NCBI GenBank assembly: GCA_028023455.1
Contig: JAQFVV010000004.1
Location: 18,166,001 to 18,230,000, forward strand
Direction: 5' to 3'
From: Epiperipatus broadwayi
Taxonomy: Eukaryota; Animalia; Onychophora
DNA: 64,000 nucleotides
The position numbers were made by a program, and so were the translations under genes. How positions within the stretch are numbered: position 1 is the first letter of the stretch; every line of letters begins with the position of its first letter. The notes under the pieces are model-generated. The model ran no database searches and had not been told where the DNA came from. It worked only from the letters and a program-made list of their open reading frames with translations. This document shows, in pieces, positions 1 through 64,000 of the stretch.

Positions 1-1500
1 AATTTATTTTCTGCTTTTCTTCTTAAGTCAGTGTAACTATTTTCGTTCCGATATAATTTTTTACTTTTTCTACATGCTGCTTTTTTTTTCCATCTCTTCA
101 CAATATGTTTGTTTGTTCTATTTAATTTCTGGATTTGTTAGGTTTTTTCTATCTTTTTATTATTATTATTAATTTTTTATTCACTCATTCTTTTTTCAAA
201 TCACAGTTTTGTAGGTTTTTTTGTCTCAATAAGCATGGTTTCTGTTTTTTCCACGATGAAAATTAAAAATCTTTTATTTTCCTATTTTTTATCTGAATTA
301 TGTATTGATTACACTTCTTATAAGGCATTACTTTGTCTCCATATTTTTTTTAGTAATGATGGTTTCCATTTGCAGACCTTGGTTTCACATGCCCATCCAC
401 TTCTTAATAATGGTGATTATAATTATTATTATGTTTATGATTAAAAGTTTGTTTACCATCACAATTCTAACATTATATTATTACTAGTTTTCTCCATACT
501 GATGAGAATACAATTTTCACATATTTGAACTCATTTGTTTACAATTTCATTTCATTTTTATTTTAATTTTTTCTTTTCTTTTTATTTTACTTCTATCCCT
601 GAAGAAATTCCTTAGTATTTTGTTCATAGTTCATTTAAATCTTTAAAATCCTTATGCCAAAATAACACAAATAAACTATATATTAAATCTTCTTGCCTTT
701 TATGTCTAGTCATATATAATATTTACCTAAAATAACTGGAAAAATATACAAAAAATCCTAATTGCATAACGAATTGACAATTCAATTCAATTTCAAGCTA
801 TTTATTTTATATTCGTTCTGCAATAATTATATAGAAGTGCTTCCAATTTTCCTAGGTTGTCTAAAATTTATAAAAAAAGATATTTAAACAATCACAAAAT
901 TGTAATATTTTTTATGTACATTATATACATGTTTATATGATGTCTTATGATAATCTTTTAAGTTCTTCTGAAAAACTTCAATACCTTATCTAATAGTATT
1001 TCTCTATTATATTTTATCCATAGTTATATTCACACCACAAAAACAAACAATATAGAATGATTTTAATATAATATTTATAACTTAAATAGGATTTAACTTT
1101 TTTGTTAAAATTATGCTCAAGTTCACCAGAAAATACTTTTGTAAGAAGTCAGTTTTATTTATTTTTTCATGTATGCAATCCAACATAAGTATATCTTTAT
1201 ATTAGTAGATTCAATAAACACTATTATCTACAAAGCTGAAGAATATGGTTATTGGAGTTAAGATTTTAAACTGCAGTATTTTCCGAATAGTACAGAACAA
1301 TCTTAAGTCATATTTTCCCCAGTATCTTTATGTTTTGTTGGTAAGGGATCCTGTCTTATTACTATATATTAAATTTGATGAATAATAGCATATGTATAAT
1401 TAATTTAGATAAACTAGTCATATTACAATAGTAAAATATCTTATCTGAAGTAAATTATTGAAGTCTGTAGTACCTAATATAAAAAGAATCTGTGTTTCAT
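1..1500 (-). mobile_element. Highly decayed non-LTR retrotransposon (RT) remnant
   Basis: Purine-rich minus strand with broken RT-like fragments near 1100-1360 (RQDPL ~ RQGDPLSP; FVDNSVY ~ YADD). Many stops; boundaries approximate. Confidence 0.3.
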
Positions 1501-1629
1501 TTTAAAGTATAACTTTGCCTTTCTAGCTAAAAGCTAACAAGATATTGACAAAGTACCCAATTTTTTTTTAATTTTTTTTTTTAAAAATCTAATTTATTAT
1601 ATAACATTATGTATAAAAATGAATTATAT

Positions 1630-1977
1630 AAACAAAGCAAAACTCTCCATACAGTATTGCCACCCTGTGCCAACCAGAGTAATCAATAAATGCCAGAAGG
1701 CTTGTGCATAAAATCCCTATCTAATGCCTACTCATCCAATATCCCCAGACTAGTTTCTGGCTTGTGGCCATCATCAGTGAGGAGCTTTGGATCTGTGAGC
1801 ACTGCACCTAGATCTTAGGATCTAATGCAACCCTCCAGCACCCACCTTTTATCTCTACTTAACTACAAAACTATAAGAATGAAATTGAAAACACAAAAAT
1901 ATTTTCAATCTAAGCTCAATAACGTATATAGTCATTGTTTATAAACAATTATGTGCTAGTATAAGATAGTGATCATG
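1630..1977 (-). mobile_element. Family A hammerhead-containing short retroelement, copy 1
   Basis: Homologous to 26950-27474 and 30271-30477. Flanked by a 10-bp direct repeat TGAATTATAT (1620-1629 and 1978-1987). Non-coding. Confidence 0.8.
1734..1792 (-). ncRNA. Type I hammerhead ribozyme (family A)
   Basis: Minus strand reads ATCCAA AGC TCCTCA CTGATGA TGGC-CACAA-GCCA GAA ACTAGT C / TGGGGA TA TTGGAT. It has the full catalytic core, a 4-bp stem II, palindromic stem III ACTAGT, a GUC cleavage triplet and a two-part stem I (6+6 bp). Confidence 0.85.
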
Positions 1978-3212
1978 TGAATTATATTGTATAAATTCTT
2001 CTTTAAATTGGAAAAACTAAGACAATAATCAACATACTGTAAACCTTAAAATTATAAAGATAAATGTATTGTTTTGTTTTTCATCTAATCACACTCTGCA
2101 TTTTATCCTGATAACTACTTTATGAATCTGACTATAAGTCATTCTAAAAATCAATGTCACAAAGATGGAAAATATAATTAGACTGAACATATATAAGTAT
2201 TTAATATCAGTTGTCGTATCAAACATCTTAAAGTTTTACATCTAAAATCATAATACTTTTTTACATACTCCCATGTGAGGAGCTATGTAATATGAATAAA
2301 GCTTTACAGACAACAAACTATGCTATCTTTCCTTATACATTGTATTTGATTCCAAGACTTTCCATGGATACCTGATATTATGAATAATAGTTAACATTAT
2401 AATATATATATATATTTAATTTATACTTTATATGTTACAATTTAATTTAAAAAATATAAAACAAAAATAATAACAAAAATAATTAACAAAAATAGAGTAA
2501 TTCCGTTTTAAAAAGTTAGTGCAATAATATTTTAGAATCAACAACTTCGTGATCAATAAAGTGAATGCTGATTGAGAGCATAAATACAAGGAATTGACAC
2601 ACAAAAAAGAGAGAAACGATTCTTTACAACAGTTCTCATGCAGGCACCTGAACAAAAAACTTATGAATTTAAATTTACACATTTTTAACTTTAATTGTTA
2701 TCAATATTTTTTTCAAATTCTGGATTGTTGATACTGTGAGTGGTAGTCCATGGTTACAAAAAGACTGCTCAATTTTCAATCATCGGTGCAAATTTTCTTA
2801 TAAATCATATATGTTCTCAATACATTTATTTTTGTATTTGCTTGACATAAAAACTTTAATAAAATTTTCAAGTATTTTGGGAATCACTTTTCTACTGCTG
2901 AAAGCAATGTATTTAATAAACTCTTTGAAAGTTAATTTGTTGAAATAGATTACCAATGAGATAATAGAAGATATTTGTTGAATACATCACTACTATATCT
3001 TATAGTTTTTCAGTTTTTAAATAGCTGTTTTAGCTTCATCAGCAGAATATTTTCACTTCTAAATAAATTGTTAAAATCGATATTGAAATATTAAAATCAG
3101 TCATTTGAATTTTGTTTCGTTATTCAAAAAATTAAAAATACTTCCTTATCGGTTTCATTATTACATAAAACATTGCCATCTAAGGATTTTAAAAGATTGG
3201 GATATTGTTTTT

Positions 3213-3311
3213 TTTTTTTTTTTAAGTGTCATAGCATCGGCCGGGACGCGAACCCGCAACCCGGGCAACTGCCTGCTAGTGCAAGGCAGTCGCACTGACC
3301 TCTCGACCACC
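3213..3311 (-). mobile_element. tRNA-derived short SINE, copy 1 (slightly 5'-truncated)
   Basis: A-box-like TGGTCGAGAGG, B-box-like GGTTCGCGTCC, poly-A tail, TSD ATATTGTTTTT (3202-3212 and 3312-3322). Confidence 0.85.
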
Positions 3312-5520
3312 ATATTGTTTTTCACTTCCATATTTTTGCTTTTATAATATATATATAAGTAGATTTTAAAAGCTATAAGAAACACGTACAAATTCTTTTT
3401 TATATGTTGAAAATTGTTTAGGAAGGCTTGAAAGAATCGTGCAAAAGGAAAAAAAATATATATATATATTGAGAATACTTAACATGTTATGAAATTTATT
3501 TTAAAAAACATGAATTAATTCATATAAAAAAGATTTCTTTTATTGTAATTTGTCTATAGAAGACCTTTATTTAAAAAAAAAAATACTAACCCAACATGAA
3601 ATAATTTATACAGAAAAAATAACCTTTTTGTTGTAATTTTTATTAAATATATCATTATCAATAAATAACCTATCCCCTTTGTACTTTTAATCCATCACCA
3701 TTCTTAAAAAAATTTTGTACTACTTCTGCCTTTAAATCTTATATTGCTCGGGATAGTCTACATTTATTTTATCAGCCAAGAATGCTATATGCTTCCTTTT
3801 ACAAGCTATTAATGTATATATATGATATAAATGTACTACTCTCAGCAGTTTTATTTTATAAGACAGTCCATTATTAGTTCGCAATTCTTTTTTTTTTCAG
3901 TGATCAATATTTTAAGAAATGTATATATTAAATAGTTATTTTTCAGCAATAAATTTAAAAATATCTTAATTAATCGCATTACTTATTTATTGCAGCTATT
4001 TGACCAATATTACCACTTCATTGTGAAAGTATTTTACATCCAGATAACTATACATAATGTGTACGTGCAGCAAGAGTCGCTGATAAAAAGTGTTAAAAAA
4101 ATATTTGCTACATCTATAGACATTAGAGCGTAGCTTTTTAGGTCGATAAAAATTCTTTAAGTCTATACATATAATAATAAGGTTTTTTTGGCGAATAAAA
4201 AAATAATTTTCCATGTTTCTTCATTTCCAAAAATTAGGGGTGAAGGGTAGAAATGTGAACTGTTTAGAAAACATTTTTCTAACAATAGTTGATTATTTTG
4301 CGAGAGTGCTGGTGTATTCCACAATTGAAAATTTTATTCTGCCGCAAAATGAATATATGTTTATGCACATATACAAAATAAAAATAGAAACAAAGATGCA
4401 AAGATGTTTAATGCCATAATACTTTATTTAGAGAGAATTAAATCAATTAAATTCTCTTTCTTTAGAAAATAGCAAATTTATGTAGAAATAATAAAAGCCT
4501 TTATATCAAAAGACTGATTACTGAAATCGGTTTGAAAGAAACATTCTTTTGCTTTTATTAATTGTTTAAGGTTTGTTTTGGTATTTCAAAGGGTTGTGGT
4601 CAGATTCACTGATGATGATGGTGATAATATTAATAATATATGAATGGTTTATAATTCCAGCCCCTGCCACTCATCCCTTGCATTAAACGACTAAGGATAT
4701 ACTCATTGGTGATAGATCATTTTAGAAAGCTTCGGCCTGAGTAACTGTCAATAATGAACTTGATGGTACCGTGATGATGATGATAGATTCATCACTAAAA
4801 TATTTGCACACATACATTTTAATGATGTGATTTCATTAAAATGTATAATATATTTTTAAAATTGAGATGCTAAAATAAAAGCAATGACCCTCAACCACTG
4901 ACAATGTTCGAATGCTAGATACTTTTATGAAGAAATCCTACACACGCACACATACATATAAAATAATAATGAATATAATGGTGATAATATATTTATAAAA
5001 ACTATAATAAACCATAGAAATACTTAATCACTTCTCATATGGTTTGTTATAGTTTGTATAAATATAGTACACTGTTATATTCATTATTATTTTTTATTAC
5101 AATATTTATTCCGTAATGTACATTTTATTTTATATATATCATTGTCAGTTTCAGTTTTAATATCTGATGACAATTTGATTTGAATAGCATTCAACATATT
5201 CATAAAATTTTCAACATAATACAGAAAGTAATTTAGATTTGCTTTCTTCTGCAGTTTGAAAATGATATGATAATTATTATACAATCGGGATCAATGGACT
5301 GCTATTGAGCTGCTGTCCAACATAGATATTATTAACAAGACAGAAACAATAAGCTCTTAAGTAAGTGGATCATCAAAGTTTATCACGTGGAACTCTAAAT
5401 TAAAAACGATGGAATAAGGAGATAACAAAAAATTGCAAACTATCCCTGTAGTGGATACCTTGTTGCTCAATAATCTCAACTTGCCTTTGTAGACAGAAAA
5501 CAAAATATCATCAACAGAAG

Positions 5521-7010
5521 CATCATCATTTTAATTCATTATCAATCCACTGCAAGATGAAGGTAACTCCAAGATTAATCCAGTTTTTGTGATCTTAGCT
5601 TCTCCTCTTCACATCATATCAACAAACTTCTTTATTTCATCTTTCCATCTCACATGCATCCTCTTTCTAGATCTTTTACATCTCTTGGGGGATAGTTTTA
5701 AGAAATCAATTGCCCATCTATCATCTCTTCCAGCAATAAGTCCAGTTCAGTTCTATTAAGTTTATTAATTTTTACAATGGTGTCAATGATAACTGTTTGC
5801 TTTTTCACTCATTTATTTTGTCTTCAAAACTTTCTTATTACTCCAAAAATATATCTCTTCATATTTTGTTGAGTAGTCAGAAGGTTCTGTATTACTCTTC
5901 TGATAAGTGAGTCTTAGATCCATAAATAAGAACTGGTAATATATATCTATTAAAACTTTTTTTCTTTTTCAAAATACATAGACATTTTTTTTAATATTAG
6001 GTTATTTCTATTAAAAACACATCCAAGTTTAATGCTATGATTAATTTCATCCATTATGTTTATATTTGTATTTATAATATGACTTAGATATTTGTAATTG
6101 TTTACTTTTTCTAATTCATGATTATCAATCTTTTTTTTTCTTGTGAAAAAGCCATTGAACACTACTTTATTCCTTTTAGTATTTATTTTAGTGATTTTCT
6201 TATTTTTATAAATCTGATAATATTTGCAACATTTTTTGTAACTCTGATAATTATTGCAACATAGCAAAAAAATATTTGCAAAATATAGGTGACTTAAATA
6301 ACTTCCATTTACTTATAGTCCTTTAGCTTCTTATTTTAATCCATAAAATACTTCTTGTAAAACTCTGGTAAAAAGTTTTGGAGATATCATTTTAGTACCA
6401 CTATGTAATGAAGCCACTCTCATGCCTTTTGATAAATATTCTTCAAATATGACAATATTCTAGGCTATCTTTATGGTCCAAAGCTTTAATCACGGTGGAA
6501 ATGTATATAGAATCAAATACCCTTTCATAATCTATAAAACTAAAACATAATGTTACCTCTTATTTATTGGTTCTTTCTATAAATTCTTTCAATATATGTA
6601 TGTAGTCCACTGTGCTAAAACCACTTTTAAATCTAGCTTGGTTTTTGGTTGATTTGAATTCAAAATTTGCTGTGAACAAATTATAATTATCTTAGTAAAG
6701 AATTGATAGAGGCAGATAGGTCTGCCATTTCTATTACTGTATATGTTTTTATTATCTTTCTGAAATGTCAATATTATTGATGCATTCTTCATGTCATCTG
6801 GTAAACACTTAGTATGTATTTCTTCTAACAGTTTATCTATTTATTCACCTGATTCTTTTAAATTATGATTCCAATTCCATCAGCACCGGTGCTTTTCTCT
6901 TCTTCATAAATTTAATTGCACCTCTCACTTCTTCATTTAAAATGCTTATCATTTCAAAAGATGTAGAAATTGCAGGCTTACTTTGTTCTTTATTACTTAA
7001 TAATTATTTT
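5521..7010 (-). mobile_element. Degenerate RTE LINE fragment (RT to 3' end)
   Basis: Colinear with the RTE at 21050-22600, with the same 3' end (atcaatccactgca..gatgaagg) and a (GAT)n tail. ORF fragments HELEKVNNYKYLSHIINT and GRPICLYQFFTKII. Confidence 0.85.
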
Positions 7011-7039
7011 AATATATGAATTTTTTTTCTACAATACAG

Positions 7040-7195
7040 GCTTTTTCATACCTGCACTCCCTGGTTTGAACTCAGACTTTCACACGACTCTCAATTATCC
7101 ATGCACTTGATCACACGTATTTTGTGCTAAACCAACACTCGTCAGTTGGTCCAGGTTACCATCTCCACACATATAAACAATCAATGTTCAGCTAA
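7040..7195 (-). mobile_element. Family B hammerhead-type element fragment nested in the old RTE
   Basis: Minus strand CCAA CTGACGA GTGTT-GGTTT-AGCAC AAAA TACGTG (GAAA decayed to AAAA). Shares the gtgtgaaagtctgagttc end with the other family B copies. Confidence 0.65.
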
Positions 7196-7789
7196 TTATT
7201 TGTAAAATCTTTATATACATTTCATAATATCATTCTTATTTTTAATAATAGTTCCTTTTTTTTCTTTTGTTGAAATTACCCCTCTCCCCCTCAAACTAAA
7301 ATATTGTTTTATATTTTTGAAAGTTTCTTTTTTATATATAGCTTTTTTTGACAGAAATCAATAATTCTATTAAGAACAGTAACAATTGAAATAAGATAAT
7401 ATATGAAAAAATAAGAAATTTAGAAGTATTTAAAAGTGATCCATTAGAAGAATGAATGTATAGAATTCTGTAAAATGGTTCTTAAAAAAATCAATAATGA
7501 TATTAAAAAAATAGAACTGTAATATTGGTTAAATTTGACCTATTTTCAAGATCTGTTAATATTGTAAAACGATTATCAAGTTTTAATTTAAATTCATTGC
7601 AGAGTTTCTAAAGATTAAGATGTCAACTGTTATTTCTGCCTTTTTTAATAGTTTTTGTCTCTTTAGTTTTGTATTTAAAAAGTATATCACATCTTACGCG
7701 ATGATGACTGCTTTGAATCTATTAAGAACATTAGAATGTTACAACATATTTTATGTTAACCAAAATATAATCCAATTCTCTTGTGCCTT

Positions 7790-8340
7790 CATTTAGATAT
7801 TTCTATTTAGCATTATTCTAAAAAAAAAGGATCCTAAAATACAATTTTTCTTTTTCTGCAAATTCCATAACCCTACTTCTTTCATTTCTATCAGCATAGA
7901 CAAATTTACCCACCTCACTCTCATACTTTCAATTTAAACATTAAAGTTTATCTGACAAATTAAAAATGTTGTTTGGTCTGAGTACATTTATATAAAAATT
8001 CTCTATTTCTTCACAATGAGAACATGTTGGGACTCTGTATTTGATAATTTCTAATAAGTTGAGTAACTAAACTTGCCAATCTATCTATTAAGTTACCAAG
8101 TTCCACAGTATTGTCTCTTCATTTTTTATTTATAATGAATTGCAATCCATTTGTTCTTCCAGTATTTGTGCTTTTATAGTAAAATACATGTCCACAATTC
8201 AAATCAATTGTTTCTCCACCTTTTTTTTTTTAACATCAAGACTAGCAATATCCCATTTAATATTAGAAAGTTCTTCCAATTCATTTTTTAGATAACTAAA
8301 TAAAAAGTCATTCAATGGGTAGTCTGGGTTCCGCATAGAT
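7790..8340 (-). mobile_element. Degenerate RTE fragment (APE endonuclease region), probably the 5' part of the 5521-7010 copy
   Basis: Matches 23300-23830 (cacaatgagaacatgttggg; aatatcccatttaatattagaaagttcttc). Confidence 0.7.
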
Positions 8341-9064
8341 CCATACAATAAGTTATTTAAAAATAATAATAATAATTTTTTTATTTTAAAAAAAAGAGGG
8401 GTGGGGTCGTTAAATCCAAGACAAAAATATATAAAACATTGTTTTAGACAGCTAAAAACAATATGATTTTGGTGTGGGGATATAAATTAGCAAATGAAAA
8501 ATATTACATCCTTTTACTTCAAATTTTCAAACTTGTATAAACAAATTTTATGAACGCAAGCAGAGCACACACTCGCACATATAACATGTTCAATTCTTAT
8601 GCTTGTTTTATTTATCTGAATCAACTGCACTTATTCAATACTTATATCTGGTTTACATCAGAAAAAAAACAATTTTTATATTGTGTAACATTTAAATACT
8701 CAATATGTGTATATTTTCATGAGATGTATATCTAAAAAATAAAAGAAAAAAAACTGAATTACTGCAAATTGAATTAAATACAGTTTTTTTTCTCCCCAAT
8801 TTTTCATTCTCCCTATCAAAAATGTTGGGAAAAAATAATGAAAATACTTGATTCAGAAAAAATAAAGCGAAAGTAGTAGAATAATAAAATTTGAATATTC
8901 CAGTATATTTTATTTTACTGACATTGAATCAAATGGAAAAAGAAGAAGAAAGTCTAAAGATATTTTAAATATATAAATAAATATACTTATACACGCATAT
9001 ATTCGTTTTGCATTGTTTATGCTGACAAAGTTTAGAAGTTCGGTAGTCAAAGGAACCAAATAAT

Positions 9065-9949
9065 GGTACTGTGGTATTAGAGCTGCGACATGAAGAATTA
9101 TAATCGGTTAATCATTAAATTAATTAGGTTATTAAATCAAAAACATATTTTAAAATCTATATATATATATAAAAAAACAATTTAACAAAAAAAAAAATGA
9201 AAAGCATTAATGTGAAGAATAGTTAAAATGCATGTTTAAATCAAATCGAGTGTGTGTTTACACGTGCATATTCTGCATAATCTATTTTAATACATTGTAC
9301 ACGCTTACACCTGCATTTATATATGTAATATATGCGGGATTCGAACTCAGAGTTTCACACGACCTACAACTCTCAGTGCCATCTTATTTTGCTGACTCAC
9401 CTGATTACACACATGTTGAAAAGATAAATAATTATCAATAGGCGAATTTCGTGCTAAACCAGCACTTATTAAAGTATGAAGATTGGTTATATAAAACTGA
9501 GTACTAATTGTATATATGTGCGGAGATGGTAATCTGAACCAACTGATGAATGCTGGTTTAGCACGAAATTCGTCTATTGGTGATTATTTATCTTTTCAAC
9601 ATGTGTGTAATCAGGTGAGTCAGCAAAATAAGATGGCACTGAGAGTAGGTCGTGTGAAACTCTGAGTTCGAATCCCGCATATATTACATATATAAATGCA
9701 GGTGTAAGCCTGTATAATGTATTAAAATAGATTATGCAGAATATGCACGTGCAAACAAACACTCAATTTGATTTAAAGACGCATTTTAACTATTCTTCAC
9801 ATTAATGCTTTTCGTATTTTTTTTTTTTTTGTTAAATTGGTTTGTTTTTTTTTAATGTAGATTTTAAAATATGTTTTTGATTTAATAACCTAATTAATTT
9901 AATGATTAAACGATTATAATTCTTCATGTCGCAGCTCTAATACCACAGC
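9065..9949. mobile_element. 885-bp palindromic family B insertion (head-to-head copies) with TSD
   Basis: Arms ~9069-9466 and ~9551-9948 are highly similar reverse complements. The whole unit is flanked by AACCAAATAAT (9054-9064 and 9950-9960). This explains the twin ORFs 9232+ and 9574-. Confidence 0.85.
9529..9587 (+). ncRNA. Type I hammerhead motif (family B), partly degenerate
   Basis: GTAATC TGA ACCAA CTGATGA ATGCT-GGTTT-AGCAC GAAA TTCGTC TA / TTGGT GATTAT. Core is intact but there are mismatches at the base of stem II (A.C) and in stem III. Confidence 0.6.
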
Positions 9950-12187
9950 AACCAAATAATCAATCAAAAATTATAACTGGTCGAATTTTCTTTAATAGAG
10001 AGTACAAGAGTTTTGCAAAAGTCAAATTTCAATTCTTTTCGGTTAAATGTTTTATTTACTTTGGGTTATATTTCTGTTGTAATCTCTAAAAGATCATATG
10101 CTGAACTGAAATACTTAAGTTTCTTAGCCTCAAACCCATATACACTTTGACATTTCTAAAAAAAAAAAAAATGATAATTTTTGGTTTCAAAGATATATTG
10201 ATATGAGAAATATTTTAATTAAATTGATATATATATATTGCTTTTTTTATCATTGCTGATACTTCTACCGACAATAATAAAAAGTGTCCGCAAATATGAG
10301 GACCATTCAAAGAGTTCCCAGAAATTGAAAATAAAAAGAGAGTAATTTCAAAATAATATAACATATTTTCACGTAGTGATGTTATAGAAAATTTAAATTA
10401 ATTTGCATCAATTATCTGTAAATATAGCACACTGTTTACAAATGATTTCTTGGTTTTAAAAAATTATTTTTTGAGAATATTTTGGTTCCTACTAATAACT
10501 TTTCCTCAAGACTTTGCGAAATCTCCAACTGACCCTGATTACAGTATATTAAATTTTAAATACAATTCTGATCCACGGCCCCCACCCCTCAATACTTTTT
10601 GCATTTGATAGCAAGCTCTTATAAATTCAGGTAAAACATCTCTAATCCCAAATCTATGATTTCAGATGTTTTTTGAATCTGCTGAGTTTTTTATATTCCA
10701 ATTTTTATATTCTTTCATTGTAATCCAAACTCTGTTAAGATAGGAATTAGTCTTATTATTTTATAAATATTTTATGAATGTTTTTTTCCTTTAATTTTAA
10801 TTGTAGATTTGTAAACAAAGTAATTTATTTATTGTAAACGTCATCTTTGAAATATTGTTTGAATAACAGAAGTTTCTGAATAATAATTATTTAGATCAAA
10901 GTTCTTATTATACTTTCAAAATCTTTATTGGTGATATATAAACAATCTAGAACGGTAATAAAATAATGTTGTCTGAACGTAGTACCTTTTTACCTATTAT
11001 CTGGATTCTGTCTTCAACCGTGCAATCAAATATACTGTAAAAAGGTTTTATTTCACTAATTTGTTTATATTCTTTAAATACAATGTAAATAATCTTAACC
11101 ATTTATAATAATAAAAATTATGATTTTTTTTCTCTTGATTTTTTTTCTGTGGGGATAGAAATAACTGTTATTAAAATCAAAACTATTAGCATGTTTCTAA
11201 ACGAAGAGAAAAATCCGTCAAACTTGAAATAAACTAATCTTTTTTTATTCACGGGACTTTTCAAAAACTTCCTTGCCGTAGGGTTTATTAGAAAAAGTTA
11301 AGAGGATTCTAGCGTTACCTATAACTATACAAAATGGCAATTGTGTATACCTAATTAATTTTAATTTTAAAAAAACTGCAAGTCAGATGAGTACAATTTA
11401 TTTTATCATAGTATTAAAAGCAATAAGGATATTGTTTATATTCTTTGAATTTATCATTTTTTAAAATGTTAATTGAGCGGCGCGAAAAGCAAAATTCATT
11501 AAGTGTATAATCTCTAGTCTAATGAATGACTAATAAAAATTATTAATACCTTATTTTATCTCTCAGTTTTTAAAGTTTTATTTAAATTTAGTAGTTTTCT
11601 CAGCCAATTAAAAATCATAATTATTATAACATTAATTTGCAATAAATACGAAATGCTGTTAGCCTTTAATTTAAGTAAGTTAATAAGCAGATTCATATTA
11701 TTAGTTAAATAACAATTATTGGTGCGTGCGAAAATATTTATGTGGTTCTTTATTTAATTAACAGAAAGAAAATACTGCTGTTGTGTGTACTATTATATTA
11801 TTCATTTTATTTTTTTTATTATTTCATTTAACAAAACTGTTTCAAGAAAAGTGAATAAGTTGCTTAGCAGAAAAAAAAGAGAAGTAATTTAAATATAGAT
11901 TTTAAATTTCTTTTCCACTGTTAAATACATATTACTCTTTATCCCTACTATTTTTATTTATTTTTAAATGGAAACCTTTACTTCTAGGGATTGTAAATCG
12001 CACAAGCAACAAATTTTAACTACCTCTCCCTCCAACAAAAAATAACAACAATAAATCTTTACAATATCTATTTATTTTATTTTAAACTATCGTGTAATAT
12101 AAATAAAAACTTAAGAGGCAAAAAACTCTATTGATCCATTTGTATTTTCGTTCACTAATAAATACTATTTCATTTACTACAAAAAAT

Positions 12188-12232
12188 GTGGGCGTAACTA
12201 AGATTCGATTGGTTGACAAAACAGTAACCAAT
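12188..12232 (+). promoter_or_regulatory. Candidate IRF core promoter elements (GC box plus two CCAAT boxes)
   Basis: GTGGGCGT 12188-12195, ATTGG 12208-12212, CCAAT 12228-12232. A donor GTAAGC at 12387 and an acceptor TTTCAG ending 12521 would give a short 5'UTR exon and a 135-nt intron. Confidence 0.35.
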
Positions 12233-12562
12233 AAAATAGAATAATTCTAAAACAGGTGGACATAAAATATAATATTTATCTTTTAAGTTTCTAATAACTC
12301 TTATTTACATCAATTGCTTTTATAAAAGTTAAATTCATGATTTAATTTCAACATATAGATTTAATATCAAGGAAAAAGAATATATAGTAAGCAAAGCCCC
12401 CCCCCCCCCCAATTATACAACTCTTATAACTGGCTTTTTGATTTCTTTATTGATTTATTTTTTATTTGAAAGTATAATTTTTATGTTCAGTATTGTTATG
12501 TGCGCTTATATATTATTTCAGAAATTCAAAGTTATAAATATATGTTGATAAACAAAAATAAA

Positions 12563-12730
12563 ATGACAGAAGCCACCCGAGAAAGGTTGTTACCGTGGCT
12601 TCTCCAAATGACGGACAAAGGTATTGTTCCAGGCCTTCGATGGCTAAATGAAGAAAAAAATTTACTTCGGATGCCTTGGAAACATCAAGGAAAACATGAC
12701 TGGAAACCGGACGATTCCAGACTTTTGATG
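12563..12730 (+). CDS. IRF: IRF-family transcription factor, first coding exon (N-half of the tryptophan-pentad DNA-binding domain)
   Basis: MTEATRERLLPWLLQMTDKGIVPGLRWLNEEKNLLRMPWKHQGKHDWKPDDSRLLM matches the IRF DBD pattern (WL..I.G..PGL.W...EK...R.PWKH). Phase-0 donor GTAAGT at 12731. An in-frame alternative ATG lies at 12542. Confidence 0.95.
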
Positions 12731-15700
12731 GTAAGTAAATATTTTCTTGGATTTAATATGTTTTAAAATCTTTTTTTCCTTCTCTTGTTACAAATTACAT
12801 TATGAGTACTTAATATATATATTCTAAATTATATTTAAGAGAATAAAACTTTTAAAATAAAAAATTAAAACAATATCTTGGCATTACTGATTCCTCAAAT
12901 CATTATTATTTTAGCAATAACTTCTAAAATTTTATTCATATTAAACATAAAATGAATATTTTTTGACCGGTTAAAAATTTTTTTCACGAAACGTAACTTT
13001 AAATTGCAATAGAAATCCGGAAGCGTTTTCTCGAGTAAATTAGATGAAATTATTTCTGTTACAATATGAGTATATTGGATATTTTTTTATAATTAACAGC
13101 TTAAACAAAGATGCAGAAACATTGACTTCTAAAATAAACTTAAATTCCTCCATTTCCAACGCCTGCTTGATATGTACTGCTGGTACATCAGCTATATCTA
13201 AGTGATTTTTTGTACGTGTGTGTGAGAATTATTTATGAATATAATAATGTGCGGAGGAGGGGGCTTAATTGAAAAATTACGATTTTTGAGTACGAGTGAT
13301 CTCATTTACAATGAAATTAAAGGATCACAAAAATTTGTTAATAATCTATTGCAGGTATCTGCGGATAGTTTATATTGACTAATAATTACCGGTATCTACA
13401 TTTCTTCCGTACTATCGTGTTACTTTTTACCTATAGATGCATACCCCCCCCCCCATCTAACCTACACATAAAACGTAAAATGTAAATGCGCAAATATGTC
13501 ACATGTGTATAATAATGGGGAGGGAAAGCAATTTAATTAAAAAGGACCGGAGACGGGGAGCACCAATTAATCTCCCCCCCTAATTAGAGAAGTAGGTGTC
13601 TTCTAAATTATTTTTGTAATAATTTTTAATTGTTCGAGTTCTTTGATTGTTTTTTTTTTAAAAACGGTTGCGCTACTTTTTATTAAATTAATAAAATATA
13701 TATGTCCGAATAGGAGTTGCTTTTACCTGTCCCCATCCACAATGATATATATATTATTTAATATTCGGAAAAAATATTAGCAACTTGGTTTTTTTTTAAT
13801 TTTATTTGGAAGTTTACCTAACTTAAGAATGCAATCTATACAAAATTACACAAAAGCATTAACTCATTCAGTGAAAAAATAAAAAACCCATAAAACTCGT
13901 CAGTTTAATTAAATAAGGGAAATATTTAGTATGTCATACAAACTGCTAAATTCTTATAGGATTATAAAAATAAAAAGAAAGGGAAAGATAAAGCCCAAAG
14001 GGATTGTGTCATCACTTTCCTTATACGGTCAATTATTCTAAAAGATATTTTTTAGTTACGCCTCTAATGTCAGTCATATTCTTTTACAGTAAATATTAAT
14101 TTGTAGGTCATGCAAAACGATCCTACACCTCATTTCCGCCTACTCTTAACTCCCGCTTCTACGCTTAAGTTGGCGCAGATCAGAGTATTCACTTTTTTGT
14201 GAGGGAGTTGGATATTCTAAACAAATGTTTCGTAACTTAATTTATCAAGATATACTGTATTTGATAGTGCCGTAAAATTATCAATTATAATTTCAGAGTA
14301 GGCGTATAGACAGATACACATACGTGAGTGTAAACACATATCGTTAAAATAAAAGTAATTCATCACAAATTACGTTTAGAATGCTTAATCAAAAAAAGAA
14401 ATATATTTTTTGTCGTTCTAGAATTTTTGTATTGATGAGAAAGAACGTCAATAATGTACAAAAACTGAATATGGATGAATATTAGAGCGTGTGCTACGTA
14501 TCTGATGGCAGAACATGAAATCACCTAACTATAGCTTGATGAATTAAATTAATTATAATGTGAGAACTTTTTTTTTTTTTCGTAGTTAAATCATCATAAG
14601 TCATTTGACAATTAATTATGAAAACTGATGGGTCGTGAATAAATTGTTAACAAAATTAAAAATAAAATAATTATTAATTACTGTAATAAATGGTATTTAG
14701 TAAAAGAGAAAAATTAAATATAGTAATTATAAATTGCTTCTACTTGTATTACATAATTTATATTTGTCAAATAGTAGTGGCATCGGGTGTAGAAGTTAAT
14801 CCATCAATTGGTGGTGTTCATTAACTAAAGTTCGAATTCAAATGAATTTTGGAATTTTTTGACTTTCTTCTATTGAACTCCATACAGTATTTATACACGA
14901 CATTAATCGAATGCATATTCTTTAGTCATGCTTATGCCTAAGAATCGAACCCAGATTGTATTTAGAATTTTTTTAAGAAGAGGGGGATTTCCAAGCAAGA
15001 AGATACAATTCTTTTTTAAGTAACAGAGGATTTTTAAACAAGCTTTATCATGGGCAATTTAGTTAGTCATCAATTTATTTGGTCAGTAAACGGGTGTTTA
15101 GTTATATTTGGCTGGAAGATATAAAGTTCTAGCTTAAGCTGAAATTTATCAGATGATTGTTGATGCACTGATCATAAAACAAAAATATTACAATCACATA
15201 ATGTTTATCATTGCTGAAGTATTATTTACAGAATCATGATTTGTCTTTCTTTTCATGTTATAAACTATTGCTATAGTAAAGAGTTTACGCAAATGGCAAG
15301 CTGCAACTTTGGTGCTTCAATGTCACGTGATCTCTAAAACAATAAACTTTTGTTAATTTTTTTTTTTTTTTAATTTACATATATATGAATCCTTATTTTT
15401 TTAAATCAAATTATCTTACTGAAATCAAAAAGAAATAGCCTAGACTTTATTGTACATGAAAGTCTTCATTTTCATACTATTTATGTATTAGTAACATGGA
15501 TGACTTATTGTGAATTATTATTATGATTTATTAATTATGTCTTATGAATGGATAGCACTTGGCAGCAATAAATAATGATTGCATTAAAATGGACAAGTAA
15601 AATAGTCTTTACATAGTCTATTGCAGAGCAAAAGCCATCACTGGGTTTGTCAATGGCTAAGAAGTAAGGATATAGTAGAAGAAGAATAATTTGTCATGAA

Positions 15701-15809
15701 TTGGTTCAATTACAGGTCAGGGGGATTTTGAAGAATTCTACTTAGCATAGAATTTTTCATTAAGGTAATTGAGCTGGAACTATTCCAGCTAATCATTCAA
15801 TTTTGGTCA

Positions 15810-15915
15810 AGAGTTCATAAAAAGTCTGAACACTAAAAAAGATAGCACGGAGCTGTGATGTATAAACCTTGAACTCCAGAATCCACCATTCTATTACTGC
15901 ACTTAACCACACAAG
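15810..15915 (-). mobile_element. Old tRNA-related SINE fragment (family D)
   Basis: Similar to 43141-43420 (gagttcataaaaa...ccttgaactccagaatccaccattctattactgcac). Confidence 0.45.
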
Positions 15916-16639
15916 GCAGTTAATAGGTATCAAGATATTCTTAAGTAGAAAATGAAATAATACTGGAATAATAGATTTGATTATACTTTTGAAATGTTTT
16001 ACATTAATAGCCTATTTATCTATTCATTAAGTTATGTATCTATATATCATTCTGTTTATCTAATTACAATGTATTATATAATGGGCAATTAATTAAAAAT
16101 CATTATAAGAATTTTCCTATTCCTTACAAACATACCTTTTATTTTTAGAAAATTTAGAACATGTAGCTTTAAAAATATGTGCAAAATATGTAGTATGCAT
16201 ATTGTTTAAATTTAAAATAAAATAAATGAATGATGATCAAAAAAATTAAATTATTAAATTATTAACAATTTAAATTATTTGATAATGAATATATATAAAA
16301 GAAGATAGAAAGATGTACACAAAAGTAGCCTTGCAGTTTATATTTAAGACATACATTGTGAATAGACACTGTACGAAAAAAAAAGAGAAAAACTTTATCT
16401 CTAATTTAACAAACCAATGTATTTAAAAAGCATATTCTTTTTTTATTATTTCCATAAATATTATTAAAAGATTATAAAGCACAAAAAAGAAGATTAACTT
16501 TATTAACTAAATGTTACTAAAAAGATAGAATAAACTTTACAAGAAAAAAATAATTATAATCAATCAATTGTTTTATTTATAGTTTAGATAAACAGTACAG
16601 ATATAAAAATACATTTTAGTATAGTATACAGAATATATT

Positions 16640-17860
16640 AATCATCGTCATTAATTATTAATGATGGACTGTAGAATGAAGATCTATCCATATTTAATTC
16701 AGTCTCTCTAATCCATAGCTTGTCTTTTCTTCATCATTTCAACAAAACAACTTATTTCAATCAACCATCTCATATAAGATCTCTTTCTAGGTCTTTTGCA
16801 ATCTCATGATATCTTGCTTAGGACTTCAACCATCCAACTATATCTTCGAACAATTTGTCCACCTTCTTTCAACAATAGCAGTGATCTCTTATCTGTATTT
16901 TATTTTCATCACATTTCATACTACTTTAAGTACTATGAAGTTTCTATATTGTTCTTCTGTTAATTAAACAAATATTAGATCCATAAATAACAAAAATAAA
17001 ACATATCTATTAAAACTTTCTCTTTCCAGAAATCGATTTATTTCTTTTAATATTATTTTTTTACTACCAAAAACACTTCATCCAAGTTTAATTCTGTGAT
17101 TAATTTCATCCATTACATTTTCCATTTGCATTAATAATGTGATCAAAGTGTTTGTAATTGTTTGCTTCTTCTAATTTATGATAATCAATTTTTATTTTCT
17201 TCTGAGAAAAGCCATTGAACATTATTCTAAACTCTTAGTATTTGTCTTTAGTTCTACACTTTCACTTGCATATGATAATTCTTGCAACATTTACTGAAAC
17301 TATGAAGCATTATTTGCAACTACATTTACCTTTATTTACTTCTCATTTTAATTTACAAAATAGGTGAAAAAAAGTTTTGAAAATATAGCAGCAATGGATT
17401 GTACATTCTTATCACTGTTAATCTTCTCAGTATCACCAATAATCTAATCACTGATGTCACATTTTGATAAATATTCTTCAGAATATGATATCTTGGTTCT
17501 ATATCTTGATGGATCAAAGCTTTAATCAGTGTGAATATACTTATAAAACCAAATGACTTTTTATACTCTACTACAAATCCAAAACTTAATACAATTTATA
17601 TCCCCCTCCCAATATCTTCTTTCAGTAATTGGATGTGCCAAAACCACTTTACATCCAGCTTGTTTTTTTTTCTGGTTGGTATCAAAAATGTAGAACCTTG
17701 CAATTTCTAATATCTTTATTATTATAATTCTTTCTTAAACATTAATAATATTGATGCATTCTTCCAATTATCTGGTACATCTTTATCATTTAGACATTTA
17801 GAATATTTATTTCTTCATCCATTTCTTTAAAGACATGAATAATAATACCATTCTTTCCTA
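16640..17860 (-). mobile_element. Degenerate RTE LINE fragment (RT to 3' end)
   Basis: Colinear with 21050-22400 (ccaagtttaattctgtgattaatttcatcc; aaaaccactttacatccagcttg; gcattcttccaattatctggtacatc). Confidence 0.85.
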
Positions 17861-18073
17861 GAGCTTTTTTTTTTATAAGCAAGTATTGGAATTATAAATC
17901 TGACAGTATTATTGTATATGTGTTTGAATATTAAAAATAAAAAAACCTTTTTTAAATACTCTCATAATTAGATATATTAGAAAGAAACATTTCTCATACT
18001 TCATTACATTATATCCATTTGTTACATATAATTACCCAATATGAGGCAGGTTCATCATCATTGGCAATTACCC

Positions 18074-18208
18074 AATCATTATATTTGATGATCCAACTAA
18101 TTAGTGAAATATTAGTCATATTCTCTGAAAACAAGATAAATCATTATATTTGATGATCCAACTAATTAGTGAAATATTAGTCATATTCTCTGAAAACAAG
18201 ATAAATCA
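18074..18208. repeat. Perfect 65-bp tandem duplication
   Basis: The unit aatcattatatttgatgatcc...aaaacaagata starts at 18074 and again at 18139. Confidence 0.9.
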
Positions 18209-20274
18209 AAACATTTTCATATAATTAGCAAGTCTAATCATTTTATATATGCAAAGTCCAAATTGATTTTTATGATAGTGGCATAACATGGAAAGCAATA
18301 GTTAAATAAAATAGTTAGAAACAAAAAGAAATGTTAACAAACAAACAAAAAAAGAATAGATTTTAAGAAAACAAACTCATATGGAATACAGCATAAAAAC
18401 AGAAAACAATTATGTTTAAATTAATATAGAATAGCAACCAAATAGGATTCATGAGAGCTAATTTTTAAAGAATGCACTTCATATTAAAAAAAGGAGTAAA
18501 TTTAAATTTTAATAACATAATTTTAAAATAAAAATACTAGAACCACTCCCACATTGATAAAAAAAATCATTTAGGGATGGGGGGGTCAAAATATAAGATG
18601 AATATATAATTCAAATGTTGCAGTCATTGCTACATCATGTAAGAATAGAATAAATATTTTGAAAACTAGAGAAAATTCTGTGCTAAAAAGTTTCAGAAAG
18701 AAGTGGAAAACAAAAGACTTTGAATCTGACATCAAGATTTTGAAAAAGTCTAAAATTGATCTAATAGATAATGCAAAACACCCTAAAACTAATAAGAAAA
18801 CTATAAATTAGCCTAGACAAAAATATAATAAAATACTAAATATTTTGCAGAAAAACATGCAAATACAATTTCAGTACTACAGGCTAATAATAGTGTTGTA
18901 ACAAATCAGATTAGTAAGAATCTGGATTTAATTAAAGAACCTGATGTAGAATCCATTGGAAGAAATAAAAATCTACAATATTGCAATGGAAAAATCCAAA
19001 TTCATCTATACATAAACACATCTTCAATAAATAAAATGATAAATAAAATTAAAGTTGAGAGTGTGTTGAATCTCTAGAATGAACAATTCAAATTCATTTT
19101 AGATGAGACAAGTAATGGATAATTGAACCAAGTGCAGTATTTAAATATTTCCATGACACCTTATAAATTTTTACATTGGATAGTGATGTGCAAAAAGAAA
19201 ATATCAATATAGAATTTAATAATCACTGTAAAATAAATGTAATACATATAAAAATACAAATTTTGATGCAAATGCTACAAATCAATCTAATACTGATGCA
19301 GAAAACAATGATAAAAATAACATGAATGTAGAAAGTGTAGATGAAGAAAAAGATGATTGTAGACCTGTAAAACAGGTCATTAATATGTCAAAAATAAATG
19401 TAAACATTCAAAAAGTCATGTAAATTAATTCAGTTAAAAGTTGAAGATTTAGGCTAGTATCAAAGATGAAAAAAGAGACTAAAACAAATTTAGAAATTAT
19501 GGAAGCAACCAAAATAGATTCAATAATAAAAATAAATATGAAGTGAATAAAACAATTGTGATGTCATAGCAAGTAATTTAGAAACTGCAGAAAAATTGAT
19601 GCTAAAAAGAGTAGTTCTCAGTAAGTCCAGATAAACATAATCAAATATAAGAAATCTTATAAAAGGTCATATAAATCTATGGTGCTTATGATTTCGTTAC
19701 ACTAAAGGGGAAGATTCAAATTAAGCATTTTATATATATATATACCATAGAATAAAATAAAAAGGATTATAAGGAATTGTGGAATATCCACATTGGTTGT
19801 ATAATAGGAAAAAAAATGTATTTGAGATCTGAAAGGGTGTTTTCAATGCATCAGTGTTTATTATAAAATCCATCATAAAAAATATTATTTAGGTTCATAT
19901 AATATCTAAAGTATATGTGTTGTAATTAAAAACTTTTTTTTTTTGAAATGGGAAGAGTAGGATAATTTGTCGTGTCTGTGGATATGTATTTTTTTTTTTT
20001 TTAAAATAATTAAAAGAATTCTTATAAAAAAGATCACAGAATAAAACATATATTTTACCTAAATGTAGATTTGAGATGTAATAAATAATTTACCTCCTTC
20101 CCCAAGCAAATTATTCTTTTGGATATTTCTTGAATATATTTTTCAATAAACTTGTATCACTTTAATTAATTAAATAGGAAAGATTTGTAAACAGTTTTGT
20201 AAAGATAAAACAAGTAAATCAATCAATATGAAGAATTTGAACAATGTAAATATATTTCCCTGAGTTGTATTTAT

Positions 20275-20790
20275 ATATTGGACTATTCTATCATATAATA
20301 TGAGTATTGAATATCTTTAGAAAATTTAATTTTATTTAAATACTCCTAATATATTCAATTGTTAGTAATAGCACACATGTTAGTATATGTACAACATTTT
20401 GAGAGATTTTATTCTCCCCTCTTCTTTGGATGTTGCTGGCCTGACTAATGATAGCATTTGCATGGGAATTGAACCTAAATCTCAAAGATAAGTATATGAA
20501 ATATCTATTTATTGTTGCCTTTGGAAATATGGCTCAGTTGCATAGAGTGTTACCTTAAAATTCAATACTCGAGAATCTAAGGGTCCAGGTTCGATTCCTA
20601 TGCTAGTCAGGCCAGCGACATCTGAAGAAAAGGCGAGAATAATACCTCTCAAAATGTTGTGCATATACTAACCTGTATGCTATTACTAACAGCTGAATGC
20701 ATTTGGAATATTTAAATAAAATTAATTTTTGCTAAAGACATTCAATAATCATATTAGATGATGGAAATAGTTCCAATATATATAAAGAAA
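20275..20790. mobile_element. Family C tRNA-headed SINE, head-to-head pair
   Basis: Right copy (+) has A box TGGCTCAGTTG (20530-20540) and B box GGTTCGATTCC (20588-20598). The left copy (~20275-20470) is its truncated reverse complement. Confidence 0.75.
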
Positions 20791-21049
20791 ACAAATGTGT
20801 TTTCAAGAAAATTTTATTAAAGTTCAGGATAAATTCAATCTAATCAGTTGCAATTAAAAATTAAGAGAAAATACAGAATAACTTCAGAGTTATTATTAGA
20901 GGATAGCTAAATAAACTATTTTACACTTTGAATGGATTGCTATATCAAATCCATCCTCAGCTAAATGATTGAAAAGAGACTAGTTGTTTCTCTGAAAAAA
21001 TAGCTATGTATTATTTATCATTATTATCATTATGCCTTTTATGAGAATT

Positions 21050-23990
21050 TCATCATCATCATCATCAACCATTATCAATCCACTGCAGGATGAAGGTCTC
21101 TCCAAGTTTAATCCATCTTCTCCGATCTTTAGCTTCTCTTTTCCACAACACCCCTGCACATTTTCTTATTTCATCCATCCATCTCACATGTGGTCTCTTT
21201 CTGGGTCTTTTACAATCTCTTGGAATCCAGTTTAAAATTTCAATTGTCCATCTATTATCATTTCTTCTAGCAATATGTCCAGCCCAACTCCATTTCAATC
21301 TTTTAATTTTTTCAATAAGGTCAGTAACACCTGTTTGTTGTCTTACCCATACATTGTGTTTTCAATCTCTTCTTGTTACTCCCAACATACATCTCTCCAT
21401 ACTCCTTTGAGTGGGCTGAAGTTTCTGTATTGCTCTTCTATTAAGTGTCCAAGTCTCAGATCCATAAGTAAGAACTGGTAAAACACATTTGTTAAAAACC
21501 ATTCTTTTCAAACACATAGGCATATTTCCTTTTAGTATCAAGTTATTTCTACCAAAAGCACTCCAACCAAGTTTAATTCTATGATTAATTTCCTCCATTA
21601 TGTTTCCATCTGTATTAATAATCTGACCAAGGTATTTGTAACTGTTAACTTCTTCTAATTCTTCATAATTAATCTTTATTTTCATACTTTGAGCAAATCG
21701 ATTAAACATTACTTTAGTCTTTTTAACATTTATCTTTAGTCTTACTTTTCTACTTTCATCTGCTAACTCCTGCAACATTTCCTGCATCTCTGAAGCATTA
21801 TTTGCAAAAACAACTACATCACCTGCAAAATCTAAATGACTTAAATACTCTCCATTTACTTTCATTCCTTTAGTTTCCCATTTTAATCCAAAAAATACTT
21901 CTTGCAGCACTGCTGTAAAAAGTTTTGGAGATATGGAGTCACCTTGTCTTACACCTTTTTCAATGTTGATTTTTCCAGTATCATTATGTAATCTATTATT
22001 GCTGTTGCATTTTTATAAATATTCTTTAAAATATAACAATATCCTGGATCTATACCTTGATGATCCAATGCTTTAATCACTGAAGAAATGTGTATAGAAT
22101 CGAATGCCTTTTCATAATCTACAAATCCAAAACATAATGACAAATCATATTCATTTGTCCTTTCTATGACTTCTTTTAATACCTGGATATGATCTATTGT
22201 ACTAAAACCACTTTTAAATCCAGCTTGTTCTCTTGGTTGGTGGAAATCCAAAGTTCTCTGTAGACGAGTTGTAATTATCTTGGTAAAAATTTTATATAAA
22301 ATTGATAAAAGGCTGATAGGTCTGTAATTTCTAATATCTTCTTTATCACCTTTTTTAAATATTAATATTATTACTGCATTCTTCCAATCTTCCGGTACAT
22401 CTTTATCATTTAGACATTTGGTATATAACTTTGCTAAAATTGTTTCTATTTCTGCACCTCCTTCTTTTAATATGTCAATTATAATTCCATCATTTCCTGG
22501 AGCCTTTCCTTTCTTCATACATTTAATTGCATGTCTCACTTCTTCATTTAAAATTCTGGGCAATTCGGAAGATGTAATAGATATAGGAGGTACTTGTTCT
22601 TTATTACTATATAATTCTTGATAAAAATCTTCTACCAATTTCATGATGTCATCTCTCTTTTTAGTAATAATTCCATCTTTTTTTCTTATTGCAGATATAA
22701 ATTTCCTACCAATACCAAAATGTTGTTTATCTTGAGACTTTTATTTTCTTCTACAGCTTTCCTTGCTATTTCACAGTTATACTTTCTTATATCATTTTCA
22801 ACTCTTTTCTGTACCATTTTACAAAATTTGAGATATTCAATTCTTTTTAATACATCATTTTTGTATATCTTCATATTTCTTCTTTTCTTCATAAATTCTC
22901 TAGTCTCAGTAGAAATTTTATTAGTCAATTGCTCCTTTTTTCTACCAGCTATCTTTGTTGCAGTTTTTAAAAGTGTATCAGTTATTTTCATATTAATTTC
23001 ATTCAAATCTGAATCATGTTCAAAATCTCCTAACACTTGAAACCTATTTGTAAGTTCTAATTTAAATTCATTAGAATGTTTCTGTTTTTCTTAATAATTT
23101 TTGTCTCTCTAGTTTTACATTAACACATAACTTACACCTTACTAATCGATGATCACTTTCTGTGTTAAATTTATTAAGAACATTACAATATTGAAATATG
23201 TATTTTCTGCTAGTCAAAATATAATCCAATTCTGCTGTACCTTCATTTGGATGCTTCCATGTCCATTTTCTTTTAACATTTTTTTCAAAAAATGAATTCA
23301 TAATATAAAGTTTTTCTTTTTCTGCAAACTCCACAAGTCTATGTCCTCTCTCATTTATATTACCATAACCAAAATTACCTACAGCAATTTCATCTTTCAT
23401 TTGTCTACCAATTCTAGCATTAAAGTCTCCCATAACAATTTTAAACTGTTGTTTACTCTGATCAAAAGCCTTTTGTACATCCATATAAAAATCTTCTACT
23501 ACTTCATCACTATGAGAACTTGTTGGGGCATAAACCTGAATTATCTGCATTTGGTATCTGCTATTAAGTTGTATAACTAATCTTGCAACTCTGTCCGATA
23601 CACCATCAATCTCCACAATATTGTTCTTCCACTTTTTATTTATAATGAATCCTACTCCACTTGTATTTCCAATATGTGTGCCTTTATAATAGAGTATATT
23701 TCCACTTTTTAAATCAATTGTTTCTTCACCTTTTCTTCTAACTTCACAAAGTCCAATAATGTCCCATTTAATATAAGACAATTCTTCTTCTAATTCTTGC
23801 AATCTTCCTTCACTTGAAAATGATCTGCAGTTGTAAGTACCTAAATAAAAAGTCATCATCGAATGGCAGCCTGGGTCCACAATCAGGGGATTCTTAGCAC
23901 CCTCCACCTTCAGCCACCAACCGCTGCCTTGGTTTGTGACTTTACAGCCTCCTGGGAATAAGGGCCATGCTTTATTTTTGTCTGTCATAA
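21050..23990 (-). mobile_element. Near full-length RTE-clade LINE (APE endonuclease plus reverse transcriptase), frameshifted
   Basis: Consecutive minus-strand ORFs 23071-23988 (APE: GTYNCRS, WDIIGLCEVRR, QVYAPT, MGDFNA, ESDHRLV), 22686-23036, 21949-22644 (KAPGNDG, YRPISLLS, QAGFKSG, FVDYEKAFDS), 21362-21910 (LDFAGDVV, YKYLG) and 21065-21298 (KWSWAGHIARR..WIPR..KRPRKRP..RW). (TGA)n tail at 21050-21066. Confidence 0.95.
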
Positions 23991-26518
23991 TTGTATATAT
24001 GTATTGGAAAAATATTTATCATTTACACAAACATTCATTCTGCCTTATCAGGCACTGAAAAGAAAGACCATGGTGTTTCTTGATCTTAAACTCAGAGGTA
24101 AAAAGCCAATAAACTCACCATGCTGGCTAATGCATGTTGGTGAGCAGCCCATTTATGTTCGGATACTATATGAATAATCACATAGTAATAACAGCTGCAA
24201 CGACAAGAATGTATGGAGTGGACATTAGGAATTTGCCCTGCTCAGTTCCTTTAAGGTCTCCAAGAGGAATCAAAGGATCTCCTTTCAGTTAATAGCAAAC
24301 TCCTTTCTGCAGCCATGAAAATTTACCTGCCTATATTAGGAATGATATCTTCAAATTTTATTATTAATTCATCAAAGCTATTACTCGTGCTGGAATGACA
24401 CATAATAAAAAAAAAAATTAAACACTAATAAATTTATAGTATTAATTAAACTTCGTTAATAAAATACTTGAATTTAATTGATAATGCGTAAATTTCTTTA
24501 ATTACATTTACAATTTTAAATCCATTTACCTTTTTTAGTTGATTTTCACCTAAACTTGTTATTTGTATTGCAATCATATTCATTTGATTTCAGTGAAAGG
24601 AATCCATGGAGATTATTTAATGATAAAAATTTTAATTAAACCAAAATACATAATAGATTAAGATTTTAATTCTAAGCAAAATATCTAGATATCAGCAGCT
24701 ATTAATGATACAAGAGAGAAATTAAATTAGAGTACTTCAACTCTAGTGAGAAGAAAGTTCAATTCTGTGTTTGCCTAATAGTTTTTTGTTGATAGAATAA
24801 TGGAAAAAGAAATTTATACATAATTTTTCTACTTGTTTCATTGTATTTTATTTTAAAATGTAACTTCACAAATTTAGTAAGATATTTGTTTCTTAGTAAG
24901 CATTTGATGTTTACATTTAGCTTTAATTTGAATTTATTTGATTGTTAGCAAAAATTATTCAGTTAAAAATTTACTGATGTCAAAAATGAAATGCCTACTA
25001 AAATAGTCCTTTGTTTTTACTATTTACTTTGGTTAATAACTATTTTTTTATTTCAAAGTTGATATTTTCTTTTTTCAGATAATTTTTGTTTCTTGAATTT
25101 TTATTAAACATATATAAATATTTAATAAAGAATAAATTATTTATTAAAAATATGAGTGAAGAAGAAACAAAAAAAGGAGCAAATAAGATTCACAAGATTG
25201 AAAATATTTTTTGAATTAAAAAATATGCCTGAATGGGTAAAATGATGGGGGGGAGGGATATGCGTAAATAAAGCTCAGAAATATTTTGTAAATAGACAAT
25301 TAAAAAATAAAAATTCAGTTTAAATATTTAAAACAATCTCCTGTAATTGTTACAATTTAAATGTTTTTCTTGTTGCATTTTTTATATGTCAAGTACATTT
25401 GTGAGATTGATACATATGTATACAGATTATATCAATAATTTTTTTAAAAAATATTTTATTAATTATTATCTTTAAAATATTTTTATCATTTAATTAATAT
25501 ATATAAACAGTGTTTGTAGATAAAGCACTTCATGAGTGTGTTGTTTCCAAAAGAATTATTTTCAAAAAAATGAAATAAACAATTTTGATTTTTTTTTATG
25601 CTTGAACAAAAGATGAGATAAAAAAATTAATATTAAAAATTTCTTAACTTTATATTACCAATCAGATTTATTTTGTTAATGTATCTATGTTAAATAATTA
25701 TATCTAAAGGATTGTTATTTATTAAATCATATAATTTATTTTAAGGGTCTAAGTGTTTATGTTTCTTCTAAATTATTTTCAATGAGACAAATGCATGTGA
25801 AAGGAATAAACTATATTAAGTGATTGTTTGCATATAGCTTAATCAAAGAGCAGTAAATATTTTTATGCCATCAATTGATGCATGATGTATAATTAAGAAG
25901 GTCATAGATATATAATGCAAAATAAGCACATACTATACAAATATTTGTTATTTAATCATGATTATTTGTCTAGATAAGTACACTCTCTCCTATCTGATTT
26001 TATTCAGATTATTGCAATCAATATTCTTTTTGGTATTTTGGATGATCATCCATCATCATCACAAATGGCACCATCATCTCCAGATAAAGACAGATATATG
26101 TCTTTTATCCCCTCATCAGCAGATATATTCAGATACATATAAATTAACACACCAAGCTGTGGCTATTTATATATTTATTCATCATCTGATCATGATTAAT
26201 AGCTGACTCAGATGTCTTAATCTCCCAACATAACTATTCATTACATGTTTTTAGCTAAATACATGGCAATAATCTTATGAAATAGCCTAATATAAACTTA
26301 CTATTTGCATTTTTATAACCCACTTTCCTCTGAGTTTATGATTGCTTTTGCTTTAAAGATCATGAAAATGTTTTTTTCCCCTCTCTCTTTTGCTGAATGT
26401 GTCTCTAATATTTTTTTCTCCAGATGGTTGTAATTTATTCAGTTCACATTCTTTATTTACATTATTAGAACTTTTAAAAATCTCCATAGATTCTTGCAGC
26501 AACTTGTAATTACATTGA

Positions 26519-26569
26519 CATAATCACCATATGTATGGCAATGGTAATATGTATAGAGAGTTTTGCCTG
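26519..26569 (+). mobile_element. 51-bp insertion resembling the family A 3' end
   Basis: Ends in gtatagagagttttgcctg (compare gtatggagagttttgctttg). Flanked by a 15-bp direct repeat TTGTAATTACATTGA (26504-26518 and 26570-26584). Confidence 0.55.
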
Positions 26570-26949
26570 TTGTAATTACATTGATCAATGTTTAGCAGAA
26601 TATATATTTCATTAAAATTTATATTATGTTTTGTTAATTTAAGATATGAATAAATAATTGATGCATTCAATCACTTTTTAATTGTAATAGTAGGATATCC
26701 TTATATGATAATGATTCAATGGTACTTTATCTTTGAAGTATGAAAATATACCAACCAATTTTTTTTGAATATGTAATGCAAATCGTTTAGATATTATAAT
26801 ACATATAGCAGACACTAGCAAGTGAATTTGGCTATTTCAGTACCAAGAAAAAAAAACTGCTCTAGACATGAGTTTTGTGATGACTATAAAAACCCAATCT
26901 ATATCTTATTTTCTGTTTATTTGATATTTTGTTACATATGTCTAATTGT

Positions 26950-27474
26950 TATTAAACAAGGCAAAACTCTCCATACAGTAGTGCCACCCTGTACCAATCA
27001 GAGTAATCAATGGATACCAGAAGGCTTGTGCTTAAAATCCCTATCTAATGCCTACTCATCCAATATCCCCAGACTAGTTTCTGGCTTGTGGCCTTCGTCA
27101 GTGAGGAGCTTTGGATCTAAGAGCACTGCACCTAGATCTTAGGATCTAATGCAACCCTCCAGAAGCCACCTTTTAACTCTACTTAACTACAAAACTATGA
27201 GAATGAAATTGAAAACAATATTTTCAATCTAAGCCCAATAGCTTATATAGTCATGTGGGTCTGAACTCAGTTCAGCACCCATACATTTTGGTGTCTTAGG
27301 CTTTTTAACAACTATAGCCACCACTATCCTATTAGGCAGGATTGGTGTTAAACCACTAAACATCACATGATCACTATCTCTTATACTGGCACTACTGTAT
27401 CGAGAGTTTTGCTTGTTTAATAACAATTATGTGCTAGTATAAGAGATAGTGATCATGTGATGTTTAGTGGTTTA
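26950..27474 (-). mobile_element. Family A element, copy 2 (longest, with 5' fold-back)
   Basis: TSD ATGTCTAATTGT (26938-26949 and 27475-27486). Internal inverted repeat ~27348-27393 versus ~27430-27475. Confidence 0.8.
27058..27116 (-). ncRNA. Type I hammerhead ribozyme (family A), stem II base-pair mismatch
   Basis: Minus strand TCCTCA CTGACGA AGGC-CACAA-GCCA GAA ACTAGT C TGGGGA, with A.A instead of U-A at 10.1/11.1. Confidence 0.7.
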
Positions 27475-27981
27475 ATGTCTAATTGTAGTTCTTTAATGTA
27501 TTCTATTCTCTGCTACATCTTTCCAGTGAAAACAATCAACAATTTACTTCTTTAAAATGTCTTTTGAGATAAACCTTATAATGTAGAGACAGTTTGAGCT
27601 CTATTACAAAAACCCATAAAATATTCTTTTAGGAAATCTTGGATCTTTCTTCTTTTACATGTCCAATTCAAAGGCAGGCATGATTTTACAATGGTGAACT
27701 CTAATAGTATCCCATCCAGTAAATTGAACAACATATTAGTTTTGTAATTTTGCCATAGTATTTTTAAAATTTTGCTGGAAAGTCTTTAAATAAAATTTAT
27801 CTAATGCTTTTGTATTGTATCATAATAGAGGATCCAAGTCTCACTTTCATATGCAGATTGTTAAAAATATTATATATTTTAACAGAGACTCTTACTCTTG
27901 AGAGTTTTTTCCCTTGAGTAAAGTAGCTTTATTTAAAAAATCTTATTTAAAAAAATAAATACTTTTACCAAGAAGTATATA

Positions 27982-28372
27982 AGCATTTATTTTATAACGT
28001 CTTGCGTGCGATTATAATTACGATAGAATGACAGCCTGTTAAGCTAATTGCGCAGACGCTGTGAGAATGTTATTAATAAATGAATACCTTCGAACAACCA
28101 CATGATATAGTATTTGTGTAAGAGTAAAAAGGAATCCTCGGTGTCATTCATACAGACATTATATATTGTAATTTAAAGTGACTATTATGTAGTCACGCCT
28201 TCGTTACAACTTCTTTAGATTTGCTCATATATAAACATTTGAGTCGTAAGGGTAAGAGGATTCCTTTTTACTCTTACACAAATACTATATCATGTGGTTG
28301 TTCGAAGGTATTCATTTATTAATAACATTCTCACAGCGTCTGCGCAATTAGCTTAACAGGCTGTCATTCTAT
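27982..28372. mobile_element. Young fold-back insertion with perfect 118-bp inverted arms and TSD
   Basis: 28022-28139 is the exact reverse complement of 28256-28373. Direct repeat CAAGAAGTATATA at 27969-27981 and 28373-28385. Confidence 0.85.
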
Positions 28373-28429
28373 CAAGAAGTATATAGTTATGGCCAAAGTC
28401 AGAGCATCTTGCATTGGTTGGATAGTCTG

Positions 28430-29310
28430 TGTGATAATGAATAATTTTCCTTTCCTCAGTTAATACAGTTATAAAGTTTCTTTGTCACTTTCATTTAGAA
28501 TTATTGACTGCAATCCAAACAATGTGAGACAAACAGTTGACATTCTCAATATATTCCAATCATACATATGATTTTCCAATCATTAAATCTGCTAATGTTA
28601 TTTCAAGTTTTTCATGAAATAAAGGTTGCAATAGGAGAAATATGTGAACCCATAACTTAAACATTAAATATAAAAAATGTATTTGATAAATGGTTTTCAT
28701 TTGGAAACAAAACATTCGATTTTAATTACCAAAAAGCCAAGTATGACCTAGAATTATTGATGACTTTCCATCTTTCAATCTCAATAATAGGATCACCATG
28801 ATATCAAGTTTATACAATAGAACAAACAATCTCATGAGGTTAAAATAGTTTCATATCAAAGCATTATCCAAAATAATAATTCATACAGTTTATAGAATCA
28901 AATATTGGTTTAATAAATTTATTTTTCATGATTTTCTCATACATTTTATTTAAGTATTATTAATCCTGTATGGATCATACTTTTAAAATGAGAGAGAAAT
29001 TGATATTCTCCATTGACAGTTGTCAGAGAGTAATGGAGTTTTGATCTTGAGAAATGGTTTGCTATGTCTTTGAATATTACCACCAACAATTTTACATGTC
29101 TTGCTCATGTGCTTGCTTACTCTTCTGTTTACATGAGTAGTTATCGGTTAATACCAAATAGTGTAGTAGTATAATATCCCCATCTCCAGATTAGTTTCCA
29201 TCTTTTTACTTCATCAATTGATTGTTTTTCTTTAGATACTATTCAAAAGTTATTTTATTTCCAAATAGTTTAAAATACATGAAATTCTTGATTCAGATAA
29301 TAGTCCCTAA
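28430..29310 (-). mobile_element. Decayed Penelope-like RT remnant
   Basis: Broken minus-strand frames give MGSHISPIA (~MGSPLSP), LEYIENVNCL (~RYVDDIF) and EKIMKNKFIKPIF (~PKIHK..PLRPI). Confidence 0.5.
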
Positions 29311-30270
29311 AAATTAAAAATTCTATTATTTTATCTTCTTATTTATCTAGGTATAAAATTAAGAAACAATCTATTCAGCTACGTAAGAACTCGGTACACA
29401 AAACACCGAGTTAAATTTGCTATCAGATTTGTTTCAAATTTTAAGATATTTTTTCTTATTAAATGCATTGTAATTACTACCTGAAAATGTGTTCCATTAT
29501 TTAATTTTTAATGTATAGTCAAACTTACCAATATATAATATTACATGTGCATTAGATTAACGGCCAATGTATATAAAAGAAAGTAGTATTGACCTTGTCT
29601 CAGTAGTATTAATATTTTGATTTAAATATTAAATCACTTTTGACATCGAACGTTTTTGACATCGAACGATAGAATCATATGATAATGAAGTGTTGACGAA
29701 TCCCCTCAAGATAAGATCAGAATATCCTATATAAACTTTAAAAGAATCCGCTGGTTGTTTTCTTAAATTTTTTTCTACCAGTTCGGAGTAATTTATTAAT
29801 ACGAAAGCTGTTACTCGTTGAAATATGATCGAAAGAAAATAAATGGGTAATTGCTGGTTGCTTTCGGCATTTAACTTTTAAAATGATTAGAATAATTAGA
29901 TTGTTTTACTGTTTTAACTTGATTAAATCTTGACTTTTTATTAATTATCAACAATATTTTAAAAAAAATCGTAAAAAAAAAAATCGCAAAATTAATAATT
30001 AACCACTTTGTTGTTGTTGTTTAAGCTAAGAACAGCAATAGTTGTATATTATATAACTTAGTATTGCCTTTGTCTAAATTATGAAGAAATTTGTTGTAAG
30101 GTTCTATTATAACCGGCTTAATAAATTATCTAAAGAAAATACTGTATATAGAGGGAAGAAAAAAAACAATCGTTAAAGTATTAGAAGTAAGCAAATGAAG
30201 TTATTGTATGTGAACAGTATGAGTAATTTTTGTTTTATGATCAGTACATCAACAAGTATAAACACTCACC

Positions 30271-30477
30271 ACATGATCACTATCTTATCCTAAGATCTAG
30301 GTGCAGTGCTCTCAGATCCAAAGCTCCTCACTGACGATGGCCACAAGCCAGAAACTAGTCTGGGGATATTGGATGAGTAGGCATTAGATAGGGATATTAT
30401 GCACAAACCTTCTGGCACTCATTGATTACTCTGGTTGGGACAGGGTGGCAATACTGTATGGAGAGTTTTGCTTTGTT
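30271..30477 (+). mobile_element. Family A element, copy 3 (internally deleted)
   Basis: TSD TATAAACACTCACC (30257-30270 and 30478-30491). Reverse-complement homology to copies 1 and 2. Confidence 0.8.
30316..30374 (+). ncRNA. Type I hammerhead ribozyme (family A), intact core, sense to IRF
   Basis: ATCCAA AGC TCCTCA CTGACGA TGGC-CACAA-GCCA GAA ACTAGT C / TGGGGA TA TTGGAT. Predicted cleavage after 30360. Confidence 0.85.
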
Positions 30478-31619
30478 TATAAACACTCACCTGGTTATTC
30501 CAGATGGGATTTTTATTTCCTAGTTAAAAATAAATAAATACCCATTTATTGATCATTAATTGAATATCTAACTAGGTTGATTATAGACTGAGTATTCTAA
30601 ACCTATTAAAAATCCCAGCTTTTTATAAATATTTTAAATTTTACTCAGATTGTAAATCCAGTTTGTCTACAAATTAATCGTGTTATCATGATTTTCTTCC
30701 ACTGAACCCCCTTCTATTAGTTATTGATGATGATGTTAAAATCATTTTACAGAATTGGTGATAAATAAGTTCGATGTTGTCAAAGTTATCAGGTTAAAAT
30801 TGATTTGTGAAAGAGTAAAAAGAGTAGAATTTTTATGAGTACTCAGGCTGCCTGGCATAATAGACTTGCAATAACTATATCTTGTCAGTCTATGATCATA
30901 AAACTGAGCATGTTTTAAGGGGAAACTTAGTTATGGTTATTCAATAAGTTCAACCAAGTAAAAGTAAAATGGATTTTAATATACCCTCTCACAGCAAATG
31001 TATTATTATTTCTTTACTGAAGAAATAGTTTAAAAAATGGGGCATTAATCACCAAATCAGACAAATTTTAAGTGATCTGTAGTTTTATTTTGTAGCTATA
31101 AATAGATGGACATCCATTTACCAATTATAATATATTTACTGGGTTAGCAGTGGGTTGACTATTCAAAAAAAAGTTCCTAAGCTTTACTTGAAATCTAAAT
31201 ATTTCAAGTTTTATTTGATTAGTGATCAATGGATGTGCTGAATCATTATACAATGATGCTTTTTATTAAATTCTGTAATTATTGCTAGTTTAAACTAAAA
31301 AGGTATGCTGATTTAGATTTTTTTTAAAAAAAAAATCACTTTACTAGTGTGTTAAAACAATACTTAAAATTATTACTATGTTTTGTTTCCATCTGAATTA
31401 ATTCATGGCAAAGAATTTACCTTGACTATCTATTTCATCTTTTTTATTATTAAGCTTAATATTATTCTTTTAAAGCTGACTGTTCCTATAATAATTGACC
31501 TGCCATTTTGGCCATAAGAGTTGGACAAAATATATGCAATAAAAAGTTACCATTGTTTGTAGTTTTCTTTGTTGTTATATAAAGGACTGTCCTGAACAAC
31601 TTAAGCTAGAAAAGTAAGT

Positions 31620-31975
31620 TTTAAACCAATATAAAATCCTCTACTTCTTCATAACAATGAGAACATGTTGGGACATAAATCAGAATTATCTGCATTTTGT
31701 ATCATATATTAACTTGAATTATTAATTTTGCTACTCTGTCTGATAAACCATCAATTTTCATAATATTGTTTTTCCAATTTTGACTTATAGTGAATTACAC
31801 TTCATTTGTGCTTCCAATATTTGTGTCTCTGTAGTAAATCTGTCTACCTTTCAAGTCAATTGTCTTTTCATTCTTTTAATTTTACAAAGTTCCATTTAAT
31901 ATTAGACAATTCTTTCAACTCATGTAATCTTTCTTCATTTGAAAGTGGTCTGCTTGTAATTATTATAGAAAGTCA
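31620..31975 (-). mobile_element. Degenerate RTE fragment (APE region)
   Basis: Matches 23480-23830 (acaatgagaacatgttggg; gaattatctgcatttt; gtccatttaatattagacaattct). Confidence 0.7.
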
Positions 31976-34084
31976 TTATTATAGGGTAACTTGAATCCTC
32001 ATATCATACTGTAATAGTAGCACATCTATTTGTTATGTTTATTGTTTAGCTTTAAGCCAGATAAAACTTTACATTTTTTTTTTTTTATGTTTCATCATAT
32101 TTAGAATTTTTGTTTTTACAGGTAATCAGTCTGTATCAATTTAACTAACCATCCAGTAGTGATAGAAAAATAATCTCTCATTAATTTAAAAATTGCAAAT
32201 TAGTTTAAATTGAATGATGTTTTAAAAATAGCATCGATAAAATACTATTGGATAAATCTTTGTGATAAACAGCTATTTAAAGTCTGTTTGATCTTTATAT
32301 ATGTACACACACACATTAGTGCTAACAACTGATTTTCATATGTAAATCACAAACCACAGCTCTCATGCTTATAAACCAATAGGATATATGCAAACTGCAA
32401 GATATGACTATGGAACCGCTTAAATAGATTGCAAATTAAGCATAACTAAACAGATTGAAATTAAATTTGTCTAGAAGTTTTTTATAAACTTCAGTGCAAT
32501 ATGCCATTAACTATCTAATTGTACTGTAACAAACAACAGATTTTTAATGTTCTATTGGTTTATTTAAACATGAGGACTGTGGTGTATGATTCATATACAT
32601 TATATTTAATGCTTTCACATTTATATAATGTAAACAAAGTATTTTGGGGGTTAATCTGTGAGCATTATTTGTATTACTGTTCAACGTTTCAACATTCCAC
32701 CATTGTCAAGGGCAAGTTTTTAAAGAAAAACCGTTCGATCTCGAGTAGTACGAGATTGATTGAGCGTGAGGTAAAAATTGAGATTGAAAGAGTAGTTGGG
32801 TATTCAGAACACTGAATTAACAAAATATTTATTTTCTTCGGTTATACACAATGATCATCTCTCTTAATTAATTTTAAATCACAAAGATATCATTGAATTC
32901 TAGAGATTATGTTAAGAAGCATAGTTAAAATACTCAAAACTAAATAATAAAAATAAATTACCGTAAATTGAACTTAAAAAGTAAGAGTAAATATATTTAA
33001 CCCACTGGTGTGATAGATAATATTTATACTTGCTTGCACAAATAAAGAGAAATGAGTAAATCAGACTCATTTAAATAAAGTTGATTGGATTAATGGGATG
33101 ACTAATCTAGGATATTCGTAATGATGCATAATAATGAATTTAATTTAAAGATGAAGATAATAAAATGTATTTAAAGATAAATTTTTGTAAAGTTAAGCAT
33201 ATGCAAAATATAAATAAATATGTGCATAATTATAAGAGGAAAAGGTCATATGCAACCCTCATTTTAATTTATAAATTAAATATATATGATTTCAACATGT
33301 AAAATGTAAGAGGATGCAGTCAGATTAGGAAAATATAGTATGGATATTCTCTAATTATAATGCTATATTAGGGATGAAATGAAGTTTCACAGAAATTTTT
33401 TTTTTTAATAACTATTTTTTTTTTTTACAAAATAAGTAAAGTGGAGCTTAAGAAAAGCAATTAATTGGTCTTAATAGATATAGAGCAACTCAAGAATGAT
33501 CTTAAAGATTTTAGATTAATTTAATTAAACCTTGCATCTAAAAACAATTGTAAATTAGTGATATAGAAAAATAACTTAGCAAATCAAATATGTGGACTTT
33601 TGAAGTATAAGAAACATGTTTGATTATGTGTTAGAGAAATTATGTAATTTAGTTGGAAAAAAATTAGAAAAAAATACGAGTTAAAGAATAGGCAACTGAG
33701 TGTAATTAAGAAAGACCATTATGCAGCATAAAAATAGATCTAATCTAAATTAGTATATAATCAAATCAAATAAAAATAGGTTGAAAAGTACACCAATTCA
33801 ATACTAAAACAGTAATTTTGTAGTAATTAGCTAGTAAGAAAAACAACAGCTATAAATTACTTTTCAGTACTATTTGTACTATAGTCATGATAAAAAGTTC
33901 TTCAAGTTTGATGTTTCATAATAATATGCTGAGCACCTAACCAAAGGAGACCATTCATCATTTATCTCATGTAGTCCCTTAAAAGTGAACGATATCATGT
34001 CTTGTAGTGAGAAGATGATGCTTTTGCAACAGCTAAGTCCATGTCTGGACCATGTTCCCATTTTGAATGATATAATTCTAACTT

Positions 34085-34550
34085 ATTCTTCAGATGTTGT
34101 TGGCCTGGATAGTGAAAGTCTAGCTTAGAGAAATTGAACTGGTGTCTTTTGGATTACTATACTAAATTTAAGATGGCACTATAACATCCCTGACTACTTT
34201 GCCAAAAAGCAACAGTTGGGAGAAATTTTTATAAACTTATTTATAAGAGGTATTGATAGATAAATATATAAAAAAATTTATTGATTTTGCCACTAGTTGA
34301 TTAAAGTGTCACTTTAAATTCAGTATAATCTGAAATTTGCTGAGTCAATTCCAATGCTAGATTGTCTTTAGCCAGGCCAGCAACATCTAAAAAAGAGAGA
34401 GTAGAACTACTCAAAAAAAAAGTATTTTGTACTAACTAGCAGTATTTTGTACTAACTAGCATATTAGTATTAACAACTAAATGTATTTAGACAATTAAAA
34501 ACACAACAATTTAATTAGACAATGGAAATAGTCCAAAATGTAACTACACA
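34085..34550. mobile_element. Family C SINE, decayed head-to-head pair
   Basis: Plus copy ccaggccagcaacatctaaaaaagag...gacaatggaaatagtccaaaat; short inverted copy tcttcagatgttgttggcctgg at ~34088-34109. Confidence 0.55.
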
Positions 34551-35940
34551 AAAATGTAATCAATAAATAACTTTCAAAGAAATGTATATATGAGGAGGGG
34601 AGGGTGAATATTAATAAAACAATAGAGTTCAATATAATCAAGCAATAATATTTGATCCTTGATCATTAATAGTTCGATATGCTTATTTTAATAATAACAT
34701 TTATTCAGTTAATATTTAGAACTACATTATAATTTCTAACAAACTTTTTATATCATTAAGATATGTATAATACATAAACACACACACACACACACCCACA
34801 CCCACAATAGCAAACATTCCTTTTAAATAAATAGCCCATTGCAGAAAAAAGTCCTCTTTAACAAAACTCATAAAGAAACAACAAAAGAGAAGATTTGCCA
34901 ATTCCTAGATGATGAGGGTTTGAGTAATTTTTGATTTTTGTTTTACCCTTTATAGAGCTAATGATAAGTAGAAATCCATTTATGGACTAATATTGGATGG
35001 TTAGCTGGACTGACTATGGATGAACTACCGATAAAAAAAAAACTAAACCTTTTGAAAAGAATTTCATTCAATCCTATTTAAATCCTAGGTCTAAAGCATG
35101 ACGGGCATATGTTATATCTTTTCACCATGAGGCTCTTCATATATATATATGTGTGTGTAAAATAAATAAAATATCCGTTAATTAAAAACAATATTGTAAT
35201 TATAATTGAAATAATATTTTTAACGGTTTACAAACAATTACAAACAATCCTTACGTCCGCAGAAGTACTTTCGGTTACTTTCTAACCTGCCTCAACTGCC
35301 ATTAAATTCAAAATCATTAATGTATTTTTTCACATAATTAATAAGTACATACACAAATCTTATTTTAGTCAGGTAAGAGATTTTAATTGTGGCCATTTTA
35401 TATAAATCTCACCAATTAAATTTACAAGCAACATACTCACTATATAAATGATTAAGTGAACCTTATAGTATTTGAATTAAAGCTTGACCTGTTTAATAGA
35501 GAATAGTTCAGTGCATTGAATTTTGCATATTATAAATTTCAGCTCTTTAATATAATGTATATAATTGATTATATATATATTCAAATTATGTTATTAAATA
35601 TGCATAGTTGTTATGTCATGGTATATAATAGTTGTCATTACCTTCTAACAATTTATTCTGGCATCCCAATATTTTCATGGTAAATACTTTTTTATTTTTT
35701 GATTAAATATTTTTGGGGGATAATAATTGCTTCCAATCCACTCATAAATCTAAATTTTATTCTGTAATTGTTCAGATATGAATTAAAATTATGAATTTTA
35801 AAAATACTAAATATTATTTTAGCACCAATAGTAATAATAAAATACATTTCAGTTTCTATAGGAGTGTTGTATTACCTTTTATTATATATATATACATATC
35901 TCTTTGTAATTAATATATAGTACTTGTTTTATTATTGCAG

Positions 35941-36118
35941 GAATATGCTAAAGTGACTGGAAAATATGTAGAAGGAGTAGATAAACCGCATTACGCGATG
36001 TGGAAAACTCGTCTAAGATGCGCGCTCAATAAGCATCCGTACATACGACTTAATAGAGAAATGTCAAGATTAGACTGTGAAGAACCTTACAAAATTTACA
36101 GGATATTACCAAGAAAAG
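35941..36118 (+). CDS. IRF: IRF-family transcription factor, second coding exon (C-half of the DNA-binding domain, recognition helix)
   Basis: Acceptor ttattgcag ends at 35940. Exon reads EYAKVTGKYVEGVDKPHYAMWKTRLRCALNKHPYIRLNREMSRLDCEEPYKIYRILPRK, then a phase-1 donor AG/GTGAAA at 36119. It joins in frame to exon 12563-12730. Confidence 0.95.
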
Positions 36119-37386
36119 GTGAAATTCATTATTTATTTTTATACTACATTAAAAAGATTTTGAAGGAAATTAATTTTGTATTACGCACATTTTGGACTAA
36201 AAAGTTTTTCAATAGATTATTACAATTTTCATTCAATTTTAAAATTGTGTTTATTTATATGCGTAATTTTTCTGAATTAGTAATGAAACATGCTAATATT
36301 TAGATAGTTATTGATCAGAATTATTAACTAACTCCTGCTTCACAAAAATAATTGAAAAATAAATAATATTAATCGATATTAAAATGAAAACAATATAATT
36401 AATAAAACCCACCGCACTTTTGCATATAATAATCTAATATTATTTTCTTAATATTTTATACAGTTTTGTAAATATATTATTCACATTTTACAAACATTTG
36501 TATATGCTAAATGCTGAGTCTAGAATTGTAGTTTTGTATTAAAAATTATTTTTACCATAATTTAATAGTGATGAATGTATGCCAAACTCATTAGTATTTA
36601 TATATGGCGACCATCTTCTAATTGATAGTAAAATTTTATATTCTTATATAAAAAGATACATTTTTACATACACGTACAATTGATGAAGTTCTCTTTAATA
36701 ATTTTACTTTAAATAAAAAGTATATAAAATATCTTTTTTCATTAGTTTTTTGATATCGAATATGCCACCTTTACCTAAAGAATAAATTTAATATAACACT
36801 GAATTAATTCAGGTATATAGTTGTACACTTAGTATTAGATCTGTACTATACAAGACAGAGTGGATAAGAGAAATAAAGATGACTGCTGAATAGATAGATG
36901 CAAATCCAATCGCTATTTAATGATCTAAAATTAGTCTGGGGACTTAGATGTGACATTTATCTAATGTTCTCTGCGTATTCGCTTATAATAAATCACTTTA
37001 GAATAGATAATTAAATTACTACTTCCAATCTTCTTAGAATTCAATTGGTGCCAAGAAATAGAAATAATAAAATGAAGCACTATTATGCTATATTTTTTAC
37101 TAAAGTTTAAAAAGCACAATCAATAGTTCTTGTGAAAATTTATTTTAGCATTTATTATATACTAAAAACAATAATTGCATGGCTTATAACTCAGGAATTC
37201 AGATGAAATAAGGGACTTAGGAGTGACTGAGACTGAATTATGATTCATGGACCTTAAATTTTAAAATCTGCCATTGTACCGCTATAAATCTTGAAAAACC
37301 TATTAAACTTAAAAAAAATAGCAGCATTTGCCATAGTGAAATCACTAGCACAAACATCATACCACTAGCTAAGAAGAAAGGATACT

Positions 37387-37496
37387 GCTCCTCCCCTATG
37401 TCATAGCATCGACCGGGAGGCGAACCCACAACCGTCTGTAGCCAACTACTTGCTTGCAAGGCGACTGCGCTGACTTCTCGGCTAACAACGCTTGAC
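37387..37496 (-). mobile_element. tRNA-derived short SINE, copy 2
   Basis: Homologous to 3213-3311. TSD AAAGGATACT (37377-37386 and 37497-37506). Confidence 0.8.
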
Positions 37497-38629
37497 AAAG
37501 GATACTTGTTTTCCTAGCAAAAAAAAAAAAAATATTTAAGACATTATTTTTTAAAATTATATTTTACAATGTTTTTAAAAATTTATAAATTTTTTGAACA
37601 ATTTGAAAAGAAACTCATGGCACTCTGCTTTAGAACCCTAGAAACATATCAGAATCGAATTTTTTAATTCTTTGGATGGAATTAAATTTCAGTGTATACA
37701 TTAATAAACAAAAACATTTCTTCTCTGTATTTTAACACAACCTACTATAAGCTTGAATAATTTAGTGGCTTCTTCATGGTAGTGCAACTTAAATGTCATC
37801 CCCAGAGCAGTTTCTAATTTTTTTCTTTATCAATGAGGACTTAGGATTCAAAGCTAAAACCAATACAGCCAATAAAAAGTGTCTTTGCAATTGCTAAAAT
37901 ATATAGTTATTGACTAAATGACAGATCTATATAATTATACAATTTGGTGCTTATTTTAATTTCAGGCAGATTTGAATCTAAGTCCTCACTGATAAAGTCA
38001 GAAACCAAAAAATGGTGTAGGAATGAGGGTTAAATTGCAGTACTAACTGGTGTTCATTGATTACTCAAACTCACAATAGATGACGGTAAAGTGGTTAGAG
38101 AAAGAATATTGCTCTTGGTTCTACTGTAATAAGTTAAAGAATTAAATGATATTGTGTTAATATGAAAAATTTGTCAATGTTTCTGTTATACTAATGTGAA
38201 ATAGGATTAGTATTATACATTTTATAGTATAAAGAAACTTTAAAATAAAGTTATTTTTACTTTTTTAAATTAACACTTATTTACTAGTACTTTTTATTAG
38301 AAAATTGATTTCCTTACTATGATTTTCTTCGCGACAATCTTAACAACCACTGATGCACTGTGTAAGTTGCTTTAGTTTAACTAAAAATACATGCAAAATG
38401 GAATTTCCAATCTATATCAAATTTTACTTAAATATTTCAAATAAAACATTTTAAAGGCTTGCTTATTCTTACTAACTTTTAGACTTGTTTTATAAACATC
38501 ACAATCACTTATTTTAGATTTAAGTCACCATATCTTTATCAGGCATGAAATGGAGCATTCTCTTTTTCTTTTCTTCAGATTTCCAAAACTAAGCCTATAT
38601 AAATCAACTATTTATTTATTTATTTATTT

Positions 38630-38653
38630 TTTTCTTTCTTTCTTTCTTCTTTC

Positions 38654-38717
<64 letters not shown>

Positions 38718-38720
38718 TTT
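38630..38720. repeat. (TTTC)n microsatellite
   Basis: Directly visible. Confidence 0.95.
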
Positions 38721-38730
38721 TAAAAATCAG

Positions 38731-38810
38731 TGATGGCTTGTGACACTATTGAATGGGGTGGAGCGCTGGTTCTGGCAAACAATGCAATCTTAAGACTTTC
38801 AGTCATTCAG
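38731..38810 (+). CDS. Candidate third IRF coding exon (linker), unverified
   Basis: AATCAG acceptor after a long pyrimidine tract and a CAG/GTAAAT donor. Only the phase-1 frame required by exon 2 is open (VMACDTIEWGGALVLANNAILRLSVIQ). No recognisable homology. Confidence 0.3.
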
Positions 38811-39345
38811 GTAAATAAATATATTAAGCTTGTATTATATTTGAAATATTTTAAGTGAAATTAACCTTATTCAACAAAATAATAATTCACAATAACATTT
38901 TTTCCCCAATCATTAAGAAGGATTGTTAAACTGTTTTCTGCTTTTTATATATCTTTCAACAACAATCTCCACAAATTCGGTTGTATCTTCTAATCTGCAT
39001 AACTCTTTAATAACAGATGAGTATTTATAAAATCATCCCATTTATTCTGCCTTATTACCTTTTTTTAATGGAATATAATTGTTATAAGAAAACCAAGTAT
39101 ACACTTTGGCACATTACAAACATTAATCACTTCCTCAATTCTCTGCATCGATATACTCTATTATACCTACTTACTTCATTCATTTCAAGTTATATCTAGA
39201 TTTAATTATTTTTAAATACTCACATTAAGACCCTTAAAACTGTATTGATAGCTAGATAACAACAAATATAAGTATACTGTGATATAAATGATTGATGTAT
39301 TCAATACATTTTTAAGACACCTGATAATGTATAAGTTTCATAAAA

Positions 39346-39685
39346 TAATAGTGGCATCCAATGCAAGTCTTAGTAATCAATAGATGCAAGAAGGTTTTTG
39401 CATAAAATTCCTATCTAGTCCCTACTCATTGAATATCCCCAAGACTAATTTCTAGCTTCTGAATTTCATCGGTGAGGAGCCTTAAATTTGAGAACATTGC
39501 ACATTAGATCTTAGAATCTAATGCAACTCTTCAGCAGTCCTCTTGCTGAAGAAAATAATGAGTTAGAAACTAGTTTGGGGGTATTGGATGAGTAGGCACT
39601 AGATAGAGATTTTATATACAAACCTTCTTGCATCCATTGATTATTAAGGCTTGCATTGGGTACCACTACTGCATGGAGAGTTTGT
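39346..39685. mobile_element. Diverged family A subfamily, head-to-head pair
   Basis: Left arm (-) aatatccccaagactaatttct; right arm (+) agaaactagtttgggggtattggatgagtagg. The arms are mutual reverse complements and the ribozyme cores are decayed. Confidence 0.7.
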
Positions 39686-42600
39686 TACCGTTTTAAATAC
39701 GTGCTTAGGTTATCATATTTTTACTAATTGAATTTTAATTAATTAAATGCTCTGTAATTACCAGTTTTGTAATTAATAATGATTTTTTTATTGCTACTAA
39801 ATGAATGAATATACATAATATACATTTTTTTTTCAAACGGGTAGATTGAATTATTATATCAACTTTGAAGATATTATCTTTATTGAATTGCTTAAAAGCA
39901 GGCATTTTAATAATTTTATAACATTATTATACATAATTTTTAAAACTATCATTTTTTTTAATATCATTAAAAATTTGTTCTTTAAAATTTTATTCCAGTA
40001 GTGAGAATCCACTGACCAAGAATTAATTCAATTACTGGAAACGGGATGTAAAATTATCTTCAGAGTTTTTTCTTATTAATAATAATTTACTATTAAAGTA
40101 AAATAAGTAATCATATAGCTTTATTGCTTGAAAATTTATAAGAAAGAAGTAAGAAGCTGAAAAAATGAACATGATTCTATAGATCTCATGTTCTGGAGTG
40201 TATTATTCTACCAGTGCTTTAAACCATGCTAAACATAATGCCTGAAGGATTTGCAAACAATAAGATTCCTAGTTTTTCAAACTAAAATTTTATAAAACTC
40301 TCTATACTTATATACCCAAAAAAAATGAACTTGTTATTGTTATTATTATTATTATCATCATTATCGTTATTTTTTAGATATAAATAAAAAAATCAATGTT
40401 CTCTTCTTTATTCATATTAATGTAATACCGCCAGACTGATTGGCACGTGGCATTATTTTAGTGATAAAATACATCGATCACATTGCTGAATGACCTCTTC
40501 TTTTATCATATCAATCATCATAAGCAATGATTATTGACGTTTCTCATATCAATCCTGAAACTATGTGTTATAATCAGGTTTCTCCCATAACATATATATA
40601 AAGTCAGTTGAATAGGTAGGAAAACAATATGAAGTTCTGTTTAATTACTTTGCCAATGTAAAAGCAGTTTATTTTAGGTACTTAAATGGACATGTTAATT
40701 TCTTCCTAGGTTTCCATTATTCTCAATTTTTCTTGAAACCAGTTTCTATATTTGTCAGTTCTTTATATAGAATAGGTGATGAATGAGTTTCAAAATAATC
40801 TTGTAGAGTATACAAGTTACCTCAAGATTTTTTTCTTTAAAATGCAAATAGAAAACAAATTTTCCTGATTAATTAGCATTACAGTATATTAACTTTTTTT
40901 TTTTTAAAAAAAAATCTTTTAAAATTTTTTGTTGAAACATCATTAGTTTACACTGGCTTTATCTTTTGTCAATATTCTCATGGTTAATTTAATCACATTT
41001 TCTATTACATTTTTTTTTCAAGAGCTTTATTGTCTTGGTTTAAATCTTTATATGCTTATATCTTGTGTTATACAAAGTTTAACTCATGATTTAACTTATG
41101 ATTCATGTGTATGTTGATACATCTATGGTAACAGAGAGATTAAAACCACCCTGGACACCAACATCCCTGCTCCCTGGAGGAAGAGAAAAACCAGTGCTGG
41201 CACAGATCCCCTCATACCATCATCCCAGAGGCTTTTCCCAAAACCCTGGGAGTTAGGCTCCAGAGACCACTTGGCCTCTCGACCCTCCCCTCCAAGGAGC
41301 AAAGATGTGTGATGTTGCAGTCTCAATCTAAAGTGACTGTTGATTTACATAATGTATTATAAGACTTCATGTCCAATGTTATCTCCACTGCCCAGAGAAA
41401 AGGAGATCTATGTCTGTAATGATCCCAGATCAGCCCCTGTGGCTGGAGAGCTAGGACTCAAGCAATGGGGACCATCTCTACCACTAGACTCCCACCTCCA
41501 AGCAGCAAAGACAAGCAAACCAGTGGCATCCCAAATCAACCAATAATTTACTGTCCCTAGATTTTCAATGGCTGGCATATTTTCTCCTTTTTTTCTCAAA
41601 TAAAAGTCTTTAGTATTTATCCCAGTAATTTCATGCTTGCATTATGTTCTATATACAGATTATTGCTCAGTTCTAGAAGGTAGATGTTGATTTATGAAGT
41701 ATCTTTCTTTTTGAATCAAGCGCTTTAGTATATATCTTAGTAATTATTTGTTTTTATTATGTACTATATATCCATCGATTCATAGTTCCACAGGGCAGCT
41801 GTTGATATATATATAATGTGTTGTAGAGATCAAAATGTCAGATTTTATTTTGACCATAATATTCTGTTGCATTAATCCATGAGATGATCAAGTGTTGTAA
41901 ATGTTTCAAAGTTACAATTAAGGATGATTAATAAAGTCTAGAGATCCAATATGAATAGCATTTTACTGGTATAATATAGAATCTCCTATTTAGGATAGGT
42001 GAGTGATAATTAAAAAAAAAACATCTAAATAAAGCATTTGAACAATTCACTGTTAATAAAATTAAGTAAAATGAGTCTCTTGGGATTAAATCACCTTAGT
42101 TTCAACTGCACTAAGCAAAGTTTTCCTTTTTAAAAACATAAGCACTTAAATCACAATGAATAACATTATTTCTTTTTAATGTGTGAGACAGTCAGCATTA
42201 GCAATGATCCCCACAGCCCTCCCCACACACACCCAACCCCCTTTCCCTTTATAGCTGGAGATTAGGTCTTTAGGGACCGTCCCATCTCACTCAGTCAGCA
42301 AAGTTGATTAAAACAGATTTTTCTTTAAAACTACAATCTTTATGGAAATGTTTAGAAATTTTTATGGCTGCCATTTAATTTTCATATCGTTTTAAAGAAA
42401 AGTTGTAATTATTTTTACTTGTAATCAACTGGTGACATACTTTGTATCTGGAAAGATAGCTAAAAAGCTACTCTTCTAAATAGGATTACTTTCAGGGAGA
42501 TTTAACTCCCTAAACTAGGGAATTTGGAACTAAAATGGGGAGCCAGTAACAGAGTCAACTGGAGTCCTAGGGGACTATATTACTTATTTTTTATATATTA

Positions 42601-43140
42601 TTCAACCCATGAAACCTGTCCTGTTGAGATATCTATGGTATAGCTCTTCTGTATACTTTATTTTCTGGTCAGAATTACTTACTATTACTTTGACTAATTT
42701 CCTTTTGTCAGAAAATTTTACTAAAGTCTAGAACTTTTTTTAAATCTAACAAGTCATCAGAGAAGATTGTCTTGTTGTTTCTGAGATTGTTTTTTTATAT
42801 ATTTATTTATTTATATTTTTTGCAAATGTTATAATATTATTTTTTTTATCTCTTTTGGCTTTTTTGGGGGGGAAATATTATTCAATTTTCTCAAAAGTTC
42901 TTTATTAACTTCCTTTAGGCCTTTTTTTTCTTGCAGTGTAAATCCTGGCATTCATTTTAGTTTATTCTGTGATTTTATGTTATTTAATCTTTAATTAATC
43001 AATTTTTGATATTATTTTTAAAAGCTATATGTACTCTTAGTCTATATCTAGGTTCCAAGAATACAATATATATACTTGATAACTTAATTTGCTGATGTTT
43101 AAAGTAAATTAAAAAATAAGTAATCTAATGTTTTATCACT

Positions 43141-43420
43141 ATGAGTTCATAAAAACTTCAAGAACCAGAAGGACAGCACTGGATCCTCAATCTATGAACC
43201 TTGAGTTCAAAGAACCAAAAGGACAGCACTGGATCCTAAATCTATGAATCTTGAGTTCCAGAATCCATCAGTCTACCACTGCACTAAATCACAAAGGGTG
43301 AAATAATTTAATAATTAATTGCTTAGGAGTTCATAAAAAGTTGGAGTACTGGAACTGATAGAGTTATTGCTGAGATCCAGGAATCTTCCGCTTCAGAATC
43401 TACCACTCTGCCATTGCGTT
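43141..43420 (-). mobile_element. Old tRNA-related SINE (family D) with internal ~50-bp tandem duplication
   Basis: Minus strand begins agtgcagtggtagactgatggattctgg (A-box-like). The unit ...gaaccagaaggacagcactggatcct...ttgagtt occurs twice. Confidence 0.5.
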
Positions 43421-45825
43421 CGTGAGTGCAATCTATGCTTCAGATATTTTTTTTAAAAAAATATTGGCCATGGAGAAATAAATGATTTCTTGAAAGTTTA
43501 ATTGACATTCTACTGTTTGTTGCAGATTTAGAGTCTTTTATTATCCAACAGCAATTTTTTTTTTCATCATGTATATCTGTCACTAAAATTATATCTTATC
43601 AGTAAATTTGATTAATTTCACCCTGAACCTGACCATAATTTTTTATATGCTCGAGTAGGAAGGACATAACGTTCAATGTTAAACATATTATAAAATGAAA
43701 TATATATGACTCATTATTCTAAGAATTATATCCAGTGATGAACTAACTTTTCTGATAATGGAAGCAATAACTTATACATTCTTGAATTAGAATTTCTGTC
43801 TCATTACTTCAATCTTCACTAAATCAAGATTCACTTAGTTCACAATTCACATCTCTCAACAAAAATCACCAATAGAAGTTCAAGTGATTTTCATCTATTA
43901 AAATAAATATATATTAAAAGTATTGGGAAATATATACTTTGAAATAGTGTTTTTTTACTGATGTGAGTGATTTCTGGCACTATTCAGCATAAGAAAAATA
44001 AAATAAAGATAATGATGATGATAATGATGATGATAGTAATAATAATAAACTGTTAAGATTGAATTGGGAAATGGTTCAGATATCATTAATATAAATATAG
44101 CATAAGGTAAGCGATATAATTAATAAATGAAAAAGATTACATCTACCTATGACACCTGACCATCATCACTGAACAATTTACTGTTGTAGAATGATGGAGT
44201 TCAACAATTAAAGGGTTCTAAATCTACTTTTAGTTAAGTAAAGTAAAAAAAAAAAAAAAGCAGTTTTGTCAATAAAAAGGAACTTTTATCTTCCCACCTG
44301 CCACCTGGTTATTCAAATATGATTGTCAGAGCAACTAATCAAATGATTATTTCTTGGAGTTATCAACTCGTAATAACTAATTCCAAGATCTTTGCAAACT
44401 TTATTGTATAATAAATAACTATAGATTAATACTTTTACAATCAAATATTCTCTCTTTATAATTTAATTAATGATTTTGTTTAAATTAATAACATTTTATA
44501 TACATAAAGACAAAATATACTTGCTTGCATTAAAGAGGCTTCAAGCTTGGATAAATTTGTTGTTTATTTTATACATTTAAAATTTTAATGTTGTGTTTGA
44601 TAATACATGAAATTGAGCAACATTAAATTTCAACATCTGTATGGTTTAGAGACAGGATAGCTGACTGCAAGCTAAGAATTTAATAAAAGAAAACTCAATT
44701 TAGAATCATATTCAACCTGCATCTTGGGTGCCTGACTATTGTATAATCGTCTAAGCAAGAATCATATGATTATTATTATTATTAGATTTCTTTTTTCTTT
44801 AACCAGTAACTCTCTCTAATAATTTTACTCTTTCTTTTAAAAAAAAAAAAAATGTCTATTTTTTTTTAATGTTCCGAAAAAAAAAGCATATAATATAACG
44901 CTATTATGATTTGAAACAGAACTAGAGTAATATGTTCAGATTGTTGACGACACAAAGGGACCAGTTAATGTCAGTGGCTTTTTTAATTGACTTTTAAATA
45001 ATAAAATTTAAGTATATATAATATACGAAGTAGTTATCTATGTAATAAATGTGTAAAGGGAATATTTTTGATTAAATGTATGTGATCATAACAAAAATAT
45101 AAAATAATAATAAAATTATTTGTAATAATACTCTGGATTAAATAAATATGATTAGTAATTGATGAAATTTTGTAGAATACTTACTAGTTAGTGGGCGCAG
45201 AGATTTATGGGGGAAAAAGAGTTTATCATTAGTAAATCATTTACTTTAGAGATCATAAGAAAACCATTTAAATCGATAACGCATTGTAATCTTTTATGGA
45301 GTTAAAAACTTAATGGACTACATTTAGTTAAAAGATTCATTTGTAAATCCATTCACAGATTAAAAATTATGAACTTATCAATAACACGTTGTAATCCTTT
45401 TCCTTTCAATAATAATGGGTGTTATAATGTCCATGCCGTTAATTCTTTCTTCATTGTTATCAAGAGAGAATGCACACATTAATGGTAACTTTCCAGACAT
45501 TTGGTTATTGTACTTACAATTATTGAATATAAGAATAGATCCACAATTGTCTTAGGTTTTTATTTGACATATTTATTTGAAATAAAATTATAAAGCAATT
45601 TTCTTAACAAGGCTCTAGACTTTTGCTATTTAAGATTCATCTTTGTTACAGCAAAATAAAAAAAATTTTAATTGAAGTAAAACATGTTTAGGATCTTCAA
45701 AAAAGATTATATAATTTAACAAACTTCTATAGAAAGTGAAGTTTATTAATTTGAAAGCTAGAAAAGTTATTCTATTATAATAAGAATTTATTGAATATAT
45801 CTTTACAATCATAATATAATATAAG

Positions 45826-46575
45826 GAATTCGAACTCAGACTTTTACACAACTCTCAACTATTCATGCCATCTCATATTGCTGACTCACCTGATCATACA
45901 GGTGTTGAAAAGTTAAATAATCACCAATATACATATTTTATGCTAAACCAGCAATCATCAGTTGGTCCAGATTACCATCCTCACATATATATATATATAC
46001 AATCAATGCTCAGCTTTATATTAAGATAGCCAATCTTCATACTTTAATGGACAGATTTCAAACTACTCCAACCCACAACTCTTCAGCCATCCATTTCATT
46101 GAAAATATGATGATGGAACGTTCAAAGCCCACGTTAATGCCAAGTTGTCATCCTACCCATGTTGACCATTTAATCATTCCGATCATGAGGGGTCAGAATT
46201 ACCAAATGGTCAACATGGGTAGGATGATAACCTTGGCACTAATGTGGGCTTTGAATGTTCCATCATCAGATTTTCAATGAAATGGATGGCTGAAGAGTTG
46301 TTGGTTGGAGTAGTTTGAAGCCTGTCCATTAAAGTAGGAAGATTGGTTATCTTAATATAAAGCTGAGCATTGATTATATATAAGTGTGGAGGATAGTAAT
46401 CTGGAACAACTGATGATTGCTGGTTTAGCATGAAATACTTATATTGATGATTATTTATCTTTTCGACATGTGTATGATCAGGTGGGTCAGCAATATGAGA
46501 TGGCATGGAGAATCGGGGGTTGTGTGAAAGTCTGAGCTCGAATCCCTTATATTACATTATATATGTGCAGGTATG
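45826..46575. mobile_element. Family B element, head-to-head pair of long copies
   Basis: Minus copy 45826-46185 and plus copy ~46186-46575. Each carries the CTGATGA TTGCT-GGTTT-AGCAT (G/A)AAA motif. Confidence 0.8.
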
Positions 46576-48164
46576 TGTAAACATGTACAGTGTACTAGTC
46601 ATAATATAAATAAACATTTTTATTATTATTATTAAAGCATAAATATAGAAACAAATTGCTATATATAGTATCAACCGCTTTTCTTTTTATTCTTCATATA
46701 TAATGACTATTATAGCATTTTGAGTCTAAGAGTTTCAACCTACTAGTTATGTTACTGAATTGCATCAAAGGCTGTTTTCACAAAAGACCTTACGAATGAG
46801 CAGACTCTGGTTTAGAATATCAATACTTTTTATTCGGAAATATTTTTAAAACTGCTTAACTACTGCACGAATATATATATGCTTTGAAAGGAAATTTACT
46901 GAAAATGAAGAGAAAACATCTTTTTCTTCATTTATTATCATTCCGCAATATACAATTTTTAACGCTTGTAATTTTTTTAAAAATTTCGATCAATCTTTAG
47001 TTGAAATTTTCTGATTATTATATATAAATGTATGCATATGTGTGACTATAAAAATATGTCTTAAATGTACATATAATTAAGTACTTAGAATTTTATTTTC
47101 TATAGATTTTTTAATGGCTTTTAATATTTTCTTTCTTACATTAAAAATATCAGCACAATGTTTATATATATATCATAGTTTTAAACAAATTTTACCTATT
47201 TACTGTATTTTTTCAAGAATTTCCCGTATTTATATATATATCAGTACAATTTTATTTACTAAACTTTTTATTTTTAAATATACTACTACTATTAATAATA
47301 ATAATAATAATAAATTTTCAAAAGGGCATATTATAGGGTCAGCAATTTAATCATAAAAAAGGTAATAATAAAACAAAACACCTGACAGGCAGTGTCCTTG
47401 CTTGCTGCCATACAGCATACCTAAATCATCCATAATTGTCTCTCTCACCTGCTTCCAATTAAAGTAATTAAATTTTAACTTGTTTGATGAACCAATGTAG
47501 GTGGATGATTTAAGTTTTAAAAAACTTACTAACTTGCATTCAAATGTATAAAGATCAGCTTTTGAAATGAATGCATCTGTAACGAAAGATGAGCTAATAC
47601 CACTTATTCATCTTTTTTTTTTCCCGTTCCACAAGACTTGCTATATGTTTATAAGAATGTGTTTACTTAAATTGGATACGTCATTTTATGATTTTATATA
47701 TTTTTAGAATTTATTTAATATGGAAAACTTTATTATCATTAATATAAAGCCATTCTACAATAATAATAATAATAATAATAATTAAATCAGATGTGTGCAT
47801 ACAGCCGCACACCTGTCAAACAAGTCTTTACGTATATGTAATATATATAAAAAATCAATGATTCTTGAACATAATATGTTGTAATAATGTTAGTTAAAGA
47901 TTGTATTTTTATTGATTGATCACTGAAATTGTTCATCAGATTTTTTGATTTCGTAAATCTTTTTTTTAATTAATCGAGTAACATTTTGATTTTTAACGTT
48001 GTAAGTGCCGAAAGTTTGACACTCACTATGTCTAAAAGATTGTAGCTTAGGCTAGGAAAAGTTCTGATACAGGATAACATGTACATTGGGTGTCATTTGT
48101 CTTTTTTTCTGATATCATTCATATTTTCAAGAATGTGTAATGACGTGGAAATTTTAATATACCT

Positions 48165-48320
48165 AATATATATGCAAAAACATAAACAATTTTTAAATAA
48201 CACACTAGAGAATGCAAATCCCCTCTACCTTCTAAAGTATTTTAAATATATCTAATATATGTATGCAAAAACATAAACAATTTTTAAATAACTCACTAGA
48301 GAATGCAAATCTCCTCTACC
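48165..48320. repeat. Imperfect local duplication (~65-bp unit, twice)
   Basis: tatgcaaaaacataaacaatttttaaataac.cactagagaatgcaaatc.cctctacc is repeated. Confidence 0.8.
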
Positions 48321-48804
48321 ATCTTTAAAGTAACGTAATAAAGTAAACTTTGTTTACCAATCTAATCAAATGCTGGACTTTTCAGAGCTACCTCCATTCA
48401 CTGTTTTATTCTCTGGCTAAAAATGAGAAGATATTCATTTATCAATAAATAATTGAAGAACTAATTAGTCTACCTATGAAATGACTATCCGAAAAAAATA
48501 TACCTTGTTTGAAATCTAAAAAAAGTTTTACCTGGATTTTAAACTCCAGTCTACGAGTATAAAAAAAAATGGATGTGCTAGCCACTATTCCCCTACTTCC
48601 CTAATTATGGTGATGTGATCCATTCCAAAATGTCATGTAAATTGCTAATATTAATAACAGGTAAATATATATAGGAATAATCTCAAATATATGATCACAT
48701 CAAAATTCATCGTTTTGATAACTATATATAATCAACCAGTGACAATCTAGCATGCGAATTCAACCTGGTGAGATTCATGAATACTAAATTTATGGTGATG
48801 CTTT

Positions 48805-48907
48805 TCTTTTTTCATGTGTCACAGCATCGACAGTGAAGCGAACCCGCTAACCCGGGATAACTGCTTGTAAGGCAGCTGTGCTGACCACTCGACCACCAAC
48901 GCTTGTC
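48805..48907 (-). mobile_element. tRNA-derived short SINE, copy 3
   Basis: Perfect 23-bp TSD TACTAAATTTATGGTGATGCTTT (48782-48804 and 48908-48930). A box TGGTCGAGTGG. Confidence 0.9.
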
Positions 48908-48999
48908 TACTAAATTTATGGTGATGCTTTAACATTCTAAGCATGCAGAAAATTTAAATGTGCTATTAAAAACAAAGAAAGTGAAAAAGATGTTAATAT

Positions 49000-51330
49000 T
49001 AAATGGGAAAACTGTTTTTTAAAAAAGAAGTTGTCTAAAATAGATAAGTATAGAGAGAGAATAAAATTAAATAGTAAATTATTGGAGGATATAAATAAAA
49101 GTGGAAGAGATGGGAGTAAAAAAAAAAATGGAAATATATTAAAAGAAGGAATGTAGGGTAGAGAGAAATAACATTACTAAATGATAGGGAAAAAGAGTTT
49201 AGCTCTAGAAAATAATTAGAGACAATTTTAAATAAGTATGTAATAGATATAGAGAAGAATTTAGATATGAAGGACAGAGTGATAACAAACATAAAAGCAC
49301 ATAGTAATGGAAACATTAATTTTACAAAAAATAAATTAAATGAGGCAGCAAAGAAATTGAAAAGTGGAATAACAAGACGTTTAGATGGTTGGGAAACAGA
49401 GATGGTGATGAATTTGGTAAATATGCAAAGTTAAATCTATTATCATGTTTTAATAAAATGGCACAGAAGACAGAATTTCCAGATAGTTGGAATAATACAA
49501 AAGTAAGACTATTATTTAAAGGAAAGGGTAAGGACCATAGAAAGATATGGTGGTAACTTCAGTGTTATATAAAGTTTTTGCATATAAATTGGCTGAAAAA
49601 GTGGCAAAATGGATGGAAAAAAATAATATAGAGGGAGAAATGCAAGAAGATTTTAGAATAGATAGGCATATAGGAGATACTTTATTTGTAATCACACAGC
49701 TTATATATATATGAGTAGGAATATAGGTAGACAGTTATATATATTATTTATAGATATAGAGAATGCATATGATAGAGTAAATAGAAATAGGCTGTGGGTA
49801 ATTTTAATAAATTTGGAAATGAATGGAGCTTTAGTAAATCTTATTAAGAGATTATATGTAAATAATTATTAAACATATCAATTAGGAATCAATTAGAAAT
49901 AAAAATGGGCTGGGACTAAGACAAGGATGCCTTATTTTGTTTTTGTTTTATTTCACAGAAATGGGGAGAGCAATAGAAAGACTAGGAAGAGAGGTAGAGA
50001 TAGCATTAATAGATGGAAAGCAGTGTACACATTATCAGGTCTTTTATTTGTTGATGATATCTTCTTGTACACAGAAAGTAAGGAAGATATGGAAGTTATG
50101 CTGAGGACATGTGCAAGGATGGATAAAGTGATGGGGTATTAAATTTAGTGAAGAAAAAACAAAAGTAACCATGATAAATGCTGGGGAAAGAGAAGAGAAA
50201 GAATTTTTATTGGGAGATATAAAATTAAATGTAGTAAATAGGTATAAATATTTGGGAATTGTCTTAAGTAATCAGAGAAATTGCTTGGATGAATCAGAGA
50301 AAAAATTGATAAATGAAGCAAAGAAAAGAAAGAAGCTGATAAAAAAAATTAATAATGTTTTCATATAATAAATATGATGTAGCAAGAATTGTATGGAATG
50401 GATTGCAGTAGCATGGTTAACTTATGGTAACAATGTGTTATGTGATAGTAAAAGGGTGTTAGATTACTTAGAAAATGTACAAAAAGAAGTAGTAAGACAT
50501 GCCTTAGATGCAGCTGTGTGGATAGCAAATGAGGCAATTCAAGAAGAAATAGGGTAGTCACGTTTTTATGTGAGAGATGCAAAAAGCAAAATAAAAATAT
50601 TTAGTAGATTGCAATTTATGGATAATAGGAGAATAGCCAAATAATATTTAATTGAGTTATGAGTAAAGGACAAGCATCAAGGTGGATGAGAGAGATAATA
50701 CAGTATGAAGAAAATTCGGATGATGACTTTATATCAATATATTTGTACAAAAGGTGGAATGATTGTGTTAGGAGAAAGAATTGTTGAGGGTTATAGTGGC
50801 AAAGAATGGGATAGAAGAATAGATACATTATTAAAAATAGGAAGAATAAAAATATGAAGAATAAAAAGAGATTAAATATATATAAAAGTAAATAGAATAT
50901 TGGGTGGGAGTTGATTTACGATAATAGTAAGGAAAGAAGTTTACTATTTAAGGTTCGTACATGATCATTAGCAACAAGGAAACTATACGCATAAATGTAG
51001 AAATGTGGGTGATTTAGTCTGCAAGTTATGTAAAGAAGGCATGGAAAATATTAGGCATCTGCTAATTAAATGTAAATGATAACAAGCAGAAAGGGTACAA
51101 ATAATGAAGTTATAGAATAAATATAAACAGCGTTATACAGAAAATGGGTTCTCGATTTTTATGCTGGGTTTGGAAAAAGGTGAGGGGAGTCTAGATATAA
51201 AGGCCATAGATTAGACAAAGATGACATTGTTGAAATGGGATGGAGCAGGATAGAGAAGAATATGGGGAAAAGTTAGGGTGGGGGTGGAAAGAGAAGGGAA
51301 GGTGGCTAACAGGTGTCTCTGGACATAGTG
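49000..51330 (+). mobile_element. Decayed LINE (RT plus C-terminal CCHC zinc finger)
   Basis: Broken frames give FPDSWNNTKVRLLFKGKG, LFIDIENAYDRV, GLRQGC, GLLFVDDIFL, YKYLGIVLS and CKLCKEGMENIRHLLIKC (~51020-51075). Confidence 0.85.
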
Positions 51331-52014
51331 TCTGAGAGATTCCTTGCTTCAATAAAGGAGAAGCCATAGTTCACCGCATCTGCTAAAAATAGTAGAAAGT
51401 TTTTAATAGTTAAACTAGATAAAGGAACAATCCAAGTTATAAGAAAAATTCAACATAACAAATCTATAGACAAATATTATATATATGAATAAATTAAAAA
51501 GATACTTAATAAAGTATATATACAATATGTAATTATTTTAGCACTGTAATAACGCTACAAATAAATAATATGTAACTTTATATAGAAATATTTTTGATTA
51601 CTTAGATCTCAGAGTATTTCTATAAAAAGTTATTTATTATTATTTATAAGTTATTTATTTTATCAGCGCATCTAAACTTCCCATTACATTACTCTTGGGC
51701 AATTTAGGGACAAAAATCTATCCAGTTTTAAAACCTTGTGGAGAGGTGTACGATTATAGCATATAATATGTATTGTAAGTTTTTGTTTTTATCAGTGCAC
51801 CCCTTCCTCTTTAGCTCAATTCTGTCACAACTATCTAAGTCAGACCAATCTTCCACACTGTAGTTTCATATAGAACATATACTTTTCAAGTAAGCCATAT
51901 AGCACATATTATAGTTTAATTTTATGTACACATTATATTTAGAGATACCTAAATTTAACTTCATAAATATATAAATAGATTTTAAACTTCTTTTCAAAAC
52001 ACACAATCCAAGTC

Positions 52015-52085
52015 ATGTGAAAAAGATAAATGATACCCAAGATGGGTATTTCATGATGAATCAACACTCATTAATTGATCCAGAT
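52015..52085 (-). mobile_element. Highly diverged family B fragment
   Basis: aaaagataaatgatacccaagatgggtatttcatgatgaatcaacactcattaattgatccag resembles the family B hammerhead region. Confidence 0.4.
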
Positions 52086-52455
52086 GTTGAACTCACACCT
52101 TTAGATTCTCAAATATCGAATTTAAGGCAAATGCTCTAAACAACTAAGCTATCCTGTAAAAAGCAACAATATTTTGAGTGGTATTCTTCTCCACTCTTCT
52201 TCAGGTGTTGCTGGCTTGACCAATGACAATATTTGCATAGGAGTCCAGATTTTAAAATATAGAATTTTAAGGCAATGCTCTTAATCAACTGAGCTATTAT
52301 TTCAAATGGTTAAAGCATTGCCTTAAGATTCAATATTCAAGAATCTAAAGATGTAAGTTCGACTCCTATGCTAATATTGTCACTGGTCAGGCCAGCAACA
52401 CCTGAAGAAGAATGGAAAATAATACTACTTTAAACATTGTGTAAATACTATTTGT
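52085..52455. mobile_element. Family C SINE cluster including a head-to-head pair
   Basis: Minus copy cttcaggtgttgctggcttgacc...caactgagct. Plus copy ...gttcgactcctatgcta...ggtcaggccagcaacacctgaagaag. Confidence 0.7.
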
Positions 52456-52689
52456 GTGTTATTACTAATAAGTTGTTTGTATATGAAAAGTTTAAATAAA
52501 GACCAAAGTTTTCTAGACATTCAACATTTAGTGATAGATGATGAAAATAGTCCAACATATTATCTCATCAAAACTAAAAACTTATTATTATTTATATACA
52601 TTGAAATAATTATATATATAAATCTGAAGAAGTACTTTCTGTTAATTCTTTAACCCTCCTCAACTGCCTAAACTAAATTCAAAAAACAT

Positions 52690-52962
52690 AATGAAAGCAG
52701 TATTGAGAAAAGATTAAAGGAGCATGAATTGTTAAGCATGTGAAAAGTAAAAAATAATAATGATTTAATGACTGCTTATTTTCTTGGATCATAAAAGAAG
52801 AAATATAAATTTAAGTTTGAACTTGACAGCATTAAGATTCTTCATGAAGAGAGAAACCATAATAAAAGAAAAATTAAGGAGACAATTTTAATAAATAGAA
52901 ATAAAAAGAATATACAAGCTGCTAACGTTAATAAAATTCAGGATTCATGGAATCTGAATTGA
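52690..52962 (+). mobile_element. Penelope-like GIY-YIG endonuclease C-terminal remnant
   Basis: SIEKRLKEH ... FKFELDSIKILHEERNHNKRKIKETILINRNKKNI...KIQDSW matches the PLE endonuclease tail pattern (KRL.EH ... F.F....IL..E....KR..KE.I.I). Confidence 0.65.
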
Positions 52963-53754
52963 TGATGTTTGAAATTAACCAAAAGTATTTCTGCTGCTTG
53001 AAAAACTGTATATAATAGTTAATTACCATTATATTTGCTATTTTTATTATTATTACAATAGATTTTAATTAATGGACATTTTGTTTGTATTATAGAGAGA
53101 GATAGAAAGACAGAGTTTCATAGTCTTGGAATTTTGTTCTGTAATTGAGGATTTCCAAACAAGTTTTTTTTACAGATAGTTGTCCAAAACCTAGTTAGCC
53201 ATACAAATCTTGGTTAGAAAATGGGCATCTAGTAACGTTTTTCCTTTCATTGTTTCTTTTCGGAAAAATGCTGGAGTAGCTATTGCACGAAGTAGGTTAT
53301 TTAAGGTATTTCATTTATCTATATAGAAATATTAAAAATGAACTGGCAAATTATTGATTGTATTAAAAAGACATGAAATTGAGTGCTTATCTGCAATCGA
53401 TATCTATTTCTATATTCTATCATTAATTATAAAACATTTCTTCACCATTTATTTTCAGTTAGGCCATTCACCATAATTTTTTTATATTATGAACTAATAG
53501 GCTAAATCATTGTTTTATTTATATGTTAGGGAGTTATTTGACATTTTTTGCCCTTCTCTTAACCAATTCTATTATCTCAATATTTAAAATTTTATTGTAA
53601 ACTTGGATAAGCCCTTCTTCCTGCTTATAAAATCTTTATAATAAGGTATTACTATTTTTTAATTTTAACAATCTCATTTCACCGTTGTTGGTTATTCTAA
53701 CATTTTTTCAGTATCATACCAAATTTTGATTACTATCATCATTATATCTTATAC

Positions 53755-53864
53755 ATTTTTTTTTAAAGTCTCATAGCATCGGCCGGGACGCGAACCCGCA
53801 ACCCGGGCAACTGCCTGCAAGTGCAAGGCAGTCGCGCTGATCTCTCGACCACCAATGCAAGACA
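53755..53864 (-). mobile_element. tRNA-derived short SINE, copy 4 (full length)
   Basis: TSD ATATCTTATAC (53744-53754 and 53865-53875). Only about 4 differences from copy 1 over ~90 nt. Confidence 0.9.
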
Positions 53865-55249
53865 ATATCTTATACTTTATATATTCTTAAAATATATACA
53901 GCCTTATTTAATAATATTGAAGCATACAAATCCTGATTTAATTTGATTCAGAAAACATATTTTAAAAAAAGTTCCAGTTTTAAATTACCTTCTCGGAACT
54001 TGTACAGGTAATTATTAATTATTTTATTTTTTAAAAAGAGGGGATTTTTCTCTCATTATTTAATATCATATAAATTAAATATTTAAAATGTATCTTAAAT
54101 CGTGGGTGGGTTTAATAATAAATTTCCTCTCTCCCTGCTTTGCGTAGTATGTACTTGGAAAATATATTGTTTTTAGGTTTAGAAACAAAATAACGCTTTA
54201 GTGTTGTGTATACCGGGATATTCAAATAAAGCATTTAATCTTTATTTGATTGCAAGTTACCTATAAAAACAATTTGAATAAATCTTGTAATTTTTATTCA
54301 TGTCTAGTCTCGATGATGTCAGTTTCGTATAATATAAAAACTAGGTGAAAAATTAAGATACCCTTGAAAACGAATTGAGTAATATTTTGCTACTTTACGC
54401 AGAGTCATGACCTTACTTTAAACGAGTTAATTATATATCTGACTTTTTTTTGTAACGTATATGTGTGGGCACATGAATGAAATAAAAAATTATATTCAAG
54501 ATTTGTAAATTTGTTAAATGCTTTTATCTATTGAAAATCTATTCTTCTAAAGATTAAAGGAAGTCATACAAGAGGAATACATTTTGTATCTCTTGTCTTT
54601 AAGATAAACTTTATAACATAAATGGAATATATGGCTGCCATAAAAATCATTCTCAAGTTCATCAGTAAATATATTTTTAAGAAGACTATACTCTGTTCCT
54701 CTTCTTACGATTATAGATTCAATATCATCACATTTACCAATGTATTTTAAGAATATTGTGTAGCATTCTTAAATGTAATATTTCAAATACCTTTATACTA
54801 CATCAATAGTAAATCATGCATGTATCTTTTCCATGCAATAAATTTAGCAGAATAATTATAATATGTAACTGGTTTAAATGGCTATTTCATTCTGATGAAA
54901 TACTGCTTTGTTTTTACTTGTAATTATATTTTTGACTATTTTGTGAATTACAAAAATTCACTTTTCATTTACACTTTTTTTAATGAATTCAACTGTCCAT
55001 TATAACACGTGATTACAACAGAAAATAACATTTTGAGTGATATTACTTCCATTTTTTCTTCAGAAACTGCTGACTTGACCAGTGGTAACATATGAATTAT
55101 GCTGGTTTACTTATAGGTCAATTAACATTGAATTTAAGGTGATGTTTTAACCAATTCGGCTATTCTGTCAAAGACAATAATCAGTAGAAATTGTATATAT
55201 TTATTTATGAGAATTCTCATGATTTCTCCATTTGTTTTTTCTTTTTAGG

Positions 55250-56400
55250 AACAAGGTTTCTAAAACATTATAGATTATCATATTGCATTCATTTGTGACT
55301 TTACTTGTCATAGCCAGTACTAGAGGTTTTTTATCTTACATTTCCATCTCTGCTCAATATTCTTGGCTTTTTCAATAAAAATATATTCATAAGTATATGC
55401 ATAGCTAGTTAATTTAAATGCAACTTTTTCTCTCTAATCATTGTTTTATATTCTTTTATCATTATTTGATGGAGCAACTTGGAGCGATTAATTTTATTTA
55501 TGGTATTTTTTATTTTTGTTGAGGTTAGAATTTCTTGCAGTATGCTGTGGCTTTAGAAAACCTTCTGATATTATATTCATTACAGACTTTCTTCTTTTGA
55601 GGTTTCTACTTATTGTCTATTTAAGATTTTCTTAATGGTAGCTAGCTGATGGACAAAATCATTTTTCATGAGACTTTATTCTATGTTGGGTTTTCTTTTA
55701 CCAAGTCACTGGTTTCTAAATAATTTTTTTTTTTTGCTTTTTTCTATAAAAAAGTATAACATTATTTTTGTATTTTTATCAAGATGGATGTATATGCTAA
55801 GGGTGCGTGGATTTTATATAAACAGCAGATTATATGTTATTGGTGTGTGTTTTAAATGTCATTATAATGCTTCATAATGTTGATGAAGATGGAGGGTATT
55901 TATGGTTTGTTTTCATTCTGTTCCACATAGCTACTGCTAAATAAAGATAACTGTGATAAACTTCATTCCATATCTTGATTTTGTTGGAAGAATTCTGTGT
56001 GGTAGTAAAAATATGTGGTTGTTGTGCAGAATATCAACAATATGTTTTCTACTATCAATAGTAAGAATAGTTCTAGTTTTTAGATTATCATTTTTCTTTT
56101 AACTTTTTTTATAATATATAATGCTTCTTCCATCACTTGGCATATTTGTGAATAAAATTTTCATTTCAAAATTTACTAAGTCATCAGTGCTTTCTAATTT
56201 TATATTATTGATTAATTCTATTCTATACTTAGATTTAAAAATGAAATACTGTATTATACTTTATATCCAAAGAATTAAATATCTTGAGAAGAAATCTTAA
56301 ATTTGTCACCACTGTGAAGTTTTAGAATTAATAAAAGGTCTTAATGGAACATAGTCATTATGGATTTTACAAAGATGACAAAGAAGTGGAATATTTAAAA
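55250..56400 (-). mobile_element. Decayed Penelope-like RT remnant
   Basis: Minus strand gives PLLCHLCKIHNDYVPLRPFINS (~P.LYGLPKIHK..PLRPIVS), NNIKLESTDDLVNFEMKILFTNMP (~SFDV.SLFTNVP) and SAVYIKSTH (~VYRKPTH). Confidence 0.7.
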
Positions 56401-56724
56401 TTTAATCCTTAAATATGTCAAAGACTAATATATATATATATAATTCATTATATATACATAGTAGAATAACCAGCAACATTTTTAGTATGGAATAATGTAA
56501 ATCTCCTACCACCATCTTTAGTAATTTTAAATAATTATCTCATATAACATAATCATACAAACACTTTTAGCAATCAAAAATGTCCATACTTATGTTAATA
56601 AAAATTCAAAGAGCAGTCAGAAATGGCATTATTGTTACTTTCTAAAGTTGGTTGGATGATAAAATGGTGCAAGTTAATTGATCAAATTTAATAGAGGTAG
56701 TTCTAGGAGATTCATATTGACTAA

Positions 56725-56771
56725 TATATATATATATATATATATATATTATCAATATATAAATATATATC

Positions 56772-56815
<44 letters not shown>
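56725..56815. repeat. (TA)n microsatellite, interrupted
   Basis: Directly visible. Confidence 0.95.
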
Positions 56816-56816
<1 letters not shown>

Positions 56817-56899
56817 ATACTTTATGGATTCATCTGTGTATAATTTTGATGATGAATAAACTAACATTTTTTGATTACACAAGTCATCAACTGAGTGAT

Positions 56900-57276
56900 G
56901 AATAGAATATTATAAAAGATGGTTGTAGAAGCACTTTAAACCCTCGTTTATAATAAGTTTCATCAATAGAAAAAACTTCTAATAATAAAACTTCTTACAT
57001 AGATATGAGCAATCATCAAATCAGTATTAGAAGAGATAAACATGATAATGCAGTTAAGTAACACTCATCATCATCACCACTCTCCATACTATGGATTCAG
57101 GTTACAATATTGATTTTTTTAACACCAGGATCCCATCCAGATGTGACACTATCTATCATTGTGAGATCAGAGAAATCATTGAGATACTAAAAAGATCAAA
57201 TTGTATCAATAAACATGATGCTATATGCAAACTTCCTCTTATTTGGAAGAGTTTTTTTAAAAACATATTACTGTAA
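56900..57276 (+). mobile_element. Penelope-like GIY-YIG endonuclease remnant
   Basis: YIDMSNHQISIRRDKH (~YIG.T.R.L..R..EH), followed by DSGYNIDFFNTRI...EIREIIEILKRSNCINKHDAICKLPLIWK. Confidence 0.7.
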
Positions 57277-59152
57277 ACATTTTCTGGCTTTTTTTCTTCA
57301 AATTATATATATATATGTATGTGTGTGTGTGTGTTTCTATTGGTGGAACTTTAACATTGTTATAAACCAGTGTTTACAGCACCTCTACAATTATCTTTAT
57401 ATTTTATTTATCACTCAGTTGATGGCTTGTGTAGTCATGCTGAAACATTTGTATATTCATTATCAAAATCATACATGGACGAACCTGCAAAATATATTTA
57501 AAATTTTGACATGAGAAAATCTTTATATCAACATATATATGTGTGTGAATAGTGTATATATATATATGTGCTCATTGTACACATAGTCTTAAAAGAAAAA
57601 TAGCTCTTGGAATGTGTATTTCTTATATAAGAGGTACTGAAGACAGTATTGAATGTACATTGAAATGTTATAACATATGAATAACATATATCACTAATCA
57701 AACAATAATATTCTTTCCAAATCTATGAACTCAATATCTTTTGAGATCCAAAATGTTTATGAAAACTCATGTAGATTTTGTGGATCCTCTTATGTAGATA
57801 TTAATAATTATTGCAACTATGCTAGGAGAGATGAACATGCTAATACAATGAAGCAGAAACAGTAGTATCATGCACACTCCATGTTATGAATACTGGTTAT
57901 AAAATATATTTTTCACATACTATTCTATTTAGAAGTGACACTCTGCACCAAAGAAAAATAAGATAAGTTATTGAGATCTTTAATAAACCAGTCTTATGAA
58001 CAAATGTAGCAAAACATGTAAATTATTATCTATTTGGATAAATATCTTAAAGCTCTTTAATCAGTATATTAGTTGGTTTTATATCAATTTTCTTAACTAC
58101 TCTCAATCTCTCCCATTTTCATATTTTAAAATTTTCTGTTCTTGTTTTTTATCGGTTGAATCTTTAATTTTGTAGTAAATATTGTTTGCTTGAAATACCT
58201 CTATAACGATTTTTTTTTACAGTAGCTATGTAAGATGCAATCCAGTTGAAATATCAGTGCATTGGTATTATTAATTATTCATGGATGAAATGGAATAATA
58301 TATTTTATATATATATATAATCATCATCAATCTTTCTTAAATGTGTATAGGTATACTAATTACAGAAGAAAAAAAGATATAAAGAAAATAAAAACAATTA
58401 AAGGCGAATTTAATGTTCACTATTCAAACCAATTTGTAGAACACCAACACTTTTCATGTATTATGTATTTATTTGTATGATTTGATATTGTGGGGGTTTT
58501 TTAAAAACTTTTTTTGCAGAAAACTGATTTTTTAAAGACTTTAAGTCCTGTCTAAGTTTAGTTTGTTATTGCATTCTTTGCTATATTTCTTCTAATTGAA
58601 AGCAATCGCACCTTTCTGTAATGTAATCATGATTCATTTCTTTAACCAAAAGTGTGACAAATTTTCCATGAAATAGTTTTTTTAATATATATATATTACA
58701 ATCAACATGTGCTATTACAATAGCAAGCCTAATATCCTCACCATCAGAGATCAAAAAAATGTGTCATGTATTTCCAAAATGTTAGGGATAACCCTTAAAT
58801 AAAAATTTCCCTAAATACAGAATATAGGATATGATTACGAAAAGGAAAACAAAATATAAACAGTATTTTGCAGGACAGTGATCTCTGTAGGATTCTTTCA
58901 CATAGGTATAGTAAAAGATATTATCTGATTTTATAATTGCCTGTAGATAATAAATTGTATAGTTTTTCTTTCTTTTTTTAAATCATCTAACTAAAAATAG
59001 ATACTTATCAATTAACCGCTAATAATTAGATTACTAGTAAATTGATTATATAAATATATTAAACCAAGTTCATCAAACAATTCACGAGTAAATCACTAGC
59101 TAAAATTAAATTAAAAATTCGTTATCAACGCTTTCCCTGGAAAGCCAAATTT

Positions 59153-59252
59153 TTTCCCCATGTGTCATAGCATCAGCCGGGAAGCGAACCCGCTAACTCG
59201 ATACAACTGCTTGTAAACAGCCGTCGCTGACCTCTCGACCACCAATGCTTGA
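59153..59252 (-). mobile_element. tRNA-derived short SINE, copy 5
   Basis: TSD CTGGAAAGCCA(A/G)ATTT (59137-59152 and 59253-59268). Confidence 0.85.
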
Positions 59253-59299
59253 CTGGAAAGCCAGATTTCTCAATTGCAAAATAATATAACACAAAACAA

Positions 59300-59892
59300 A
59301 TGTATGCTGATTTAGCATGAAATACATTTATTGGTAGTTATTTATCTTTTCGACATATATGTGTTCAAGTGTATCAGTGTTATGAGATAGAATGGAGAGT
59401 GGTGAGAAGGGTGAAAGTCTGTGCTCATATAAAAAAAAAGTAATATACTCTATATATTACATATATTGATATAGTCATATAATATGCCTGTATTTCAGTT
59501 ATTATATAGTAGAGATGTCTGCCCATCCCTTGTATATGTATTAAATGGATTATATCCTGTACGTGAGGGGTCAGACTGACTTTAGGTCAACATGGGTGTG
59601 ATGAGAATTTTGGCATCAGATTTTCAATTGGATGGATGGTTGAAGAGTTGGAGTGTGGAATGGATTGAAGCCTGTCCATTAAAGTTCGAAGTTTGGCTAT
59701 CTTAATATATATCTGAACACTTATTGCATATATGTGTGGAGATAATAATCTGGACCAACTGATGATTGCTGGTTTAGCATGAAATACGAATATTGGTGAT
59801 TATTTATCTTTTCGACATATATGGGTTCAAGTATATCAGTGTTATGAGATAGAGTGAGAATGGTGGGAAGTGTGAAAGTCTGTGCTCATATA
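59300..59892 (+). mobile_element. Family B element, partial tandem (truncated copy followed by long copy)
   Basis: 59300-59430 repeats 59766-59892 in direct orientation. The long copy starts ~59563. Confidence 0.8.
59745..59803 (+). ncRNA. Type I hammerhead motif (family B) with bulged extended stem I
   Basis: ATAATC TGG ACCAA CTGATGA TTGCT-GGTTT-AGCAT GAAA T-ACGA-A TA / TTGGT GATTAT. AUA triplet; U.U at the base of stem II. Confidence 0.7.
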
Positions 59893-62800
59893 TCCTATAT
59901 ATATAATTCTAACTTCTAGTTTTATGTAGTGAATTTGTAATTTAATTTTGGCCGATGATTTAATTGCGAATTATTATATTTACAAGTTTAGCTTTTAGCG
60001 TTTAAGATTATATATATAAATGAAGTATTTGTATTTTCAGCTTTTAAATATACAATTGTAATACAAATCGTAGAGATATCTGACTGCTTTTAAAACAATG
60101 AGACAAAAATTATTATATAATAGACATAATTAATAATACATATATAATAAACATATTTTGCATTTCGATATTTTGTAATTATGAGATTATTAACTTTATA
60201 ATGAATATTGTTATCCTTATTGGATAAAAAGTAACCACACTAATATTAAGATCAGGCCCAATTTGGTTACTCCAAAAAGCAATAAAACTCTTTAAATTTC
60301 GGAAATTGCGGTTTAATGCATCACTTATTAGAGAGGAGAGTTGCTGTGTAATAAAATGAATTTGTTTGTAAAGACTTGTAAATTTCTTTCATGATAAATT
60401 TGAAATTTAAATCAATTTAAGTAACAAAAAATCACATGATTATTTATTCTATTGTATTATCAAACTTATAGAATTAACTTTTTTATGTATATGAATTATC
60501 TTATTATACGTTAAATTTTTCTATTTTATTAATTAATCTAATGATAAAATTAAATTTCTCTGAATACTCTTGCTATTGTGGAGTTGTTAACTTTGATTTT
60601 CTTTTCTCTTCTTGTCTTCTGCTCATGTTTTGTTCTCAAATTTGCTCATAATATTTCTATTTAAAAATACGGAATCATGGGGAGTTATTATTCCACTCTA
60701 TTTATTTTATCACCTTAACATTTCACCCACCTGTTGTCTGTTGTCAGTTGCACCTGCTCTTAGCCCTGCAATCTCTCTACATTCCTATGGGGGGAGGAAA
60801 GAAGCAAAAATAAAAAAATCTCCATAAATACGTTTAAAACAAAACAAAAAAAGAAGCACCATACTTTTAGTCAAAAAACTACTTCATCCACCTGTCCCTT
60901 CTAATGAAATCAGTTCTAAATCTGATAATTAATAAATGAGACGTCAGAACTAGCAATACGCTAATTCATCATAAGGTTTTTTAAAAAAAGTTTAAAAAAT
61001 ATCAGAATATTTTGTCTATTGCTATGGGGGTAAACAAGCCAGTAATTAATCCCAGACAATGACATGCCGGAACCATCACGCTAACTTAAACAATAAATTT
61101 CACCAACTTTAATATATATATATAAAAAAAGTTTGGCATATTAATTAGTTAATGTAACAGGTTTAAAAGCCAACTTTTATTATTATGGTTTAATGAAAGT
61201 TTAACAATTTTTGTTGATCTAGATAAAGGATTGTTTTCAACTTGTTTTAAAAGAATATGTATATTCATTTAACATTTTAATAAATCATGTTATTAAAAAC
61301 TGTTTGCAAATTATATACATGTGTGTGGATGTATATTCAATTCACATATGTAATTGGCTCGAATATATATATGCTTAAATTTTCTCTACCCAAGAATAGG
61401 GCCATTAGTCTGGGCGTCAAGATGTATGTATGTTACCTTCTCTGCTCGAAAGTAGAGTTATGAGACAATGAAATACTATGATAAAACAATAACATTTGAT
61501 CGTCATCGGTGGTGGTTTCCATTTACTTGCTATCTTTTTATTAGAATTAAGTCGTACATTTTAATATTTAAAACTAAATCATAAGCTTTAAATGAGTTCT
61601 TTACGTTATTAAAAACTAATCAGATCTAATATCTCATATTTAACCTTACATGAGCTTAAATATTCATATCTAAAATATTGCCCTTAACATGAAATATAAA
61701 GAATTTTGTCGTAGAAAATTTAAATTATCTGACATTCTTTGCTTATAACAGGTCTCATGATATAGTTAATAATACATCCACCAGTCGTGCCCACTAACTG
61801 ATTTAAATCTACACTGAGTAAAATTTGATTTTCAAGCTCCAATCAGGCTAAGGGATTTTTTTTTCAAAGAACTGAAACATAATCAAGACAGCTAATCACC
61901 TGATATTAGTTGGCAAATGGGTATAAAGCTATTCTTAATTAGAGGTTAAAACAAAGATGTAAAAATGGTAAAACTTTTGCTATCCTGGATGCTATTTAAA
62001 CTTAACTAAATGAAGGTTTAGCAATCAAGATCTTAAAGTAAGATGTTGCAATTTATTATTAAAGTGGTCGCTTGATATGACTTGCCATTTCTTTATAAGT
62101 ATTATGAAATATGAATATTGAAGAATTGAAAATTTTCACAAATGCCAAAAATTAAAATATAGCTTTAAAGGAAAAAATGTGATCAATTTAAGATCTTCTC
62201 ACTTTCATTCCAAAGTGATTAAGATTGGCTTATATAAATGAATATAGATAAAAAGAATAAGAGGTCCATTTTTACCTTTTCAAAGACTATCTTGTGCTTC
62301 GGATTGAGAATATTTCACATGCTTAATAAACCAACTTTGAGTTGTTTATCTAATTAATATATAATATTAATCACTAGGAAACTGATATTTCCAATTACTA
62401 CAACTGCTTTTTTAAAATAAAACCATTAGCAACTGATTATAAAATAATTAAAATATATAACTATCCCAGATAAAGATATAGATTCTAATGAGATGTTCTT
62501 CTTTTTTTTTTTAAAAAAAGAAAGATAGTAGAATTTTTATTTATCTAGTTTATATGTAACTGCCTAATTGTAAGACCTTCATATGCATAAATTGTGCTAT
62601 CCCTTAATTGTCAAAATATTTAACTATTGATTATATATATTCATAGGAATCTGTTAATGTCTGAAATCTTCTAATTATACTTTTGCGTTTATCCTAGTAT
62701 TAAAGATACTTAAATCTCTGGTGAAAAAGAATTGTGGCCAGCCAAAACTAATATTCTCTATCACTATTTTTGAATAGTGATTATTTTCCATGCTATTCTT

Positions 62801-63191
62801 TATCTTTTAATCCAAAATGACTCATTCATAAAATGTCATCTATACATTTATATTGGTTATGAATATATCTATGAATGAAGATCACATTCTGATTAGTTTA
62901 TGGATAGCATCCAGTATTAGTTTTATCCTAATCAAGGCTATTAAACAATTTATATATAAACAAAACTCTCTAGATTAAACTTTACCATATACAAAATACC
63001 ATTATATAAAAGTAAAAATAGCTATAACCAGCTTATGGCATGATGGCAATCTTGAACGTCATTTTGCAATTAATTTTTTTTTTTTATAAAAAAAAAAAAA
63101 TCTCTTTAAAGTCACACTTAAATGAGATTTTGTTTTAAAAAAATTAATTGCAAAATGCTGCTAAGGATGGTAGTCATGCTGTAAGCTAGCT

Positions 63192-63588
63192 CAGAGGTCC
63201 CCAACCTTTTTGCACTTAAGAGCACATTCTATAATACCAGCTAAGTAGCGGGCACCATTTATTTTTTTCAACCAAGTGATGGGCACTATTTATTTTTTCA
63301 ATGTGAATTTATAGATGGATATTGTTAATAATATACATAATGTACAAAAAAATATTTATTTCAAAAATAAAATTTTAACATAATTAACGTTTATATTTTT
63401 ACGCAGTAAAAGTATAGTATGCCCTACAATTTGATTACAGCATAATATAATAATTTATAAGAAATTTTAAAAATTAAATTTATTTGTATCAGATAAATAA
63501 TTTTTTAGCGTGTTCGGTTAGTGGCGGGCACACGTAAAATGGTCTGCGGGCACCGTGGTGCCCGCGGGCATAGGGTTGGGGACCCCTG
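63192..63588. mobile_element. hAT/Charlie-type non-autonomous DNA transposon (MITE)
   Basis: TIRs CAGAGGTCCCCAACC and GGTTGGGGACCCCTG, an 8-bp TSD AGCTAGCT (63184-63191 and 63589-63596), and repeated GCGGGCAC subterminal motifs. Confidence 0.92.
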
Positions 63589-64000
63589 AGCTAGCTGATG
63601 ACATTTATTTTTATATAATGGTATTTTGTATTATAACAGGCTAGGGTGAACCTGGGGTGATGTGAAATCATCATCAACCCCAGATAAACAATAAATATTC
63701 AAATAATGATTTAATATAAATTTTAAATGCTTATATATATATATATGTCATATTATTATTACTATTTTCAGGATATTTAAGAAAGAGAATGCTCTGAGGA
63801 AGGTACTTGATATTGTACTGAAACGTCAGCATTTAGCTTTTTTTTTTTTAACTACACGGAATATCCCGAAAATAGTAATAATAATATGACATCTTTTATC
63901 CGTGAAAATATTAGAATTAATATATATATATATATAATGTTGTATATTATAAGAGCATGAGAGATCACATTGAGAAAAAGATCACTCTGGAAGATCAGCC

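Follow-up and report, generated by a model that had tools for sequence, protein, structure and literature searches.

Tyrosine at the fourth pentad tryptophan of a fast-evolving invertebrate IRF gene

This locus raises the question of whether two short exons, lying far apart in AT-rich invertebrate DNA, belong to a working IRF gene, of which kind that gene is, and what is to be made of a tyrosine at the fourth tryptophan (Trp4) of its DNA-binding domain. We analyzed a window of 64 kb, the term standing here for the whole stretch of DNA under study. The best explanation, in which we have considerable confidence, is that the exons make up the 5' portion of an IRF gene, functional and expressed, of an AT-rich invertebrate; the gene lies on a long branch among protostome-type and amphioxus IRFs, within the group whose known members bear the IRF4-type association domain, IAD1. 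The IRF family is already known, and the gene described here is a new, fast-evolving IRF. Tyrosine at Trp4 is the sole unusual trait of an otherwise ordinary invertebrate IRF gene.

Two exons that encode an IRF DNA-binding domain

The peptides of the two exons (Table 1) were scored separately against the Pfam profile PF00605, which has a length of 105 and a cut-off of 27 bits. Exon 1 scored 47.8 bits (E 2e-12, profile positions 1-47) and exon 2 scored 53 bits (E 4.7e-14, positions 51-105), each passing the cut-off independently, as had been proposed as a check, and the two peptides abut with 0 residues missing between them. Because the halves match PF00605 separately and abut exactly, the IRF-domain matches are far beyond chance. 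The preliminary description had proposed an IRF gene in an AT-rich genome, and family membership is thereby confirmed, in an animal sequence of 27% GC. The motifs that it quoted from the spliced domain are all found on the forward strand, and Trp1, Trp2, Trp3, Trp5 and the histidine of PWKH, described as kept, can all be read in the sequence.

Table 1. Positions of the features of the locus within the window
Feature	Position	Strand	Remarks
Coding exon 1	12563..12730	+	56 codons; N-terminal half of IRF DNA-binding domain
PWKH	12674-12685	+	
KHDW	12692-12703	+	
Intron 1	12731..35940	+	23,210 nt; 27% GC; repeat-rich
Decayed RTE/BovB-like LINE in intron 1	21365..24015	-	Pfam PF03372/PF14529, PF00078
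Coding exon 2	35941..36118	+	59 codons + 1 base; C-terminal half of DNA-binding domain
Tyr codon TAT at Trp4 position	35944..35946	+	corresponds to Trp58 of IRF1
Recognition helix WKTRLRCALNK	36001..36033	+	holds Trp5 and base-contacting Arg, Cys, Asn, Lys
PYKIYRI	36085-36105	+	
Intron 2, start	36119..39100	+	next exon not within 36119-39100

Exon 1 starts with an ATG, carries Trp1, Trp2, PWKH with Trp3, and KHDW, and ends in phase 0 before GTAAGT; exon 2 is preceded by TTTTATTATTGCAG and ends in phase 1 before GTGAAA. The splice sites of both exons are canonical and the reading frames are open. An upstream in-frame ATG, at 12542, is a possible alternative start that would add seven residues (MLINKNK).

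A PROSITE pattern for the family, W-x-[DNH]-x(5)-[LIVF]-x-[IV]-P-W-x-H-x(9,10)-[DE]-x(2)-[LIVF]-F-[KRQ]-x-[WR]-A, is quoted in PMC2885996. Checked by eye, the domain departs from it at four positions: it has M in place of [IV], L in place of F, M in place of [KRQ] and Y in place of [WR]. The [KRQ] position is missed by close relatives too, so the strict pattern does not take in the whole IRF family.

Intron 1 falls between Met and Glu-(Trp/Tyr)-Ala. Its position is conserved in one relative (L003), where the break, at 4573/5001, is a GC-AG intron of 427 nt, and in five gene calls (P0003, P0006, P0038, P0075 and P0088) intron sequence has been read through into ...Q|EWA. The LINE inside intron 1 has its endonuclease and reverse transcriptase spread across three open frames, and its best relatives are in scorpions (56-63% identity). 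Downstream, GC-rich patches were considered as exons and rejected, being copies of a tRNA-like repeat or noncoding. An Rfam scan and a tRNA scan of the window were both empty.

Transcription, splicing and selection at exon 2

Comparison with sequencing reads covered four runs and, of the two coding exons, exon 2, together with the sequence as far as 39100. Two of the runs, X1 and X2, carry an RNA label that is a guess by the tool. The RNA-like contigs from them (record 3 of X1, record 11 of X2) can be aligned only over 35940-36119, leaving 208 and 155 bases in X1, and 156 and 90 in X2, that do not align on either side of exon 2. At both exon borders, then, the RNA-like contigs of two runs cross into unlike sequence, whereas DNA contigs from the two other runs read through into the flanking introns. 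These contigs show exon 2 to be transcribed, with splicing at each of its borders. No joint of the RNA-like contigs back into 36120-39100 was reported. At each end of the RNA-contig alignment one extra base matches; on one side it agrees with the final G of exon 1 and on the other with a Gly codon following Lys, and a relative (P0308) also has Gly after Lys at its exon end (PRKG). We infer that exon 1 is joined to exon 2.

Across the four runs, exon 2 shows seven base differences in six codons, five of them synonymous and one with a conservative change of Met to Leu, a pattern with a P of about 0.002-0.005 given 80% nonsynonymous sites. There are no indels within the exon and several in the flanking intron. 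Exon 2 is under purifying selection, and it thus combines, on its own data, the spliced transcript and the purifying selection by which a functional gene is judged.

These results bear on the possibility that the locus is a decaying IRF remnant or pseudogene, with the Trp-to-Tyr change as part of the decay. Departures from the family are indeed clustered, LLMEYA standing in place of the IFMEWA of relatives, and the domain has long branches in the tree. However, both exons have open frames and canonical splice sites, two runs show exon 2 transcribed and spliced, five of the six variant codons are synonymous in an exon free of indels beside an intron with several, and the Tyr is constant across all four runs. 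Decay is therefore a very improbable account of the locus.

Placement among IRFs and the rest of the protein

The placement of the gene relative to IRF1 and IRF2 draws on bit scores against solved structures in the PDB and on which domains the relatives contain. Exon 1 scored 47.7 bits for IRF4, 44.3 for IRF2 and 40.7 for IRF1, and exon 2 scored 56, 33 and 28 bits, respectively. In line with the preliminary description, the domain lies nearer to IRF4 than to IRF1/2, with the higher score for IRF4 in both halves. In a tree into which the two halves were entered as separate rows and from which IRF1/2 rows were left out, both nest among IAD1-bearing IRFs. A split with an SH-aLRT of 98% puts them on the side of protostomes and amphioxus, and at 0.67 and 0.89 their terminal branches are longer than the median of 0.21.

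Two motifs had been used to argue for subfamily membership, and neither can carry that weight. The recognition helix, WKTRLRCALNK, was described as the IRF4/8/9 form. The PDB alignment shows no difference from IRF4 within the helix, so that part of the claim stands; the helix is not special to that group, however, as it is the commonest helix form among relatives (258 sequences) and occurs exactly in IRFs of tunicates (Ciona and Styela), amphioxus (Branchiostoma), a flatworm (Schistosoma) and one hemichordate. The reading of KHDW as IRF1/2-like does not hold, since Trp is found at this position in 54 of the 198 collected relatives (GKQDW, GKHDW and SKHTW, for example), and those listed with domains have PF10401, the association domain. 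Because both motifs are widespread in invertebrate IRFs, neither diagnoses a vertebrate subfamily, and two rules of thumb, that of the "IRF4/8/9 helix" and that of the "IRF1/2 sixth tryptophan," stand corrected.

That the gene is nonetheless of IRF1/2 type, or mixes the two types, as KHDW might hint, seems to us highly unlikely. The IRF2 score of exon 1 is close to that for IRF4, and IRF1 has its sixth Trp at the site that follows KH-x (PMC11593489). Against this, exon 2 separates IRF4 clearly from IRF2 and IRF1, the 54 relatives with Trp at the KHDW site are IRF4-like and include mollusc, annelid, brachiopod and flatworm sequences, and the recognition helix has the IRF4 form, not WKANFRCAMNS.

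The closest full-length relatives share 50-62% identity per half with the domain, and all of those listed with domains have PF00605 together with PF10401. Neither the same nor a near-identical protein was found in the protein collections searched, where the best identity was 63%; these searches comprised a representative search with exon 2 and word searches with a two-row alignment and with a 129-residue frame (exon 2 part). A metagenome scan added three relatives, at 54-58% identity. The proposed search for a PF10401 exon downstream came out negative for the window: tblastn with 54, and then 26, full-length relatives gave chance-level matches only, and two local profile HMMs run against all open frames of at least 12 residues on both strands returned only the two known exons. 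A candidate at 61168-61324 was rejected as an association-domain exon, as its matches had E values of 0.6-1.2 and it runs into a stop.

These searches could be taken to mean that the gene encodes a short IRF, with little beyond the DNA-binding domain, acting as a repressor or decoy that competes for IRF sites instead of activating by way of an association domain. The lack of an association-domain exon in the 27.9 kb downstream or elsewhere in the window would fit such a protein, as would the fast evolution of the domain. However, the RNA-like contigs continue in phase for at least 155 and at least 90 bases past exon 2, and PF10401 is present in all close full-length relatives listed with domains. 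Intron 1 is itself 23 kb long, so later exons may fall outside the window, and lone, diverged association-domain exons would give weak scores in any case. We regard a short IRF as improbable. In the full-length gene that we favor, the rest of the protein, a linker and probably an association domain, would be encoded past 39.1 kb and most likely past the end of the window. The presence of that domain is suggested by analogy with the relatives.

Tyrosine at Trp4 and comparison with known IRFs

Four of the five pentad tryptophans are retained, and the Trp4 site reads E-Y-A. In helix 3, Arg, Cys, Asn and Lys, which contact bases, are all in place, as is the histidine of PWKH. The Tyr codon, TAT, differs from TGG at two bases and shows no other letter in any of the four runs; the Tyr is fixed in two related organisms. 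Among 273 relatives, the site is W-A in 272 and W-G in one, with Tyr in none. Because it is constant in the four runs and without a match among the relatives, the replacement of Trp4 by Tyr is both real and rare, and EYA does replace the AWA or SWA of vertebrates as first described.

In IRF1, Trp11, Trp38 and Trp58 touch the DNA backbone, and Arg82, Cys83, Asn86 and Ser87 read GAAA (PMC7819612). By this model, helix 3 of the protein studied here (WKTRLRCALNK) would insert in the major groove, with the GAAA core read by Arg, Cys, Asn and Lys, and the sugar-phosphate backbone would be clamped by Trp1, Trp3 and the residue at the Trp4 position. The third clamp would thus be Tyr. Because Tyr is aromatic and could keep the packing while offering a hydroxyl to the phosphate, DNA binding is expected to be kept, with affinity perhaps changed; GAAA as the target and this role for Tyr are what the comparison with IRF1 suggests. 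A further reading, that the paired replacements where helix 2 begins (Phe to Leu and Trp4 to Tyr), on a fast-evolving branch, mark a lineage-specific IRF with altered DNA docking, we consider unlikely, although it would gain weight if the host group were thought to lack IRFs. Any such alteration, doubtful as it is, would affect the affinity, the spacing or the choice of flanks around the GAAA core. What the locus does provide is a natural Trp-to-Tyr swap, fixed and under selection, at one of the three DNA-holding tryptophans, and the Tyr-bearing domain is a ready-made test of the change that is tolerated at that backbone contact.

Among solved structures, vertebrate IRF4 (and also IRF8, IRF9 and IRF10; 2dll, 7jm4 and 8hcl) is the best match for both halves, with WKTRLRCALNK, PWKH, Trp1, Trp2, Trp3 and Trp5 in common. 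Identity is only ~50-55%, however; at Trp4 vertebrate IRF4 reads AWA, and its counterpart of the Trp in KHDW is Tyr (GKQDY). Vertebrate, tunicate and hemichordate IRFs all lie on the opposite side of the well-supported split in the tree, and a further contrast to IRF4 is that no association domain is seen for this gene within the window. The highest identity is instead to protostome-type IAD1 IRFs, namely, the transcripts P0299, P0298, P0033 and P0308, those of Arenicola, Capitella, Owenia, Lingula and molluscs ("IRF8-like/IRF5-like"), and P0047 of Branchiostoma. Common to these and the domain studied here are the protein start, GK(Q/H)DW, F/L-M-E-aromatic-A, the intron position and the PRK|G exon end. 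All of them have Trp4 and a Phe two residues before the Met, whereas the domain studied here has Tyr and Leu, on a branch three- to fourfold longer.

The SmIRF of Schistosoma mansoni (Smp_071470 cluster, P0014), cloned in 2007, is likewise nearest to IRF4 and has WKTRLRCALNK, with SKHTW. It shares 45% and 53% identity with the two halves but has DWA at Trp4 and belongs to a separate flatworm clade. Its description noted conservation shared with deuterostomes and an absence from insects and nematodes (PMC2194728). Schistosome, shrimp and oyster IRFs have already been cloned and characterized (PMC2194728, PMC4602278 and PMC8218723), and the suggestion that the locus is informative for signaling before interferon overstated its novelty. 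Because the invertebrate repertoire is already well documented, this further expressed IRF leaves the picture of pre-interferon antiviral signaling unchanged.

Natural replacements within the pentad do occur, but at other tryptophans. Fish IRF7 has lost Trp2 (PMC11593489), and five of the collected IRFs (P0049, P0309, P0038, P0075 and P0088) have Phe at Trp5, as opposed to the Tyr at Trp4 described here. None of the collected relatives has a change at Trp4, which is among the three tryptophans in contact with DNA.

The DNA-binding domain and its exons

The two exons, judged from their sequence, encode the DNA-binding domain of an interferon regulatory factor (IRF). Every motif quoted in the preliminary description was found on the + strand at the position assigned to it, and each exon, searched alone, scores above the curated PF00605 cut-off of 27, with exon 1 reaching 47.8 bits over profile positions 1-47 and exon 2 reaching 53 bits over positions 51-105. 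The best solved structure for both halves is IRF4 (47.7 bits for exon 1, 56 bits for exon 2). Solved IRF2 and IRF1 score near IRF4 with exon 1 (44.3 and 40.7 bits) and far below it with exon 2 (33.1 and 28.4 bits).

The peptides of the two exons adjoin on relatives with no residue lost between them, and the intron position, between Met and Glu-aromatic-Ala, is conserved. On metagenome contig L003 the half-domains lie 427 nt apart and break at the identical point, with a GC-AG intron, and several relatives' gene calls on genomic contigs run from intron into Q|EWA. An alternative in-frame ATG at 12542 may add seven residues; the upstream stop is at 12467-12469.

Features of the IRF locus in the 64-kb window (27% GC, zero N)
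Feature	Coordinates	Strand	GC	Description
Exon 1	12563-12730	+	44%	Opens with ATG at 12563; 56 codons; GTAAGT directly 3'
Intron 1	between exon 1 and exon 2	+	27%	23,210 nt
Decayed RTE/BovB-like LINE	21365-24015	-		Inside intron 1
Exon 2	35941-36118	+	37%	Pyrimidine run and CAG upstream; 59 codons plus one base; GTGAAA directly 3'

The nearest proteins to the LINE in intron 1 come from scorpions (56-63%), a coelacanth, and moths, a distribution characteristic of RTE elements that move horizontally, and a second RTE/BovB-like fragment occupies 5953-6840 on the - strand. A patch at 41100-41500 has 45-52% GC against the 27% background, with open frames unlike neighboring sequence. No Rfam family was found in positions 1-64000 at gathering thresholds; putative hammerhead ribozyme motifs at 1734-1792 and 9529-9587 may fall below the curated scores.

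Transcription, splicing, and constraint of exon 2

Transcripts contain exon 2 and are spliced precisely at its predicted acceptor and donor, since contigs from RNA-like runs align only up to the exon borders whereas those from DNA runs continue into the introns. Contigs of four runs were examined over 33200-39100, with X1 and X2 taken as RNA on the tool's guess and X3 and X4 read as DNA. Record 3 of X1 (543 nt) and record 11 of X2 (426 nt) align solely to 35940-36119, leaving unaligned flanks of 208 and 155 bases and of 156 and 90 bases, respectively, while X3 and X4 contigs of 1.5-1.7 kb pass uninterrupted through exon 2 and introns. Over the unique intron sequence directly downstream (36155-36745), X1 and X2 show zero depth, which is consistent with their being RNA. 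According to its labels, the transcript material comes from two related organisms, and it belongs to two studies.

The one extra base matching on either side is consistent with the G that closes exon 1 and with a glycine codon (GGN) following Lys, and one relative, P0308, has PRKG at the corresponding place, as such a codon would give. The 208-nt upstream flank suffices for all 168 nt of exon 1 in the predicted join, and local profile searches of open frames found no second N-terminal half-domain in the window. In all four runs a repeat of ~100 nt at 37397-37499 has very high depth, up to ~29,000 in the RNA-like ones. Its loose ends resemble a tRNA-derived head, and comparable pieces of tRNA-like sequence (…AGTRTRNPGNCL…) lie near 3.2, 48.8, 53.8, and 59.1 kb. 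The repeat is probably a SINE that is both abundant and transcribed.

Whether exon 2 could be a relic is addressed by seven base differences between the runs and the window, confined to six codons. Five are synonymous third-position changes (35976, 36039, 36048, 36051, and 36087), and 36061 and 36063 jointly replace Met41 with Leu. With 141 of 177 sites nonsynonymous, the probability of so few replacements is ~0.002 to 0.005 in this small sample. Exon 2 contains zero indels, against several in the intron sequence that flanks it in X3 and X4. This substitution pattern, from few changes, together with splicing argues against a relic. X2 and X4 carry an identical coded organism name and differ from the window at different sites (36039, 36061, 36063, and 36087 versus 36048 and 36051), which points to separate alleles, a paralogue, or imprecise labeling.

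An exon for the IRF association domain (PF10401) was not found in the window by tblastn with relatives or by local profile searches of open frames, and the RNA-like contigs do not realign within 36120-39100. Given a first intron of 23 kb, the other exons are probably located farther downstream or beyond the end of the window; a short product consisting of the DNA-binding domain only is a conceivable alternative.

Tyrosine at the fourth tryptophan

The described change of Trp4, in the tryptophan pentad, to Tyr holds. The second codon of exon 2 reads TAT, which differs from TGG at two bases, and has no alternative reading in any of the four runs. Among 275 collected domain instances, a sample biased towards IRF4-like proteins, this position reads W-A in 272 and W-G in 1, with 2 incomplete gene calls and zero Tyr. 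The adjacent Phe is also replaced, giving LLMEYA where the nearest kin have IFMEWA. The Tyr is the counterpart of Trp58 of IRF1, which, together with Trp11 and Trp38, touches the sugar-phosphate backbone and anchors the helix-turn-helix to the GAAA core (PMC7819612). Because Tyr would retain aromatic packing and could still reach a phosphate, the domain probably continues to bind GAAA-type sites. Other pentad changes occur, as in fish IRF7 without Trp2 (PMC11593489) and in two groups of collected relatives with Phe for Trp5. The natural Trp4-to-Tyr change is the single feature deserving a bench test.

Relationship to other IRFs

Two motifs had been read as subfamily marks. The helix WKTRLRCALNK is indeed identical to that of IRF4, but it is not special to IRF4/8/9: 258 collected sequences have it, the form is present in Ciona, Styela, Branchiostoma, a hemichordate, and Schistosoma, and it is an old, broadly shared state. 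KHDW, described as IRF1/2-like, does not serve as such a mark, as 54 of 198 relatives, among them annelid, mollusc, brachiopod, and flatworm proteins, have Trp there, and those whose domains were listed have PF10401. No mosaic of IRF1/2 and IRF4 needs explaining. What stands of the overall interpretation is an IRF gene, nearer IRF4, with the Tyr change.

Exon 2, searched against 1.84 billion representatives, returned 416 proteins (E up to 0.001; best identity, 63%). Summed over both halves, the nearest are transcriptome proteins P0299, P0298, and P0033, an Arenicola IRF-like protein, Branchiostoma, tunicates, and an intronless pair from long ENA contigs, at 49-62% identity per half. In a tree with the halves as separate rows and IRF1/2 rows left out, a split supported at 98% SH-aLRT places both with protostomes and amphioxus and apart from vertebrates, tunicates, and a hemichordate. 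Their end branches measure 0.67 and 0.89 where the median is 0.21, which points to a fast-evolving member.

Two collected full-length IRFs, P0049 (L001, 10001-11743; 580 residues) and P0309 (605 residues), combine PF00605 and PF10401 with zero introns, have Phe for Trp5, and are carried by ENA contigs 192 and 396 kb long; possible explanations are a retrogene origin and a host with few introns. The predicted proteins P0001 (1797 aa), P0002 (582 aa), P0116, and P0029 each have between two and five distinct stretches of IRF DNA-binding domain; a shark 'IRF8-like isoform' among them has three. These may be annotation fusions of tandem genes or true multi-domain IRFs.

Insects and nematodes are reported to lack IRFs (PMC2194728), but many other invertebrates are reported to have them. 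SmIRF of Schistosoma mansoni, cloned in 2007, is nearest to IRF4 (PMC2194728), and the split of the IRF1 and IRF4 subfamilies has been placed as far back as cnidarians and bilaterians (PMC7819612). Two further reports describe a shrimp IRF that activates Vago (PMC4602278) and an oyster cGAS/STING-TBK1-IRF axis (PMC8218723). With IRFs already described in many invertebrates, the onychophoran gene adds to a known family.
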